From: a virus
IMG/VR virus record: IMGVR_UViG_3300037424_002358
Location: 47,963-111,962 of that record
Strand: one strand, 5' to 3'
Length of the DNA stretch: 64,000 bases
The notes beneath the pieces are model-generated. The model saw nothing but the letters and a program-made list of their open reading frames with translations. It did not search any database and was not told where the DNA came from. Position numbers and translations under genes: made by a program. Of this stretch, positions 1 through 64,000 are shown one piece after another (position 1 is the stretch's first letter; each line of letters begins with the position of its first letter).

Positions 1-1277
1 GTGGATCGAATCGACTCGCCGTGCTCATGTCCGGCGATGTTCGTGAGGACGGCACCGAGGACGGCCCACGAGTCGGTGTCGAGAAGAACGCCCCTCGACC
101 TCGAGAGGAACGCGTGGGCGTCGGCCAGCGTCTTGGCCCCGCCCAGGTATCCGCGCGTCTCCATCGTGCCCGTCACCACGGGCTTCTCCTCCCCCATCAT
201 CGGCTGCATCATCGCCTCGCCCTCGGCGGGCGCTGACGGGGGCGTGGCCGCGGCGTCCTCGGCCTTCATGACAATCGCACCTGGGTCGATGGCCCGCTCG
301 GTCAACTTTCGCGCCCGGCGTTCCAACTCCTCGGCCATCTCGTCACCCACGATGGAAGCGGCGTCGCCGCGCTTGCTGGTCATGGACCTCTCCTCCAACG
401 CAATCTCGGTGTCGTTGTAGGCGGGCATCCTCGTAAGCGCTAGGTGCACAAGTTGGCCCGCACGATAATGCTTCTCGCCGACGCCACGCTCGCAAAGGTC
501 GCAATGGTCGACGAGCGAACGGCGCTGGAAGGCACCGTGTGGGCCGTGATCGTGGCCCCAATCGACGAAGGCAATGGAAATACGCGTGCGCTGCTCGGGC
601 GGGATGCCCGCCTCAATGTCGCGCTTGATCGTCCCGTAGGCCGCCTCGGCCAGAGGCGTGTCGCGGAAGTAGCCCCGGGCCTTGAAGGTCGACCCGTCGA
701 TATACTCCTTCTCCGTGTCGCCGACGATCCCGAAGCCGTCCATGTCCAGATAGTGGGCCACGCCGAGATAGGGGTGCCCGCCCTTCCAGGATGGCGAGGC
801 AAACAGTTCGGGGGCAGGCTCGTTCTTCTTGATCCGCTGGATGAAGTCGCGGAAGAGGTCGATAGTCATCCACTCGCCGTACGCATCCCGCTTGACGCCG
901 GACGAGGTGGCGTACCAGCGCTTGCGCCCGTCTTTGTCGGGCGCGACGCGCGTGATGTACAGGTCGAGGTGGGCAGGCTGAGACATGACCGCGAGCGTCT
1001 GGGCGGAGACGGAGGGCTGGCGGCCGTCGGACAGCGCCGGGGTGAACTCGTCGCAGTAGTCCTCGGGCATGGGCGATATGTCCACCAGCATGCAGATCGG
1101 TTCGGTCTGGCCTTCTGTCAGTCCGGCGCCGACGAAGTAGCGGCAGTCGCCGCATGACAAGCCGGGTATGCCCCCGCCGCGCCGGAAGCCAGCCTCGCCG
1201 GGGGTCAACTTCTTCGTGCCGGGTCCGAGCGAAGTCTGGCCCGTTACGCCATCGCGGAGGGTCAAGGCTTCAGTCAT
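1..1277 (-). CDS. Prohead (capsid maturation) serine protease, HK97-like fold, with N-terminal Cys4 domain and probable C-terminal scaffold region; partial, runs off left edge
   Basis: Not in the ORF track; translated by hand from ATG 1277 (overlaps stop of 1270..1806), open to position 1: MTEALTLR...RDAYGEWMT...VAHY...RISIAF...LVHLALTRMPAYNDTEI. These match the HK97-type protease D-x-x-GE, His, Ser (SI) and L..xSxV..PAY motifs. Located in the head module. Confidence 0.8.
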   Translation of the reverse strand, partial: MTEALTLRDGVTGQTSLGPGTKKLTPGEAGFRRGGGIPGLSCGDCRYFVGAGLTEGQTEPICMLVDISPMPEDYCDEFTPALSDGRQPSVSAQTLAVMSQPAHLDLYITRVAPDKDGRKRWYATSSGVKRDAYGEWMTIDLFRDFIQRIKKNEPAPELFASPSWKGGHPYLGVAHYLDMDGFGIVGDTEKEYIDGSTFKARGYFRDTPLAEAAYGTIKRDIEAGIPPEQRTRISIAFVDWGHDHGPHGAFQRRSLVDHCDLCERGVGEKHYRAGQLVHLALTRMPAYNDTEIALEERSMTSKRGDAASIVGDEMAEELERRARKLTERAIDPGAIVMKAEDAAATPPSAPAEGEAMMQPMMGEEKPVVTGTMETRGYLGGAKTLADAHAFLSRSRGVLLDTDSWAVLGAVLTNIAGHEHGESIRS

Positions 1278-1806
1278 TCTTCCTGTACCACGATCCAGGC
1301 GTGGCCTGGAGTTTGGCGATATGCGAGGCAATACCTGCGGACGTGTAGGGAGATGGCCCGCCCCCTCCGCTGACCCCGCGCACGTGTTCCCGCCACTGAG
1401 CGGCGTTCACTTCACTTGTGGGACGGCTGACCAGTTCGTCCCTAACAGCCTCCACGAAATCGGAGTCGTAGTGCTTGGCGTTCATGGCAATGTGTAGCAG
1501 GGCTTCCGTCTCCGCCGTTGAGACGGCATGACCGCCCTGCTTGCTCGTTCCCCTCGACCAAATCCCCTGAATGTTATTGGCAATCTGAGCCGTCATGCTG
1601 AAGTTGCCAGGTCCGCCGACGGGTGTGCCCGCGGGTCCGCCGCCAGCGTTGCCAGCGCCACCGCCGCCCGGAGCGCTCCCCCCCACCTCGCCAGGGCGCC
1701 CCGCGTGGCCGAAATGTCCCGATCCGGGGCCTCCCCGGACCACGCCTAGTTCGGGGAGGTCCCGGACCACAAGGTGCAACGGGTGGACGTGCTTGTGGAT
1801 CGTCAC
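1270..1806 (-). CDS. Head-associated protein carrying one GGPGSGHFGH tag plus an unknown cargo domain
   Basis: GVVR-GGPGSGHFGHAGRPGEVGGSAP at aa 24-46; translationally coupled between the ChaB gene and the protease. Confidence 0.75.
   Translation of the reverse strand: MTIHKHVHPLHLVVRDLPELGVVRGGPGSGHFGHAGRPGEVGGSAPGGGGAGNAGGGPAGTPVGGPGNFSMTAQIANNIQGIWSRGTSKQGGHAVSTAETEALLHIAMNAKHYDSDFVEAVRDELVSRPTSEVNAAQWREHVRGVSGGGGPSPYTSAGIASHIAKLQATPGSWYRKND
1669..1737 (-). repeat. Tag repeat copy 12 (RGGPGSGHFGHAGRPGEVGGSAP)
   Basis: Direct translation. Confidence 0.95.
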
Positions 1807-1808
1807 GG

Positions 1809-3044
1809 TCAGATGCGCGGGTCGCCGAAGCGGCGCTCGCCTTCCGGGATTTGGACGGCGAGCGAGAGTGCCACGCCGCGGGTCATCTCGCGCAGGTTCC
1901 AGTCAATTGTGCCGGACCGGCGGACGAGGACGGCCCGCTGGAGTAGGTAGCCATCGGGCGAGTCGACCCAACGCTGGAAGATGTACTCCTCCGGCCGCGT
2001 GGGGTTCGTGATCGCCTGCCAGCCCTCGTCCATGCTCTTCTCGACCGCCTCCTCGTAGGAGCGCAGGACGGTGCGCTCCTGGACGAGATAGCCGATCGTG
2101 CGCTGCTGGAGCGGGCGGGCCATCCACGCGTTGGAGTTGACGTTGTCGGGCCGGCGGGCGATCCGGTTGGCGAAGCCGCCGTCGAGCATCTTCTGGTCGG
2201 CATCGGCCTCGACCTCACGCTGCCGGGCCGCCAGCGACTTCTCTTCCTCGCCGCCCCACTCGGGCGACATGTCCTTCATCGCGCCGAGTTGGCGAGCCCG
2301 CTTGCGAAGGTGCGCCTTCACCTGGCCGCGCTTCGCCTCCGGGGCGCGCCCGTAGGACTGGACGCCGTCCATGAGGTCTTCGCGGTCGGCGATGGGGTAA
2401 GACCCATCGGGAAGCGCCCAGCCCCTCTTCGCGTACTCGGCCCGCTTCTCCGGCGAGTAATCCTTGCGGATCACCAGCGGGAGCGACAAGTCGAGGAAAT
2501 CGTTGCGATGCAGGCGCCGAGCGGTCAAGGATTTCTCCTCCATCGGCTTCTCCCCCGGCGCTTCTTCCTGCGCCGGCTCCCCCTCTTCCTCCTCGCCCTC
2601 CTGACCTCCGGCGATGGCTGCGTCGGCCTGTTCGAGGGCGCAGCCCACCGGGTCATCCGTCTTCACACACTCACCCAGCAGGGCGGCGGCAAACGCGTCG
2701 CGCCACTCCTGCGAATACCTCGGGTCCTGATTGTCGGACTCTTCCTCTTCCGGCTCAGCGGCCTCTTCCTCCGGCTCGGCCAGGTTGCTCACGTTCCCGT
2801 TCTTTTTCTCTTCGGCTTTCTTCCCCTTGTCGAGCCACGGCGGAGGTCCGGCCCGCTTCACCCATTCGCCTTGCTCGTTCTTGCGGTAGTCGTTCTTCAC
2901 CGCCGACCAGGCAATGGAGGCCGCGCACGCATCCCGGTCGTCGCGCTTGGCGCAGGTGCCGTCGTAGGCACCCAGGAAGGCCGACCGCCATATCTCGGCG
3001 GCGTGGCCTTTCAGCACCGAAGGAACGGTGACCGTCTCGGGCAT
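1809..3044 (-). CDS. ChaB-domain head-associated multidomain protein (ChaB + acidic linker + ALPDGSYPI domain)
   Basis: HAAEIWRSAF...AWSAVKNDYRK...GEW is the ChaB signature. WALPDGSYPIADREDL...GRA...HLRKRARQLG resembles a domain seen in phage capsid-maturation proteins. Likely start is MPETV at 3044 after GGGAG. Confidence 0.7.
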   Translation of the reverse strand: MPETVTVPSVLKGHAAEIWRSAFLGAYDGTCAKRDDRDACAASIAWSAVKNDYRKNEQGEWVKRAGPPPWLDKGKKAEEKKNGNVSNLAEPEEEAAEPEEEESDNQDPRYSQEWRDAFAAALLGECVKTDDPVGCALEQADAAIAGGQEGEEEEGEPAQEEAPGEKPMEEKSLTARRLHRNDFLDLSLPLVIRKDYSPEKRAEYAKRGWALPDGSYPIADREDLMDGVQSYGRAPEAKRGQVKAHLRKRARQLGAMKDMSPEWGGEEEKSLAARQREVEADADQKMLDGGFANRIARRPDNVNSNAWMARPLQQRTIGYLVQERTVLRSYEEAVEKSMDEGWQAITNPTRPEEYIFQRWVDSPDGYLLQRAVLVRRSGTIDWNLREMTRGVALSLAVQIPEGERRFGDPRI

Positions 3045-3110
3045 GGGCCTATTCTCCCTACCGTGATTGTAGACAGAATGCAAGGGGATTGCCCGCACTT
3101 TCGCGCCGCC

Positions 3111-3140
3111 AAAAGGAAGGCCCCCGGTGGTCCGGGGGCC
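3111..3140 (-). terminator. Rho-independent terminator
   Basis: GGCCCCCGG-ACCA-CCGGGGGCC stem followed by TTCCTTTT on - strand, ending the accessory block. Confidence 0.75.
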
Positions 3141-3170
3141 ATGGCTTCGGGCTGGCGGAGGCGTGGCTGG

Positions 3171-3458
3171 CTAGGCGGTCAGTAGCCCGGACTGCCGATG
3201 GAAGACGTGTCTGGCCTCGGCGCTGGCTAGGCGGAGCGTCCCGACGTACTCCCAAGTGTCGAGCGATCCTTCTCCTCCGGGCGCGTCCTCTCCGTCGGCA
3301 ACGACAGCGAAGACGTGGCTGACCGTCGGCTTGCTGTCGTCCAGGAGCATCCAGACCGTGAAGAGCGCGGGCGTCCCGTAGAAGCCGACGCAGATGGGCC
3401 TCGCCCCCTGAGGCAACTCGAGGACCGGAACGATGGCGAATGGCTTGATCGTCGTCAT
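3171..3458 (-). CDS. Small conserved phage protein, paralog of 35302..35580
   Basis: LP.GA..I.VG...VW.L.D...F.V...G....YVGT....HVF pattern shared with 35302..35580. Confidence 0.55.
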   Translation of the reverse strand: MTTIKPFAIVPVLELPQGARPICVGFYGTPALFTVWMLLDDSKPTVSHVFAVVADGEDAPGGEGSLDTWEYVGTLRLASAEARHVFHRQSGLLTA

Positions 3459-3898
3459 CGGTTCTCTGGTGTCGAAGGCACCCCGAGGGCGGCGAGCCGA
3501 CGAAGGAGATTCCAGTGTGAGGAGCAGGAGCACGAATGGGTGCGCATCTCCTCGGCGGCTAATCCGGGAAGACTCAGGATTTCCCCGTCCTGCTTTTTCC
3601 AGGCGGCGCGCCCATTCACGGCGTCCTCAATGTCGGAGACAGTCGGATGCTCGTCGCAGTCCGGGCAGTACATGAAATGGTCACCGTGCGGCGCCTTCGT
3701 GTTGACGAACGCGTCCGTGTTTAGTCGGAACCTGTGCTCGTGCGTCTTGGCCTCGGACGCGGCGATGGCGGCACGCATCTTTGCCAGCGCTTCGTTCCAT
3801 CCGCGGACATAGCCATGCCCATGCTCGTTCAACTCAATTCCATCGGTCAGTGGCTCAATATGTCCTAGCGCCACCACCTTGGTATAGGCATCATCCAT
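3455..3898 (-). CDS. Hypothetical protein (ASEAK mosaic family, CxxC)
   Basis: Coupled ORF containing AIAASEAK. Confidence 0.6.
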   Translation of the reverse strand: MDDAYTKVVALGHIEPLTDGIELNEHGHGYVRGWNEALAKMRAAIAASEAKTHEHRFRLNTDAFVNTKAPHGDHFMYCPDCDEHPTVSDIEDAVNGRAAWKKQDGEILSLPGLAAEEMRTHSCSCSSHWNLLRRLAALGVPSTPENR

Positions 3899-4160
3899 GC
3901 TTCACCTTCCCTGCGGCGGCGAGTGCGGCTAATTGCTCTTCAACGTCCATCACAACCAAATGTCGGTCGCCTTTGGTTAGTTGTCTCATGGCAACTTGAT
4001 ACGCCTCCACCTTGGCCTCGGACGCGGTCAGGGCGGGGATAGGACAATCTTTGGCATGTGGTTTCTGCCCACACCACTTGCATTGTGCAACCAACGCTCC
4101 TCGTGTCGTTCGGTACTCGTTCCAACAGTTCTCCGGCACCGTCTTGGCGTCAGTCCCCAT
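3891..4160 (-). CDS. Hypothetical protein (ASEAKVEA mosaic family, CxxC..HxxxC)
   Basis: Start MGTDAK after GGAGG; contains ALTASEAKVEA. Confidence 0.6.
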   Translation of the reverse strand: MGTDAKTVPENCWNEYRTTRGALVAQCKWCGQKPHAKDCPIPALTASEAKVEAYQVAMRQLTKGDRHLVVMDVEEQLAALAAAGKVKHG

Positions 4161-4689
4161 CGGGAACCTCCGGGAGTTTCCTCCAGTGATTAGGGCCATT
4201 GACTCGATGCTCTCTATCAACATCCGTCTCCTGCGGCGCGGCGGCGAGGGCGGCGGGTGTCTTGTCGTGCTGCCTACCGTCATAGATGTTGCGATAGCGG
4301 CCTACGAAGTAGTTAGCGCATCGGAAGTAGACCTCAATTATTCTCGCCCGGAAGCGTGTCCTCTTGCGCTCCACCCTCACTTCCTTCTCCAGCGCCTCCA
4401 CCTTGGACCGGAGTGCCACGTTCTCGGCCTTGAACTCCAGGCCCTTGCGTCGATAGAAGTCCGCGAACCCACGATTGCGCCGTGCCTTTCCTTCCAGCGC
4501 CTCCACCTTGGCCTCGGACGTAGCGAGGGAGTTCAGGCGGGCCTCAATACCCGCTTGGTCGAGGTGCTGGTCGGTGCCTTCAAGTCTCGCCTCGGCCTCT
4601 GCATGCGCGCCCGAATAGATGCGACAAGTCACGTGCCACTTCTGCACCGCCTTGGCGTCAGTCCCCTGCGGGACGCTAGGCGCTGTCAT
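4150..4689 (-). CDS. Hypothetical coiled-coil protein (ASEAKVEA mosaic family)
   Basis: GTDAK and ATSEAKVEALE segments. Confidence 0.6.
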   Translation of the reverse strand: MTAPSVPQGTDAKAVQKWHVTCRIYSGAHAEAEARLEGTDQHLDQAGIEARLNSLATSEAKVEALEGKARRNRGFADFYRRKGLEFKAENVALRSKVEALEKEVRVERKRTRFRARIIEVYFRCANYFVGRYRNIYDGRQHDKTPAALAAAPQETDVDREHRVNGPNHWRKLPEVPDGD

Positions 4690-5219
4690 CGGGAATTCTC
4701 CTTGGCGTCGGCCATCAGTCGCTCAACAGGGTTCATCCCCTCTCGACTTTCCATCTTGGGTGCGGCGGCGAGGGTGGCCCCATCGAGAATGTGTACAACA
4801 TGCTCGACTAGCCACGGCCTCCCCGGAGCATCGGGGTCGTCCTCCGAAAGAATGGCCGCAATCGCCGCCTCCACCTTGGCCTCGGACGCGGCCAGGGCGG
4901 CTACGAGGCGCAGGCGCTTGGCTATCTCGTGGGGAATGCAGCCGCCGTGACCGCGCGGGCAAATCAAGTTGACTGGCCCACCCGTCAATGACTTTCGCAT
5001 GTAGACGGTGTTGCAAGTCTCGCACAGCCACTCTTCTTCGTTGTCGCGTCGCTCCAGCGCCGCCAGCCTGGCCTCGGAGGCGGCGAGGGCGTCAATGGCA
5101 CGTAGTCCTAGAGGTTCAAACTCAAGTGCTAGATCAGCGTGGCTCATGGATGGTCTAGGCGTCCCCGCCCATCGCTTGCATTCTTCCAGAACCGTCTTGC
5201 TGTCAGGCTTGTCAGTCAT
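4686..5219 (-). CDS. Hypothetical protein (ASEAKVEA mosaic family, CxxC)
   Basis: ALAASEARL and ALAASEAKVEA segments. Confidence 0.6.
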   Translation of the reverse strand: MTDKPDSKTVLEECKRWAGTPRPSMSHADLALEFEPLGLRAIDALAASEARLAALERRDNEEEWLCETCNTVYMRKSLTGGPVNLICPRGHGGCIPHEIAKRLRLVAALAASEAKVEAAIAAILSEDDPDAPGRPWLVEHVVHILDGATLAAAPKMESREGMNPVERLMADAKENSR

Positions 5220-5889
5220 CGTGAGGTTCCTTGCCGACGCCTATGCCCGGCGGCTCCACCCTCACTTGAGACCAGTTCGCATTCACGTCTTGCCCCTCCC
5301 CGGACGGCTCCGAGGCGGCGTCGTTGTCCTGCCTTTGGTAGATAGCGTCAACGGCATCGAGAATTTCGACGTTGCCATCGTCGGGAGCCAGAACGATGAC
5401 GGCCCCCGTTCTCCCATCCTTCTCCTTGAAACGAAGCGCCATGTGGCCTATGCCCAGGTTGTCATCCGACTTGATGATGCGGTACAACTTTCCCGCCAGT
5501 AGAGCCGCCGCCTCAAGACCGCTCCCCTCCAGCGGCTCCACGTTGGCCTGAGTGGCGGGGTCGACCGAAACCCACATCTGATCGCCGGGTTCAACTTCGA
5601 TGTGTTCACGCTCTGCCTCGGTGAAGTCTTCGGGGTTGTAGGTCACCCACTTGATGAGGCCGTGTTTCTCGGCCAGTTCCTCAAAGTCGCCTCCGTCTAG
5701 GTTCATCGAACCGTCGAAGCCGAACACCTGCACCATGTCACGCCAGAAGCCTTCCAGCACCTCCAGCCTAGCCTTCCAGGCGTCGGCGTGGGCGCGCACC
5801 AAATTGCCGGTAACGATGCGCCGATGTCGCCAGCCGCGCAGTATGTCAGCCGCCAGCGCCGTCAGGGTCTCGTGGGTGTATTCAGTCAT
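5212..5889 (-). CDS. Hypothetical protein
   Basis: Start MTEY after GGAGG; coupled to the next gene. Confidence 0.6.
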   Translation of the reverse strand: MTEYTHETLTALAADILRGWRHRRIVTGNLVRAHADAWKARLEVLEGFWRDMVQVFGFDGSMNLDGGDFEELAEKHGLIKWVTYNPEDFTEAEREHIEVEPGDQMWVSVDPATQANVEPLEGSGLEAAALLAGKLYRIIKSDDNLGIGHMALRFKEKDGRTGAVIVLAPDDGNVEILDAVDAIYQRQDNDAASEPSGEGQDVNANWSQVRVEPPGIGVGKEPHDD

Positions 5890-6094
5890 CGCGAACCTCC
5901 TTGGCGAGGGTGGCACCAGCAAGGGTTCTTAGTACCACCAGTCTACGCCGCCTGACCCGCTCACATCGGGATGTGCGCGAAAGAAGGCCGCCCAATAATG
6001 TCCCTCCCGTACCTCCTCGTGGTATCTCCATGCCAGCCATAGGAACAGAAGGGCAAAGCACGCCATCAAGGTGACCATCTAAGCGCCCTCCGGC

Positions 6095-6595
6095 CTAGCG
6101 CAGCCCGAACAGGCTGACGCCGATCAGGATGAATAACACCGCGGCGACGGCGATTGCGCCGCCCCCCAGCAGCCCGATGACGAACGAGGGCCAGTCCCAG
6201 CGGAGCCGCCAGGCGGGTTGGAGGCCCGCGAGGTAGGGCTGTTCGAGCAGGCGGCCCTTGCGCTTCTTGACACGCTCATCGACGCCGAGTTGCAGGATTT
6301 CGACGCTCGACCCATGCTTGCCCGGCTGGCGCCCGACGACGCGAACTAGGCCATCCCAGATCAGAGAGTTGACGGCGCTCGAAACGGTCGTGATCTTCAC
6401 GCCCGTCCCGAACGGATTCTCGCTGAATAGTTCGTAGAGCGCTTCCCGGGTCGTCGGCTGGAGGTAGGCGATCGCAAGCCGCACGCGCTCCTTGACCTTC
6501 AGATCGCGCCCGGACTCGTGCAGTCGCCGCCACGCCTCCGCGGAGGTTTCCTTATAGGCGGGCGGCGGAGCGCCGAAGAGAAATTGCTGTCTCAC
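6095..6595 (-). CDS. Putative winged-HTH protein with C-terminal TM helix
   Basis: TTVSSAVNSLIWDGLV wHTH-like segment; hydrophobic C-terminus; GTG start after GGAGG. Confidence 0.5.
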   Translation of the reverse strand: MRQQFLFGAPPPAYKETSAEAWRRLHESGRDLKVKERVRLAIAYLQPTTREALYELFSENPFGTGVKITTVSSAVNSLIWDGLVRVVGRQPGKHGSSVEILQLGVDERVKKRKGRLLEQPYLAGLQPAWRLRWDWPSFVIGLLGGGAIAVAAVLFILIGVSLFGLR

Positions 6596-7116
6596 TTTGC
6601 CTCCTTGAGCGTCCACACCCGCATCCACAACGTGTCGCCCATCAACTGCTGGAGTTCTCGGATCGGAAGGAGCGCATCGTAGCGCACCTGCCAGCACGGG
6701 ACGGGCGCATTGGGGTTCCAGTAGGGCGAGTCAGGAACGACAACCAAGTCCTTCCTGATCCAGCCCCGGATGGCATACCGTGGCATCTCTCCCGAGACCC
6801 CAACGTAGGCATCGCACTTCCTGCCAGGGGGACGAATGGAAAAGCGGTCGCTGTTGCCCAACTTCACGTCAATCAGCCAACCGTGCCCGTTCAAGTCCTG
6901 CCCGATGGAACGCAAGAGCATGAAGGACAGGTCCGGCCATAGGTTCAGGTACTTGGCGACGGCGAACTCGGCACCGACGCTGTTTATCGCGTTGACCAGC
7001 GGATCGCGCCTCGTGACGATCCGGTCCTTGACGTGCGCCTCGCGATCCTTCTTATCGCGCTGCCGCGCGATATGGGTGGCGATGGAGCGCTCTTCCGGCG
7101 TGAGGGGGACAATCAC
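6592..7116 (-). CDS. Hypothetical, PD-(D/E)xK-like nuclease fold
   Basis: GAEFAVA...D...IDVK pattern. Confidence 0.45.
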   Translation of the reverse strand: MIVPLTPEERSIATHIARQRDKKDREAHVKDRIVTRRDPLVNAINSVGAEFAVAKYLNLWPDLSFMLLRSIGQDLNGHGWLIDVKLGNSDRFSIRPPGRKCDAYVGVSGEMPRYAIRGWIRKDLVVVPDSPYWNPNAPVPCWQVRYDALLPIRELQQLMGDTLWMRVWTLKEAK

Positions 7117-7168
7117 GCGGAGGTTCCCCTGTAGGCGGGGGGAGGAGCACCGAAGAGGAACTGTTGGG

Positions 7169-7831
7169 TCACGCGTTCCGCCAATGGGCTGACTTCAAGC
7201 CACGATACTTATTCCGATCACTCATGTATCTTCGGAACTCATCGCCTGTCATGTTGCCTTTGACGACGTTGCAATTGGCGCAGGACGCTACCGTATTGTC
7301 GGGCTTATCTGACCCCCCACGGCTTGTAGGGATCACGTGGTCGACATGCCAACCGTCAACAAAGGTCAGCGGCTCATGACAGTACGCGCACTGACCATCG
7401 GAACGAGCGTAGCACGTGAGACGCCTAAGAAAGACTCGCGTATTGTCCACCTGACCGGGCCAGTCCTTAGTCACAATCGTTCGCATCAGGAGGCGTTCTG
7501 CACGCGCTTCCGCCTTCCGCTTTTTCTCATGGGCCTCACGACGCTCTTGTATGGTTCGTTGGTGGCCACCCCAAAGTCTAGCGACGAGCGCGTCAATATC
7601 ATCTGCGCTTTGCGCGTATATGAAGAACCAATCGTGGTAGTTATTTTGGGCCAACGACCACCGGATGAGACGTTCTACTCGGGCAATGGCCCTCGCCGCC
7701 ACCAACATCCAGTCCTCGGGCAGTTCGGATAGGCGACCGGGTTCTACGACTACTTCTGTGCGCGGCTCACCATCCTCTATTCTCACGCCGAGTGCGATCC
7801 CCGGAAGGATAGCCGTGCTCCATTCGCGCAT
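7169..7831 (-). CDS. HNH endonuclease
   Basis: CAYC...HVDHVIP..RGG...N...SC..CN..KG; probably leaderless from ATG 7831. Confidence 0.85.
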   Translation of the reverse strand: MREWSTAILPGIALGVRIEDGEPRTEVVVEPGRLSELPEDWMLVAARAIARVERLIRWSLAQNNYHDWFFIYAQSADDIDALVARLWGGHQRTIQERREAHEKKRKAEARAERLLMRTIVTKDWPGQVDNTRVFLRRLTCYARSDGQCAYCHEPLTFVDGWHVDHVIPTSRGGSDKPDNTVASCANCNVVKGNMTGDEFRRYMSDRNKYRGLKSAHWRNA

Positions 7832-7838
7832 AATTTGC

Positions 7839-7868
7839 ATTGTACCTTATACGGTACTAGGCTGTCAA
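7839..7868 (-). promoter_or_regulatory. sigma70-like promoter with operator TACCGTATAAGGTA
   Basis: TTGACA-18-TACAAT on - strand; operator at 7843-7856. Confidence 0.8.
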
Positions 7869-7880
7869 GCCCCCGTGGGG

Positions 7881-8603
7881 CTACTCCCCCGCCCACTCCG
7901 GTAACGGATTCAGCGGCCCGGCGAACGTGAGCGGATGAGCCATCGCGGGGATGAAGCCGCTCTCGCGGTAGAAGGTGACCTTGCGATCAACCCGCGCCGG
8001 ATCATCCCAGGAGTAATGCAGGAGGCACAGTGGGGGGAGGATGTCCAGCACCCGGTGGCTCAGGTGGACGTCGCCGAGGACGGTGTCGCCGACCCGGAAG
8101 TCGTAGGCGGGCGGCTTATCTACCGTCCAGAAGTCCAGCGGTCCCCGCCACGCCCAAAGGCTCGGCTCCCACCGCTCGTGCGCCGGCTCCGGCTTCGCCA
8201 TGTGCGGGAAATGCTGGTCGGTCCCCCACAGGTAGAGCCGCACGGCCAGGGCGAAGTCGGCGTCGGTCCCCTCGAGCAGATCGCGGCCCGCCTCCCGTAG
8301 CAGTCGGTTGGGGCGGCAGTCGCAGTCGTCGTACACAATCCAGTCGGGGGCAAGTTCGTTGGCGCAGGCGATGAGGTGGTTGGCGTGGCCGGAGTCGTTG
8401 TTGCGCCAGAGGCCGTTAGCGAGTTGCACACGCTCGCCGAATGGACGAAGCAACACGTTGGGGAAGCGCGAGGCAATGGAAATCGTGTCGTCCAGACTCC
8501 CCCCGTCCGAGACGATGACCTGGTCGGCCCACCGATAGGACTCGCAGAACGGGCCGATCCTGCGGGACTCGTCGCGGGTGCGGACGATGACGACGATCTT
8601 CAT
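7881..8603 (-). CDS. Glycosyltransferase family 2
   Basis: VIVRTRDE...DGGSLDDT...DxD (DDCD). Confidence 0.8.
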   Translation of the reverse strand: MKIVVIVRTRDESRRIGPFCESYRWADQVIVSDGGSLDDTISIASRFPNVLLRPFGERVQLANGLWRNNDSGHANHLIACANELAPDWIVYDDCDCRPNRLLREAGRDLLEGTDADFALAVRLYLWGTDQHFPHMAKPEPAHERWEPSLWAWRGPLDFWTVDKPPAYDFRVGDTVLGDVHLSHRVLDILPPLCLLHYSWDDPARVDRKVTFYRESGFIPAMAHPLTFAGPLNPLPEWAGE

Positions 8604-8688
8604 AGGGGAAACGCCTCCCCGCCGCTCGGGCGGTCTGATTACCGGCCAAACGTCAAGGGACGGAGCCACGGACGGCGAAGCGCAATGC

Positions 8689-8922
8689 TCACGGCAGGGG
8701 CAGGCTCTCCCTGAGCGACTGCGCCGCCCGTAGCAGGCAGGCGGCGCAGTCGGGGTTGTAGGCGACGAGGTCCCTCAGGAAGTTGGCGGCATCGTCGACC
8801 GCCTCGTTGTAGACGAACCGGATGCGCTCCCGGCTCTCCATCGCGGCCGTCCGCGTCTCCAACACCTGAACGATCATCGCACCGGACGCAACCTTATCTT
8901 GAGCGGGAATATGGTCAGCCAT
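8689..8922 (-). CDS. Hypothetical protein
   Basis: ORF on the coding strand with GAGG upstream. Confidence 0.45.
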   Translation of the reverse strand: MADHIPAQDKVASGAMIVQVLETRTAAMESRERIRFVYNEAVDDAANFLRDLVAYNPDCAACLLRAAQSLRESLPLP

Positions 8923-9016
8923 CGTTGCCTCGGGGGGAAAGTTCCAGGGCCGACACGCCGAGCCGGCCCTGGATGGCCTTGGAGGAGAACCACGCCGCCC
9001 CCAATTCTACGTCAAA

Positions 9017-9748
9017 TCACCTCGGGCAAGCCAGGCAGTGCGGGTGCCACGCCCGGCCACCGGGCTGCGCCAGCCGGGCCTGGATCGCGGCGTGGACGCC
9101 GTTCCAATGCTCGGCCAGAGGAACCTCGGGGAAGGTCCCGAGGTTGAAAATCCCGATCATGTCGTCGCAGCAGAGGAGGTACTGCCGCCGGTGGTTGATG
9201 ATGAGCCGCATTGCCGGCTCGATGCACGGGTGGCCCGCGTGGGCCTTCGCCAGGGCGACGACGTCGAACTTGGGCGAGAAGTGGGTCGGGATGTGCTCCG
9301 ACATGGTGATGATCTGCGCCTCGGTATGGTGGAAGAGGGTGCGCATCCAGGCCGCCCGTTCGCTCTTCATCGGCTCGTCCATGTAGAGCGTGATGATAAT
9401 CCGGTCGAGGACCGGATCGAGCGCCGCCGCCAGTTCGGGCGTCAGGTAGTCACCGTTCGTGTTGAAACCGACGCGTTTGAACTTCCCGTGGCGCCGGACC
9501 TCGGCCGCGATCTCGACGATCCGCTCGTCCATGAGCGGCTCGTTGTAGTGTGACAGCCACACGCCGCCCGAGAAGCCCATGCGGACGGCCTGGTCGAGTG
9601 CCTCGCCGATCACGTCCACCTCGAGGTAGTGCGGCTCGAACCACGAGGCCACGGCCTCGCGGTCAGGGATCGAGTTGCGCAGGCAGGTCGGGCAGCGGCG
9701 GTTGCACGACGAGACAGTTTCTAGGTCAAGAAATTGGAACAGGCTCAC
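9017..9748 (-). CDS. Radical SAM protein with SPASM/twitch domain
   Basis: CNRRCPTC; NEPL; NTNG; C-terminal C...CC..D...LG...CxxC. Confidence 0.85.
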   Translation of the reverse strand: MSLFQFLDLETVSSCNRRCPTCLRNSIPDREAVASWFEPHYLEVDVIGEALDQAVRMGFSGGVWLSHYNEPLMDERIVEIAAEVRRHGKFKRVGFNTNGDYLTPELAAALDPVLDRIIITLYMDEPMKSERAAWMRTLFHHTEAQIITMSEHIPTHFSPKFDVVALAKAHAGHPCIEPAMRLIINHRRQYLLCCDDMIGIFNLGTFPEVPLAEHWNGVHAAIQARLAQPGGRAWHPHCLACPR

Positions 9749-9956
9749 CGCTCAGCCCGCTTGGCCCGCTTCCGCCGCAGGTAATTGAGCCGGCGGCGGC
9801 AGATGCTCCGCCGGTGGTCGCATTCGCCCGTCACGTAGCATTTGCACTTCGGGCACCAGCGCCAGATCGCGCCGTTCACGTGTTCGCCCCTCCGGGGGTA
9901 GCGGTGGATGTGGCCCCAGGGAGCAGCCTCGGAGGCGATCCGATAGGAGGTCACGT

Positions 9957-11387
9957 CTAGTTGCCTGGGCCGATCCACCCGGAGGGGACAGCGCCGGGAC
10001 TGGTCTCCAAGCACACCTGCCCGGCGCAGAAGTAGACATCCCGTTCCGGCTGTGCGGCCGGCGTGAACTGATTGATCTTGTCGTCGATGAGGATGTCCCC
10101 GTAGACCCCCACGAACATGCCGACCATCTTGATGGGGTGGCAATCCAGGCCCGGCTCAGTACAGTCCGCGTTCCGTTGGCCGAAGCGCGTGGTGAAGCCA
10201 TCAGCCGTGATACGTCCGGGTCGCGGGTCGGTATCGAAGCCGGCTAGGTTGTCCCATGCGCTCGGAATGGTCCCGGCTACCTCGTGGACGTTGGCCGTGC
10301 TGTTGTTGTATCGACACTGCGTCGGGTTGTAGTCCACCCCGCCGTTGTACGAGCAGACAAATGGCCAGGTGAACGGATGGACGAGGTCCCGGCTGTCCAG
10401 CACTTGGTATCCGTCCCGCACCCGGAACAGCAGGCGGAAGATGGACGAGGTCTGCGGTCTGGCCCCTGAGCCGGTCCGCTTCCCCGTTACCGTGCTGTTG
10501 ACGTTGGCGTTGTGCGACAGGATGAACGGGATATCAGGACGGCAGCCTGGAATGCCGGTGTAGGCGCAGTCCGCCGACCAGTAAGGTCCCCTCGGCGTGT
10601 CATACGAGGGCAGGAAGGTGTTGGGATAGGGCAGCAACGTGCCTTGGTAGGGTGATACTCGTTGGCCGTACTCCTGCAATTGGTTCGTGAACAGGTAGCC
10701 GCAGTCGCTTGGGCTGGCCGGGTTACACACCTTCAGGAGCGCCACGCTGGAATGGATCGACCCCTCGAGTTCCATCCGGGCGTCTCCGAAGTCATGGAAC
10801 TGGATGGCCGCCGCCTCCACGCAGTAGGTCGCTCCCTCGAAGCCCGCCTGGCACGGTCCGGGGACATCCAGCACCACGTCCCACTTGAAGCCGCCGTGCT
10901 TCATCGTGTTCTCGATGGGACTGGACGGGTTCGTATGTCCTACGCCCACGCCGCCGATGAGCGCCCGCAGGTCGAAGCCGGGGAAGGCCGCAAGCCTGTC
11001 CGCTGTGAACGGGTTGTCGCCGTGCTCATGGTCGTAGTGGCAGCCGCGCACTCCGTCCCAAAGCGTGTGGAAGATGCTCGTGTCGTGGACGCCGTTCGAG
11101 TCCGGGCATAGCGGCGCTCCGGGGTACGCTACCACGCCCCCCGGGGGCACCGTTGGGACGCCCGCCGTTGGCGATGCGGTCAGCGTGGCGGTCGCCGTCG
11201 CCGATACCGCTACGGTCGGCGTAGGGGTTCGTGTGGTCGTCGGTGTAAGCGTAGTCGTCGTTGGCGTGCGCGTCGTCTTCCCTTTGAGCGTCGCTGTCGG
11301 CGTTGGCTTTACTTCGTCTTTGCTGGCCATCAGCGACAGAACAACCACCACCCCTAACAACGCACCTATCAGCGTCAGTTTTCTCAT
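9957..11387 (-). CDS. Secreted/surface protein with Pro/Thr-rich linker and Cys/His-rich domain
   Basis: Signal-like MRKLTLIGALLGVVVVLSL, PT/TA-rich linker, GCHYDHEHG. Confidence 0.7.
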   Translation of the reverse strand: MRKLTLIGALLGVVVVLSLMASKDEVKPTPTATLKGKTTRTPTTTTLTPTTTRTPTPTVAVSATATATLTASPTAGVPTVPPGGVVAYPGAPLCPDSNGVHDTSIFHTLWDGVRGCHYDHEHGDNPFTADRLAAFPGFDLRALIGGVGVGHTNPSSPIENTMKHGGFKWDVVLDVPGPCQAGFEGATYCVEAAAIQFHDFGDARMELEGSIHSSVALLKVCNPASPSDCGYLFTNQLQEYGQRVSPYQGTLLPYPNTFLPSYDTPRGPYWSADCAYTGIPGCRPDIPFILSHNANVNSTVTGKRTGSGARPQTSSIFRLLFRVRDGYQVLDSRDLVHPFTWPFVCSYNGGVDYNPTQCRYNNSTANVHEVAGTIPSAWDNLAGFDTDPRPGRITADGFTTRFGQRNADCTEPGLDCHPIKMVGMFVGVYGDILIDDKINQFTPAAQPERDVYFCAGQVCLETSPGAVPSGWIGPGN

Positions 11388-11412
11388 CACATCACCTCGA
11401 TTGGCCCCTGCG

Positions 11413-12723
11413 TCACGGCAGGATGCCCTCGGCTCGCAGGAGCGCGTCCGTTTCCTTCCAGAAGGCGTCAATCTCCTCCCGGCTGAGGCCGGACGTGCTG
11501 ACGAAGGCGCCATGCGGCAGCCCCGGATCACCCCGGAAGAAGAACTCCTCGGGCACTTCCTGCTCCAACTTGATGTCGTAGTCCTCCATGTGCGTCACGA
11601 GTGGCGTGCCAGGGAATGGGATCAGGCGGTCGAAGCCGGCCCGCTCAGGTCGATGTTTGAGAATCCAGTCGCGGGTGCGCTCCATGCTCTCGCGCGTCTC
11701 GCCCGGCAGGCCGAGGATGAAGGACATCTTGAGCGTGATCCCGAGTTCCTTGCACCAGCGCAGCACGTCCTCGTCCTGCTCGATGGTCGTGCCCTTGTGG
11801 ATGTTTGCCTTGATCCGGTTGTCGGCGCTCTCGACGCCGACGAAGCACTCGATCAGCCCGCCTTCGCGCAAACGCTCCATGTACTCCCGCCCGCCGTACT
11901 TGGCGATGATGTCGGAGCGCAGGAAGCAGCGGTAGACTAGGCCCCCATACTTCCGGTGCAGGTCCAGCAGCGCCAGCGTCCGCGGTCGGTTCAGCGGCAT
12001 GATGTCGTCGTAGTAGGCTAACCCGGTGAAGCCCATCTCGACGATCTCGCGTATCTGCTGTTCGACGGAGTCGACGGACTCATAGCGCACGCGGTCGCCC
12101 CAGATGACGCCGTGCCGGCCACTCTCACAGAACGCGCAGGCCATGGGGCATCCGCGAGTCGTGAAGAGCGAGGCCATCCGGTGCTTGAAGCCGACACGGT
12201 CAGCCATGTACGAGTGATAAGCGAGGTTCCAGCGGCGGATGGGGGGTAGCACCCAGTCCAGATCGCGGCGGAGCATCGGCATGAACAGTCGATCGCCGGA
12301 CGCCTGTGCCAGTTCGAGGGTCCTGGCGACCGTGTCCGGGTGGTCGCCCTCGCCAGCGACAACCAGGTCGAAGGGGCGCCCGGAGCCGTCCGCTCCTACG
12401 GCCAGCGCAGCCGAGGGGTTCGCCCAGGGGGCGGCACCACCGAACACGGTCCGAGACTTGGTCCACCCGTCCATTGCTCGGGCGATCCGCCGCACCTCGA
12501 ACATCTGCGGCGAGGTGGCCGACAGCCACACCTGGTGGAAATCCCCGTCTTCCATCGGCAGCCGGTGGCCATCCCACTTCGGACTGGTCAGCGACATGTC
12601 GAAGAACTCGACCTCGTGCCCCTGCGCCTCGAGTTGGGCGGCGATATACCACAGCCCCAGCGGGGGCCAGACCATGGGGTCGGTGAGGAACGTGGACGGG
12701 GGGAACAGGAGGGCGACGCGCAT
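11413..12723 (-). CDS. B12-binding-domain radical SAM protein (class B-like)
   Basis: PPLGL..IAA.L N-terminal B12-binding domain; TTRGCPMACAFC; GVES; FILGLPGET. Confidence 0.9.
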   Translation of the reverse strand: MRVALLFPPSTFLTDPMVWPPLGLWYIAAQLEAQGHEVEFFDMSLTSPKWDGHRLPMEDGDFHQVWLSATSPQMFEVRRIARAMDGWTKSRTVFGGAAPWANPSAALAVGADGSGRPFDLVVAGEGDHPDTVARTLELAQASGDRLFMPMLRRDLDWVLPPIRRWNLAYHSYMADRVGFKHRMASLFTTRGCPMACAFCESGRHGVIWGDRVRYESVDSVEQQIREIVEMGFTGLAYYDDIMPLNRPRTLALLDLHRKYGGLVYRCFLRSDIIAKYGGREYMERLREGGLIECFVGVESADNRIKANIHKGTTIEQDEDVLRWCKELGITLKMSFILGLPGETRESMERTRDWILKHRPERAGFDRLIPFPGTPLVTHMEDYDIKLEQEVPEEFFFRGDPGLPHGAFVSTSGLSREEIDAFWKETDALLRAEGILP

Positions 12724-12733
12724 TAGTGCGAAG

Positions 12734-12742
12734 AGTCTAGCA
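12734..12742 (-). promoter_or_regulatory. Extended -10 element (TGcTAGACT)
   Basis: 10 nt upstream of ATG 12723; a second TGgTAGACT lies at 12944-12952. Confidence 0.45.
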
Positions 12743-12959
12743 GAAATTCCGTTGCGCGGAGGCATCTTACGCGCCCGGAATGACCACGGGCCCGTGTGCA
12801 ATCACAGGCCCGTGCGCGTTCTCGCCCCGTTTGCCTTCCCGCTAGGGCTTGGTCGAATTCAACGACCACCGTGTAGGACGCCGCTTTCGCCAGCGCGTCG
12901 CCCGTGGGGCCGGGGCAGCCGCGAGGAGGCTCCTCAGCCAGCGAGTCTACCACAAAGGC

Positions 12960-12993
12960 GCAGGCCCCGACGCGTGGGGAGGTCGGGGCCTGC
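12960..12993. terminator. Hairpin, probable terminator
   Basis: GCAGGCCCCGAC...GTCGGGGCCTGC 12-bp stem downstream of 13028..13351. Confidence 0.55.
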
Positions 12994-13027
12994 TATGCGT
13001 TCACTCCGCCGGGGGCGGGTGGTGAGC

Positions 13028-13351
13028 CTATTGTACTGAGTCCTGGGCCACCTGCAAGCGCTTCGCTAGGTCCATGACCACCTGGGCGTCAGCCCGGTTC
13101 AGCAGTTGCATGCTTAAGAAGCACGGCATGCCGTTGATGCCCCGCGGCCCCGACTTGTCGACGTACTCGAAGATCAGCCCGAGGTCCGACCCTTGCAGTT
13201 CCGCGATCTGCGATGGCTTCATGAGCGCGAGCGGCATGAAGGCCAGCCGGAGATCGTCGGCCCGGCAATGATGGTCGGTGAACAACTTTCCGGCGAGCCA
13301 GTCAAGCGCCAGTTGCCGCAGTTCCTCCCGCGTTCGTGACGAGATCGACAT
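13028..13351 (-). CDS. Conserved hypothetical phage protein
   Basis: MSISSRTREEL...EY..K.GPR.ING.P.F.S. Confidence 0.6.
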   Translation of the reverse strand: MSISSRTREELRQLALDWLAGKLFTDHHCRADDLRLAFMPLALMKPSQIAELQGSDLGLIFEYVDKSGPRGINGMPCFLSMQLLNRADAQVVMDLAKRLQVAQDSVQ

Positions 13352-14018
13352 CGGAGCCTTCGCTGGTCGCGGCTTCCCCGACCTGGGGCGCCCCCGCGCT
13401 TTCGCTGGACGGCGGTTCTTCGGCAACGGGTACCTCCTTGCCTTCGTACTTCGGGCGCCATGCTTTGTCGGGCCGATCATAGTGCATCGGCATGATGAGG
13501 ACGTAGGGACCGCCGTCAACGCCAGAGCAAAGTTCAATCGGTGCCCATCCCTCTTCCTGCTCGGCTTCGCCGATGGCCCGCTTCCCATAGAAGCGGAGAA
13601 GCACGGCGCTATGTCCCGTCCTCCAACCTTTCGGTGCCATCTCAATGAACGCGTTGAGCGCGTCCCGCAGGAAGACGGGGTTGAGCGCGATGATGGCCGA
13701 CGGTTCGTCGTGGGGGAGGATGGAAGAGAAGTCCGGGAACTTCTTGATGTGCTCCTCCTCCTCGAGGATCAGCGGCCCCTTGCTCGTCGGTGGGATGAAG
13801 ATCGGCCTGACGTAGCGCGCGTCCGGCCACCCGTCGGGTGCCTCGACCGCCTGTAGGCGGACGCCGTCGCAGGCCACCAGCGCGTCGCCATGGCGGGCGA
13901 TGACACCTAAGTCGTGCCGGTCCGGCGCGGTGCCCTTCGCCAGCCAGCGCGCGATCTTCAGGACCTCGGCTGGCGGGTGCCAAATGGTAAAGCGGCGGGG
14001 GAACGTGTCATCTTCCAT
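13302..14018 (-). CDS. Short DNA sliding-clamp (DnaN-like) domain protein
   Basis: LVACDGVRL, KFPDFSSILP, IALNPVFLRDAL, VLIMPM resemble beta-clamp motifs. Confidence 0.6.
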   Translation of the reverse strand: MEDDTFPRRFTIWHPPAEVLKIARWLAKGTAPDRHDLGVIARHGDALVACDGVRLQAVEAPDGWPDARYVRPIFIPPTSKGPLILEEEEHIKKFPDFSSILPHDEPSAIIALNPVFLRDALNAFIEMAPKGWRTGHSAVLLRFYGKRAIGEAEQEEGWAPIELCSGVDGGPYVLIMPMHYDRPDKAWRPKYEGKEVPVAEEPPSSESAGAPQVGEAATSEGSDVDLVTNAGGTAATGA

Positions 14019-14040
14019 TGATCTGCCTCCGAATGAAGAT

Positions 14041-14244
14041 TCAGGCTGGCTTCGATGGCTCGGACTCCAAAGTGTAGAAGCGGTAATCCTCCCGTCGCGG
14101 CAGGTCAGCATGGGCGAGGAAGAAGTCGCTCACCCGTTCGACGATCTCGGAGTGCGACGGCAGTCGTTCCTCCCGGAACGAGAACGAGGCTATAGGTTCC
14201 CCGTCCTCACGGCAAAGCGTCAGAAGATAATCGCGAGCGGTCAC
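14041..14244 (-). CDS. Hypothetical protein
   Basis: GTG start with AAGGAGG upstream. Confidence 0.55.
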   Translation of the reverse strand: MTARDYLLTLCREDGEPIASFSFREERLPSHSEIVERVSDFFLAHADLPRREDYRFYTLESEPSKPA

Positions 14245-14270
14245 GGTGACCTCCTTCGCCCGGACGGAAG

Positions 14271-14302
14271 CAGGCCGACGGCTTTGCGGCTCCGTCGGCC
14301 TG
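14271..14302. terminator. Hairpin
   Basis: CAGGCCGACGG...CCGTCGGCCTG 11-bp stem. Confidence 0.45.
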
Positions 14303-14321
14303 TTGGCTCCGATTGGAAATG

Positions 14322-14492
14322 CTATTCGCTAGGTTCCTCGCTCACCCGCGGCCGAATGACGGCGACCACGTCGCCCTCGTCCGTCGGGATCGGCGGCAAG
14401 ACGGGGATTTCACGTTCATACGAGCGGTCAGCGCCCTCGGCCTCTACGACCGCCTGACGCAAGCGCTCCCGAGTTTCATCGGTTACGGGCAT
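14322..14492 (-). CDS. Small hypothetical protein (56 aa), first gene after an operator-bearing promoter
   Basis: Hand-translated MPVTDETRERL...; GGGAGG RBS. Confidence 0.55.
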   Translation of the reverse strand: MPVTDETRERLRQAVVEAEGADRSYEREIPVLPPIPTDEGDVVAVIRPRVSEEPSE

Positions 14493-14527
14493 GCGGACCT
14501 CCCTGTCGCCCGCGGGCGAGCAGGACC

Positions 14528-14556
14528 AGTATATACCGCCTGCGGTACCATGTCAA
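14528..14556 (-). promoter_or_regulatory. sigma70-like promoter with operator TACCGCAGGCGGTA
   Basis: TTGACA-17-TATACT on - strand; operator at 14534-14547. Confidence 0.85.
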
Positions 14557-15380
14557 GGGGTCACGACGGTCATTTTCGCCCGGAAATCTCTGCGGGTCGT
14601 GAGCAGGCCAGCCTGGGCTAGTTCTTCCGCCAGCCCCGCCAGAGCGGCCCGGTGCTGGCCCTCGCCGAAGCCCCACTCGGCGACGGCGGCGACCCGGAGG
14701 AAGACGCCGGTATCGGAGCGGCCCCACGTCCAGCCGCTCACGCCGAGGTCCTGCGCGGCAGCCTCAATGGCGGAGCGCAGGTCGGGCGTCAGCGGCGTCC
14801 AGAACTCCAATTCGCTCACGGGTTCGCCCTCGCCCTCGCCAGCCGCCTCCATGATAAGGACGCTCTCCTGCCCGAACATCTCGGCGGTATCCCGCAGAAG
14901 TTCCAGCGCTTCGCCGTCCCCGCGATAGCCGACGACCCAGGTCGGCTCGTGGGTGACCTCGCCTGTGTCCTGGCGCGTGTAGCCGCCGACGCCCGGAGCC
15001 ACGGTCACATACGAGACCGTGGAAATCTCCCGTAGCCGTTCCCCGAAGACTCGCATCTCCTGAAAGACCTGCTTGGCGGGGATGCCTGGCTTAGCGGACG
15101 TGATCCCGACGGCCTTCGGCCCCGGCCCGCCTCCGGGCTGACTGCCCCCCACCTCGCCCGGACGCCCCTCGTGTCCGAAGTGCCCTGATCCAGGGCCACC
15201 ACGTTCTACGCCGAGAGGCTCCGGGACGATCTCGAACGGGCCGTCGTCCATCGTGATGAGATGCCCGCCCACCTCGACCGTTTCGCCCTCAGTCAGGCGG
15301 ACGAACTGCGCGCCGGTCACCTGCGTCCGGCTACCGCTGTAGCGCTCAGCACCTTCGTAGCGGTCCATGATGAAGCCCAT
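14553..15380 (-). CDS. Tag-bearing protein with SAM lyase (T3 SAMase-like) cargo domain
   Basis: Tag at aa 60-82, then ITSA...GGY...HEPTWVV...FGQESVLI, matching the SAM-lyase SA / GxY / E / (W/F)xQ(D/E)xVL pattern as recalled. Confidence 0.65.
   Translation of the reverse strand: MGFIMDRYEGAERYSGSRTQVTGAQFVRLTEGETVEVGGHLITMDDGPFEIVPEPLGVERGGPGSGHFGHEGRPGEVGGSQPGGGPGPKAVGITSAKPGIPAKQVFQEMRVFGERLREISTVSYVTVAPGVGGYTRQDTGEVTHEPTWVVGYRGDGEALELLRDTAEMFGQESVLIMEAAGEGEGEPVSELEFWTPLTPDLRSAIEAAAQDLGVSGWTWGRSDTGVFLRVAAVAEWGFGEGQHRAALAGLAEELAQAGLLTTRRDFRAKMTVVTP
15135..15203 (-). repeat. Tag repeat copy 11
   Basis: RGGPGSGHFGHEGRPGEVGGSQP. Confidence 0.95.
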
Positions 15381-18300
15381 CAGTTCACCTTCTCGCGGCC
15401 GTAGAAGCGCACGACCTCCGGGTGGTCAATGGAAAAGCGCGTCATGACCTCGTGACCATGATTGGTCTCGGCCCACGACCTGAGACTGCTGTCCGCCGTG
15501 ACTTGCGGTTGCCACTCGTCGTATACGCTCCGGTCCGCCGAGCCGTAGGCATCCGCGATCTTTCCGGTGTCCCATCCCGCGCGTCCGGCTGCATTCTCTG
15601 CCGGCTGGAAACGGTAGAGCCAGCGATTGCCAGCGTAGTCCGTCCCGACAGCCCTGATCTCGGCCAGATGATTCTTGCAGGCGAATATGATGTCCTCAGG
15701 CGAGAATGCTCTGCCCGATGGATGGGAATGCGTCAGCGTACTGCCCCTCATGGTCGCCTGCTCTTCGTCAGTCCAAAATATCCCGGCGCCCTTGGGGTCA
15801 TCCCAGCCCGTGCCGATCTTCTCAATGAGGACTTCGCCAGAGGCATCCACGGCGTAGGCTTTCTCCGCATCGTCGTGACCACGCGAGTATAGATCACTTT
15901 CGGCGGAGCGGATCGCTTCCTGCGCGGCCGATGATGGATCAAACTGGACTCCGACGTATTCCCGCTCCTGGTAGGTCTTGAGACCCTCGCCGATCAGCGA
16001 GCCGCCGGAACCGACGACTTCCCGCATGCCTCCGCCCCCTGGCACGCTTCCGCCCACCTGGCCGGGCCGCCCCTCATGTCCGAAATGGCCGGAGCCTGGC
16101 CCGCCGCGGATGATCCATTCCTCCGGGTAGTCGGATGGGTCGTCGACCGATATGATCTCCTCGACGGGGCCGTTGTACGGAACGCGCACGTAGTGAGTTC
16201 GGCGGGCAGCCTTGAACTCCACCTCGCCCTGCCGGCGCTCCACCCTGGCCCGGATCGTCTCCAACATCGCCGACCTGTCCCTGCGGTTGTTCTCGTTCAT
16301 CTCGGCCATCGGCAAGATGCCCGTCCCGAGGAGGTCGGACGCATGGCTGAACCGGAGGAAGTCGTCCCTGCCGTTGAGGTAGGACGAGATCAGGTCGGCC
16401 CGGTACTCGTCGTCCCGGCTCGACTCCTTGTACGGTGATATGGCGGCCAGCGACACGAGGTAGCGATACTCCCCCTTGGCGAGGCTGTCCGTGAACACGT
16501 CGTCGAGTTGCAGGGCGTAGTCGACTAGGTGCCCGACCTCGTGGCCGAGCGTGTCGTTGTACACGTCGGAGCCGATCGTGCGGGATGCCTCCAGCCATTC
16601 GTCGAAGCCGGGAAACTTCCCCGGCACGTGACCTCTGACCTTGTCGCCGAAGTCGGGGTTCAACCACAGCATGGCACGGTTGTCGGCCCTGTTGTAGGCT
16701 GCCAGCCCCCACACATTCCCCCACACCTCCGCCACCGCGGCCCTGACCTCGTCGTATTTCTCCGGCGGCGTCGGTTTGAAGTCAATCAACTCTTCCCGCA
16801 GGAAGTCGTTGAGGGCGACGGGGTCGTCCGTCAGGCGAAGCCCGCGTAGCCGCAGGTTCAATTTTCTTTCGGCCCTCTCGACCATTCCCTGGACCGCAGC
16901 CGCCGTCTCGGGGTTGCCGAACACGTAGCGGTTGCCGCCGATCCTGCGCTCCTCCGGTGGGCCTCCGCCTCCGGGTGCGCTCCCGCCAACCTCACCAGGG
17001 CGCCCCGCGTGACCAAAGTGACCGGAGCCGGGGCCACCGCGCATGGTGATGCCGACAGCCTTCTCGAAGGCGCGCAGGCTGTCCCCCCCGATCAACTGGC
17101 CCGATGGCGTCATGAACTCGAACTCCGGCGAGATGTCGCCGGAGAGGACCATGTCGCGGATCGCCCGCCGCTGCGCCGCCGTCTGCGGGGGCCGGCCCTT
17201 GAAGGCCAGGATGACATTCACCGGCCCCTCCCGGGCGTCCTCGTCCACCGCGATGAAGCCCGAGTCGTACATCACCTGGATCACCGTATCCAGGAACACG
17301 TCCGGGAGATTGCGCGCCTCGCCCTCGGCATCCTCAAACGCCTCCTCCAGTCCCTCTATCGGCTCCTCATCGAGGCCCGCCTTGCGGATGGCATCGGCGA
17401 AGGCCGCGTCGTGGTTGCCGAAGCCAGTCTCGAAGACTCTGCCGTCGGGCGACACGAGCCATCCGTTCATGCTCCGGTGGCCGGGCACGAACGGACTCTC
17501 ATGCGGCGAGAAGGCGTCGGCGACTGCTCGGCGGAAGTTATATAGATAGCCCTCGTTCCATTCCTGCGTGATGCCAGCGCCCGCGCCCGGCGCACTTCCG
17601 CCGACCTCACCAGGGCGGCCCTCATGTCCGAAGTGGCCCGAGCCCGGGCCACCTCGCTCTAGGATCTCCAGCGGGATGAAAATACGGCGCGGCCGGAGGC
17701 GGCAGACGGCCCGGACGGACAGGCTCTCCTCCTCGAGTTGCTCACCCGGCCAGAGGATGTCCATGAAGTCGTCCTCGTACTTGTCCCACCATTCGTCGGC
17801 CCTGCTCGTTACCAACTCGTTGTAAGAGGTTTCCAGGTCCCCCCCCGTCCTGTGGCTCAATACCCACGTCGCGAACCACGTGACAAAGTCGTCGCCATAG
17901 ACGAATGCCGTGGGTCGGACAACTGAGGAAGTTGTGTAATCCCCCTCCTCTGGACCCTTGCCTCCGATCTCCTTCCCCTCGGTCCCAAATTCAATATCCC
18001 CATTAGGCCCAATCTCCGCGGCGTAGGCCATCCCGCCTTCCGATCCGGTCCATGCTATCTCGGCATCGCGCACCGCGTCCGGGTCAATGACCGCCACCAG
18101 CGCATCCTCGCGCAACTGTTCGAGCGGCGGCCAGATTGCGCTCCCCTGAGTCCAGTTCCAGTCGCCGCCCCGTGCAATGACACTCTGCGCCATGGCCGCG
18201 GTGATTGCGGCCATGGCGGGATCGTCGCTTACCCCGTCATGAGCCTCGGGCGAACCCGGTCTCATCTCATCGTCATAGGAGGGATAAGCGTTCGGTCCAG

Positions 18301-21300
18301 CCAGGTAGGTTAGGGAGTCAGGTTCGCCCATCTGACCCGCGGTGCCTTTTCTACCCGTGTAGACGTTCGATACCCAATTGCCCACCTGCGGTAGTAGGCC
18401 ATGCTCAACGATGCTCTCGAGGTGATCCCGGAGCGTGCCGTGGAAGAACAGCCTGGGGCCTACCTGATTGGGCTTCAGCGACGCGGGCACTTTGACCGTC
18501 CCGCCCGCGCTCGGTGCGCTTCCTCCGACCTCACCGGGCCGACCCTCGTGCCCGAAGTGACCTGAGCCAGGGCCACCACGGAGGGCGAGACCTGCCCACC
18601 ACGGTAGCGGCTTCGGCGTCCAGCGGCGCCCGACCAGCGCACTCGTGAACTCTCTATCGGGCCATCCTGTCACGACGCCGGAGTCGGCGATTGCTCCGAA
18701 GGGTCTACCCTCCGGGTTCACGCGCTCCCAAACGACGCCCTTGTCCGCGTCGGGAACATCCGCCTCCATCGTGTATCGAGCAATCGACGCCAGAACCGAA
18801 CGCTGGTCGTCCGTCGGTGTGAGGTTCCGATCCCACATGATGCCGACGTAGTTTTCCCGACCTGCGCTCCCTCGACTGACACGGATGAACCCGTGGGCAG
18901 TGAAGAGTCCCTCGCCTGTCGCGCTCGGCACGCCATGCGCGATGAGCGTTGCCGACGACCGCTCCATTGCATCCTGCTTCGCCGCCTCAAGGGTCGCAGA
19001 TGCTACGACGCCGTGGGGCAAGCCATATTCCTCCTGCAGTCTGTCTATCCAGCCGGATGGGCGGTATGTGTAGGGCCAATCGCTTCCTGGCTCGTTCGTG
19101 ATGCGCCCGAGGCGGAGCGACCCGTTTGCGGACTCATACTCGACAAAGACAGCGGGGTTGTCAGGCGGATAGTCTGGATCGGGCGGGAATGAGTATTGAG
19201 CCTTGGTTTCCTCTGGAAGAACGGTCGAGTAGTAGGCCACGAGCGCATTCATCGCGGCCTGCTCGTGGCCCTTGCCCTCGACATTGAAGATGGTGCCATC
19301 GGGCGCAAGCCAGAACTCCCCGGAGTTGGCTTCCTCGCGAGTGAGTTTCATGGCTTCCTCCGCGAGGACCTGCTGGAGGCCTTCTATGTCAGCCCGCGAG
19401 AACTTGTGTCCCTTGAAGGCGGTGTCATTGAGGCGCGGGCTGAGATGACTCGCGTACTTCGTCCCCTGCTCCGCAACCCCGCCGCCGCTTGGCGCGCTCC
19501 CGCCTACCTCCCCTGGCCGACCCTCATGCCCGAAGTGACCACTACCGGGACCGCCGCGCTCCTCAAGGGTCCGCCGGAAGTAATAGCGTCTGCTCTCCTT
19601 GAAGCCTGCCGCCTCGTCCCGCGGATCGTTGCCTCTCATGCCTACTGCGATGAAGCCGCCCGGTCCGTCAATGAGATAGTCGCTTCCAGTCATCGCGGTC
19701 AATGGCGTATAGGAACCCGACGTTATCACGACGCGCTCTTTCGCTTCGCCGAGAACGCGCCGGGCAATAGCCACTGCCTGCGACTTGCTGTATTCGTTGT
19801 AGCGCGATGTGGACCATTGGAGGATGCGTCCGAGTGCTGCCCCACTCAGGCGAAGCGGATTGGCCTGGCTACCAGGGCCACCTGCGTAGTGCGGGCCATA
19901 TTCGGCAAGCCTTCCCCCATCGGAAGCAGCATCGCCCGGTGCGCTCCCGCCAACCTCGCCTAGCCGACCCTCATGCCCGAAGTGGCCGGAGCCTGGCCCG
20001 CCGCGGGAAACGATAGATCGCGTGCGCAAGAGCGAGTCAACGCCCGATCCGTGAGGCCCATGTTCCAGGTCGACCGTTGCGCCTCCCGCCATCGGATGCA
20101 GAACGATGTCCCACGCCTCCCATGGGAGAATCTCAATGAGCCGCGGAATCTTCCCGGCCATCTCTGAGATGCGGCTTGCTTGCTCGTCGGTTATCTTCGC
20201 GCCGCCAGTCGACACTCCCTGTGTGCCCGACGTGCTCCATCGCACGAGGCCGAGTCCGAGCATGATGCCCTCGTGTGAGAAGTGCGCACCAGGGATGAAA
20301 CCGCTCGGCTCGACGCCAAAGAATTTCTTGAACCTGTCCGATAGGACGCCAGGATGCTCAAGAGCCGATTGGGCTGAACGGTCGTGACTCTCTACCTCGA
20401 CAACCGTTCCATCCCTGAGCAGCCAGTAGTCGCCAAAGCCTATGTGCGAGGGGGAGACTGTTGGAGGATATACATCTCGGATATGCCCCGCCTCGCGTTC
20501 CCTAAAAAGCGCCTCGACCTTGTCCCGGATGGCAGGAAACTCGCTGGCGATCTGGCTTTCCTTGAGCGATGGCGCAATACCAGCCATGCTCTCACCGTAG
20601 CGGGGCTGTGCCTCTGCCGTCGTCGCCCCGCTACCCGGCGCACTTCCGCCAACCTCACCAGGGCGACCCTCGTGCCCGAAGTGGCCCGATCCGGGGCCAC
20701 CGCGCTCAATGACGCTCCTCAGGAGACGTGCGCCCTCAGGTCCTATCTGGTGTTCGTCGACCACGGACTCGACGCCCGGATTGACGGCCAGGATATCCTT
20801 GATAGTGTTCACGACTCGCCGACCCACTTCGGGCGAAGCCTCAATCCCGAGACCGTTGGGCCACATAGACGTGAGGCGGGCAAAGCCATGCGCGAACATC
20901 CAGTCGGACGCCTCGCCGAAACCCATGTCGCCGAGGCCCGCGTCGGCTATCGAGACGCTTGCCGACTCGTGGTGCAGGGCCGACAGGCTGATGTCGGTCA
21001 AGTTGCCGTCGGGCCTGATCCAGAATCGCGCCGCCGTGCCCTTGAGCCTGACTGCCGTCGGATCAGCGGTGCCGTAGCGGCCAGCCATGGCGTCCGCGAC
21101 CTTGGCAGCAACTCCGCTCGGCTGCGACCCCCCGATCTCCCCTAGTCGCCCCTCATGACCGAAGTGCCCGGAGCCGGGACCGCCGCGCTGGGCGTAGCCC
21201 GCCGACCCGCCGTGACGCTCCGTGAAGTGCGATGAAAGAGTTGATAGAATCTGGTCGCCACTCGGCCACCAATCGTTCGGCGAGAGCGTCAGAGTTGCCA

Positions 21301-23116
21301 TGACCTCGTCGGCTGTCGTATTCTCCAGGTCATCGGTGAACTCGAAAACTGTATCCCGGCCATCGGACTGTACAGCGGCGTCCATCAGAGTGATGACTGA
21401 GTTGCGAAGTGCTGGCGAGATTGGCCGCGGAAGGTCTATGCCATAGCCTCGACGGCTTACCCGCATGCCATCGTCTATGGCATGCCAGCCAGTAGGCCAT
21501 CTGCCGACGCGGGCCAAGCCAGCCGAGACGAGGCGCATTTTGTCGTCGACACTTTCCTCCTGCTCGGCTATTGTGCGAGGCCAATGTCCATGAAGGGCAA
21601 AGAAGCCCACATCCTCGTGGTTGGCGTTCTGGGCTAGGTACGTTCCATCCGACCCGATATACGAGGCATCGAGCGGGTCCGATTTGCCGAACTCGTCCTC
21701 TATTCTCCCCGTCAAGACTCTTCCTTCCGGTAGCGTCATCCCCGGTGCGCTTCCACCCACCTGCCCCGGCCGCCCCTCATGACCGAAGTGCCCGGAGCCG
21801 GGACCGCCGCGCAGTTCTAGGCCAGCGACGCGGGCAAGTTGTTCTGTGTCACCGCCATGAGGCCAACTGGACAAGCCGCGGTTGAAATTGGCCTCGTACT
21901 TCACTTCCGTGTCGCGGTTGGCGAGAAGATAATCCGTCAGCGTACTCCTGGCGGCGCGCGTAAGCGGAGTCCAGAAATCGAGGGCGATCCGACGGTTGTA
22001 GACATTGGTCACGCGTACGAAGCCGAGTGCGCGCATGGCCTGGAGCCAACGCTGTGGATCGCTCTGATCGCCGGATGGCAGATCGGCCTTCTTCAGAGCC
22101 TCAGCAGCCGCGTCGGCATGGGTATCTTCTAGGCCGCTCTCACGTGGACGGATGGAAATCGCGCGTCCGTCTGGAGCAATGTAGCCGTCGAACATGGAAC
22201 CGGGTTTGACCGTAAACTCGCCATGTCCACGGGCACTCACCATTGCATCAGCGACTCGGACGGCCTTTGAGCCGTAGCGTCTCTCTGGCTCGCGCGTGGA
22301 TGCTCCCCCTCCGGGCGCGCTACCCCCGACCTCACCAGGGCGCCCCGCGTGGCCGAAGTGGCCCGAACCGGGGCCGCCGCGCATCACCGTCAGCGCCTCG
22401 CCGAGCAGGAGAGGACGCCTAGACCCATTCAGGAAGACGACCTCGCCGCGTAGCGCCGCCGCGATCTCCGAACGTCCCACGGCGACCCTGTGCCCGTTGC
22501 GCTGTCCAGGCCACACGTGCGGCCCGCCCCGCTCGACCAAGGCCCGGTCACCGGCCATCATCGGCAGGTGCACCGTCCTGACGCTGTCGTACTCGTCGCG
22601 GGACACAACCACGCCGCGGGCTGGCAGGTGGAACGGCAGGACGCCGGGTGCCAGAGCGGTTAGGCCATCCAGGTTGCTGTCAGGTGCCATGTCCGTAAGG
22701 AGCGACACATGCGGGATGTATCGGGCCGGGTTGGAAAAGTCGTTCGCGTCGGGCGTGCAGCCGTTCTCCAACGCGAGCCGGTAGAGGTCGGACTGGAGTC
22801 GGACGAGCGCCGGGTCCGGGGCTACGGACAGCGCCAGCGCGCCGCCCATCTGAATCGGCTCGACCAACTCGACCCTGAACATCAGCGGCAGGCCGAGGTT
22901 GTTCCAGATGCGTTCGAGCGCCGTATCCTCGGCCCCGTCGAGGTAGACGAGACTGCAATGGAAATGGGCCGGGTTGAGCCGGTCGCAGGATATGCCGCGC
23001 CGCCTCAACTCGGCCTCATACAGCGCACTCAAGTTCGCGAGCGTGGGATCGTTCGGGAAAGCGAGGTAGACGAACGCGGCGTGGCCGACCGCCCGCCGCA
23101 TGATCGGCAGCGCCAC
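15380..23116 (-). CDS. Giant tag-punctuated polyprotein: 2H phosphoesterase + 10 tagged cargo domains (6x PDG-H-GFxR, 1 unknown, ART, zincin, JAB)
   Basis: Open frame 15380..23323; real start probably GTG 23116 or ATG 23101 because 23134..23436 is a separate gene. Motifs: HCS/HVS (2H), FHGT..SI..GL.P (ART), HEVGH (zincin), THSHPS..FS..D (JAB). Confidence 0.85.
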   Translation of the reverse strand: MALPIMRRAVGHAAFVYLAFPNDPTLANLSALYEAELRRRGISCDRLNPAHFHCSLVYLDGAEDTALERIWNNLGLPLMFRVELVEPIQMGGALALSVAPDPALVRLQSDLYRLALENGCTPDANDFSNPARYIPHVSLLTDMAPDSNLDGLTALAPGVLPFHLPARGVVVSRDEYDSVRTVHLPMMAGDRALVERGGPHVWPGQRNGHRVAVGRSEIAAALRGEVVFLNGSRRPLLLGEALTVMRGGPGSGHFGHAGRPGEVGGSAPGGGASTREPERRYGSKAVRVADAMVSARGHGEFTVKPGSMFDGYIAPDGRAISIRPRESGLEDTHADAAAEALKKADLPSGDQSDPQRWLQAMRALGFVRVTNVYNRRIALDFWTPLTRAARSTLTDYLLANRDTEVKYEANFNRGLSSWPHGGDTEQLARVAGLELRGGPGSGHFGHEGRPGQVGGSAPGMTLPEGRVLTGRIEDEFGKSDPLDASYIGSDGTYLAQNANHEDVGFFALHGHWPRTIAEQEESVDDKMRLVSAGLARVGRWPTGWHAIDDGMRVSRRGYGIDLPRPISPALRNSVITLMDAAVQSDGRDTVFEFTDDLENTTADEVMATLTLSPNDWWPSGDQILSTLSSHFTERHGGSAGYAQRGGPGSGHFGHEGRLGEIGGSQPSGVAAKVADAMAGRYGTADPTAVRLKGTAARFWIRPDGNLTDISLSALHHESASVSIADAGLGDMGFGEASDWMFAHGFARLTSMWPNGLGIEASPEVGRRVVNTIKDILAVNPGVESVVDEHQIGPEGARLLRSVIERGGPGSGHFGHEGRPGEVGGSAPGSGATTAEAQPRYGESMAGIAPSLKESQIASEFPAIRDKVEALFREREAGHIRDVYPPTVSPSHIGFGDYWLLRDGTVVEVESHDRSAQSALEHPGVLSDRFKKFFGVEPSGFIPGAHFSHEGIMLGLGLVRWSTSGTQGVSTGGAKITDEQASRISEMAGKIPRLIEILPWEAWDIVLHPMAGGATVDLEHGPHGSGVDSLLRTRSIVSRGGPGSGHFGHEGRLGEVGGSAPGDAASDGGRLAEYGPHYAGGPGSQANPLRLSGAALGRILQWSTSRYNEYSKSQAVAIARRVLGEAKERVVITSGSYTPLTAMTGSDYLIDGPGGFIAVGMRGNDPRDEAAGFKESRRYYFRRTLEERGGPGSGHFGHEGRPGEVGGSAPSGGGVAEQGTKYASHLSPRLNDTAFKGHKFSRADIEGLQQVLAEEAMKLTREEANSGEFWLAPDGTIFNVEGKGHEQAAMNALVAYYSTVLPEETKAQYSFPPDPDYPPDNPAVFVEYESANGSLRLGRITNEPGSDWPYTYRPSGWIDRLQEEYGLPHGVVASATLEAAKQDAMERSSATLIAHGVPSATGEGLFTAHGFIRVSRGSAGRENYVGIMWDRNLTPTDDQRSVLASIARYTMEADVPDADKGVVWERVNPEGRPFGAIADSGVVTGWPDREFTSALVGRRWTPKPLPWWAGLALRGGPGSGHFGHEGRPGEVGGSAPSAGGTVKVPASLKPNQVGPRLFFHGTLRDHLESIVEHGLLPQVGNWVSNVYTGRKGTAGQMGEPDSLTYLAGPNAYPSYDDEMRPGSPEAHDGVSDDPAMAAITAAMAQSVIARGGDWNWTQGSAIWPPLEQLREDALVAVIDPDAVRDAEIAWTGSEGGMAYAAEIGPNGDIEFGTEGKEIGGKGPEEGDYTTSSVVRPTAFVYGDDFVTWFATWVLSHRTGGDLETSYNELVTSRADEWWDKYEDDFMDILWPGEQLEEESLSVRAVCRLRPRRIFIPLEILERGGPGSGHFGHEGRPGEVGGSAPGAGAGITQEWNEGYLYNFRRAVADAFSPHESPFVPGHRSMNGWLVSPDGRVFETGFGNHDAAFADAIRKAGLDEEPIEGLEEAFEDAEGEARNLPDVFLDTVIQVMYDSGFIAVDEDAREGPVNVILAFKGRPPQTAAQRRAIRDMVLSGDISPEFEFMTPSGQLIGGDSLRAFEKAVGITMRGGPGSGHFGHAGRPGEVGGSAPGGGGPPEERRIGGNRYVFGNPETAAAVQGMVERAERKLNLRLRGLRLTDDPVALNDFLREELIDFKPTPPEKYDEVRAAVAEVWGNVWGLAAYNRADNRAMLWLNPDFGDKVRGHVPGKFPGFDEWLEASRTIGSDVYNDTLGHEVGHLVDYALQLDDVFTDSLAKGEYRYLVSLAAISPYKESSRDDEYRADLISSYLNGRDDFLRFSHASDLLGTGILPMAEMNENNRRDRSAMLETIRARVERRQGEVEFKAARRTHYVRVPYNGPVEEIISVDDPSDYPEEWIIRGGPGSGHFGHEGRPGQVGGSVPGGGGMREVVGSGGSLIGEGLKTYQEREYVGVQFDPSSAAQEAIRSAESDLYSRGHDDAEKAYAVDASGEVLIEKIGTGWDDPKGAGIFWTDEEQATMRGSTLTHSHPSGRAFSPEDIIFACKNHLAEIRAVGTDYAGNRWLYRFQPAENAAGRAGWDTGKIADAYGSADRSVYDEWQPQVTADSSLRSWAETNHGHEVMTRFSIDHPEVVRFYGREKVN
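16040..22381 (-). repeat. Ten dispersed in-frame 69-bp tag repeats (22313-22381, 21743-21811, 21119-21187, 20636-20704, 19937-20005, 19490-19558, 18512-18580, 17588-17656, 16973-17041, 16040-16108)
   Basis: Each encodes RGGPGSGHFGH[E/A]GR[P/L]G[E/Q][V/I]GGS[A/Q/V]P, with synonymous codon variation. Confidence 0.97.
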
Positions 23117-23133
23117 CGTCGAGGGGATGAAGG

Positions 23134-23436
23134 CTACTCGCCCGAGAGGATCGTCACGCCGAATTTGGTCTGCCACCCCAGCCTGCCTAGATGGAGGCCG
23201 AACGAGAGAAGCCATCCGGTTAGAACCTCGCTCACGACCGGCACGTAGATCGGTGCCAGAAGGTTCACGCCCATCAGCCAGGCCAGCAGCGGCAAGAGCC
23301 AGCAGCCGAGACAGAAGTCGCACTCGCCCAGTTCAGCCAGGATCGGGTGCGCGCTCCAGAGCCGCCTCGTCAGGCCGTTCGTCTGGACAATCCAGATCGC
23401 GAGCCGGCCCACGACGAGCGCTGCGATCAGGTTCAA
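23134..23436 (-). CDS. Small membrane protein with CxxCxxxW (DUF1360-like)
   Basis: Hydrophobic helices, ECDFCLGCW; TTG start overlapping the previous stop. Confidence 0.6.
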   Translation of the reverse strand: MNLIAALVVGRLAIWIVQTNGLTRRLWSAHPILAELGECDFCLGCWLLPLLAWLMGVNLLAPIYVPVVSEVLTGWLLSFGLHLGRLGWQTKFGVTILSGE

Positions 23437-23960
23437 CGCACGAGCACCCACATGACGGATTGCCCGTTCATATCGACGGTCACGACCTCGGTGTTGAACA
23501 GCCGATAGCCGTCGGACAGCAAGCCGTCCAGAAGCGCGTCGGCGTCCTGCGTGGTCAGCGCAGGCGGGATCGCTCCCATATTGCCCCGGATCGTGCGGAT
23601 GATGTGCCTGATCTCCTTGAAGCCCTGACCCTCATGGCCCTTCGGCTTTGCGAACAGCCAGGTCATGAAAATCCCGTCCGTCACTACACCCCGCGTCCGG
23701 GCCATCAGAATGTCGTACCCGTTCTGAAGGACCTTGGAGAGTTCGGCGTCAGCCGCATCTGCGGCGACGACCGACTCGCTCCACGGGCCACCACGGGCCG
23801 CCACGACGCGGGAGAAGTGGCGGGGTGCCTCGTAGGAGGCGGGGATGAAGGGGGCCGACCCGTTCAGGCCAGCGGCGCTCTTCTTGGACTCCTTCTGCTT
23901 CGAGTCGGTCGTGTCTTTGGCGTCCTTGGTCGCCACAGCCTGCGTGCTACGCTTGCTCAT
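23433..23960 (-). CDS. Hypothetical protein with an internal tandem duplication
   Basis: ADAELSKVLQNGYDI / ADALLDGLLSDGYRL; GGAG RBS. Confidence 0.65.
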   Translation of the reverse strand: MSKRSTQAVATKDAKDTTDSKQKESKKSAAGLNGSAPFIPASYEAPRHFSRVVAARGGPWSESVVAADAADAELSKVLQNGYDILMARTRGVVTDGIFMTWLFAKPKGHEGQGFKEIRHIIRTIRGNMGAIPPALTTQDADALLDGLLSDGYRLFNTEVVTVDMNGQSVMWVLVR

Positions 23961-23975
23961 GACAACTCCTCTCCT

Positions 23976-26585
23976 CTAGGCGCCGACCCACGGCGCGTAT
24001 CCCCCGCCCGCCACAAGTGCGTCCAGTTCGCCAGGATTGAACGCTAGGCCGCAGTGACACACTGTCGGGTGGGCCGGCGGGAATGGGGTTGGCTCGAACA
24101 CGGTCTCATATAAGGTGTCGATCGGCACGAAGCCGAGCGCCTCGTTGGACTCGCACAGGGCACAGGGATGCGGGTTGCCCGCCTCCGTGATGCCGCGGGC
24201 ACCCAGGTGGACCCACGCCTTCTCCTGGAAGCCGCTACGGACCATCTGCTCGTGGCGGCCAGCGTTCTCCGCCCACGCGATCTCGTAGTTGACGATGGAG
24301 TTCGTCCGCGCCTCGCTCATCTCCTCGAGGCCCGACAGGATCGACTCCATCGTGCGCGCGGTGAAGCCTTCCATGCCGAGGATTTCTTCGGCGGTCGCCC
24401 CGTCGCGCAACGCCTGCGCGATCTCTGGGCTGGAGATCCCCTGGCGCACGCCGGCGGTGATAATCCGCTTGATGAAGGTCACCGTGCCGGAGTCAATGTT
24501 CGTCACCAGATCGCCAGCCCGCCCCTCCAGGAATTCGAGCACCCTCGGGTCCATCAAGGTGAAAGACAAACCGGGCAGCGTCGGTGCCGACGCCAGCCCC
24601 CGCTGGTAGAGTGAGCGGAGGACCGTCAGAGCCATGTCCTCAATCCCCAATTCGTAGGCTCGCGAGTAGGCTTCCAGGATCGCCTGCCGGTCCCACACGT
24701 TGGCCAGTTGCCACCAGGACTCGCCAGCCAGGATCGCTTCGAGGGCGTCCTGTATCTCGTCGTCGGCCTGGCGCGTGACAAGGGCGTCGAGTTCCGATTC
24801 CTGGCCGAAGGTGATGGCGTTCATGTTCGGAAGCCATACGCCTTGAATCATGTCATCGTCGAGGGACTTCACGACGGCCTCGACCTGGGGGACCATCCGC
24901 CGGGTGGCGACCTCGACGAGTTTCCGCACGCGCGCCTGGTTGTTCTCCTGCGCCTGGTCCGGCAGGTTCTTCATGCCGGGCAGGATGATCGCCGCCAACT
25001 CCTTCTCAATGCTCTTGGCATCCCGCGTCGCCGGGTTCTCGCCATAGGGCGTGACGCGCGGCACCAGCGACACCTGGACCTCCGCCCCCGCTTCCTCGGC
25101 GGCTTTGACAATCTCGCCAAGCGTCGCATCGCGGCGGCGGAAGAGGGATCGGACACGCCCCACGAGTCCAACGGGCCGTGACTGGTCACCACGACCACCC
25201 TGCGACGGAGGGACGTTGTCGGGCGGCTTCGGCCCGGTCGGCTCAGCGCCCCCCTCCGGCGGAGGCTCCTTGCCGTACTTCGGACCGAGGAGGCTCAGGA
25301 GGAACTGTTCGACGGGCCGACCCCCCGCCCCCGCCGGAGCGGCGATCATCGCGTTGGGGTCGATCTTCGTTTCGAGGATTCCGAGGTTGACAACCTCCTG
25401 CCGGCCCTCGGCCGGGGCGAGCATCTGCCCGTTGATGAGCGCCGCCAAGCCCTGAGCGACGGCGAGCATCGAGCGGCCGCGGGCCACCATCGCCTCGTCG
25501 TCGCGCTCGACCCAGATGAACTTGATGACGGGTAGCGGCACGCGCGGCAGGATGGAGTTGAAGTAGTTGCGCAGGCCCTCCCGCAGGTTGGCGTGGCCGG
25601 ACCGGCGCGTCTGACGCTCCGCCCGGATCACCCCGGCCAGCGTCCCGCCGCCCCGAGCCTCCTCCAGGCCGATGTCCGAGATGCGCATGCCATAGCCGCC
25701 AGCGAGCACCTGCGCATAGTGCAGCGTCGCCTTGTCGTAGAGTATTTCGGCGGGTGGCAAGCCGAACGGAATCCACTGGACGGCCTTGTCGTGCTGGTAA
25801 AGGACGGGCACCTTCATGGGGTCGATGCCACCGAACATCTCTCGCATGCTCGCGAGCCACTCAATGGCGTCGTCCTTCTCCATGTCCATGAGGTCGAGGA
25901 TGCCCGCCTCGGGTGTGTCCAGTAGCAACTTCCAGTAGTACATGTCGCCGCGGTAGAGCATCTCGACGGCGAGGTAAACCTTCTCCGGCGGGGCCATGCC
26001 CCAACCCTTGCGCCGCAGTTCGGGACGGGGCGAGTAGATCATGCGCCGGATGGCGTGTCGCGGGAACGCCACCGCCTTCGCCGGCACGTCGGGCACCATC
26101 TGCGCTACCGGGTACTGGTCGTCAAGCGTCGGCCATAGCGACGCAGCGTCGATGTGTTCGACGGCCAGGACCGGGCCGTCCGCGTCATCGTCCTCAGTGA
26201 TTACCTCGGCTGCGCCGCCGAAGGGCACGTCGAGATAGTCCTGCGACACGAGGTCAACGTGGAGGTCGAAGCCGCCGTCAAGATGCTCGAACAGATCGCG
26301 GTAGTAGGTGATGGCGCGCGAGATCAGCGGGTTGGTCGCGTCCTCGGGCCGCACGGGCACGATATCCCACTCGAGGGCCTTGATGCCGTTGATGAGCGTG
26401 TCGCGGCATACGGTGGCGAGAGGCTGGTTCCTGACGAACTGCCGCCACTGCGCGGCTTGCAGCCATCCTGGGGCACCGTACTGTGGAATGAGGCGCTGGA
26501 GGTAGAGGGGTAGTTCGATAGCCCGGCCCGGCGGCGGGATGTCGGGCGGCGCGAGCGGCACCGCAAGGGCGTTACGCTTCGGCAT
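23976..26585 (-). CDS. Portal protein fused to MuF (SPP1 gp7-like head morphogenesis) domain
   Basis: Directly follows TerL; portal-like N-terminal ~400 aa (G.G.AP.E); C-terminal AR...I..YE..WA...KAW...CALC...PPAHP.CHC. Confidence 0.85.
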   Translation of the reverse strand: MPKRNALAVPLAPPDIPPPGRAIELPLYLQRLIPQYGAPGWLQAAQWRQFVRNQPLATVCRDTLINGIKALEWDIVPVRPEDATNPLISRAITYYRDLFEHLDGGFDLHVDLVSQDYLDVPFGGAAEVITEDDDADGPVLAVEHIDAASLWPTLDDQYPVAQMVPDVPAKAVAFPRHAIRRMIYSPRPELRRKGWGMAPPEKVYLAVEMLYRGDMYYWKLLLDTPEAGILDLMDMEKDDAIEWLASMREMFGGIDPMKVPVLYQHDKAVQWIPFGLPPAEILYDKATLHYAQVLAGGYGMRISDIGLEEARGGGTLAGVIRAERQTRRSGHANLREGLRNYFNSILPRVPLPVIKFIWVERDDEAMVARGRSMLAVAQGLAALINGQMLAPAEGRQEVVNLGILETKIDPNAMIAAPAGAGGRPVEQFLLSLLGPKYGKEPPPEGGAEPTGPKPPDNVPPSQGGRGDQSRPVGLVGRVRSLFRRRDATLGEIVKAAEEAGAEVQVSLVPRVTPYGENPATRDAKSIEKELAAIILPGMKNLPDQAQENNQARVRKLVEVATRRMVPQVEAVVKSLDDDMIQGVWLPNMNAITFGQESELDALVTRQADDEIQDALEAILAGESWWQLANVWDRQAILEAYSRAYELGIEDMALTVLRSLYQRGLASAPTLPGLSFTLMDPRVLEFLEGRAGDLVTNIDSGTVTFIKRIITAGVRQGISSPEIAQALRDGATAEEILGMEGFTARTMESILSGLEEMSEARTNSIVNYEIAWAENAGRHEQMVRSGFQEKAWVHLGARGITEAGNPHPCALCESNEALGFVPIDTLYETVFEPTPFPPAHPTVCHCGLAFNPGELDALVAGGGYAPWVGA

Positions 26586-26682
26586 GTGCGCCTCGGGGGC
26601 GTGGGAGTAGGTTCAAGGGGTCTGGCAACCTCGCTCTATTCTAGGCTATGTGCCGCCCAACCGCCAGCCCTTTCGCGTCGGG

Positions 26683-28290
26683 CTAGACCTTGGCGAACTT
26701 TCCCTTGCGCCACCGCCGCTTGAGGGCCGTCAGGCTGTGGTGGGCGCCGGCGGACGAGTCCACCTGGTCGTCGTGCTCGGCGTTTGGGAATCCTCCGTGC
26801 TCGGCCATGTACGCCTTGTTCCACGGACCCCGAAGGAGGTAGACGTTGCCCGCATTTACCTGCTTGGCCCAGGGGTCGGCGAAGACAAGTTTGTCGCCGG
26901 AGTGCGGCATGTCCTCGAAGTCGAAGCCGTCCAGTGATCGGGCGTAGTCGGCTGTGAGCAGTTTGCCCGAGGCCCCTGGCTCCCGCTCCATACGAATCTT
27001 GACGGGGTGCCCATCGAGGTCGGCCGTCTGCTGGATGATGTCGTCGACCTGCTCGGGGTCCAACTGTTCGAGGACCTGGTCGAGGACCCAATAATGGCCC
27101 TCCTTGTCCTGCGACAGGAGCGTGCCCGACAGCCGGTCGGGATCGCGCTTGCCCTTGGCCTTGGCTGTCGCGGCGAGGTCCCAGAAGCGCACGCCGGATT
27201 TGATGTCGACCGCATGTCCGTTGACGACCCGGCATACATCGACGGGTACCTCATCCGCGTCCTTGATCTCGAACCGCCCAACCTTGAAGAGGAAGCCTTC
27301 TGGCCGCGTCGGCCTCTGCTGCCACTCCGCCGCCCACACCATCGGCCCCACGATCTCGCGCGTCTCCTCCAGATACTTCTTGGAGTAGCGCGACGGTGCC
27401 AGAGGCTCGCCAGGCTCCCGCCCGAGGATGTCGGGGGCGATGCCGTTCTCCTCGTCCTCTTTCTCGGCCAAGGCTGGGTACCGTAGCACCTTCCAGCGGC
27501 CACCCTCCTCGACTGTGCCCTCCTCCGCGAGGACCTGGCCGGCAAGGTCGTCCTCGTTCCACCGGGTCGTGATGAAAAAGATCGGCGCGCCCTCCCACAG
27601 CCGCGGGATGAACGTGCCCTGCCACCACTCCTTCGCCCGCTGGCGCTTCGTCTCCGACTGTGCGTCCTCCCAGGAGCGGTGCGGGTCGTCCACGACGGCC
27701 GCGCCGAACCCGAGTCCGGTGACCGTGCCGCCGACGCCGGTGGCGTAGACGTAACCTTGAGCGCCCTCAAAGCCCCAATGGTTGGCCCGCCACTTTGCCA
27801 GTTCGGGCGAGCGCGTGCCGAACAGGCGCGCGTAGATGGGGGACATGCTGATCGCGCGGGCGTTGCGGGAGTTCTCAACGGCGCGCTCAGCACCATAGGA
27901 GGTGAGGAGGATCGGAAGGTCGGGATGCAGCCCGAGCCAGAACGGCGGGAGCATCTGCGACACCAGCAGGGACTTCCCGTGCTGCGGGGGCGCTTCGATC
28001 ATGACGTAGCCGTGGCCCTCGGTCACGACCTTCGTCAGTTCGCCCGCTAGGTGTTCGTGGAAGAGGTCGGCCTTGTAGGTCGGCATCATCTCCCGGGTGA
28101 ATGCCAGGAGATCGGTGCGGGCCTTGGTCAGCCGCTTGACCTCGGATGCGTTCTCGGCCCCGAAGAGTCGGGAGAATGTCTGCGCCGTCAGCCTGTGGAG
28201 TTGTTCGCGGGAGACGAGTCGACCGCGGAGTTCCTCCGGGTCGAGTCCGAGGGTTTCAGCGATCCGGGGGACGCGGCCGCTCCGATTCAT
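26683..28290 (-). CDS. terL: Terminase large subunit
   Basis: PPQHGKS Walker A, VVDDP Walker B, TRW, RFWDLA nuclease motif, FPNAEHDDQVD. Confidence 0.95.
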   Translation of the reverse strand: MNRSGRVPRIAETLGLDPEELRGRLVSREQLHRLTAQTFSRLFGAENASEVKRLTKARTDLLAFTREMMPTYKADLFHEHLAGELTKVVTEGHGYVMIEAPPQHGKSLLVSQMLPPFWLGLHPDLPILLTSYGAERAVENSRNARAISMSPIYARLFGTRSPELAKWRANHWGFEGAQGYVYATGVGGTVTGLGFGAAVVDDPHRSWEDAQSETKRQRAKEWWQGTFIPRLWEGAPIFFITTRWNEDDLAGQVLAEEGTVEEGGRWKVLRYPALAEKEDEENGIAPDILGREPGEPLAPSRYSKKYLEETREIVGPMVWAAEWQQRPTRPEGFLFKVGRFEIKDADEVPVDVCRVVNGHAVDIKSGVRFWDLAATAKAKGKRDPDRLSGTLLSQDKEGHYWVLDQVLEQLDPEQVDDIIQQTADLDGHPVKIRMEREPGASGKLLTADYARSLDGFDFEDMPHSGDKLVFADPWAKQVNAGNVYLLRGPWNKAYMAEHGGFPNAEHDDQVDSSAGAHHSLTALKRRWRKGKFAKV

Positions 28291-28514
28291 GCACGGTCGC
28301 CCGCTTCCGCTTGGATGGCGACCTGTTCAATGGCGCAGGTATCGGCGTGCCGCGGAAATTTGGAGCGGCAGTAGCGGCAACGCCAAATGGCCTTAGCGTG
28401 GGAAGTCAGGTGGGGTTCCCAGGTCCAGGCGCGCAGGCGTTCCAGGGGCGTGCCCGACTGTTCGGCCCGCAGGCTCTCCCTCAGGATGGCCGACTCGCGG
28501 TAGAGGTCAGCCAC
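28287..28514 (-). CDS. Small Zn-finger-like hypothetical protein
   Basis: CRYC...HADTC; coupled ORF. Confidence 0.55.
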   Translation of the reverse strand: MADLYRESAILRESLRAEQSGTPLERLRAWTWEPHLTSHAKAIWRCRYCRSKFPRHADTCAIEQVAIQAEAGDRA

Positions 28515-29658
28515 GGTCGCCGGCTACTTCCGTCCGGCTGGGGTGACCCAAAACGGCTAACTCGGACTGCAGGCGCGCCATGCTCCAACCCCCGGCCATG
28601 GCCATCTCCGCGATTGCGGGGCCAGCCCCATCGACGCTGAACTTGGCGATGCAGGTCGCCACGGCCTCGACGCCGGGATTGGCAATCTCCCACCTTCGGT
28701 CGATGCGCCCTGGCCGGAGGAGGGCGGGGAGGAGGCCGCTCACGTCGTTCGCGGTCGCGATGAGGATGCGCGCCTCGGAGGCGAGCGCGCTATCAATGGC
28801 GTTCAGGAGGCCCGATTGCGTGATCTGCGTGCGCGAGAGGTCGACCTTCTCAATGTCCTCGACGACGACGATGCTCTGCTCGGGGACGTTGCCGAGCGCG
28901 CTCACGAGGTGGGGTTCGGTGAACTCCTTGTCCGTCAGCGTCAGCGAGTAGATGGACACACCGCAGTGCGCAGCCAGGGCTTGAATGAGCGTCGATTTGC
29001 CGTTTCCCGGCGGTCCAGATAGCAGGTAGCCGCGGCGGTAGGGAAGGCCCCGCTGGCGGTACCAGTCCTTGGCACCGAAGAACCAGTCCGCGTCGTCGAA
29101 CACCTGCTGCAGGAGTCCGGGCTTGAGGAAGACGGTGCTGGCTTCCCGCTTCTCTGTGAGCCTGACCAGTTCCCAATAGGCTCGCGAGTTCACGAACACC
29201 GCCGTCTTCCCGATCCGCTCACGGTTGGCGCGGTCGACAACCTCCTGGATCAGGCCACCTATCAGGCCGCGCTCGGGCCGGAGGATGCGCAGGGTAAGCA
29301 CGCTGATCTTGCCTGCGATCCCTGCATCCTCCAGGTCGTGGTTGAGGTAGAAGCGCCGACCCTTGAAGGTGAAGGTGTGCAGGCCGGGTCCGGGCCGCAT
29401 CACGGCCTCCAGGCCATCCTTGCGGTCATTGGTCGCCACCTCGAGCCAGCGCTGCTTCCTGCCCCACTCGCCCTCAGCCAGCCAGATGCCCATCCAGCGG
29501 ACCATCGTCTGGTCGCGCACCGTCGTCACGACGCCGAACCAGCGCCAGATTAGGTCCCAGGCGAGTTGCGGCAGATAGCGCAGGGCGACGCCGCCAGCCG
29601 CGACCAGCATGAGCGACAGGCCACCCTGGAAGAATTGGTTGTCCCCGAGCCACTCCAT
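28507..29658 (-). CDS. BCS1-like AAA+ ATPase
   Basis: N-terminal TM plus PGPGLH (BCS1_N-like); WY..RG.PYRRGYLL.GPPG.GKS; VVVED; SGLLNAID; ALLRPGRID. Confidence 0.88.
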   Translation of the reverse strand: MEWLGDNQFFQGGLSLMLVAAGGVALRYLPQLAWDLIWRWFGVVTTVRDQTMVRWMGIWLAEGEWGRKQRWLEVATNDRKDGLEAVMRPGPGLHTFTFKGRRFYLNHDLEDAGIAGKISVLTLRILRPERGLIGGLIQEVVDRANRERIGKTAVFVNSRAYWELVRLTEKREASTVFLKPGLLQQVFDDADWFFGAKDWYRQRGLPYRRGYLLSGPPGNGKSTLIQALAAHCGVSIYSLTLTDKEFTEPHLVSALGNVPEQSIVVVEDIEKVDLSRTQITQSGLLNAIDSALASEARILIATANDVSGLLPALLRPGRIDRRWEIANPGVEAVATCIAKFSVDGAGPAIAEMAMAGGWSMARLQSELAVLGHPSRTEVAGDRG

Positions 29659-30536
29659 CAGGCCGCCTTCGAGTCCGCCGGGGGTGCAATGGAAATGGGC
29701 ATCTGCGAACTATACTCGCGGCTGAAGGCGATCCGGTCCTCGGGGTTGCGGATGTACTTCATCGTGAGCCTCTGGATGCGAGCCAGGATTTCGAGGACGA
29801 AGATGACGGGCACCATACCCTCATTCGACACGATCCACTTGCGCTCAGTCTCGTTCAGCCGACGCAGGAGTTCCATGTTGTCGGAGATCACGTCCCACAG
29901 CCGCATTTCAATGTTGACGGGTTCGAGCACTTTCTTCAGTCGGACCGCGAACAGTTGCAGATTGTCGATGGGAACGCTCGCGTCCTTGCCCATGAGCGAC
30001 TTCATTTGGTAGACCGTGTTCTCCATGCCCTGAAGGACCTCGGTAATCTCCTTGTGCGCGCCCGAGTTGTCGTAGCGGTCGACCATGCCGAACAGTTCAT
30101 CGAGCCGGGCTGATATGATTCCGATCTCCTGGGTGAGGCTCAGCAGTTCCGGGTCGCCGATGATCCGGTCGTAGGCCGCCGCGATCTGGTGGGCGACGTG
30201 GTACTTGCGCTCGTTGCGCTCCTTGGCCTGCTTGGCTGACCCTCCGCCGTGGTAGCGGCAGACCATGGTGCCGTAGGCCGCCTTGTTTCGACAGCGGCGT
30301 TCCGTGGCACACTCGGGACACTGCCAGGTCTTGTCGCCGCGCTCGTAGCGATACCCGCAATTCGGGCAGGACTTCCGCCGCGCGATGCAGCGCTGCTCGG
30401 ATGGGACGGGCTTTGTGTCGAAGAGTTCCTTCGCTTTGACCTTCCCCCGGCGGAGCCTGCCGTCGCCGTAGCGCTTCCGCATCGGCTGACGGCCCTTGGC
30501 TGGTTTGGCTGGCTTGGTCGGCTTCCGGGTCATCAA
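29658..30536 (-). CDS. Probable terminase small subunit (HGGxSTG-type Zn finger)
   Basis: C.A....C...CR..A...VCRYHGG; upstream of TerL. Confidence 0.6.
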   Translation of the reverse strand: MMTRKPTKPAKPAKGRQPMRKRYGDGRLRRGKVKAKELFDTKPVPSEQRCIARRKSCPNCGYRYERGDKTWQCPECATERRCRNKAAYGTMVCRYHGGGSAKQAKERNERKYHVAHQIAAAYDRIIGDPELLSLTQEIGIISARLDELFGMVDRYDNSGAHKEITEVLQGMENTVYQMKSLMGKDASVPIDNLQLFAVRLKKVLEPVNIEMRLWDVISDNMELLRRLNETERKWIVSNEGMVPVIFVLEILARIQRLTMKYIRNPEDRIAFSREYSSQMPISIAPPADSKAA

Positions 30537-30847
30537 ATCCTCTTTCCGCCATGCTTGAATGGCCGACCCTCGTTCTCCTTCATCTTCTCCTCGACCAACA
30601 TCTGGAGGTTGAGGCTGAGTCCGGCCGCGACCTCGACGGTGCGGATGACGATGTCCGCGAGTTCCTTCCCGAAGCCTTCTAGGTCACGCTCACGGAACAC
30701 CTCCAACGCCTCCGAGGCCTCGGAATGGATAAGCGCGATCTGCGCCGGGATCTCCAGCGTGTGGAGGAAGGCCACCTTGTCCGGCATGGCGAAGCCGTGG
30801 GCCGTGCTGTTTTCGAGCGCGCGTTTTCCGAGTTCGTTTAGGTCCAC
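30533..30847 (-). CDS. MazG-like NTP pyrophosphohydrolase
   Basis: IALIHSEASEALE...ELADIVIR; GTG start with GGAGG. Confidence 0.8.
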   Translation of the reverse strand: MDLNELGKRALENSTAHGFAMPDKVAFLHTLEIPAQIALIHSEASEALEVFRERDLEGFGKELADIVIRTVEVAAGLSLNLQMLVEEKMKENEGRPFKHGGKRI

Positions 30848-30855
30848 GGAGCCTC

Positions 30856-32412
30856 CTAGAACATCCCCAGGAACGCCGCCAGCCTCGTGCGGGCGATCTC
30901 GGCGTACCTCTCGTGCAACTCGACGCCCACAACCTCCTCCCACTCCGCCTGTTTCGCTGCGATCATCTCGGAGCCCACGCCAGCGAATGGAATGAGAATG
31001 CGGCGGGGCGCATACGCGGCAGGCGGAAGCAGAAGTCGGGCGAGCCAGCGGACGAGGTCGACGGGTTTGACCGTCGGGTGCGGGTTGCGCCGGCAGTTCA
31101 CCTCGACCTCCTTGCCGTCCATCGTAACGATATGCGTCTCACTCCAGAGGGGGTCGACGGCGTGGTGCACGCCCGGCTTGTCCTCCGAGAGGCACGGGAA
31201 GACTCCGATAAGCCCGCGCTCACGTTCCTCCTGGTCGGCTTTCTCCTCATATCGGACAACATCGGCATCGGTGATCGCCGCCTCGACCGCCGTGAAGAAG
31301 AAGCGGGACACGTGCCCCGAGTCCCCGTATATCGCGTCCTGCTGGCCCTGCGCCCAGCCCTTGTTGTAGCCGCCGTCCTGCTGGCGCATGACCGGCCCCT
31401 GACCGCTGGCGCGCACGCCAGCCTGGTCGTCGAGCCGGCGGACAGGGCAGTCGGGCACGCAGGCCCAATGCTCCTCGCCCACCTTGACGCACTCCGCCGC
31501 GTGCGCCAGCGCGAAGTTCGCAGGCCAGCGGCCCAAACGGTTCGTCCGTTTCGCGGACTCCGCCTGCGCATCCCGGAATACGTCGGATGTTCGTCGGCTT
31601 ATCCCCAGGTCGCTTCCGACGATGCCCCCGCGCTTGGCGGGATCACTCTGCGGTGCGTGGACCGTTTCCCTGCCGGTGGAGATGCGTCCGCCGTCTATGT
31701 TGAGCGCGCCCGCGCCGGTACGCGTGATGTCATCCACCGGGCGGCCCTCGTAGGGCTTCTGGAACACAATGAGGGGTTCGAGGGCAGGCTTGAGCGCCTG
31801 CAGGCCGTAGCGATGATGCTCCCAGGTCTTAGCGAGATCGGTGGCGGGTGCCGTGACCGGCTCCGTCCGCTTGACTCCCGTCTGACCCTCATAGGCGTTC
31901 TTAGAGAAACTGCCCGCTCCGGTTCCGGCATTATGCCCGTGATACTCGACCTCCCCGACTACGGGTCTCACCGCACCCGCCTCCCGGTCAATCTGCGTGT
32001 CGATCCGGGTGGCCTTCGGGAAGCCTGAACCGTAGAGCCAGCCGAAGATGGAGGGATGGAGGATGTACCCGGCGTCCTCAATCGCCGCCGCCAGCCGGTG
32101 CCAACCTCGGGAGCCGGCGAACGCCATCCCGAACGCGCCGGGGTGCAGAACCGGCAGGAACGCGGCCCACGTCTCCGGGCGGAAGGCAATGTCCCCGCCG
32201 TCCCAGGTCTGGCCCATGAAGCCCGCGGCGTGGCGCTGGTAGGCACCGACACCGCCGACCGTCGCCTCCGTCCTCGCCGCCTTGGCGAAGCGCTTGACAA
32301 TCGCCACGAGATGGTACGGCGGATCGCAGAGGAGAGCGTGGAACGGATCGCCCCGGTAGTCGGCGAGCCATTTCAACACGTCGGCGGTCGCGATCTCAAA
32401 CGGTGGAGTCAT
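30856..32412 (-). CDS. DNA N6-adenine/N4-cytosine methyltransferase (beta class)
   Basis: CDPPY ... HPTVKP ... PFAGVGS. Confidence 0.9.
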   Translation of the reverse strand: MTPPFEIATADVLKWLADYRGDPFHALLCDPPYHLVAIVKRFAKAARTEATVGGVGAYQRHAAGFMGQTWDGGDIAFRPETWAAFLPVLHPGAFGMAFAGSRGWHRLAAAIEDAGYILHPSIFGWLYGSGFPKATRIDTQIDREAGAVRPVVGEVEYHGHNAGTGAGSFSKNAYEGQTGVKRTEPVTAPATDLAKTWEHHRYGLQALKPALEPLIVFQKPYEGRPVDDITRTGAGALNIDGGRISTGRETVHAPQSDPAKRGGIVGSDLGISRRTSDVFRDAQAESAKRTNRLGRWPANFALAHAAECVKVGEEHWACVPDCPVRRLDDQAGVRASGQGPVMRQQDGGYNKGWAQGQQDAIYGDSGHVSRFFFTAVEAAITDADVVRYEEKADQEERERGLIGVFPCLSEDKPGVHHAVDPLWSETHIVTMDGKEVEVNCRRNPHPTVKPVDLVRWLARLLLPPAAYAPRRILIPFAGVGSEMIAAKQAEWEEVVGVELHERYAEIARTRLAAFLGMF

Positions 32413-32564
32413 CCGTCGTAGCGGAACTGACCGCAACCTGGACAGCAGCCGTAGGCGCGACCGTCGCCATACGCCAGCGGGTATATCTGCAAGCCATGGA
32501 ACACGATGCACCATCGGAAACGGAAACGCCGAACGAGAGCATGGAACGGATCGCCACGGTTCAT
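32409..32564 (-). CDS. Small Cys-rich hypothetical protein
   Basis: MNRGD...CCPGCG; coupled at both ends. Confidence 0.45.
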   Translation of the reverse strand: MNRGDPFHALVRRFRFRWCIVFHGLQIYPLAYGDGRAYGCCPGCGQFRYDG

Positions 32565-33274
32565 CCCGCAATCCTCGCAACGCGGACCGACTGTTTGGGG
32601 AAGGGCCATTCCGTGGTCCGCCTGTGGTGCTGGTGGTAGACGGCGAATCCGGCTGGCAGGGGCGGACGGCCCATCTCGACTTCCACACGGTGAATCCAAC
32701 TGTCGTTCATGTGCCGCTCCTCCGTCTCCGGGATGAAGTCCGTCTGGTCCCAGCCGATTCGAGTCTGACCTGTGAACGCGAAATGGTGGCACCAGGACCC
32801 GGCGCTTTGGTTCGTCCAGCCCCAGGGCGAGAGAAAGCCCCAGAACCCCGGCACGGTCTGGAATACGTCGACGTTTGTCCTCCAGGGGTAATCGTCCAGA
32901 CTATCGGTCAGTTCGCGCGGCAACGCCAGCGCCGTCGCCGAGAGCCTTGCCGTCCCGTCGTAGGTCGCCACCATCCTCTCTATGGCATTGAGCGGAGGCA
33001 TGTACTCGGGATGCGTCAGGATGACAAACTCGCCCTGACACTTTCGGTATCCGCGGACGTAGGCCATGTTCGAGGCGCGGGGCGGCGCTCCGCCTAGCCG
33101 CAGTTTCTCGTAGATGACCTGGCCGCCGGCTAGGTTCTCGATCTTCTCGTCGGAGCCGTCGTCGAGTAGCAGGACCTCGTAGTCGTCATAGGTCTGCCGA
33201 CGCAGGAGCCAAAGCGTGCGCTCCAGTAGCGGTCGACGGCCTTGGAAATAGGGGATCAGCACCGAGACCTTCAC
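32561..33274 (-). CDS. Glycosyltransferase family 2
   Basis: VSVLIPY...LERTL..L..QTY.DYEV..LDDGS. Confidence 0.85.
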   Translation of the reverse strand: MKVSVLIPYFQGRRPLLERTLWLLRRQTYDDYEVLLLDDGSDEKIENLAGGQVIYEKLRLGGAPPRASNMAYVRGYRKCQGEFVILTHPEYMPPLNAIERMVATYDGTARLSATALALPRELTDSLDDYPWRTNVDVFQTVPGFWGFLSPWGWTNQSAGSWCHHFAFTGQTRIGWDQTDFIPETEERHMNDSWIHRVEVEMGRPPLPAGFAVYHQHHRRTTEWPFPKQSVRVARIAG

Positions 33275-33483
33275 GCGTCCTCCACTCCCTCGGCCTTGAT
33301 GAACCGGAACGCCTTGGCGCCCTCAATGCACCCTTGGCGGTCGTTACAGAAGCGCACGTTCTCCTCGAAGGGGACGCCATTGATGGTCCGGTGGTGGGTG
33401 ATGGCAGAGATGCTCGCGTCAGGTCGCTCCTCCCTGCAGATGTGGCACGTCCAGGAGATCGTGAGATTGTCGCTATCGCTCAT
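33271..33483 (-). CDS. Small hypothetical protein (Cys-containing)
   Basis: WTCHIC...FCND..C. Confidence 0.55.
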   Translation of the reverse strand: MSDSDNLTISWTCHICREERPDASISAITHHRTINGVPFEENVRFCNDRQGCIEGAKAFRFIKAEGVEDA

Positions 33484-33485
33484 GG

Positions 33486-34616
33486 TTAATCCTTGTAGGG
33501 GTCATGTTCCCGCGGTCCCGCCATCGCGACGCCGAGCGGATTGAGGCGGTGGACGATCCTGACGGAGGCGGCATGGTGCGCCAGGACGGCATTGAGCCGC
33601 TTGTAGGCCGCGGGTGCCTCATCCACGCCGCCGCCCCGCAGTTCGACGTGGGCGACCTCGGACCGCATGGCATCCTCGGTGATCGTCCGCTTCGCCTGGC
33701 CCCGACTCATCACCCGGCCCGCGCCGTGGACGGTCGAGTAGAGCGCTTCCTTTGCCTCCGGCCCATCCACGCCCTCGAGGATCACAGCCGTCTCGCCCAT
33801 AGTCGCGCCGACGAAGCCGCGCTGACCGGGGAACGCTGGCGTGGCACCCTTGCGGACGACCCACAGCCATATCCCGTCGTGCTGCTCGCGCCATGCGTAG
33901 TTGTGGTGGTTGTGGACCTCCTCGACGATCTTAGCGCCGATGATCCGACCAACTCTCTCGCAGACCCAGTCCCGACCCGCGTACGCGTACACGCCCGCGA
34001 GGCGCATCGCCGCCAGGTAGTCAGTCCCGATGATGCTACTCACGGGCAGGACCAGCGGCTCGACGTGCATCCCGTCCTTCCCGCCGCCCTCGCGCAGGAA
34101 GTGCGTCGCGATCTTGTGGCCGAAGCCCCGCGAGCCGAAGTGGACGCCGATCCACACCCGGTCGAGTTCGTCGGCGAAGATGTCCACATAGTGGTTGCCG
34201 GAGCCGATGGTCCCGAGTTGCTCGCGGGCCATCTGCTTCAGCGGCGCGACGCCGCGGATCGTCCAGGCCTCATGGTCGAAGAGCGGGTCGTCGACCTGCT
34301 CGTTGTTCTTCCGCCCAATCCCGAATGATAACGATCTCCAGATTTCGTCCATGATCTTGCCGATGTCTGGCCGGATGGCCGACGCGACCACATCCAGGCG
34401 GACCGCCTTGTTCCCGCACCCGATGTCGTATCCGACGCCGGAGGGTGAGACCGCGTCTTCGTAGGCCACGACGCCGCCGATCGGGACGGCGTAGCCGAGA
34501 TGATGGTCGGCCATCATGGCAACCCTCGCTGCCCTCGCGCTACAGCGGACGATCTGTTCGAGGGCGCCGGGGTCGACCGGATCACCCCAGACTGGGATGC
34601 CGTTGATGATCTTCAC
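33486..34616 (-). CDS. rtcB: RtcB RNA ligase
   Basis: GYDIGCG, GTIGSGNHY, HFGSRG, HHN, RKGA, HGAGR, DEAP.AYK. Confidence 0.95.
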   Translation of the reverse strand: MKIINGIPVWGDPVDPGALEQIVRCSARAARVAMMADHHLGYAVPIGGVVAYEDAVSPSGVGYDIGCGNKAVRLDVVASAIRPDIGKIMDEIWRSLSFGIGRKNNEQVDDPLFDHEAWTIRGVAPLKQMAREQLGTIGSGNHYVDIFADELDRVWIGVHFGSRGFGHKIATHFLREGGGKDGMHVEPLVLPVSSIIGTDYLAAMRLAGVYAYAGRDWVCERVGRIIGAKIVEEVHNHHNYAWREQHDGIWLWVVRKGATPAFPGQRGFVGATMGETAVILEGVDGPEAKEALYSTVHGAGRVMSRGQAKRTITEDAMRSEVAHVELRGGGVDEAPAAYKRLNAVLAHHAASVRIVHRLNPLGVAMAGPREHDPYKD

Positions 34617-34644
34617 GTCGTGGGTGCCTCCCTATGATGGCATA

Positions 34645-34718
34645 CGGCTGGCGGGGCCAGTTCGATTCCCCAACGAAGGTCCCCGGATCGGGACTCTCCG
34701 CCCGTAACCCGCCAGCCG
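34645..34718. other. Structured intergenic element upstream of rtcB
   Basis: 11-bp closing stem CGGCTGGCGGG/CCCGCCAGCCG enclosing a GTCCC/GGGAC stem. Confidence 0.4.
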
Positions 34719-34727
34719 CGGGCGGAT

Positions 34728-34916
34728 TCAGAATTCCTCGTCGTCCCGGTACAGCGGAACGACCGCCGGGATGCTACGCTCTCTGGCGACTTCCTCGGGC
34801 CAGAGTTCCTCGATCCACACGCACAGCCGCGCCAACTGGAGCGAAGACAGTATTTCCGCTCTGTCGTGGCGTAACTTCAACTCTCCCCTGTCGTCGAGCC
34901 GCTTTTCGAGTCTCAT
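34728..34916 (-). CDS. Hypothetical protein
   Basis: MRLEKRL..., GAGG upstream. Confidence 0.5.
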   Translation of the reverse strand: MRLEKRLDDRGELKLRHDRAEILSSLQLARLCVWIEELWPEEVARERSIPAVVPLYRDDEEF

Positions 34917-35305
34917 GGCTTCCTCTCCCAGACCTCGACCGGCATTCGTAGCCCCCGGTCCCACTCCTGCTTGCGCCGGAAGCGCTTGTGCCGCAGGATG
35001 GCCGTCATCGCCAGCAGCGGAGTCGGCACCCGCACAGTATAGCCCCGCCCCCACAGATTGTTGAGGAGCGCCGAGAAATGCCCCTGGCCGGGTTGCAGCG
35101 ACTCGACGTTACAGACGTAGATGACGTGGCCGAAGCGCCACATCCAACCCGAGAAGTGATCGGTCAGGAAGCCGAGTTCGTCGGCGATGGGGTTGCCTAG
35201 CGGCAGATATTCGCCGCCGTATTCGTGGTCCGTTCTAAGGAATGGCGGCACCGCGCCGTACGGAGACGCGAACCATCCGGGGATCGGTGCGGGCGTCAGG
35301 GTCAC
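34913..35305 (-). CDS. Hypothetical, possible GNAT-like fold
   Basis: V.SLQPGQGHFSALL resembles an acetyl-CoA-binding loop. Confidence 0.4.
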   Translation of the reverse strand: MTLTPAPIPGWFASPYGAVPPFLRTDHEYGGEYLPLGNPIADELGFLTDHFSGWMWRFGHVIYVCNVESLQPGQGHFSALLNNLWGRGYTVRVPTPLLAMTAILRHKRFRRKQEWDRGLRMPVEVWERKP

Positions 35306-35580
35306 GGCGTGCCCTCCTCCAACACGTGCAGGACCCAGGTGTCGCGCACTAGGACCGTGCCGAGGTAGCGACACCCCGGAGGGATGGCCTGGCCCGTCCC
35401 GATGATAAAGCCAGCCCACGCGACGGTCGGCCTGTCGGGGTCCACATCCGCCCACAGGCACACGTGTTCCTCTTGTATCCCGACGAACAGCGGCCTCATC
35501 CCGGCTGGCACCTGGAGACTTACGGCGCGCGGCAGGCGGTCGGGTATCCCGCTGAGGGGAAACTTGCAGACCTCCCTCAT
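35302..35580 (-). CDS. Small conserved phage protein, paralog of 3171..3458
   Basis: KFPL...VGIQ...CLWA.VD...GTG..IP...YLGT...HV. Confidence 0.65.
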   Translation of the reverse strand: MREVCKFPLSGIPDRLPRAVSLQVPAGMRPLFVGIQEEHVCLWADVDPDRPTVAWAGFIIGTGQAIPPGCRYLGTVLVRDTWVLHVLEEGTP

Positions 35581-35957
35581 GGGCGCACGGGGAATGGCAG
35601 GAGCCGGGTCGTCATGATCTCCTGCCGCACCTTTGCGACAACGGCCATAGCGATCATCTCCCTTTCGTCCAGACTGCCCATAAGAACCTCAGGCGCGAAC
35701 TCGACATGGACGGCAAGCGTTAGATGCTCAGGCCCTATAGGCAAGTCGAAACGAACGCGGGCAAGGTCGCCAGCGAGGAGGGACATTGCCTTCTCCATGC
35801 GGCCAATCTCGTCCTGCATCCGCACACGTCCGGCCTGACAGCCAGCGAGGTCGCACGCGAGCGCGTCGAACCGCCTCCGGCTGACAAAAGGCAGCACGAT
35901 ACGAGCCGTCCGCTTCGCCTTCCACCTGCGTTGCCGTTGCCACTTGGCTAGGTCCAT
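35577..35957 (-). CDS. Hypothetical protein
   Basis: GAGGAG RBS; coupled ORF. Confidence 0.55.
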   Translation of the reverse strand: MDLAKWQRQRRWKAKRTARIVLPFVSRRRFDALACDLAGCQAGRVRMQDEIGRMEKAMSLLAGDLARVRFDLPIGPEHLTLAVHVEFAPEVLMGSLDEREMIAMAVVAKVRQEIMTTRLLPFPVRP

Positions 35958-35969
35958 GTTCTCCTCCTC

Positions 35970-36293
35970 TCAGTCCACCGGCGCGCCGCACTGACCGCAG
36001 GCGCAAAAGCGGGCCGCCCACTGCCCGCAATGCTGGCACTTGACGACGGCCTTGGCGCAGTGGTCGCCGTACATCTTGTCCATGATCGCCCCAACGAGGT
36101 CCTCAATGGGCGGCTGCTGACCGAGACTATCAGGCTCATGAATGGATGCTTGCGCCGGAGTTCCCGAGGCGACAGCCCATTCCCCCTCCAGCATTCGTAT
36201 CACCTGCGGAGTCATCGGGCTACCGGAGATGAGCGGCGGGCCCTCGTAGACCCTGATCTCAGGGTAGGGCCAGGAGACGAGTTTGGGTGCCAT
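35970..36293 (-). CDS. Hypothetical with C-terminal Zn ribbon
   Basis: CQHCG...CGQCGAP. Confidence 0.55.
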   Translation of the reverse strand: MAPKLVSWPYPEIRVYEGPPLISGSPMTPQVIRMLEGEWAVASGTPAQASIHEPDSLGQQPPIEDLVGAIMDKMYGDHCAKAVVKCQHCGQWAARFCACGQCGAPVD

Positions 36294-36408
36294 CACGGTG
36301 TCCAACGAGCCACCTCCAAAGCGAATATCAGGATCAGCGAGAAGACCGCGCCGCCGGCGGCGAGGATCAGGACCATCAAAGGCCCGCACCATGGCTTCTG
36401 GTCATCGT

Positions 36409-37284
36409 TCATATCCTGCCCCTCTCATCAATCGTGCCAGCCTCAAGCGCTGCCAGCATGAGGTTCCGGGCACGGCGGATCAGCGCCAGGAGATGCTCGC
36501 CCCGCCAGTAAGATGGGAACGAGTCGGGCTTCCTCTCGTGCACCCGCTCCACAATCTGTCCGAGCAGGTCGGCGACGTGGACGGCCTCGCGCTCGTCGCG
36601 GCCGTGGCGCCGAAGCAGGGCGGCGACAAGGTCCCGCCGCATGCGACTCTGGAAGGTCGTCGTCGGGGGTTTGACAATCCTCAGGCGGTTCGACCACGCG
36701 TACATCAGGCCGTCGGCCTCCGGCACCTCGCCCTTCTTGACCAGTCCTCGGGGGCAGACCCAGATGAATTCGTCGACCACGCTGCGCAATTCTCGGTTCT
36801 TCTTGGGATCGGCCATCTCGCGCTTCCAATCGCTCCTGCTCACCTTGATCTCGTAGGCCGTGACCCTGTACGGGCGGTACAGTCCGAAGGCGACGGCATC
36901 GGCGACATCGCCCACGACGGTGAAGTTCACCGCCAGGAAGGATGCGGGTTCCACATGGCGGCGGCGTAGCAGTCCGACGATCTGCGCAGCGGTCATCGCC
37001 GGCTTCTCTGTCGGCGGCGAGACGAAAGCGCGCTCAGGCAATCTTTCCAGGATGCGCCTTCCCCCCTCCGTGAGCCGGAACTTAGGGGGCGACCACCGGA
37101 CGGGGTCGGGCGGAACGGCCTCAATCCACTGAGTCGCCAGAAGAATGCTCATGGACTGCCTCGGCACGAGGCGATACACCGTCTCGTCCGTGCGAAGGCT
37201 ACACCTCTTCCCGTAGAGGCTGAGGTAGCAGCCCTCACCCGCCAACTGCCGAAGCACTCGGGCCTGGAACGGCGTCGGCCTCAT
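36409..37284 (-). CDS. MmcB-like PD-(D/E)xK nuclease domain protein
   Basis: ADAVA...YEIKVSRSDW..E...K...E+P...GL. Confidence 0.75.
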   Translation of the reverse strand: MRPTPFQARVLRQLAGEGCYLSLYGKRCSLRTDETVYRLVPRQSMSILLATQWIEAVPPDPVRWSPPKFRLTEGGRRILERLPERAFVSPPTEKPAMTAAQIVGLLRRRHVEPASFLAVNFTVVGDVADAVAFGLYRPYRVTAYEIKVSRSDWKREMADPKKNRELRSVVDEFIWVCPRGLVKKGEVPEADGLMYAWSNRLRIVKPPTTTFQSRMRRDLVAALLRRHGRDEREAVHVADLLGQIVERVHERKPDSFPSYWRGEHLLALIRRARNLMLAALEAGTIDERGRI

Positions 37285-37532
37285 TCGGTCCCGCGCCAGT
37301 ACCGTAGGATGGCGTCCCCGACCGCATGGGCACCATAGGCCAGGAAGCCCAGGCCAACCAGAACAAACACCCCGACGAACCACCACATGTACAGGTCGAC
37401 GTACCTCGCGAGTAGCGGTGCCGTCGGGTAGTCAATTATCGGCCCTATAAGGGCGCGGCCGATGATCGACGGCAAGAGAATGATCGGCGCCCCGACTGCG
37501 AACGCCATGGCATGCCTCAGGATACGTCTCAT
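37281..37532 (-). CDS. Small membrane protein
   Basis: Two hydrophobic segments. Confidence 0.55.
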   Translation of the reverse strand: MRRILRHAMAFAVGAPIILLPSIIGRALIGPIIDYPTAPLLARYVDLYMWWFVGVFVLVGLGFLAYGAHAVGDAILRYWRGTE

Positions 37533-39307
37533 CTGAAGATCTCCAGGTTCGCCTTCACGAAGCCGCCCTCCTCGACGACGAGGTAGAACGACTTGAGTCG
37601 GCCAAGGTAGGTTGAAAACGTCCCTCCAGACCGGGAGATTCCAGCCCGCTCACCGAGTTCGCCGCGGGCCATGCCCTTGGGATAGACAGCGATAAGGCTG
37701 GCCAGCATCGCCCGTTCACCCTGACGTAGCCGGTTGCGGCCACCGACCTCCCTCGACCACAACTCTGTCAGTTGCTCCGCGGACTGCGGGATGGAAACCC
37801 CGCGGTCCTCCATGTTAAGCGCATCGTGGGTCGCGTAGAGATAGCCGTCGGCCTCGCCGACGAGGCCCTTGGCCTTCAGGACGCCGAGGTATGTTGAGAA
37901 TGTCCCGCCCTTGCGGGCGATGCCGGCGAGCATCCCGGTCTCGGCCCGGCTGAGTGACCGCGGGTGATAGCGCACGAGCGCCTGTAGCATCCGGCGCTCA
38001 CCGTAACGCAACCCGCGCATATCGTTCGAGGGTTTGGGCCCGGTGACGCGTGGCACGCTCTTGCCCCCTTCCGATGGCGGTCGCCCCGACGGATCGACCT
38101 GCGCGGACTGAATCCCTTTCAACGCCCGGTCCATGCTCTGCTGCACATCGGATGCGGCGCGGGCGTAGGATTCGGCGCTTGTTGCTAGGTCCTCAGCCAC
38201 AGACCGAAGGAGCGTCCCGTGCTCCTGGAGTTTGGCCGCGATATCCTGCGCCCTCTCCTGGCCCTCGTCCAACTTCGCCGCGACGTTGTCATCCAGGATC
38301 GGCACGGGCACGCGGACCTGCACCGCCGACGGCTTGGGCTTCTGAGCCTTGAGGTCGGCGACGAGGCGTTCCAGGTCAGCCACGCGCCGCTTCAACTCCT
38401 TCGGGTCCTCAGCCTTCGCCCGCTCGATCGTCTGCGACATCTTGACCTGGAATGCGGCCAGATCGACGTCGGCAAGCGTGGATGCCTTCCGCTGGCTCCT
38501 GGCCCCAACCTTGGGCGTCGCACCAGAGTCGAAGGTCCGCGGCATGTCAATCTGGACACGCTTCATGATCTTGAACGACTCGGGGGACCAGACCCACGCC
38601 TCGCCGTCGGCCAGTGAGGGCAGGGAGGCCAGTGCCTCCTTCTTTAGGTCGTGGAACTCGAACCAGTCCTCGATGACGTGGCGGGCTCGGGGTCCGGTGG
38701 TGCGCATGGCGATCATCGTCCCGGTCATCTCGAGGACAGCCTTGTTGAGGCCCTGCGTCCGGTTGGTAATCATGGTGCAGCCGAGTCCGTTGGCCCGGCC
38801 CCGGCGGATCACATCCTCGAAGGCCCGGAACAGCCTCGCCTTCTCGGCGTAGATGTTCTGCGGGATGTAGTCGTCGGCCTCTTCGAGGAAGAGATGCAGC
38901 GGCTCCTCGTTCCGTCGGTACAGCCGCTTGCAGAACTCCGTCAGAAAGTGGACCTTGTCGGCCTCGGTGGGGAATAGCCAGAGATCGAGGATGCACGACA
39001 GGCGCGAGTCGACGATGAGGTCGGCGACGAGCGCACCCGCGTCACGTTCGAGCGGGATGTCGCCGTGGCGCCCGCCCAGGATGGGAATGGGAATGCCAGG
39101 GGCTTTACCGTCCGCCGAGGAGCGGAGGCCGAACCACTTGCCTACGGGGTCGACGGCGACGAACGGTAGCCCGTTCGCATACATCTGCTCGGCCATCCGC
39201 CGGCCCGTCGCCGATTTCCCTGCCCCCCGCATGCCCACGATGGCGAACGTGTCCGTCGCCGCATCGAGGGGGAGCGTCAGGCCGTCACCCAGACGCAACC
39301 CTTTCAT
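37529..39307 (-). CDS. HerA/FtsK-like P-loop ATPase (DUF87-type) with coiled coil and two C-terminal wHTH repeats
   Basis: GMRGAGKS, LFLEEAD, RRGR..G; duplicated LR.GER.ML..L....P...GGTFSTYLG.LK. Confidence 0.8.
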   Translation of the reverse strand: MKGLRLGDGLTLPLDAATDTFAIVGMRGAGKSATGRRMAEQMYANGLPFVAVDPVGKWFGLRSSADGKAPGIPIPILGGRHGDIPLERDAGALVADLIVDSRLSCILDLWLFPTEADKVHFLTEFCKRLYRRNEEPLHLFLEEADDYIPQNIYAEKARLFRAFEDVIRRGRANGLGCTMITNRTQGLNKAVLEMTGTMIAMRTTGPRARHVIEDWFEFHDLKKEALASLPSLADGEAWVWSPESFKIMKRVQIDMPRTFDSGATPKVGARSQRKASTLADVDLAAFQVKMSQTIERAKAEDPKELKRRVADLERLVADLKAQKPKPSAVQVRVPVPILDDNVAAKLDEGQERAQDIAAKLQEHGTLLRSVAEDLATSAESYARAASDVQQSMDRALKGIQSAQVDPSGRPPSEGGKSVPRVTGPKPSNDMRGLRYGERRMLQALVRYHPRSLSRAETGMLAGIARKGGTFSTYLGVLKAKGLVGEADGYLYATHDALNMEDRGVSIPQSAEQLTELWSREVGGRNRLRQGERAMLASLIAVYPKGMARGELGERAGISRSGGTFSTYLGRLKSFYLVVEEGGFVKANLEIFR

Positions 39308-39345
39308 AGACCTCTCCTCTGTCAGGGGCGAAGCGTGCTTCGTCC

Positions 39346-39504
39346 CTATGCGTTTCGGTCGAACACTCGAAGACAGCGCAGGCAGTAGGCCGTGCGGTAG
39401 GTCTCATCGAACATGCGATGCCCGACGAGCCAACACGCCAAGCGTCGTAGCCATCGTCCCCGCGCCCGCTGCGTCCCCCATGCGTCCGTTGCTTTGTATG
39501 CCAC
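39346..39504 (-). CDS. Small C..GH...CxxC protein (52 aa)
   Basis: Hand-translated: RLACWLVGHR...YCLRC; GGAG upstream. Confidence 0.5.
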   Translation of the reverse strand: MAYKATDAWGTQRARGRWLRRLACWLVGHRMFDETYRTAYCLRCLRVFDRNA

Positions 39505-39516
39505 CCTATCTCCTCC

Positions 39517-39894
39517 CTACTCGATCAAACCTTCCAGGTCCTTCCGGCGCTGCCAGTCAACGATCCCACCGCCCTCGCGGGACCAGACCTCCAGGACGGC
39601 CAGGTCCTCGCAGTTCATGGTATCACCGCCCCTGTCGCAGTTGTGGCGGGGCGGGTCGCCATAGTGCAACTTCTTGGGATTGCCCATCGTGTGGAAGAAG
39701 CCGTCGTCGTGCATCTCTACGTCGAACTTCATCTGGCAGGACTGGCATTGGATGCGTAGCAGAACCACGATGTGCGCGTAAATGTTCGGGCAGTGCGCCG
39801 GCTCGAAGGGGCCGTAGCGGGGCGTGCCGTTCTGGTCGTACCAGGCCGGTTCCTCGACGATCCGCCCGGTGATGTCCTCATACTGCGCGTTCAT
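39517..39894 (-). CDS. Conserved hypothetical phage protein
   Basis: Y.DI..RI..EP.W.D..G.PRY..F.P; LHYGDPPRH. Confidence 0.65.
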   Translation of the reverse strand: MNAQYEDITGRIVEEPAWYDQNGTPRYGPFEPAHCPNIYAHIVVLLRIQCQSCQMKFDVEMHDDGFFHTMGNPKKLHYGDPPRHNCDRGGDTMNCEDLAVLEVWSREGGGIVDWQRRKDLEGLIE

Positions 39895-40598
39895 TCGCTC
39901 GCCTCCGGTGCCGCCCGCTTTCGCCCGAGAGCGCGCCCCTGATAATGGCGAACGAAGGAGGACAACTTGCGGTCCAACTCGTTGTACTGCGAGTGGAGCA
40001 CCTCGTACGCGCGCCAGGGTGGCGATGACACGCGGCACGCTTGCCGGACCATCGCCCACAACTCCTCAGGCGGCTTTCCGTGCGGGTCGAAGACAACTCC
40101 GGCGGCAGCATGGCGGCGCAAATCGCTCTCCATGTCGTCGTAGCGGGCGTGGAGCGCGGTCATTGCCTCGGTAGCCCTTTGGGACTGGAAGCAGGCCTCC
40201 GTCACAGCGGCCCACAATTCCTCGGAGCGGTCCGGGACCTCGCCGCTCAGGCTGTTCAGGGCGGGGTTTTGGGCCTGCCCCTCCGTATTGATGATCCGGT
40301 CGATCTCGGCCGCAATGAGCGCGCCCGCACGTTCCAGGTTACGAATCGGAGACTTGGGCTTCCACCACTTGTCGTGCCACGGCCAGAAAGAAGCCTTGGT
40401 CACCGCGAAGTCATCTAGGTCGAACGACCCGGCTCCACCGCGCAGGCCAAGCAAGGCATGGAGCGCATAGACCACCGCCGCGCTCACAAGCGTGCCTGCT
40501 TTGTAGGCCATGTCATGCGCAGGGTGGAAGCCCTCTTCTCCGATTTGTCGTCTCCGCTCAACGGCAATCCTGTCGGCTCCCGCATTGCTCGTCATCAT
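39891..40598 (-). CDS. Conserved phage protein (ER.RQ...WPW..WWKP...L..AGALI.AEI.R family)
   Basis: Motif pattern common in phage hypotheticals. Confidence 0.65.
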   Translation of the reverse strand: MMTSNAGADRIAVERRRQIGEEGFHPAHDMAYKAGTLVSAAVVYALHALLGLRGGAGSFDLDDFAVTKASFWPWHDKWWKPKSPIRNLERAGALIAAEIDRIINTEGQAQNPALNSLSGEVPDRSEELWAAVTEACFQSQRATEAMTALHARYDDMESDLRRHAAAGVVFDPHGKPPEELWAMVRQACRVSSPPWRAYEVLHSQYNELDRKLSSFVRHYQGRALGRKRAAPEASE

Positions 40599-42559
40599 GA
40601 TCTCCTCTCCTTGTCTGCCGCGTGCACCGCCATAAGTCTGCGCCCGATCCATTCCGCCACCGGGACCGTGACAGCGTTCCCCAACATCCTATACCGCGCG
40701 GAATCGCTGATCTTCTTGCCGTCGGCGCCGTGCGCGGTCCAGTCGTCCGGGAAGCCTTGTAGCCGCTCACATTCCCGAGGCGTCAGCCGCCGGACGAAGC
40801 CTGTCGTCCGGCGCTGCGTGACCTCCGACGCCTGACTCGGGCCGCCTTCGAGCACGGCGGGGTAACCCTGCCCTGGCTTGCCTCCGCCGGCTGTCATCTG
40901 GCGCAGGTAGGGCGTGAGGCGCAGTTCGTGCCGCTGGTTCTCGCTGACGCCCTGCGGTTCCTCCGGCAGTTCGACGACGCCGGCGACCTGGTTCGACAGT
41001 CGGGCGTCGGAGGCTTGTAGCGTCGGGGCCGTCTCATCGTCCACATCAGCCGACCGACCGTCCACATGGAAGGCGGCGACTGTCCGGCTGCTCGACCTCA
41101 GGGGCGGCGGCGTTTCGGTGATCTTGGCGCCATCAGTCTCACCCATGCGATCCGAGAACGCGCCGATCACGAGGTTCTGGTCGTCCTCGCCGCCGCGTCC
41201 GGGGATGCCGACGCCCTCAGAATGCTGGCGCGATCTCAGCGTGCTCGCCTGCTCATCCGCTGGCTGGACCACGAAGGTGTCCTGGTTCTCGCGCCCTGAG
41301 CCGAACTTTGAGCCTACGCCCTGGACAGCGTAGGCGGGGTCGGGCACGGCGATGATGTGACCAGCGTCGACGCCTTGGTTCGTATGGAAATTCCCGGCGT
41401 CGTGGCTCTTCGGCCCCGCGTTGGGGGCGATGGGTCCAACGACCTCGGGTGCCACGGCCAGAAGCGGCGCGCCGTCACCCTTGCCGCTCCTGCCAGACTC
41501 GGCCTTCAGGGGCGGGACAACTTCGTCGGGCTGCCCGCGGTCATTCCGGGCGATGCGCGCCTCGAAGACGACGGGCGTGTAGTCGGTGACCCGGTTCATG
41601 TGGTCGCCCACGAGCGCCGCGGCCTCACCGTCCCCGATGCCGCGTGCGTCGACGACGAATGTTCCCCGGTCGGTCCCGCTCGGCTTGCCGTGTGTGGTGC
41701 CTCCAGTCTCGCCGCCCCGAAGCGTGCCAGCCACGCCCGCGTGCGACTGCGAGTTCAGGGCGAAGGACACGCCGTCCTCGTCGGCGTTCGGATCGCCCTG
41801 ACCGTTGTCGAAGGCGACGACGGACTCCGGCGGAGCCGCGGTTGTTTCAACGATAAGCGGCGCGCCCTTGTTCGCGCCAGGATCGTCGCCGCCACCGACG
41901 CGGGCAAGGGCGCGAGACACATCGGGCACTACGCCTTCTCCGCGTGGCGCACCACCGCTTCCAGGGCCGTCAGCAGCGCCGGGGGAAGCGCTCGGCCGCG
42001 CTTGGCGGCTCGGCGGAGAATCCCCGCGCAGGCTTTCGGACTCAAGTAGTACCTCGACGCAACCGTAGTCTCCAAGACTTCCGACAATGAAGACGCGGTC
42101 GCGCCTTTGGGGAACTCCGAAGTATTGAGAGTCCAGAATCCGCCAGGCAGCGTGATACCCGAGTTCTTCCAGCCCTCGAAGGACGACGGTAAAGTCCCCG
42201 CCTTCATTAGAGGAGTGCAGGCCGGGGACGTTTTCGATAAGACACCAGCGCGGCCTAACAACTTCAAGAACTCGATGGAACTCGAACCAAAGTCCAGACC
42301 GCTCTCCAGCAAGGCCCTCACGTCTTCCGGCGACAGAGAGGTCCTGGCATGGGAACCCACCGCAAACAAGGTCAACTGGTCCAACGGCATCTCCTTGCAA
42401 TGTCCGCACGTCCCCATGAATCGGCACGTCGGGCCAGCGCGCCTTCAGCACGTCCTGGCAGGCGGGGTCTATTTCGACGTGCATCATCGGCTGCATGCCC
42501 GCCCGGTCGAGGCCGAGATCGAAGCCGCCGATCCCGGAGAAGAGGGACAGGTACCTCAC
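40595..42559 (-). CDS. C5 cytosine DNA methyltransferase (alpha subunit) with expanded variable region
   Basis: SLFSGIGG, GGFPCQD, ENVPG, PQRRDRVF, RRLTPRECERLQGFPD, GNAV. Confidence 0.95.
   Translation of the reverse strand: MRYLSLFSGIGGFDLGLDRAGMQPMMHVEIDPACQDVLKARWPDVPIHGDVRTLQGDAVGPVDLVCGGFPCQDLSVAGRREGLAGERSGLWFEFHRVLEVVRPRWCLIENVPGLHSSNEGGDFTVVLRGLEELGYHAAWRILDSQYFGVPQRRDRVFIVGSLGDYGCVEVLLESESLRGDSPPSRQARPSASPGAADGPGSGGAPRGEGVVPDVSRALARVGGGDDPGANKGAPLIVETTAAPPESVVAFDNGQGDPNADEDGVSFALNSQSHAGVAGTLRGGETGGTTHGKPSGTDRGTFVVDARGIGDGEAAALVGDHMNRVTDYTPVVFEARIARNDRGQPDEVVPPLKAESGRSGKGDGAPLLAVAPEVVGPIAPNAGPKSHDAGNFHTNQGVDAGHIIAVPDPAYAVQGVGSKFGSGRENQDTFVVQPADEQASTLRSRQHSEGVGIPGRGGEDDQNLVIGAFSDRMGETDGAKITETPPPLRSSSRTVAAFHVDGRSADVDDETAPTLQASDARLSNQVAGVVELPEEPQGVSENQRHELRLTPYLRQMTAGGGKPGQGYPAVLEGGPSQASEVTQRRTTGFVRRLTPRECERLQGFPDDWTAHGADGKKISDSARYRMLGNAVTVPVAEWIGRRLMAVHAADKERRS
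41929..42390 (-). CDS. Nested alternative-frame MTase small (beta) subunit, M.EcoHK31I-beta-like
   Basis: Entirely inside the C5 MTase in another frame; SSLSEVLE...RYYLSPKACAGILRRA..RG..LP. Confidence 0.7.
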   Translation of the reverse strand: MPLDQLTLFAVGSHARTSLSPEDVRALLESGLDFGSSSIEFLKLLGRAGVLSKTSPACTPLMKAGTLPSSFEGWKNSGITLPGGFWTLNTSEFPKGATASSLSEVLETTVASRYYLSPKACAGILRRAAKRGRALPPALLTALEAVVRHAEKA

Positions 42560-43086
42560 ACCCCCGCCTCGTCCAGCGCTTTGCGCAGGGCCTCCGCTTC
42601 GTCGGCGAAGAAGGGTCCCGTATACGGCAGGCCGTGGATGTGCGCCATCGTCCAGACTTGCTTCCAGCGCGCATCGCTCTCGACCTCTTGGAGTCGATCC
42701 ACGAACGCCCGCGCCGCTTCGGTGACGGGCAGGACCTTCCTGCGGATCTCCAGGAGCACGTCACCGAGGGTCACGGCGGGGAGCAATGTCCCCTCGTCCG
42801 CCGGCTGATACGTCATAGCGAAGATGTCGGGCTTGCAAGGATACAACTCCCCCTTCACGCCCCTGATGATCCAGTCGCCGGAGGTGACGACGAACCATCC
42901 TTCACTCGTGTAGATCGCCGGCGCTCGATGGTAGCCGATGATGCCATCGTGAGAACCGGCGTCGCCCGAAGCGAGAATAGAGCCGCCTTCGTCAGCCTGA
43001 AATACCTCACGGACTTCTGGATGGTCGCCCATCTTGAACCATTGGACGGCCTCAATGACGACCGGGCGCTTACGGAATTGCGGCAT
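42556..43086 (-). CDS. Conserved phage protein (FRKRPVVIEAVQW...GDWII.G..GE.YPCKPDIF family)
   Basis: Motif pattern. Confidence 0.75.
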   Translation of the reverse strand: MPQFRKRPVVIEAVQWFKMGDHPEVREVFQADEGGSILASGDAGSHDGIIGYHRAPAIYTSEGWFVVTSGDWIIRGVKGELYPCKPDIFAMTYQPADEGTLLPAVTLGDVLLEIRRKVLPVTEAARAFVDRLQEVESDARWKQVWTMAHIHGLPYTGPFFADEAEALRKALDEAGV

Positions 43087-43092
43087 TTTGCC

Positions 43093-44118
43093 CTACTCCT
43101 TGTGCTCCGCGATCTCGTGATCCACCATCCGCCGGACCATCTCGTCGAAGCCGACGGTCGGGCGCCAGCCCAACACCCGTTCCGCCTTCTTAGCCGAACC
43201 GACCAGCCGATGGATTTCTACGGGGCGCACGAGCGACGAGTCCTGGCGCACGTGCGGCAGCCAGTCCGTGATGCCGACGTGGTTGAAGGCCCGCTGGACT
43301 AAGTCGCCGACCGAATGACTCTCGCCGGTGGCGATGACAAAGTCGTCCGGCCTGTCCTGTTGGAGCATCATCCACATGGCCTCAACGTAGTCGGGGGCGT
43401 AGCCCCAATCCCGCCGGGGATCGAGGTGGCCGAGCGTGATCGTATCAGCATGGCCGAGGACGATCATGGCGACGCCTCGTGCCACCTTGCGGCTCAGGAA
43501 GCGCGGACTTCGCCGCTCAGACTCGTGGTTGAAGCAGATGCCCGTCGCGACGAACATGCCGTGAGACAGGCGATAGATGCTGGCAAGGTTGTGAGCCGCG
43601 ACCTTCGACGCGCCGTAGGGGGAGGCAGGGCGCATCGGGGTTGCCTCATCCTGCGGGGCGGCCACGTTGCCGTACATCTCCGAGGAGGAGGCCTGGTAGA
43701 TGCGCGCCGGTAGGTTCAACTGTCGCACGGCCTCGAGGACGTTCAGGAACCCGTGCACGTTCGTCCGCCATACGGACTCGACCTGGTCCCACGACGAGCC
43801 GACGTGCGAGATGGCCGCTAGGTTGTAGATTTCGGGGGGCCACTCCTCGGCGAGCAAGGCCCGGACGGCCGCCGCGTCCGTGACATCGCAGTTCACGACC
43901 TTCAAGCCCTCCATGACGGCGTCGGTCAGGTTCTCGTGCAGAACGCCGTCGGCGTGCGGCCGCGTCGCACCGACCACCCGGTAGCCCTTCCTAATGAGAA
44001 ACTCGGCCAGCCAGGACCCGTCCTGCCCGGCCACGCCGAGGATCAGCGCCCGACGGCCAGCCCCGGAGGCTACCGGGACCACGGCCTCATCCGGCATCGG
44101 AAGCAAAGCGGTCATCAT
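43093..44118 (-). CDS. gmd: GDP-mannose 4,6-dehydratase
   Basis: GVAGQDGS, YNLAA.SHV, QASSSEMYG, SPYGASK, FNHES, RDWG.A.DYV. Confidence 0.92.
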   Translation of the reverse strand: MMTALLPMPDEAVVPVASGAGRRALILGVAGQDGSWLAEFLIRKGYRVVGATRPHADGVLHENLTDAVMEGLKVVNCDVTDAAAVRALLAEEWPPEIYNLAAISHVGSSWDQVESVWRTNVHGFLNVLEAVRQLNLPARIYQASSSEMYGNVAAPQDEATPMRPASPYGASKVAAHNLASIYRLSHGMFVATGICFNHESERRSPRFLSRKVARGVAMIVLGHADTITLGHLDPRRDWGYAPDYVEAMWMMLQQDRPDDFVIATGESHSVGDLVQRAFNHVGITDWLPHVRQDSSLVRPVEIHRLVGSAKKAERVLGWRPTVGFDEMVRRMVDHEIAEHKE

Positions 44119-44273
44119 GGGTTGGGCTTCTCCGTGGAGGAGCGCGGTCGCGCCGCTCAGCCCCTCGACCGGGCCAGCGCGGGAGTCGGTACTAGGCTAT
44201 CACGTTTCGCCGTGGCGGGCAAGGGCCAGACGCGAGTAAGGGGGGGTTTCTGGCTATAAGACCCTCCGTTTTC

Positions 44274-44301
44274 TTGACGCCGGTACCGCGAGCGGTATAA
44301 T
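44274..44301 (+). promoter_or_regulatory. Promoter with operator TACCGCGAGCGGTA
   Basis: TTGACG-16-TATAAT; operator at 44284-44297. Confidence 0.75.
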
Positions 44302-44308
44302 GGCGAAC

Positions 44309-44716
44309 ATGTACTGGCCCTCGTTCCTTCTTTTCACCGGCCTGTCCTTTCTCGTCGGCATCGCCGCCGACTACGTGCCCCGTCGGGCCTCCGTCGGCTT
44401 CCTGATCCTCCTGTTCATCCCGGCCTCGACTGCGGACCTCGTGACCTCTCTGGCATGGAGCAACCTGATGGGGCTGTCGTTCGCCGAGTACGAGTCCAAC
44501 CAGGTTGCTGTAGCCCTCGGCCCGAGCATCCTATTCCTCCTCACCGTAGGGGGATGTGGCCTCAACTGGTACATGCACCACGCGGCGCGACCCCTTCCAG
44601 CGGCGGTTCAGCGGTTGGAACGTGTGTTCTGGACGTCGATGTCGGCCCGCTCCGCTCTCCTGTGCGTCTGGAACGCCTACGTCGGCCTATGGAAACTCGG
44701 CATTATGTCGCCTTGA
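44309..44716 (+). CDS. Membrane protein, probably leaderless
   Basis: Several TM segments; ATG 7 nt after the -10 box. Confidence 0.6.
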   Translation: MYWPSFLLFTGLSFLVGIAADYVPRRASVGFLILLFIPASTADLVTSLAWSNLMGLSFAEYESNQVAVALGPSILFLLTVGGCGLNWYMHHAARPLPAAVQRLERVFWTSMSARSALLCVWNAYVGLWKLGIMSP

Positions 44717-44741
44717 CACCTGATACCGCCTGCGGTACAAT
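44713..44741 (+). promoter_or_regulatory. Promoter with operator TACCGCCTGCGGTA
   Basis: TTGACA-17-TACAAT; operator at 44724-44737. Confidence 0.85.
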
Positions 44742-44810
44742 GGTGGCTGGAAGGAATGCCAGTAACGTCTCTAGGACGCCTTCGGTCCCAAGGAAAGCCA
44801 GGAGGAGAAC

Positions 44811-45290
44811 ATGGACAAGCACAGTTTCGAGTTGCGGTCCTACAAGCCCTTCCACTCGCCCGACGGCGGCGGCTTCAACGCCACCCTGTTCGTCGACGGC
44901 AAGCGCGCCGCCGCCGTGTTCGACGGCGGGTTCGGCGGTGGCCCGATCCTCAACTTCTTCGACACTTCGCCAGACCTGAACGCCCTGTGCAGACAGGCAG
45001 ACGCGGCCATCTTCGAGCGAGCCCATGCGGGCGAGGACAATATCCTCCCCGATGAATGGCTCGTGGGGGAACTCGTCGAGCGCGCCGAGATCGTCCGCAA
45101 CGCGAAGCGCGGGATCGTCATCAAGACCTCGGGCGAGTTTGGTTGCCTCGTCACCCTGCGGCCTCACAAGCCCACCACCCTCGCCGACCTGCAATCGGAC
45201 AAAATCTGGCGGGCGAAGGCCGAGGCCGAGCACGGCGGCAAGATCGTCGACCCCGCCGACTACAGCGGCCCCCTCGTGCTGGTGCTCTGA
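44811..45290 (+). CDS. Hypothetical early protein
   Basis: AGGAGGAG RBS; F.ATL..DGK......DGG.GG. Confidence 0.7.
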   Translation: MDKHSFELRSYKPFHSPDGGGFNATLFVDGKRAAAVFDGGFGGGPILNFFDTSPDLNALCRQADAAIFERAHAGEDNILPDEWLVGELVERAEIVRNAKRGIVIKTSGEFGCLVTLRPHKPTTLADLQSDKIWRAKAEAEHGGKIVDPADYSGPLVLVL

Positions 45291-45946
45291 TGCACACAGC
45301 CGAGGCTATCGCCGAATTCCTGATCGCTGAGGGCGTCCCCGTCCGCGGCTTTCACGAGGGCGACGACATGCTGGACGGCGAGGTGACGATAAGCGAGGCC
45401 GTCCACGTGCAGGTGTCGAGCGACAGCGACGACCTCCCCATCGTCGGGCGCGAGGCCCCCGACGGCGTCTTCCACTACAGGCGGACGGCCTCGCTGGCGG
45501 ACCTACCCGACAATATCCTCTTCGCCGAGGCGGAGGCCATCCGGCTCCTGGTCGCCCTAGCGGGGTTCATCCAGACCGACACGGGCGGCGGATGCACCGC
45601 CTTCATGCACGAGAAGGGCAACGGCCTGCGCTACTCGCTCCTGACGGACGGTGGAGACCCCATCTACCCCCGCTGGCTGGACAAGCCTGTGCTCGTCGGC
45701 TGGTACACGACCGACGGCTACGACATCGGCACTATCGAATGCCCCAACGTCAAGGAGGGCATCAAGGCGGCTCTCCTGGACATCCGGGATACCTCAGCCA
45801 TCCCAACAGCGGAGCAACTCGCCTGCCCACACCCCGCGGAAGCGCAGGCGGAGGAAGGTCGTGGCAATCGCAGCCTTGTGGCTGGCGAGGTCGACGACGA
45901 TCTGCGCGAGGTCGCCGTGTGCAAGGCTTGTGGGTGGGAGCGCTGA
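45290..45946 (+). CDS. Hypothetical protein
   Basis: TGATG coupling; QTDTGGGCTA. Confidence 0.6.
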   Translation: MHTAEAIAEFLIAEGVPVRGFHEGDDMLDGEVTISEAVHVQVSSDSDDLPIVGREAPDGVFHYRRTASLADLPDNILFAEAEAIRLLVALAGFIQTDTGGGCTAFMHEKGNGLRYSLLTDGGDPIYPRWLDKPVLVGWYTTDGYDIGTIECPNVKEGIKAALLDIRDTSAIPTAEQLACPHPAEAQAEEGRGNRSLVAGEVDDDLREVAVCKACGWER

Positions 45947-45984
45947 GCGCCGCCGACCGATCTACTTTCCATAGGAGACTGACG

Positions 45985-46707
45985 ATGAAACGCATCGCGC
46001 TTGCCGTGCTGGCTCTACTGCTTGCTGGCTGTGTGGCATCGGGTCCGAACTCGGTGCCGAAGATGATTGAGAAGGCAACAGAGGTTGGGACTGCCCTACC
46101 CGCTACGGTAACGCCGAATGTCGTGGTCGAAGTCATCGACGGCGATACCGTCATTCTGGCTGATGGGACACACGTACGACTGCTTGGTATGGATGCTCCA
46201 GAGAGCGACGCCTGTGGTGGTCAGGAGGCCAGCGACCAACTGGCGTCTCTCATGCCGCTGACGGCCAATCTCAACGGCGAGGTCGACAAGTACGACCGCT
46301 CGCTCGCGTATCTGGAAACACCGGATGGTCGGGATGCTGGCTACTTCATGATCCTGACTGGCTACGCCATCGCTCGCTACGACAGCCGAGATGGATATGG
46401 CGCTCATCCCAATGAGCATCTCTACATCGAGGCTCAGAACCTAGCCGCGGACCATCCAGAAGAAGGTGTGTGGGGGCTGTGCGGTAGCATCGCTACCGTC
46501 ACTCTCTACCCAACCCCAACTCCTAGAGCGACACAAGTGGTCATTCCACCGACACGAGTGACCCTTCCACCTACAGCGGCACCGTCCAACGTCTACTACG
46601 CCAACTGTTCTGCTGTTCGGGACGCCGGTGCCGCTCCACTCTATCAGGGGCAACCCGGCTATCGCAGTGGTCTTGATCGAGACCACGACGGCATCGCTTG
46701 CGAGTAG
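45985..46707 (+). CDS. Lipoprotein thermonuclease (SNase) with Excalibur Ca-binding domain
   Basis: Lipobox LLAGC; VIDGDT, VRLLGMDAPE, DKYDRSLAY; YYANC...GY...LDRDHDGIACE. Confidence 0.9.
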   Translation: MKRIALAVLALLLAGCVASGPNSVPKMIEKATEVGTALPATVTPNVVVEVIDGDTVILADGTHVRLLGMDAPESDACGGQEASDQLASLMPLTANLNGEVDKYDRSLAYLETPDGRDAGYFMILTGYAIARYDSRDGYGAHPNEHLYIEAQNLAADHPEEGVWGLCGSIATVTLYPTPTPRATQVVIPPTRVTLPPTAAPSNVYYANCSAVRDAGAAPLYQGQPGYRSGLDRDHDGIACE

Positions 46708-46711
46708 CGAA

Positions 46712-47140
46712 ATGAAGACGCTCATTGACTACGTCATGTCCAAGAGCATCCGCGGCGACTGCACGTGCGGCACCTGCTTCGACGCCGCGGAGAAGCCCGC
46801 GCAGCCCTCGGGCCACACCGCCAACTTGACCTTCTTCAAGGTCGCCGCGAAGCCTGAGGCCAGCGCGGACGCCCTGCGCGCGCTGGTCCAGGAGGCTATG
46901 CCGAATCTGCTCAATGGCCGTGAGCACTCCTACCTCGAGATCGGCGTCGAGATCGGTCAGGATGCGGCCCTGCGCCTCATTGGCCTCGGCGGCGTGCTTC
47001 GGCTGTGGGACGTTCTTTCGCCCGACACCCTCATGCCGTTCCTGACCCACGAACAGAAGGTTGCGATTGCTCAGCGCGGACTCGTGGCGCTCCTGGCTGT
47101 CCATGCGCAGGAGGATGTCGTCCATGGCGACGACGCTTGA
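46712..47140 (+). CDS. Conserved hypothetical phage protein
   Basis: RG.C.CG.C...SY.EIG..IG.Q..AL.L.GLG. Confidence 0.65.
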   Translation: MKTLIDYVMSKSIRGDCTCGTCFDAAEKPAQPSGHTANLTFFKVAAKPEASADALRALVQEAMPNLLNGREHSYLEIGVEIGQDAALRLIGLGGVLRLWDVLSPDTLMPFLTHEQKVAIAQRGLVALLAVHAQEDVVHGDDA

Positions 47141-47354
47141 TCTTCTCCTGACCGCCTCCCTCGCAGACCAGCATCGGCAACTCCGCGGCTTAGTCGGGAC
47201 CGAGGTGCGATACCGCGGCCGAGCCTACCGGGTGATCGACGCGATGGGCGAGGACGACAACTTCGGACTCTTTCTCCAAGAGGCCCACCCCTCGGGCATC
47301 CCGACGACGCTGATCGTCTCCGGGGATGACCTGCGGGGCATCCAACTGCCATGA
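47124..47354 (+). CDS. Hypothetical protein
   Basis: GGAGG upstream; coupled ORF. Confidence 0.5.
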   Translation: MATTLDLLLTASLADQHRQLRGLVGTEVRYRGRAYRVIDAMGEDDNFGLFLQEAHPSGIPTTLIVSGDDLRGIQLP

Positions 47355-47557
47355 GACTTCCGGGGACGCCCCTCTTCATCGAACGGGTGCCGGGACGCCC
47401 GACTGTCAGCATCAACCTGCACGACCTGTGGGTCGGTGTCTATTGGAAATACTGGCACACGCTGTTTGCCTCTCCCCATTGGACGCTCGATCTGTACATC
47501 TGCCCCTTCCCGGCGGTCCTGGTGGCCCTCCGTATTCAGAGGGGAGGGGCACCGTGA
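47351..47557 (+). CDS. Hypothetical protein
   Basis: DLWVGVYW motif; coupled ORF. Confidence 0.5.
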   Translation: MRLPGTPLFIERVPGRPTVSINLHDLWVGVYWKYWHTLFASPHWTLDLYICPFPAVLVALRIQRGGAP

Positions 47558-47718
47558 GACTGCGTAGCCTGCTCGTGGCCCTCGCCAGCGCCGCGTCCGC
47601 TGTCATGTGCGTCATCTTCATCGCGGCTTGGCTCCGTACCGGCGACGAGACGATGGTTGTGGGGATTGGACCTACATTCCTCATCGCAATCCTGCTGATG
47701 GTCGAGGTGAACGCATGA
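47554..47718 (+). CDS. Small membrane protein
   Basis: Two hydrophobic helices; GGAGG upstream. Confidence 0.5.
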   Translation: MRLRSLLVALASAASAVMCVIFIAAWLRTGDETMVVGIGPTFLIAILLMVEVNA

Positions 47719-47734
47719 ACAAGGAGAAGCGCTG

Positions 47735-48388
47735 ATGGCCGGTTTCAAACCTTCCCCCGGCACGGCTGCCAAAGCGCTCGCCAAGCGAGTGCCCGACTTC
47801 GTCGGCATGCTCCGCATCGACGGCCTGACTCCAGGCGGGCGCGGTGGCTGGATGACCAAGAGCAAGTGGTCGCGCTTCTGGCTCGTCCGCGGCGAGGTCT
47901 ATGCCGTCCGCTCCTCGTTCAGGCGGGCACCGACAAGCACGGGCTTCCGCGCGGCCTCCAACGGACCATGCGCGATCTGCGGCGAGTACAACAAGGTGCC
48001 GGACCGTAGCCTCGTCTTCGCCCCCGACCCGCGGGCTGGCGAGGAGGTTGGCCGCGACCGCAACACGCTCGGTATCGGCGCGAGGGCCGACGAGACGGTC
48101 CCGATCATCCTGGCCGAGTTCGCGACGGTCACCGCCTGCCCGTCCTGCGTTGCAGCGCATGGACTCGTCATCAATGAGAAGTTCTACAACTTCTATCGCT
48201 CAGTCTGGGAAGGTGGGAAGATCGTCCGCTACATCAAGACGGGACTCCATCCGCTCTCCGTCTATTCGCCGCCCGTGCTCCAGGCTGACATCCGCCCCGT
48301 CCACGACGGTCGGGCCGACCTTGCCTCCGTCGAGGTCAAGCCGTACGTGACGCCCGAGCCGACCTGGGAAAACCTGATGAGAGTATGA
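47735..48388 (+). CDS. Hypothetical protein (CxxC x2)
   Basis: AAGGAG RBS. Confidence 0.6.
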   Translation: MAGFKPSPGTAAKALAKRVPDFVGMLRIDGLTPGGRGGWMTKSKWSRFWLVRGEVYAVRSSFRRAPTSTGFRAASNGPCAICGEYNKVPDRSLVFAPDPRAGEEVGRDRNTLGIGARADETVPIILAEFATVTACPSCVAAHGLVINEKFYNFYRSVWEGGKIVRYIKTGLHPLSVYSPPVLQADIRPVHDGRADLASVEVKPYVTPEPTWENLMRV

Positions 48389-48389
48389 A

Positions 48390-48761
48390 ATGGAAGCAGC
48401 CCCGTCTCCCATACGCGATCTCCTGCACGCTGGTCTCCTCGTCCGTGGCGGCGTCTACGGTGGCCGCGTCGGCCACTTTTGGCCCGACATCCTGAGTGGC
48501 GGCCCGTCGCTCTGCGGCGCCGAGGGTCCGCCGTTCACGTGGCGCTCCGGTGACTGGATTCCGGGGCGGCTATGCCTTCGCTGCGTCAGGGTCGCCCTCC
48601 GCGTCCTCCGGCTTCTGCCGGTGCCGCTGTGTCCGTCGTGCCATAGCATCGTGACCCGACCGCACTGCCTCTTCGACCTGCCGCCGGACGAGTGCCCGAG
48701 GCACGCGCTCAGGGAGGCGTGGGCCACCCAAGTGCGCGCGGCGCTACGGCGAAAGGATTGA
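48390..48761 (+). CDS. Cys-rich hypothetical protein
   Basis: SLCG...CLRC, CPSC...C...C.RH. Confidence 0.55.
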   Translation: MEAAPSPIRDLLHAGLLVRGGVYGGRVGHFWPDILSGGPSLCGAEGPPFTWRSGDWIPGRLCLRCVRVALRVLRLLPVPLCPSCHSIVTRPHCLFDLPPDECPRHALREAWATQVRAALRRKD

Positions 48762-49006
48762 TGGAAATGGCGCTACTTACGTTGAACCGTGGCGAACTGA
48801 TCCTCTGGCACGAAGCCGGCGAGATTCAGGTCTTCGAATCCGTCGCCGACTGTCTCGCCTACATCCGGGCCGAGTGGCACCCGAAGGCGAAACAACTCCA
48901 CCTAGTCGCCTTTCACTCCGAGGTCCGCATCTTCAGCGCGGAGCGCCGCCTGCTCAGCCGCGTCGAAGCCCGGATCATCCGCCCATGGAAGAAGGTGAAA
49001 CCGTGA
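48761..49006 (+). CDS. Hypothetical protein
   Basis: TGATG coupling. Confidence 0.5.
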   Translation: MEMALLTLNRGELILWHEAGEIQVFESVADCLAYIRAEWHPKAKQLHLVAFHSEVRIFSAERRLLSRVEARIIRPWKKVKP

Positions 49007-49551
49007 ACGACCTGGTCGGCAACCTGACGGGGAATGAGCGCTCATCGGCCTCGGGCTACATCATGCTTGCCCTCGCCGTCTCTGCGGCGGCTCACTGCAA
49101 CGACTACGACGCCGCCGACGCGCCTATGTTCCTCCACACCCTGCGCGTCGCGCAGCGGCTCGCCGAGGCCCGACCGTACAACCTCGACGCCGTCATCGCC
49201 GGGTTGCTACACGACGCGGCTGAAAGCGGGAGGGCGCGTTTGGACACCCTGCCGATGGAGATCGCGGTTGGCGACCTCGCTTGCCCGCTATCCCTCGCCC
49301 TTCACGACACGCTCACCCTCTTGAAGAGGCCGATGGGACTCACCTATGCCGCGTACATTCATAGGCTCGCGGCCGACCCCCTCGCCGTTCAGGTCAAACT
49401 CGCCGACCTGGATGACAATCTCAATCGACGCCGCATGAAACTCGCGCCCCGGCCATTCCGCAAGAGCCACGAAGTTCGCTACCTGGTCGCGCGCCGTTAC
49501 TTGCTCGAGGCTGTCCGGTCCTACGACGAGTGGCTGGCCCGGATGCCGTAG
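49003..49551 (+). CDS. HD-domain hydrolase, RelA/SpoT-hydrolase (small alarmone hydrolase)-like
   Basis: H.LRVA, AGLLHD..E, VKLADL.DN. Confidence 0.75.
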   Translation: MNDLVGNLTGNERSSASGYIMLALAVSAAAHCNDYDAADAPMFLHTLRVAQRLAEARPYNLDAVIAGLLHDAAESGRARLDTLPMEIAVGDLACPLSLALHDTLTLLKRPMGLTYAAYIHRLAADPLAVQVKLADLDDNLNRRRMKLAPRPFRKSHEVRYLVARRYLLEAVRSYDEWLARMP

Positions 49552-49559
49552 GAGGTCCC

Positions 49560-49871
49560 ATGGGTGTCTACATCAACGCTCCTGAGATGCCAAAGGTTGG
49601 GAAAGTGGGCTGGCTCGAGGACCACGCGAGAGCACGCAAGGTCGATGCCTACGGCTACGAGGTCAAGTCCGGCGAGGTCCTGATCTGCGTGGTCCTGAAC
49701 CTTCACCGTACAGGCGGCTTCGACGCGGCCGGGATCATGTTCGACAACGACGAACTGCGCGACTGGCTCGAACCGGAGTACCGTGACGACCGGCCCAAGA
49801 CATGGCTTGTCATGGACCGGGCGGAAGCCTTCACGCTCGCCGGCGTCCCCGACCCGGCATTGGAGGTCTGA
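49560..49871 (+). CDS. Conserved hypothetical protein
   Basis: MG.YIN...K..WL...F.AAGI....E...D.RPK.W; GGAGG. Confidence 0.65.
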   Translation: MGVYINAPEMPKVGKVGWLEDHARARKVDAYGYEVKSGEVLICVVLNLHRTGGFDAAGIMFDNDELRDWLEPEYRDDRPKTWLVMDRAEAFTLAGVPDPALEV

Positions 49872-49872
49872 C

Positions 49873-50379
49873 ATGCCGCGATCCACTCTGCGCGCCATCG
49901 GCGGCGCGCTCATGCTCTTCTGGCTCGTCTCGCTCCTCGTTGGGATACTTATGCTGATCCGCCAGCCGCAGCAACTCGGCATCCCGGAGGCTTACATCTA
50001 CTGGCGGATCGTCGGCGAAGGTCCAGCGTGGGCGTTCTTCGTCGCCATCGGCTTGCTACATCTCGCCGCCAATCCGGGACCTTCATGGAAGGTCGCCTAT
50101 CACAGTCAGACCGCCGCATATCCGCAGGGCGAACACGATGACCTCGTCGACTCATCGTGGGTCCACCGCGCGGGGACATTTGAGGGGCAGATACGCTCCG
50201 CTGGCCGATTCGTGCTCCTGAACTGGATCGTCCTGGTCGGGGTAGGATTGGCGCTCGGATGGTTCCTCCGAGGCGATCCATACAACGCGGCCTACGATGT
50301 GGTGTTCAAGGCGGTCTGCGAGCCGCCGGCCTGGATCGTCGCCGCCGCGCTCATCGCCGCGCTGTGGAAGTCGCGATGA
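49873..50379 (+). CDS. Membrane protein
   Basis: About four TM segments; GGAGG. Confidence 0.6.
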   Translation: MPRSTLRAIGGALMLFWLVSLLVGILMLIRQPQQLGIPEAYIYWRIVGEGPAWAFFVAIGLLHLAANPGPSWKVAYHSQTAAYPQGEHDDLVDSSWVHRAGTFEGQIRSAGRFVLLNWIVLVGVGLALGWFLRGDPYNAAYDVVFKAVCEPPAWIVAAALIAALWKSR

Positions 50380-50576
50380 CGATCACGGCGAAGTATAGCG
50401 GGACACTCCCGTGGCGGCATTGGGTCTACCGATGCGACAAACACAAGACCGCCGACTTGCCGATGACCGTCATGCGCGTCCACCTCGAGAAACTCCACCG
50501 CATGCGGCGCGACCGTGCCGACCTCAAGATGTCTGAGGCTCGCATGGCAATCCTGAAAGCGAGGCCTAGCGCATGA
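50376..50576 (+). CDS. Small hypothetical protein
   Basis: Coupled at both ends. Confidence 0.45.
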   Translation: MTITAKYSGTLPWRHWVYRCDKHKTADLPMTVMRVHLEKLHRMRRDRADLKMSEARMAILKARPSA

Positions 50577-51121
50577 AGTCCGCGGCCGGAATCGTCCTCA
50601 TCGCGCCTAAGTTCGCCTTCAACGTGGGCGCCGCCGTGCGCCTCGCCTCCGCTTATGGGATTGGCACTGTCGTCTACAGCGGCGACCGCGTCGAGGCCGA
50701 CCTGCTCCACAGCGGCTCGGGGCGCCTGCCGCGCGAGGAACGGATGAAGGGATACGCCGAGGTCTATTTCCGCCAAAGCGACAGGCCGCTCGATTTCCCG
50801 TTCCGCCGGATGATCTCGCCCCCCGACATAGGGCACGTCTCGCACCCCATCCCCGTCGCGGTCGAGGTCCGGGAGGGCGCCGAGCCGCTCCACTCCTTCG
50901 TCCACCCTGAGGACGCGGTGTACGTCTTCGGGCCGGAGGACGGGAGCATCAGCCCGGCAATCCTGGTCCGCTGCCATCGGGTCATCGTCATCCCCGTCCG
51001 CCATTGCCTCAACCTCGCGACCGCCGTCGCCACGGTGCTCTGGGACCGGCACGTCAAGGCCAGTCCAGATGGACCATTCATGACGCCGGGCGAGTTCGAG
51101 CAGAGAGGAGCATCAAGGTGA
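50573..51121 (+). CDS. SpoU/TrmH-family (SPOUT) RNA methyltransferase
   Basis: NVGAAVR, YVFGPEDGSI, VIP...CLNLATA. Confidence 0.85.
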   Translation: MKSAAGIVLIAPKFAFNVGAAVRLASAYGIGTVVYSGDRVEADLLHSGSGRLPREERMKGYAEVYFRQSDRPLDFPFRRMISPPDIGHVSHPIPVAVEVREGAEPLHSFVHPEDAVYVFGPEDGSISPAILVRCHRVIVIPVRHCLNLATAVATVLWDRHVKASPDGPFMTPGEFEQRGASR

Positions 51122-51612
51122 AAATCCAGCGCGCTATCGTGATCCTGGCCCTCGTCGCCGCGCCGATCAGTTCCGTCGCCCTCGTCTACTACGGGCCAAT
51201 CTGGTTCTTGAAGGCGGAGATCGCGGAGGCGACCGAAATGCTGTGGCTGTGGATGGTCCGGGAATATGGCGTCACGCCGGCGATGGACGACTGCCTCGAC
51301 GATTGGGGCTTCCCCCCAAGGGACTACTACTCCCTGCGCATCTGCGGCGGTGGATGGGTTACGCCGCCCGACGCGCCTTTCCAGCCGGACCTCGCCGACG
51401 CGTGCCTGCCTTACTACCAGGCGGCCGAGAATCGGCTGATCCATCTGAGCGTCGCAGGCAAGAGGGGCGAACTGACGCCGTTGGAAATCTATGAACTCGC
51501 GCAGTTGGCGCGGCTGGACGTCCTTGCATACGATCATTGCGTGCGGGGCGAACCCGTCGGCGGCGATCTCACGCGCTACTACCCTGAGCGTCGCTGGGAG
51601 CGGTCACCATGA
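51118..51612 (+). CDS. Hypothetical protein with N-terminal signal/TM
   Basis: GAGGAG RBS; hydrophobic N-terminus. Confidence 0.55.
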   Translation: MKIQRAIVILALVAAPISSVALVYYGPIWFLKAEIAEATEMLWLWMVREYGVTPAMDDCLDDWGFPPRDYYSLRICGGGWVTPPDAPFQPDLADACLPYYQAAENRLIHLSVAGKRGELTPLEIYELAQLARLDVLAYDHCVRGEPVGGDLTRYYPERRWERSP

Positions 51613-52187
51613 TCTTCCGACCCTTCCTCGCCCGCGCCATATTCGCCCGCCTCAAGACCGAGACCCGCCGCCTGGTCAAGCCTGGCGACGAAGCGTTCAT
51701 GCTGATGAACAAGATCGCGGCCGTTCGCCGCAACGGGCGGCTCACGTGGAAGGTCAACGATGGGACCATAGACTGGATAGGGCAGGGCATGACCTACTCC
51801 AACGCTGCGACCCACCCAGCCACCTATCGGCAGCCGACGTACTCGATCCACATGAAGAGGGCAACGCCGTCGGTCGGCAGGTTCCGCATCCCGTACATTC
51901 TCCGTGAGCGCCTTCAGGACATCACCGACGAGGGCGTGCGAATGGAGGGACTCAGCCACAGCGTGCACGACCCCGAAGCACCCTTCATGCCCTTCGACAT
52001 GCCCTACAGCCCGTCCCACTTGGCCTTTGTCGACCCGGCCCGGATCGACGACGGCCTCCTCCTGCCCGGACCGCGGGCTGCCTTCGCGAGTCTGTGGGAC
52101 TCAATCAACGTAAAGGGCCACCGCTGGATTGACAATCCTGAGGTATGGGTCATCGGAATCGTGCCCGTGAAAGATGTGCAGCCATGA
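51609..52187 (+). CDS. ASCH/PUA-like phage protein
   Basis: KTETRR, ERLQDIT.E....EG, F..LWDSIN...W..NP.VWVI. Confidence 0.75.
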   Translation: MIFRPFLARAIFARLKTETRRLVKPGDEAFMLMNKIAAVRRNGRLTWKVNDGTIDWIGQGMTYSNAATHPATYRQPTYSIHMKRATPSVGRFRIPYILRERLQDITDEGVRMEGLSHSVHDPEAPFMPFDMPYSPSHLAFVDPARIDDGLLLPGPRAAFASLWDSINVKGHRWIDNPEVWVIGIVPVKDVQP

Positions 52188-52405
52188 ATGAGTGGTGGAG
52201 TTGGGCGCTGACAGTCATCGGGATCACGGGCCTTTGGCTCGCCGGCTCCAAGAGGCGGGCGGGATGGCTGATCGGGGTCGCCGCGCAGGGCCTATGGATC
52301 GCCTACGCGTTGGCGACCCGCCAGTACGGCTTTATCGTGTCGGCGCTGTGCTACGGCTTCGTCTACGCCCGCAACTTCGTCGCGTGGAGGCGGTCCAATG
52401 GATAA
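52184..52405 (+). CDS. Small 3-TM membrane protein (PnuC-like half)
   Basis: WSW.L...G..GLWLAG.K...GW.......LW..YA..T.QYGF. Confidence 0.65.
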   Translation: MNEWWSWALTVIGITGLWLAGSKRRAGWLIGVAAQGLWIAYALATRQYGFIVSALCYGFVYARNFVAWRRSNG

Positions 52406-53072
52406 GGTCGACAGAGCGAGGGTGTTGGAAGCGTTCAACGACCGGGAGGCCTTTGCAGCCTTCCTCCAGGAACTCCACGACGAGTGGCGTTCCTCCAACG
52501 TGACCTTCGGGGAGTACAAGGCGGGCCAGGCACTCCTGGACGATAGAACCTGGATGACTGTGCGCCTCATGCTGGCCCTGTCCGATCTCGCCGATTTGCG
52601 GACCGATGCTCATCTGAAGGATGCACGCATCACGGCTCAGGAAAATGCTCTTCGGTCCCTCGAGCGCGAACGGTGGGATGATTTCTCGAAGGATGACCCC
52701 CAGTCTTGGCCCCGCTATGTCCATGAATGGCTGGACGCGAAAACCCAACAACTGCGGGCGCGGGCGGAGGCGCTGGAGAAGCACATTGTCATCCGGCGGG
52801 CCGTAGAACACGGCTTGTACGCTCACGGTGGTGCATCTGATGCCTGTGAAGTGGGGCCATGTGGACCAGCAAACGATGCCCTCGCCGCCGCAGGGCAGGT
52901 CCCCATAACTGACGCCAAGAAGGTGCTGGAGCGACGGAGAGAATTGACGATGGAGGAGCACAGAGCCATTTGGGCAGAGGCTCGCCGCAAGGACATGTCC
53001 GCGGCTCATTGGGCCTATACCTATGCCGACGTTCTCCTGGACGCCCTCGCCGCCTTGCGAGCGGAGGTGTAG
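52398..53072 (+). CDS. Hypothetical protein
   Basis: GGAGG RBS. Confidence 0.55.
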   Translation: MDKVDRARVLEAFNDREAFAAFLQELHDEWRSSNVTFGEYKAGQALLDDRTWMTVRLMLALSDLADLRTDAHLKDARITAQENALRSLERERWDDFSKDDPQSWPRYVHEWLDAKTQQLRARAEALEKHIVIRRAVEHGLYAHGGASDACEVGPCGPANDALAAAGQVPITDAKKVLERRRELTMEEHRAIWAEARRKDMSAAHWAYTYADVLLDALAALRAEV

Positions 53073-53172
53073 CCATGTTTCCTGAGTTCTGGTCATTCAT
53101 TCTCGGTGTTGCCGTCGGCGCATGGTTGGTCTATGCACTTTCTCTGCTGGCGGTCTAGCCACGCGAGGGGCC

Positions 53173-53202
53173 TTGACATGGTACCGTATTCGGTACTATA
53201 AT
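53173..53202 (+). promoter_or_regulatory. Promoter with operator TACCGTATTCGGTA
   Basis: TTGACA-18-TATAAT; operator at 53182-53195. Confidence 0.85.
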
Positions 53203-53226
53203 GGGGGTACTTCGGGAGGGTCCTAC

Positions 53227-53475
53227 ATGGAAATCCGGCAGTCGCTACAGAGGTCCATCGCCGCAGCGGTCGACGGGTCAGCCTTCGGTCGCGTGGCCCT
53301 ATCCACGCTGATCTACCCCGACCGCCAGAAGAACGCCGTTGACCTGCTACTCGGAACACGCCGCTTCTACGTGTGCACGAGGCCGACGCTCGATGAGGCG
53401 AAGGCAACCGCTGGAGATCTCCTGGGCGCGGCGGCACGGCTGGTCGAGGACTGCGGCGGGGTGCCGGACCTATGA
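53227..53475 (+). CDS. Hypothetical protein
   Basis: GGGAGG RBS after the promoter. Confidence 0.55.
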   Translation: MEIRQSLQRSIAAAVDGSAFGRVALSTLIYPDRQKNAVDLLLGTRRFYVCTRPTLDEAKATAGDLLGAAARLVEDCGGVPDL

Positions 53476-53681
53476 GCGCTTGGGTCCAGACCAAGTACCT
53501 CTTCTACCGGGACGTGCCCGAGGCGGGCGAGATACTATTCGTCGTGCCCTACGAGGGCTTCACCCTCGCTTACGTCCACAAGCGCGGGACCTTCCATCCC
53601 TTCCGGGAACAGACCTTCTACGGTCCCGACGCGGTGGCGGAGGCAAAGCGCTACCTCGAGAAGTCTGAGGTTTCTGCTTGA
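53472..53681 (+). CDS. Hypothetical protein
   Basis: ATGA coupling. Confidence 0.55.
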   Translation: MSAWVQTKYLFYRDVPEAGEILFVVPYEGFTLAYVHKRGTFHPFREQTFYGPDAVAEAKRYLEKSEVSA

Positions 53682-53959
53682 TGCCCCGCTACGCGATCTC
53701 CTATTACCGCTACGGCGTCGGCTACTACTTGGCGTCGAAGTCGATCACTCGCCCCGTCGCCAGCCGCCACCAGCGTCAGGTGGAGGCCACCAGCCTGCTC
53801 GCCGCCGTGCGGAAGGTTCGCAAGGCCATCGCGCGCAAGATGGAGAGCCTCAACCGATTCGTGGTCATGGCGGCATGGGAGGAGATTGACCCGTCCGGCG
53901 GGACGCCTGGACGGCCCCGCTGGAAACTGATCGCCGACCACAGGGAGGATGACGGATGA
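53678..53959 (+). CDS. Hypothetical protein
   Basis: Coupled ORF. Confidence 0.5.
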   Translation: MMPRYAISYYRYGVGYYLASKSITRPVASRHQRQVEATSLLAAVRKVRKAIARKMESLNRFVVMAAWEEIDPSGGTPGRPRWKLIADHREDDG

Positions 53960-54378
53960 CGCTCACCGCATCCATTGAGTTTCAGGCCAAGGATCGTTTC
54001 CTCGCCTACTTCCACGTGGACACGTCGGCTGGCAACGTCCTGGTCTGGCTGATCGAGCGTGAGGGCGCCTACATGATGCTCGGGCGCAACCGCACCTATC
54101 GAGATGGCGTCATGGGTCCCGAAAGCAAGGACACGCGGAACTCCTACGGAAAGCGCCTCCTCGCGACGATCGACGAAGATGCCGTGGCGGACCTGCAGGC
54201 CCTGTGTGACGCGATCAGCAGGGTGACCGCCATCATGGCACCGCTGTGGGGCCTGCCCCAGGTCACCTTCCACCGCTTCAAGATCGGCACCTGGACCGAG
54301 GTGGAAGAAACCCTCCGGCTCGACAGCGGGTTCACCATGATGGTCGTGTCCGAGAAGGTTCAAGGAGAACAGTCATGA
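53956..54378 (+). CDS. Hypothetical protein
   Basis: GGAGG RBS; coupled ORF. Confidence 0.55.
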
Positions 54379-54596
54379 AACCGTCGAAACTCAAGCCCTG
54401 TCCGTTCTGCGGTTCAAGGCCGGAACGCCAACGCTGGCACGGCGGTGGCCCGCAGAAACGCATGGTCTCCTGCCCGAACGAGCGGTGTCCGGTGCAGCCG
54501 AAAGTCACGGGCGAGACGCCCGCCATCGCCGCCCGCCGGTGGAACACGCGCAGACCGCCTTCGATCTACTGGATCGTCGACGACACGGAGAATTGA
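54375..54596 (+). CDS. Lar-family restriction alleviation protein
   Basis: LKPCPFCG...V.C...C.......A..RWNTR. Confidence 0.75.
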
Positions 54597-54949
54597 TGGA
54601 CATCCTCGCCGCAGACTATCCCGAATGCCAACGGCTCGTCGAGGCGGCGAAGGAGACGCAGTCCGTCGGCGACTTCCTCGAATGGCTGTCCGAGCAGCAT
54701 GTCAGCCTGACCGTCTGGAGCCATTGGCAGGAGACCGTAGACTGCTACCGCTGTTCGGGCGAGGGCAAGATCGGCAGGCGCGCCTGTGATCGTTGCAACG
54801 GCGCGCGCACCCTCCAGTACGACCGAGAGGGCTACCTGCCTGTCACGAAGAGCCGCGAGCAACTGCTGGCCGAATGGAAAGGCATCGACCTCGCCAAGGT
54901 CGAGGCCGAGAGACGGGCAATGCTCGTCAAGATAAGGGAGACGCAGTGA
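54596..54949 (+). CDS. Hypothetical with DnaJ-type CxxCxGxG Zn finger
   Basis: CYRCSGEG, CDRCNG. Confidence 0.6.
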   Translation: MDILAADYPECQRLVEAAKETQSVGDFLEWLSEQHVSLTVWSHWQETVDCYRCSGEGKIGRRACDRCNGARTLQYDREGYLPVTKSREQLLAEWKGIDLAKVEAERRAMLVKIRETQ

Positions 54950-55049
54950 TGTCATTCTCGACGATGCCGGACCTCGTGTTCGTCCTGTTGGTTATGATTG
55001 CCGGCGGTCTCCTCGGCTTCGGGCTGGCAACCATCCTCCGCGGGACTCG

Positions 55050-55310
55050 ATGACAATCGAGCAGCGGCCCCCGCTGACAGCCTTCGACAAGGCCATCCTG
55101 GCCCTTCTCCCCCATGCCTCGCAACGCGGGAAGTCGGGCCAGCCGCGCTGCATAGCCTTCGTCGCCGCCGATCACTATGCTGTGCTCCGCGCGAACAAGG
55201 GCCAGCGGGCGGCGGTGTCCCGGTCACTCTACAAGATGCTCGCCATGCGTCTGGTGGGGAGGGACCTGGACAGCAGCAACATTGCCCGCGGCGAGTGGTG
55301 GCAATGGTGA
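55050..55310 (+). CDS. Hypothetical protein
   Basis: Coupled ORF. Confidence 0.45.
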   Translation: MTIEQRPPLTAFDKAILALLPHASQRGKSGQPRCIAFVAADHYAVLRANKGQRAAVSRSLYKMLAMRLVGRDLDSSNIARGEWWQW

Positions 55311-55450
55311 AGTTCAAGTTCAAGCCCCTTTCGTGGCAACGGCGCGTCGTTGGCCGGATCGTCTGTTTCCTCCGGGGCTACCACCTTTGGCACGGCGGGT
55401 CCATGACCGACATGAAGTGCATCCAATGCGACACTCCCTGGAAGCCATGA

Positions 55451-55479
55451 TTGACCCCCGGTGCCGCTGGCGGTATAAT
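55451..55479 (+). promoter_or_regulatory. Promoter with degenerate operator TGCCGCTGGCGGTA
   Basis: TTGACC-17-TATAAT; operator at 55462-55475. Confidence 0.7.
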
Positions 55480-55513
55480 GCTGGCTGCGGGGTAAACCGG
55501 AGAATTGTCCATC

Positions 55514-55869
55514 ATGGCTAAGAAGAAACCGACCCGTGAGGTCCCGACCACGGAATTCCCACGCGGCAAACTGCTCACGACGAAGGATGCCGCGCACGTC
55601 CTGGACGTGATTGAGCGCCGGGTTCGCTTCCTCATCAAGGGCGGAGAACTGAAGGCTAAGTGGATCGCCGGGCAATGGTTCATCCGGCAGGCCGATCTGC
55701 TCGTCTATTACGAGCGCCGCAAGGATCGGGCTCGAAAGTCGCTTGCCTACTACGGCTCCGGGAAGGTCTCGAAGAAAGCCCTGCGCGAATTGCACGGCCG
55801 CGAGCGGAAGACGGTCCCGCAGCACCTCCCCAACCTACGCCAGGCCGCCCGAATCCTCCAGGACGAAGA

Positions 55870-55873
<4 letters not shown>
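55514..55873 (+). CDS. Excisionase/MerR-type HTH DNA-binding protein
   Basis: LLTTKDAA..L.V..RRV..LI..G.LKA...G.W.I...DL. Confidence 0.8.
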
Positions 55874-57239
<1,366 letters not shown>

Positions 57240-57243
<4 letters not shown>

Positions 57244-57647
57244 AGACACGCTACAAGAACATCATCCGTTGCAACTACCGCGAGCGCGACATGGTCGGCT
57301 ACTACGTCCGCGTGATGTACGGAGGCAGGTCCTTCCAGCACTTCTTCTCCGACAGCCGATGCGGCGACCGGCTGTCGGCCCTTTCCGATGCGCTCCGCTT
57401 CCGCCACGACGCGGAGCGCAGGCTTGGAAAACCGAGGACTGAACGGATCATCCGCAAGTACAGCAAGGCCAATCAGGGCGTCTACCTCACTCGCCACAAC
57501 GGGCGGCTGGTCTACATGGTCACATGGTCGCCCGCGCCCTACATGACCCTCAAGAAGCAGTTTGGCATCCGCGGCAACGGGTTCCGCCGGGCCAAGCGGT
57601 CCGCGGTCGCCTTCCGGCGCAAGATGGAGAGGACGCATTACCGATGA
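57240..57647 (+). CDS. AP2-domain-like DNA-binding protein
   Basis: Two AP2-like units: YYVRV...FFSD...AL..A..FR and GVY...W...K.F.I...G...A...A..FR. Confidence 0.65.
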
Positions 57648-58054
57648 ACAAGCGGAGCGGTTTCCTCCTGATCGGACTCGGCGTCTGCACGTTCATCGTC
57701 GGAGCCATCCAGGTGATCGGACCAGCCATCGAGAGGCACGAAGCCTATGTCGCCTCGCTTCCCACGCCAACACCAGCACCGCGGTGCCGCGAGGTGACCT
57801 TGTCGGACGGCAAACTTGCCATCGCCTGTCAGGGTGGTGGCTATGGCTCCATCAGCCCGGTGCCGCCAGTTTTCCAGCCCTCGGATGACGGCCCCTCCTG
57901 GACGTTCGACTACGGGGACGCTGGAACGTCTGGAGACTACGGTTCGGGCAGTGGTTGGGACATGGGGGGCGGCTGGGATAGCGGATCGTGGGATGGCGGC
58001 GGCTGGGACAGCGGCTCCTGGGACTCCGGCGGCTCTGACGCTGGCTCATGGTAG
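57644..58054 (+). CDS. Membrane-anchored protein with G/D/S/W low-complexity tail
   Basis: N-terminal TM; GWDSGSWDGGGWDSGSWDSGG. Confidence 0.6.
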   Translation: MNKRSGFLLIGLGVCTFIVGAIQVIGPAIERHEAYVASLPTPTPAPRCREVTLSDGKLAIACQGGGYGSISPVPPVFQPSDDGPSWTFDYGDAGTSGDYGSGSGWDMGGGWDSGSWDGGGWDSGSWDSGGSDAGSW

Positions 58055-58102
58055 GCGGGCCTTCCTCCGCCTACCGTCAGCGTAGTGTCAGGCCCATGGC
58101 GC

Positions 58103-58132
58103 TTGACATTATAGTACCGTATGCGGTATAAT
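58103..58132 (+). promoter_or_regulatory. Promoter with operator TACCGTATGCGGTA
   Basis: TTGACA-18-TATAAT; operator at 58115-58128. Confidence 0.85.
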
Positions 58133-58155
58133 GTAGGCAGAAAGGTAGGAACCCG

Positions 58156-58431
58156 ATGGCTGCAAGCCCCCGCTGGAAGGTCTACACATACGACGACCGC
58201 TATATTGCCTCGACGGTCGACCCCTTATACGCCGCCATGATCGTCGCCGGGGTCGGGCACGCCGGGACGACCATCCGGGATGGACACTCGAAGCGGTCCA
58301 CCGTCTACACGGAAGGTGGCGTGCTGGCGGACGGTTCCGTCGCCAGCGCTTCGGAGAGTTACGACGCGGTCGCCGAGGCCTGCCATAACACCGCGGCCTT
58401 TCTCAAGGAGGGGTTCCGTGGACGGCCCTGA
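58156..58431 (+). CDS. Conserved hypothetical protein
   Basis: P.WKVY....YIAS...IR.GH...A.ESYD.VA. Confidence 0.65.
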   Translation: MAASPRWKVYTYDDRYIASTVDPLYAAMIVAGVGHAGTTIRDGHSKRSTVYTEGGVLADGSVASASESYDAVAEACHNTAAFLKEGFRGRP

Positions 58432-58780
58432 ACGCACCTATCGCGGCTCCCGAAGGCTCAAGGGTTCCTCCCACTTCGTGACCGTTGATGTCGGCAACCG
58501 GACCCGCGTTCTCTACCATCTCGTCTACCACTCTCCGACGGGCCTCGAATGGGGCTATCCGGGTTCGGGACCCGCAGACCTCGCTCTCTCAATCCTGGCC
58601 GACTATTTCGGCGAGTCGCTCATTGCACGCAGGCGCATCGACCGCACGCGGGCATGGGCGCTCCACCAGCAGTTCAAGAACGATTGGGTCGCTGGCTTCG
58701 ACGACGACTGGACGCTCACGGGGAAGGAGATCGCGTCCTGGCTCGCCGCCGTGGGCGAGGAGGCGAAGGCTCATGGGTGA
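58418..58780 (+). CDS. DUF6166-like protein
   Basis: HSPTG.EWGY.GSGPADLAL.ILAD...FK. Confidence 0.7.
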   Translation: MDGPERTYRGSRRLKGSSHFVTVDVGNRTRVLYHLVYHSPTGLEWGYPGSGPADLALSILADYFGESLIARRRIDRTRAWALHQQFKNDWVAGFDDDWTLTGKEIASWLAAVGEEAKAHG

Positions 58781-59681
58781 GAATCCGATCATCACCGGAC
58801 TTGGGTGGGACTTCGGCATCTTCTGGAACGTCGGGCGCGCCGTGCTGGCGGGCCAGGACCCCTACGTTGTCTTCGGCTCGTTCTATCCGCCAGCCGCGAC
58901 GATCCTGTTCGCGATCTTCGCGTTCCTGCCATTCGGCGTCGCCTACGGGCTGTGGACCATCGCCAACGTAGCCTTCCTCGCCCGGATCGTCGGCCTGCGC
59001 AAGGCCCCGGTCTGGCTCTTCTACTTTCCGGCCCTCTTCGTCATCGCCGCGGGCCAAGTTGATCTCGCACTCGTCGCACTAGCAACCTTCCTGCCCCGCA
59101 AGGATTGGAAATCGGTAGCCGCCGCCATCCTCATCACCCTGAAGCCGCAGGTCGCATTCCTCCTGCTCCCATTCTGGCTGGTCACGTGGCTCCTGCACGA
59201 CCGGAAGCGACTCGCCGCGTTCGGCCTCGGGGCACTCCTCCTGCAAGGCTGGCCCGCCCTGTTCGACCCCGCCATCTTCGCCCGCTGGCTCGACAAGGCG
59301 GCGGAGTACGGCGGCGGCGCAGGTCGCGCAATGGCCTCGCCCGGAGTTTGGTCGTTGCCGATCCCGGACCTCGCCCTCGCCGTGGTATCTGCGGCGCTGG
59401 TAGGCTTCGCAATCTACGCCAGCCTGCGGCGGGACGAAGCGGTCTCACGCGCCTCGCTGGTCCTCGCCACGCCAACGGGACATTCCTACGACGGATCGGT
59501 CCTCATTGGAGCCGCGCCCGCCGCACTCATGGTCCCGCTATCGTGGGCTACGCTCGCGCTGGCGCACGCAGTCGGCTCGTTCTGGCCTCTCTCGCTGACG
59601 ACCTTGGCGGTTTTCGTCTGGAACGCGACCCGACAAACCGCCTCTGTCCGATCCGCTGTTCCTGTCGCGGTGAGCGGTTGA
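58773..59681 (+). CDS. GT87-like integral membrane glycosyltransferase
   Basis: DF..F....RA...G.DPY...FYPP; GQ; LKPQ; many TMs. Confidence 0.75.
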   Translation: MGENPIITGLGWDFGIFWNVGRAVLAGQDPYVVFGSFYPPAATILFAIFAFLPFGVAYGLWTIANVAFLARIVGLRKAPVWLFYFPALFVIAAGQVDLALVALATFLPRKDWKSVAAAILITLKPQVAFLLLPFWLVTWLLHDRKRLAAFGLGALLLQGWPALFDPAIFARWLDKAAEYGGGAGRAMASPGVWSLPIPDLALAVVSAALVGFAIYASLRRDEAVSRASLVLATPTGHSYDGSVLIGAAPAALMVPLSWATLALAHAVGSFWPLSLTTLAVFVWNATRQTASVRSAVPVAVSG

Positions 59682-60058
59682 TGGCTCGCGTCACCGTCAC
59701 CAGTCGGGACGCCTATTACAGGCTCGTCCTATCGGGCAAGGCGACCAGCCAGAAGGACCGCATCATGCGCTACATCATCCACGTGCAGCGCCCGGTCACG
59801 CGGCATGAGATTGACCGCTTCTTCCACGCGCAGGACGGCCGCGGCGGCTACCGGGCGCTGGACGGCGGCACGCCGATCCCATGGCAATCCATGGGCGGTG
59901 CCGTGGCGGGGATGAAGTGCAAGGTCGACGGCTGCGACCATTCCGGGTGCAAAGCGTATCTCGCTGTGGACCATATCGGCCCCGACCCTATCGTGAATGA
60001 AAAAGTCGAGTTCCTCGTCCCTATCGGCGACCGCTGGAACCAGCGGCTCATGTTCTAG
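59681..60058 (+). CDS. Hypothetical, wHTH-like
   Basis: TSRDAY...SQ..RI......PVTR.EI. Confidence 0.55.
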   Translation: MARVTVTSRDAYYRLVLSGKATSQKDRIMRYIIHVQRPVTRHEIDRFFHAQDGRGGYRALDGGTPIPWQSMGGAVAGMKCKVDGCDHSGCKAYLAVDHIGPDPIVNEKVEFLVPIGDRWNQRLMF

Positions 60059-60067
60059 GAGGGTCCC

Positions 60068-60544
60068 ATGAAGTACACCATCGCCATCGTCATCATCGCC
60101 GTCTTTGCCTCAGCGTGCATCGTCCTTCCGCCGGCTCCACAGCCGACGGCTCCGCAGCCGACGGCTGTGCCACGCCCAACCGTTGCGGCGGTGGAGGAGA
60201 GCGACATTGAGGCCGCCCTGCGCCAAAACGATTTCATCTACATCGGCCTCGACTCCGGCGCCCGGTTCTACGTCTCCGCCGAGGAACCCGGAGCCGGATT
60301 CGCTTACGATTCCGAGTCGTTCGGCTTCATAGCCGACTTCGGCCGCGCCCTCGACGGGCGTCGCATCGCCGACCTGCATTGGGAACTGGCCACGGATGCA
60401 GGACTTATCGACGTCATGCTATGGACGTCGGACCACGACGACGAACTGCGCGTCAATGGCGGTAGCGCCGGTGGCCCGTGCGGGTCGTTCTACTGCTACG
60501 GGGACATGGACGACGACATCCTGGTCGTCTCGGCCTCCCGATGA
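60068..60544 (+). CDS. Putative lipoprotein with PQPTA repeats
   Basis: FASAC lipobox-like; APQPTAPQPTA. Confidence 0.6.
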   Translation: MKYTIAIVIIAVFASACIVLPPAPQPTAPQPTAVPRPTVAAVEESDIEAALRQNDFIYIGLDSGARFYVSAEEPGAGFAYDSESFGFIADFGRALDGRRIADLHWELATDAGLIDVMLWTSDHDDELRVNGGSAGGPCGSFYCYGDMDDDILVVSASR

Positions 60545-60738
60545 TGTCGAAGAATTTGGACGACCTGCGCACCATCACGCTCTCCCTCAAAGAGGCGATG
60601 GTCCACTTGGAGAACGTGCTGGATGGACTCCGGCCACACCCCGCCGTCGGCCCGGCTGTGCTTGACGAACTGGAGGCTGTGGGGAGATCAATTGAACGGA
60701 CCATTGAGCCGCTGGAGCGGATCGGCAAGCGGGGCTGA
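60541..60738 (+). CDS. Small hypothetical protein
   Basis: Coupled ORF. Confidence 0.5.
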   Translation: MMSKNLDDLRTITLSLKEAMVHLENVLDGLRPHPAVGPAVLDELEAVGRSIERTIEPLERIGKRG

Positions 60739-60999
60739 TGGAGTCCTCCGCGGATGAAGTCGAACCCGTCCTGGGTCCGGCCTAGGCGCACCGGCCAGGG
60801 GATGTCCTCGACCACTACTGGACACCGGGCGATGACGAGTGGAAAACGCTCTGCGGGAAGGCCGAGCCGGCGGCCTTCTACTTCGGCGGCATCAACTACA
60901 TCCGCCTGATCCTGACCCCGCTCGATCACTGTGCGACGTGCACCGCAGCCATGCCGGGTCACGAGGAGGCCGAGACCAAGCGCCTCCGAGGATGGTGAG

Positions 61000-61287
61000 A
61001 TGGCAATCCAGGGCAGTCTCTTCGCCGACGTCGACGAGGCCACCGACCGTGACAGCCTCGATGTCCTCGCCCGCGTGATAGAGGGCATCGCGGAGCGGAT
61101 GGCGACCGCGGCCGACAGCGAGTTCAGTGACGTGCTCATGGAATACGCCGGGGAGATCGGTGCGCGCCGGACCTTCGGCCATTCCGAGCAACTGACGAAG
61201 GGCAGGCAGCATCCGGGTGAAGGCGCGTTCTTCGCGCGGATCGCCATTCTCCACCTGGACGACCCGCTCACGCAGATTACCCCATGA
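61000..61287 (+). CDS. Hypothetical protein
   Basis: MAIQGSLF start. Confidence 0.45.
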   Translation: MAIQGSLFADVDEATDRDSLDVLARVIEGIAERMATAADSEFSDVLMEYAGEIGARRTFGHSEQLTKGRQHPGEGAFFARIAILHLDDPLTQITP

Positions 61288-61586
61288 CCCTGCGCCTATC
61301 ACTCACCTTCATCTTCCGCCAGCAGGACGATATGGACGCCATAAAGGCGACGGCCACGGGCCTGCGCGATCTAGCCCGGCGCCTGCGCGCCCTGCCGGAG
61401 GAATCGTTTACCGCCGACACGGACATGAGGCTACGCAGGAAGATCAGCATGCGCATCGTGGACCGGGCCAAGATTGAAGAGTCCGACCACGAGATCGTGC
61501 TGACACTCGACCACGTTGAGTTCTCGGACACGATCTACGGATCGGCCAGTCTAGGACCCTTGGGCCGCTTGCCCCCCAAAGCGTAG
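61284..61586 (+). CDS. Hypothetical protein
   Basis: ATGA coupling. Confidence 0.5.
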   Translation: MTLRLSLTFIFRQQDDMDAIKATATGLRDLARRLRALPEESFTADTDMRLRRKISMRIVDRAKIEESDHEIVLTLDHVEFSDTIYGSASLGPLGRLPPKA

Positions 61587-61681
61587 TGTGCTATTCTACG
61601 GTCGATTGGCCCAATTGCCGCCGACCTCGCGCCTGCCCCCCTCAGGTACGGGTCGGCGGCCGGGTTTTCCGGGGAGGCCGT

Positions 61682-62422
61682 GTGGTCGCAACCGTCTACC
61701 TGATGGCGCAGGGAGTCGGGAGCCGCTGGCACGATCGGCGGGCACCTCGCCCAGCCGTCTTCGAGACCGACGCCCCGCCCTACAAACATCTCCTCGACGT
61801 GGCTGGCGAACCCCTGATCCACAGGTCGGCCCGCTTCTTCCAAGAGGCCGGGTTCCACGTCGTCGTCGTCGCCGGCACCGAACTCCACTCGCTCGGCGCA
61901 TCGGAGTTCGAGCGCCTGACCCTTCCCGACCCCGGCGAAGAGGTGCTGACGGCCTGCCTAGCGGCGATGGAAATGCGGCCCGCCGACGGCCAGGCCGTGA
62001 TCGCCCTCGGCGACGCGCTCTTCTCGAGGGCCGCCGTCGCCAGCGTCGCAGCCAACCTCGCGGGTCCTTCCGTCCTGGCCCGCGTGGACCCGTCACCCGT
62101 CTGCAACAAGGTCGCGCCGGAGGTCTTCGCGGCCTGGTGGCCGGCGGCGCTTGAGGCTCGGACGCGTGAGCGAATAGGGATCATGGTCGGCCACCGCGGT
62201 CATCCTGGCTCCCGTCCGTCAAAGCCGTGGGGGCTACCGTTCGCCGTCCTCGATGACTTCCCCAAGATGTGGACGGCGTACAGCCACAGCCTCCGGCTCG
62301 ACGCCGTTCGCGACCTGCTGATCGTGTCCTCGGACTACACCGACGACATCGACTCGCCCGAGGAGTGGTTCGCTTTCTGGCCGGACATCAGGGCCGCGGC
62401 GATTGAGGAGTCCCCGCCATGA
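61682..62422 (+). CDS. NTP-transferase (sugar/choline-phosphate nucleotidyltransferase-like)
   Basis: LMAQG.GSRW...K.LL.V.GEPLI; LGD; DDIDSPE. Confidence 0.75.
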   Translation: MVATVYLMAQGVGSRWHDRRAPRPAVFETDAPPYKHLLDVAGEPLIHRSARFFQEAGFHVVVVAGTELHSLGASEFERLTLPDPGEEVLTACLAAMEMRPADGQAVIALGDALFSRAAVASVAANLAGPSVLARVDPSPVCNKVAPEVFAAWWPAALEARTRERIGIMVGHRGHPGSRPSKPWGLPFAVLDDFPKMWTAYSHSLRLDAVRDLLIVSSDYTDDIDSPEEWFAFWPDIRAAAIEESPP

Positions 62423-63309
62423 GGGTCTACTTCGGCAACGACTCGAACCCCACGCTCGTCCCGGCACCCGGCCCGAGCCACGCCGGCGTCATCGCCGCCT
62501 GCGAGTCGGTCAAGAGGATCGTCCGGCAGAACCACGAGATCGTCGGCACGTGGCGGCGTGGCGAGCAGCCCGACCAGGCGCTCCTTGAGTCATGCGACGC
62601 CCTGGTCATCAACGGCGAGGGCACCATGCGGGATGAGGCTAGGCCGCATGAACCCGGGCGAATCGAACTGCTACTTGGCACGCTAGACCGCGCCATCGCG
62701 ATGGGCAAGAGGGCCTACCTGGTCAACACGGTGTGGTGCCGGATGACAACTAGGTGGGGCACGTTGCTACGGAACCTGGACGAGGTCTCGGTCCGGGAGC
62801 CGTCGAGCGCTTTGGAAATGCAGACGACTTACGGGGTCTACCCGACGATCTACCCGGACGCGGCCTACTTCCTGCCAATCGACGAAACCGCGCCGATGGT
62901 CGACTTTGGCGGCAGGGTCGTCGTCGGTCACCTCTACCCCCACAACTTCGCCGAGCGCTTGACGGAGGAGCATCCGAACTTCTCCCGCTGGCCTGACCGC
63001 CTGCCGCTCATGCCTCCGCCGGCCCCGTCCTGGTCGAGCATCGTCCGCTCGCTACGGACGGCCTCGGTCTATTTCACCGGCCAGCACCACGGCGTGATCG
63101 CCGCGTGTCGGGCACGTGTGCCCTTCATCCCGTTCACGGTGAACACGCACAAGGTCTCCGGCCTCCTGGCCTGGGCCAACGCCAGGGTCCCCATGATCGG
63201 CGACTCGCGCCAGATCGCGCCAGCCCTCAAATGGGCTCGGGGGAATCGGGAAGCCTACGATGACCTGTTCGCTTTCCTCGAGCGGCAGGCTCATTGGCCG
63301 GGACCCTGA
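62419..63309 (+). CDS. Polysaccharide pyruvyl transferase family protein
   Basis: H.G, INGEGT, SVRE..S, PD.A, TG.HH. Confidence 0.75.
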   Translation: MRVYFGNDSNPTLVPAPGPSHAGVIAACESVKRIVRQNHEIVGTWRRGEQPDQALLESCDALVINGEGTMRDEARPHEPGRIELLLGTLDRAIAMGKRAYLVNTVWCRMTTRWGTLLRNLDEVSVREPSSALEMQTTYGVYPTIYPDAAYFLPIDETAPMVDFGGRVVVGHLYPHNFAERLTEEHPNFSRWPDRLPLMPPPAPSWSSIVRSLRTASVYFTGQHHGVIAACRARVPFIPFTVNTHKVSGLLAWANARVPMIGDSRQIAPALKWARGNREAYDDLFAFLERQAHWPGP

Positions 63310-63315
63310 AACGCA

Positions 63316-63357
63316 GGGCGGCGGACCCAGGCTGTCCGAGCCTTCGATCCGCCGCCC
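63316..63357. terminator. Hairpin at the convergent junction
   Basis: GGGCGGCGGA...TCCGCCGCCC with inner AGGCT/AGCCT stem. Confidence 0.5.
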
Positions 63358-63579
63358 CTTCCCTGCACCTTGGATTCTAGCCTACATTTGCGATCTGCAT
63401 CCCGTCCTTCGTGGCGCGGGCCGAAGGCCCGCTGGCCCGCCGGATGCGGGGTCACGTGGCGGGAGGTCGGGACGGATGAAGCGAAGCAGAGAAGAGAGAG
63501 GTCCGATCCACCAGATGACCCGGATGCGCGGATGCGTCGTCCGGGTCATGGGGGAAACTCATAGTGGCTATGCGCAAGG

Positions 63580-63819
63580 TTAGGGGAAGTCGCAATCGAG
63601 CGCGACCGCAACGCTCCACGCCTGGATGTTGCCGCTGCTGGCCTCTCTGAGGAGTGTCACACAACGGGTCCCATCGGGAAACGTCGTCTCGCACACGCTG
63701 TTCCCCGTCTGTCCAACAAAATGGCAGTCCGGCGACGACGCCGATGGAATCGCCTCGGGTAGCGGCGCACAGCCGCTCATCAGCATCAGGATGACCAGGA
63801 CAATGAAAATGCGATTCAC
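63580..63819 (-). CDS. Small lipoprotein
   Basis: Hydrophobic signal plus MSGC lipobox; GAGG upstream. Confidence 0.6.
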   Translation of the reverse strand: MNRIFIVLVILMLMSGCAPLPEAIPSASSPDCHFVGQTGNSVCETTFPDGTRCVTLLREASSGNIQAWSVAVALDCDFP

Positions 63820-64000
63820 TTGTGCATCCTCCTCTGCGCCTCGGCGTCGGCCTTTATCTGGCTCAACGTCGCTCGCAAGCCGTCGACGGATTGGCGGAGC
63901 CGAGCAATCTCAAATGCCACCGCCATCGTCGCGATGACCTGCGCGTCATTCTCTCGCTCATCTGTCTGCCAGGGGTTGCCCTCCAGCGGTTCGAGGTCGG

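What the first reader, a model, noticed from the sequence alone, without database searches (positions are those of the whole stretch)
1270..23116. Candidate new system: tag-punctuated, protease-processed polyprotein of virion cargo
Seen: a 23-aa peptide RGGPGSGHFGH[E/A]GR[P/L]G[E/Q][V/I]GGS[A/Q/V]P occurs 12 times, 10 in the ~2600-aa ORF and once each in 14553..15380 and 1270..1806. All three genes sit in the head module between portal-MuF and the prohead protease. In the giant ORF the copies are 447-978 nt apart, each heading one domain-sized unit of 149-326 aa. Recognisable units are unrelated enzymes (ART, zincin, JAB; SAM lyase in the adjacent gene), with a 2H phosphoesterase at the N-terminus. 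Known analogies: T4 internal proteins use a shared capsid-targeting sequence cleaved by the prohead protease, and phiKZ gp175 processes many ejected proteins. Inference: the polyprotein is loaded into the prohead and cut at each R|GG. This would release about 11 proteins, most with the same Gly/His N-terminal tag acting as a packaging or ejection signal, giving a modular arsenal injected with the DNA.
Basis: partly seen in the sequence, partly recalled or inferred. Interest (0 to 1): 0.96.

Follow-up and report, generated by a model that had tools for sequence, protein, structure and literature searches.

The report
Conserved header peptide on phage cargo
A 112-kb sediment phage joins its head-carried enzyme modules with one invariant 22-residue glycine/histidine peptide, which also occurs in over 3,000 protein clusters of uncultivated phages. 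I found no published description of it, and it probably marks where the head protease cuts cargo proteins apart, though no cut has been measured.

Summary
Exactly 12 copies of R-GGPGSGHFGH[EA]GR[PL]G[EQ][VI]GGSxP occur in the whole 111,962-bp phage genome. Ten are in a 2647-aa ORF, one in the next gene and one in the gene just before the prohead protease. Synonymous sites are saturated, so selection acts on the peptide, not the DNA.

The tag is widespread: 3,352 protein clusters match, with up to 9 copies per protein. In 49 distinct viral contigs the tag genes lie between terminase/portal/MuF and head-maturation protease/capsid genes.

Pfam domains never straddle a tag. Units are shuffled between phages. 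Some portals carry tag-plus-domain tails.

The carriers are the known "polyvalent proteins" (Iyer et al. 2017). The tag itself appears in none of the papers searched.

Three results support a prohead-protease cut at R|GG. The residue before GG is specific to each source. The 699-aa neighbour has the T4 gp21/assemblin fold. The same hydrophobic-x-x-R|small site is conserved in that protease and at the capsid protein's N-terminal boundary.

Cleavage, packaging and the role of the invariant 20 residues remain inferred. The enzyme calls are uneven: JAB, zincin and 2H are supported, ART and SAM lyase only weakly, and at least four units are paralogues.

The scan has noted analogous header peptides on other phage DNA, and this same tag once.

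The parts
15380..23323 (-). Giant polyvalent cargo ORF. It is 2647 aa from the GTG; the database gene call is 2573 aa, starting at 23101. It has 11 units separated by 10 tags.
22313..22381 (-). Tag 1 (R + 22 aa), aa 315-337
21743..21811 (-). Tag 2
21119..21187 (-). Tag 3
20636..20704 (-). Tag 4
19937..20005 (-). Tag 5
19490..19558 (-). Tag 6 (pre-tag TLEER, the same P4-P1 residues as the protease's own LEER|S site)
18512..18580 (-). Tag 7
17588..17656 (-). Tag 8
16973..17041 (-). Tag 9 (disordered in the AF2 model)
16040..16108 (-). Tag 10 (disordered in the AF2 model)
22613..22966 (-). Unit 0 core: 2H phosphoesterase-like domain
   Evidence: Pfam PF13563 E=0.0019, below cutoff. Sixteen homologous units exist in other tagged proteins, and many tagged giant proteins, some of those homologues among them, carry PF13563/PF02834.
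17657..18511 (-). Unit 7: possible ADP-ribosyltransferase (HGT motif). Weak lead only.
   Evidence: No Pfam hit. The Atlas search gives a DarT/PARP cluster only at rank 15.
17042..17587 (-). Unit 8: unnamed 'PDG...H' domain, paralogous to units 1 (21812-22312), 3 (20705-21118) and 6 (18581-19489)
   Evidence: jackhmmer on the local unit set: 42 hits in all; own paralogues U1 3.5e-25, U6 1.8e-16, U3 1.4e-9
16109..16972 (-). Unit 9: zincin-like metallopeptidase (HEVGH plus Asp three residues on, DDEYRAD motif)
   Evidence: The motif is conserved in homologues. AF2 core pLDDT is 62-83. It matches the clade description in PMC5512222. No significant fold hit.
15383..16039 (-). Unit 10: JAB/MPN+ domain (E...HSHPSG...S..D), the last unit
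   Evidence: Weak Pfam Prok-JAB hit. The motif is conserved in 15 homologous units. AF2 pLDDT is 60-92, and the top Foldseek hits are BRCC36, RadC, JAMM1 and Rpn11, though all at E>0.07.
14553..15380 (-). Second tagged gene (275 aa): 60-aa leader, tag at 15135-15203, then a SAM-lyase-like domain. Its start overlaps the giant ORF's stop.
   Evidence: Pfam S-AdoMet_lyase E=0.0027, below cutoff. The same domain is the terminal unit of polyproteins elsewhere.
1270..1806 (-). Third tagged gene (178 aa): 24-aa leader, tag at 1669-1737, then a 130-aa domain without relatives. It lies immediately upstream of the protease gene.
1..1331 (-). N-terminal 443 aa of the 699-aa prohead protease-scaffold gene (G000:C1:47194-49293). 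It comprises a HiPIP-like 4-Cys domain (about 1038-1214) and a protease core (297-1034), with conserved H193, S252, H260 and H262. The LEER|S site lies in a disordered loop.
   Evidence: Foldseek top hit is T4 gp21, 5JBL, E=6e-4. Sites.
1809..3098 (-). ChaB-domain head-module protein, conserved beside the tagged genes in related phages
23976..26585 (-). Portal-MuF fusion protein (869 aa), untagged here
   Evidence: PHROG portal and head-morphogenesis hits; 40-61% identical homologues
26683..28290 (-). Large terminase subunit

Best explanation
The three genes encode capsid-internal 'polyvalent' cargo proteins built from swappable modules. Each module is headed by a two-part junction.

Part one is a short site specific to each source, here hydrophobic-x-x-Arg followed by Gly-Gly. 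I infer that the phage's own prohead protease, the 699-aa gp21/assemblin-fold protein encoded right after the third tagged gene, cuts there inside the procapsid.

Part two is an almost invariant, intrinsically disordered 20-residue peptide, GGxGSG[HN][FH]GHxGRPGxxGGS, followed by a Gly/Ser-rich spacer. It would stay on the N-terminus of each released module. Its role is not known. The most likely roles are a docking or packaging signal that brings the precursor into the procapsid and presents the junction to the protease, or a flexible leader for exit through the tail.

The outcome would be about 13 separate proteins delivered with the DNA: 2H, JAB, zincin, SAM-lyase-like, a possible ART, four paralogues of an unnamed domain, and others.

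Shown: the repeat, selection on the peptide, head-module context, modularity, the protease fold and matching Arg sites. Inferred: cleavage, its exact position, virion incorporation and injection.
For: 1. There are 12 copies with saturated synonymous divergence.
2. An HMM of the tag finds 3,352 protein clusters at E<=1e-3 and 676 at E<=1e-10, with up to 9 copies per protein. IMG/VR gives 193 confirmed loci.
3. In 49 distinct contigs the nearest upstream neighbours are terminase, portal and MuF. The nearest downstream neighbours are head-maturation proteases, MuF, minor head proteins and major head proteins.
4. The tag heads units. The first tag lies a median 41 aa from the N-terminus. N-proximal leaders have a median of 23 aa and a minimum of 4. 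No tag lies within 54 aa of a C-terminus, and median spacing is 224 aa.
5. All Pfam domains in five tagged giant proteins fall within inter-tag units.
6. Units are shuffled or split between phages.
7. The residue before GG equals its own source's majority in 90.6% of 670 tags, against 49% in shuffles. This fits co-evolution with a partner specific to each source.
8. The Phi-x-P1|small pattern is that of the gp21/assemblin protease family. SPN3US gp245 cuts at A/S/G-x-E, removing N-terminal propeptides of 20-254 aa, including one from its portal (PMC10052503).
9. The p699 core model (pLDDT 84.7) matches T4 gp21 (5JBL, E=6e-4, probability 1.0), then herpesvirus proteases.
10. In this Arg-class lineage, a conserved xLEER|[SA] site sits in a disordered loop at the end of the protease core. 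RR|SVG lies at the C-terminus in four of the five sequences (not L008). FVxR|A marks the boundary between the variable N-terminus and the conserved core of the probable capsid protein.
11. Tags are predicted to be disordered (pLDDT 22-36) between folded cores.
12. Portal-tag-domain fusions exist in contigs with no JAMM or HExxH motif nearby.
13. A polyvalent protein has been detected in virions of phi24B (bioRxiv 10.64898/2026.04.10.717836).
Against: There are no proteomic or biochemical data, and no cultured phage with the tag was found.

A protease site normally constrains 2-4 residues, so cleavage alone does not explain 13 near-invariant positions across phages whose proteases have diverged beyond sequence recognition. 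The partner of the invariant part is unidentified.

The Arg sites in the protease and capsid protein are short motifs, and their conservation may have structural reasons.

K versus R at P1 may partly follow genome G+C content.

A parallel test in the Leu/Ala class gave no enrichment.

Sixteen of 22 long loci contain a zincin or JAB motif that could do the cutting instead.

The cut could lie at the C-terminal edge of the tag rather than at R|GG.
Confidence: 0.5

Rival explanations
1. The polyprotein is cut at the tags by its own embedded peptidases, not by the prohead protease. Candidates are the zincin-like unit 9 and/or the C-terminal JAB unit 10, since JAB enzymes cut after Gly-Gly. This is the mechanism Iyer et al. 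proposed for polyvalent proteins.
For: Both units keep full catalytic motifs that are conserved in homologues. GG is invariant in 518 tags. In the listed homologues the JAB unit is the last unit, directly behind a tag. A JAMM motif, or HExxH in a tagged ORF, occurs in 16 of 22 long loci. PMC5512222 argues for autoproteolysis by embedded metallopeptidases.
Against: Six of 22 long loci have neither motif, and the portal-tag-domain contigs L043 and L068 have none nearby. Characterised JAB peptidases need a ubiquitin-like fold before the GG (established knowledge), and nothing shows one upstream of the tags here; the upstream units are diverse. A P1 residue specific to each source with a Phi-x-P1 pattern fits the gp21/assemblin family better. 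Pro follows GG in 65% of tags, which makes a poor P1' residue.
Confidence: 0.15
2. The tags are not cut. They are disordered spacers with a binding function. They would tether a beads-on-a-string cargo to packaged DNA (GRP is an AT-hook-like core, with His and Arg nearby), to the capsid interior or to the portal. Alternatively, five Gly-X-Y triplets could bundle tags, keeping the chain extended for passage through the tail.
For: Conservation covers 20 residues, far beyond a protease site. The tags are predicted to be disordered. The core reads as five Gly-X-Y triplets (GHF GHE GRP GEV GGS; read directly from the sequence). The conserved partner must be something common to very diverged phages, such as DNA. 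Large polyvalent proteins such as phi24B gp47 are detected in virions, and that paper reports no processing of gp47.
Against: This does not explain the conserved P1/P3 residues, specific to each source, that precede the tag even after leaders of 4-30 aa. It does not explain why tags follow portals directly. No solved structure holds the motif. The AT-hook resemblance is limited to the three residues GRP.
Confidence: 0.2
3. The tag is a removable propeptide of the T4 capsid-targeting-sequence type. The cut lies at its C-terminal edge (after GGS or in the Gly/Ser spacer) or on both sides. Leader plus tag would then be discarded, and internal tags would stay as C-terminal tails of the upstream units or be excised.
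For: N-proximal leader-plus-tag segments of about 30-60 aa resemble the N-terminal propeptides of 20-24 aa in SPN3US and the T4 CTS. Conservation ends sharply at GGS-x-P.
Against: The variation specific to each source lies at the N-terminal edge, not the C-terminal edge. The matching sites in the protease and capsid protein are R|small, like the N-terminal edge.
Confidence: 0.1
4. The repeat is an artefact or acts at the DNA level: assembly chimera, recent tandem duplication, recombination signal or low-complexity translation.
For: Logan unitigs of the source sample break at two tag copies, at 21176 and 21783.
Against: Third codon positions are randomised while the peptide is invariant. Flanking sequence is unrelated. 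Independent samples cover the ORF piecewise with no differences. Thousands of unrelated contigs carry the same peptide.
Confidence: 0.01

Closest known systems
Phage-type polyvalent proteins (Iyer, Burroughs, Anand, de Souza, Aravind 2017, J Bacteriol; PMC5512222)
   Same: These are giant multi-domain proteins encoded next to portal/MuF head genes. They combine 2H, ART, zincin metallopeptidase, JAB/RadC, ParB, zeta-toxin, NUDIX and MuF domains. They are proposed to be packaged, injected with the DNA and released by proteolysis. Tagged relatives carry PF18760, PF02195, PF13563, PF04233, PF06414 and others.
   Different: The paper describes no repeated inter-domain peptide: 'glycine', 'linker' and 'low-complexity' are absent from its text. 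It attributes processing to embedded peptidases. Here an invariant header precedes every module, spreads over several genes and onto portals, and is paired with a probable prohead-protease site specific to each source.
T4 internal proteins IPI-III and Alt, with a capsid-targeting sequence removed by prohead protease gp21 (Mullaney & Black 1996, as cited in PMC10052503)
   Same: In T4, a short shared N-terminal peptide on unrelated cargo proteins targets them into the procapsid and a protease of the same fold cuts it at a Phi-x-P1 site; the cargo is injected. The same is proposed, not shown, for the tag here.
   Different: There is no sequence similarity. The T4 CTS lies upstream of the cut and is discarded. 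Here the conserved part lies downstream of the putative cut, is twice as long, is repeated inside polyproteins and is conserved across very distant phages.
Processing of phiKZ/SPN3US ejection and inner-body proteins by gp175/gp245 (PMC10052503, PMC5694885)
   Same: One prohead protease cuts many head proteins, including the portal, at a shared three-residue motif and removes N-terminal propeptides.
   Different: The motif there is A/S/G-x-E. No conserved tag accompanies it, and the substrates are separate proteins rather than punctuated polyproteins.
Encapsulin cargo-loading peptides
   Same: A short Gly-rich disordered peptide on unrelated enzymes directs them into an HK97-fold shell.
   Different: Encapsulin peptides are typically C-terminal and are not cut. 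The tag is never within 54 aa of a C-terminus, and no sequence resemblance was seen.
MuF polymorphic toxins of temperate phages (Jamet et al. 2017, PMC5576092)
   Same: Variable effector domains are fused to the head protein MuF.
   Different: Those have a single C-terminal toxin and occur in prophages. No junction motif is described: 'linker', 'cleav' and 'junction' are absent from the text. The tag is nearly absent from prokaryote genomes, with 8 loci, all in MAGs.

Membership tests
Polyvalent proteins (Iyer et al. 2017) | Two to fifteen disparate enzymatic or binding domains in one polypeptide of a phage or conjugative element | tested here: met
   There are 11 units. 2H, zincin and JAB are supported, and there are four paralogues of an unnamed domain. 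The genome is a 112-kb phage contig.
Polyvalent proteins (Iyer et al. 2017) | Encoded among late/head genes, typically beside MuF and portal | tested here: met
   The ORF lies directly downstream of the portal-MuF fusion. The same holds in 49 contigs.
Polyvalent proteins (Iyer et al. 2017) | Characteristic domain repertoire (MPTase with HExxH plus Asp three residues on, ART-PolyVal, 2H, DdrB-ParB, MuF) | tested here: met
   Unit 9 has HEVGHLVD, as described in the paper. Tagged relatives carry PF18760, PF02195, PF13563 and PF04233. In the window protein itself only weak Pfam hits were obtained.
Polyvalent proteins (Iyer et al. 2017) | Packaged in the virion and delivered with the DNA | not testable with these tools
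   The phage is uncultivated. The only indirect precedent is phi24B gp47 in virions.
T4-type capsid-targeting sequence cargo | Prohead protease of the gp21/assemblin fold encoded in the same head module | tested here: met
   AF2 model with pLDDT 84.7. Foldseek top hits are 5JBL (T4 gp21) at E=6e-4, then herpesvirus proteases.
T4-type capsid-targeting sequence cargo | Shared N-terminal peptide upstream of the cut, removed on maturation | tested here: not met
   The conserved peptide lies downstream of the variable P1 site, and the leaders upstream are short and not conserved. Removal itself cannot be tested here.
T4-type capsid-targeting sequence cargo | Demonstrated cleavage and packaging | not testable with these tools
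   No proteomic data are available, and no RNA holder or virion data were found.
Encapsulin-type cargo-loading peptide | Peptide at the C-terminal end of the cargo | tested here: not met
   The minimum distance from tag start to C-terminus is 54 aa, and the median is 299 aa.
Ubiquitin-like/JAB processing (cut after Gly-Gly) | JAB/MPN+ peptidase with an E...HxH...S..D motif | tested here: met
   Unit 10 has the motif, conserved in homologues, and MPN-family fold hits at weak E-values.
Ubiquitin-like/JAB processing (cut after Gly-Gly) | Beta-grasp ubiquitin-like domain ending in GG before each cut | not tested
   The upstream units are diverse (2H, zincin, ART-like and others). Their C-terminal folds were not modelled.
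Collagen-like repeat | Long uninterrupted Gly-X-Y run able to form a triple helix | tested here: inconclusive
   There are only five triplets (GHF GHE GRP GEV GGS), and AF2 predicts disorder.

The most novel reading that the evidence does not exclude
The invariant 20-residue peptide is a universal address label for phage head cargo. A component common to very distant tailed phages would read it: the head protease/scaffold, the portal, or the packaged DNA itself. That reading would load, and perhaps eject, any protein carrying the label. If so, the tag is a sequence key that lists the injected effector repertoire of thousands of uncultivated phages. That repertoire includes anti-defence domains such as Tad3, SAM lyase, 2H and ARTs. 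The tag would also be a portable handle for loading foreign proteins into capsids.
Probability: 0.3. Interest if true: 0.9.

Novelty: new variant of a known kind. Interest (0 to 1): 0.77.

Why it matters
Polyvalent proteins are thought to be the first weapons a phage delivers. How they enter the head, whether they are cut, and where, is unknown.

A conserved header with a cut-site-like residue specific to each source gives a concrete hypothesis that can be tested by sequence. It also defines module boundaries without fold prediction. It allows cargo to be found in metagenomes: over 3,000 clusters here, carrying ARTs, ParB, zeta toxin, NUDIX, topoisomerase IB and the Thoeris inhibitor Tad3. And it suggests a tag for loading proteins into capsids.

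It also raises an open question. What partner can hold 13 positions of a disordered peptide invariant across phages whose head proteases no longer resemble each other in sequence?

Tried and rejected
1. Cultured phages: tblastn of the giant protein and of a 34-aa tag segment against 50,697 phage records gave no match. BLAST's low-complexity filter may mask the tag, so this does not prove absence.
2. Pfam and PHROGs hold no family for the tag. An HMM of the tag against PDB sequences gave 0 hits.
3. Motif strings were found in no paper. The polyvalent-protein and MuF-toxin papers mention no such linker, and further literature searches were empty.
4. Radical-SAM/RiPP-like modification of the tag: the radical SAM and neighbouring genes are not conserved in related loci. 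Rejected.
5. DNA-level repeat: rejected by saturated synonymous divergence.
6. Prokaryote genomes: only 8 loci, all in MAGs, so no host assignment.
7. Leu/Ala-class phages: the count of [RK]-x-[LA]|small sites in downstream head ORFs was near chance expectation. Inconclusive.
8. Sequence-only identification of the protease failed (Pfam, PHROGs, phmmer against PDB). Structure was needed.
9. Units 1-9 gave no Pfam hit even at E<=1. ART (unit 7) and SAM lyase remain weak leads. The Foldseek search with the zincin/JAB model had no hit at E<=0.001.
10. No RNA holder was listed among the public runs.
11. My first claim that locus L008 lacks any embedded peptidase was wrong. It has an untagged ORF with a JAMM motif.
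Full report
**Observation.** The window is bases 47,963-111,962 of a single 111,962-bp contig. The contig is a tailed phage genome with a large terminase, a portal-MuF fusion and virion proteins. A regex and six-frame scan finds exactly 12 copies of R-GGPGSGHFGH[EA]GR[PL]G[EQ][VI]GGSxP in the whole genome, all on the minus strand. Eighteen of 23 positions are invariant, and the flanks are unrelated.

At the DNA level the copies differ at 58% of third codon positions where the amino acid is identical. Independent codon draws from this ORF would give 61%. First and second positions differ at only 5.6%. One serine even uses AGT where the others use TCN. So these are old copies kept by selection on the peptide. 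Contigs from three other sediment samples match the ORF piecewise without differences. Short-read unitigs merely break at two tag copies.

**The tag is widespread.** An HMM of the 12 copies, run against 1.84 billion cluster representatives, finds 3,352 proteins at E<=1e-3, 676 at E<=1e-10 and 82 at E<=1e-30, with up to nine matched stretches per protein. IMG/VR gave 193 confirmed places on 70 loci.

From 518 instances the consensus is [K/R/L]-GG-[P]-GSG-[N/H]-[F/H]-GH-x-GRPG-[E/K/Q]-[V/R/I]-GGS-x-P, followed by a Gly/Ser/Asp-rich spacer. GG, GSG, GH, three single Gly positions and GGS are invariant or nearly so.

Placement is asymmetric. The first tag is often 7-41 aa from the N-terminus. Leaders have a median of 23 aa and can be as short as 4, as in MRIK|GGPGSG. 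No tag starts within 54 aa of a C-terminus. Median spacing is 224 aa.

It is almost absent from 185,579 prokaryote genomes, with 8 loci, all in MAGs. I could not find it in cultured phages, though BLAST's low-complexity filter may hide it. No Pfam or PHROG family and no PDB chain contains it. No paper in the library holds the motif strings.

**Context.** Related phages keep the order terminase, portal(-MuF), tagged genes, ChaB protein, tagged gene, 699-aa protein, 395-aa protein; the last is 65-75% identical between phages and is probably the major capsid protein. I took the two nearest untagged same-strand ORFs on each side of the tag cluster in 49 distinct contigs. Upstream neighbours are overwhelmingly terminase, portal and MuF-type head-morphogenesis proteins. 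Downstream neighbours are head-maturation proteases (seven PHROG families, the largest with 11 members), MuF, minor head proteins and major head proteins.

**The carriers are polyvalent proteins.** Tagged giant proteins carry ParB (PF02195), 2H (PF13563, PF02834), ART-PolyVal (PF18760), ADP-ribosyl exotoxin, MuF, zeta toxin, NUDIX, GNAT, inteins, topoisomerase IB, portal domains and the Thoeris inhibitor Tad3. This is the repertoire of the polyvalent proteins of Iyer et al. 2017. That paper already proposed packaging, injection and release by embedded peptidases, and drew the polyprotein analogy. It does not mention a repeated junction peptide.

In five tagged giant proteins every Pfam domain lies inside one inter-tag unit. 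Units are reshuffled between phages. The SAM-lyase-like domain that is a single-tag gene here is the last unit of polyproteins elsewhere. Relatives of units 0, 5 and 10 occur at other positions. A close relative has an extra unit inserted between units 8 and 9.

In two unrelated portal families the portal itself is followed by a tag and a domain of about 140-150 aa (L043 and L068).

**Units of the window protein.**
- Unit 10 is a JAB/MPN+ domain. It has the E...HxH...S..D motif conserved in 15 homologous units, AF2 pLDDT of 60-92, and a consistent list of MPN-family fold hits, although all at weak E-values.
- Unit 9 is a zincin with HEVGH plus an Asp three residues on. This is the clade feature Iyer et al. 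describe.
- Unit 0 is a 2H phosphoesterase by weak Pfam score and by homologous units in other tagged proteins; PF13563/PF02834 is annotated on many tagged giant proteins, some of those homologues among them.
- ART (unit 7) and SAM lyase (the adjacent gene) are weak leads only.
- Units 1, 3, 6 and 8 are paralogues of one unnamed domain that recurs in 42 units of other tagged proteins. So the units are not all unrelated.
- In the AF2 model of aa 2090-2647, both tags and their spacers have pLDDT of 22-36, between folded cores.

**The protease.** The gene after the third tagged gene (699 aa; window 1..1331 holds its N-terminal part) has no Pfam, PHROG or PDB sequence match for its core. It has 116 homologues. 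A model of aa 100-345 (pLDDT 84.7) matches T4 gp21 best (5JBL, E=6e-4, probability 1.0), then herpesvirus assemblins. An ESM Atlas lead pointed to Peptidase_S78, which agrees. H193, S252, H260 and H262 are invariant. The N-terminus is a HiPIP-like four-cysteine domain, replaced by ChaB in many homologues.

**Evidence bearing on cleavage.**
- The residue before GG is uniform within a source and differs between sources. It equals the source's majority in 90.6% of tags, against 49% in shuffles with a maximum of 52%.
- Two main classes exist: hydrophobic-x-[K/R]|GG and [R/K]-x-[L/A]|GG. Minor classes have Asp, Asn or Glu.
- N-proximal tags share the class of the internal tags in 66 of 83 proteins.
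- A P3-x-P1|small pattern is what gp21-family proteases read. SPN3US gp245 cuts at A/S/G-x-E and removes N-terminal propeptides of 20-254 aa, including one from its portal (PMC10052503).
- In the Arg-class lineage of this phage, three conserved hydrophobic-x-x-R|small sites lie where prohead proteases usually cut. The first is xLEER|[S/A], in a disordered loop at the end of the protease core; its P4-P1 residues are identical to those before tag 6. The second is RR|SVG at the protease's C-terminus, present in four of the five sequences and absent from L008. The third is FVxR|A, exactly where the variable N-terminus of the probable capsid protein gives way to its conserved core. An earlier first-reader note on this genome gave the lead for this check.

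**Limits.** All of this is circumstantial. A cut site does not explain 13 near-invariant positions in a disordered peptide shared by phages whose proteases no longer resemble each other.

Zincin or JAB motifs occur in 16 of 22 long loci and could be the cutters. Six loci have neither, nor do the two portal-tag contigs. The Leu/Ala-class check was inconclusive. The radical-SAM genes inside this head module are not conserved in relatives, so they are not linked to the tag.

**Verdict.** This is a real, strongly selected and apparently undescribed header peptide on the modules of a known protein class. Packaging, the cut position and the role of the tag are unproven. The scan has reported analogous header peptides with other sequences on other phage DNA, and one first-reader note records this same GSGNFGH form in another genome.

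Noticed in passing
window 1038-1214 (-), N-terminus of the protease gene: The prohead protease carries an N-terminal four-cysteine domain resembling high-potential iron-sulfur proteins (PioC, E=0.002). In many homologues a ChaB domain takes its place.
   Followed up: partly
window 7169-12801 (-): A B12-binding radical SAM enzyme (11413-12801), a second radical SAM protein (9017-9748), a glycosyltransferase (7881-8669) and an HNH endonuclease (7169-7840) sit inside the head module, between the second and third tagged genes. They have no counterpart in related loci.
   Followed up: partly
window 28507-29658 (-): A BCS1-like AAA ATPase (BCS1_N plus AAA domains) is encoded directly upstream of the large terminase.
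   Followed up: no
P0019 (2443 aa, metagenomic tagged protein), aa 1652-1766: A Tad3 Thoeris-inhibitor domain lies in one inter-tag unit together with MuF and a PARP-like domain. Neighbouring units hold two ADP-ribosyltransferases. This looks like anti-defence cargo in a tagged polyvalent protein.
   Followed up: no
L043:4220-6160 and L068:8477-10501: In two different portal families, the portal protein is followed directly by one tag and a domain of about 140-150 aa. No JAMM or HExxH motif is nearby.
   Followed up: partly
window 15204-15380 (-), the 58-aa leader of the second tagged gene: The pre-tag leader contains an 'hLxxDDGPFxI' element. It recurs 10-25 aa before tags in other phages (for example P0011, P0027, L041, L071).
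   Followed up: no
window 17042-22312 (-), units 1, 3, 6 and 8: An unnamed 'W/I-x-PDG ... H ... GF-x-R' domain is the commonest cargo unit here. It has 42 relatives among other tagged units and no family match.
   Followed up: partly
G000:C1:44519-45829 (outside the window; L001:14519-15829): A 436-aa virion structural protein (phrog_1645) is 35-36% identical to proteins of T4-like cyanophages and of Puniceispirillum phage HMO-2011. It lies just downstream of the probable capsid gene.
   Followed up: no
window 21176-21783: Logan unitigs of the source sample break at tag copies 2 and 3, so short-read assemblies of such genes tend to fragment at the tags.
   Followed up: no
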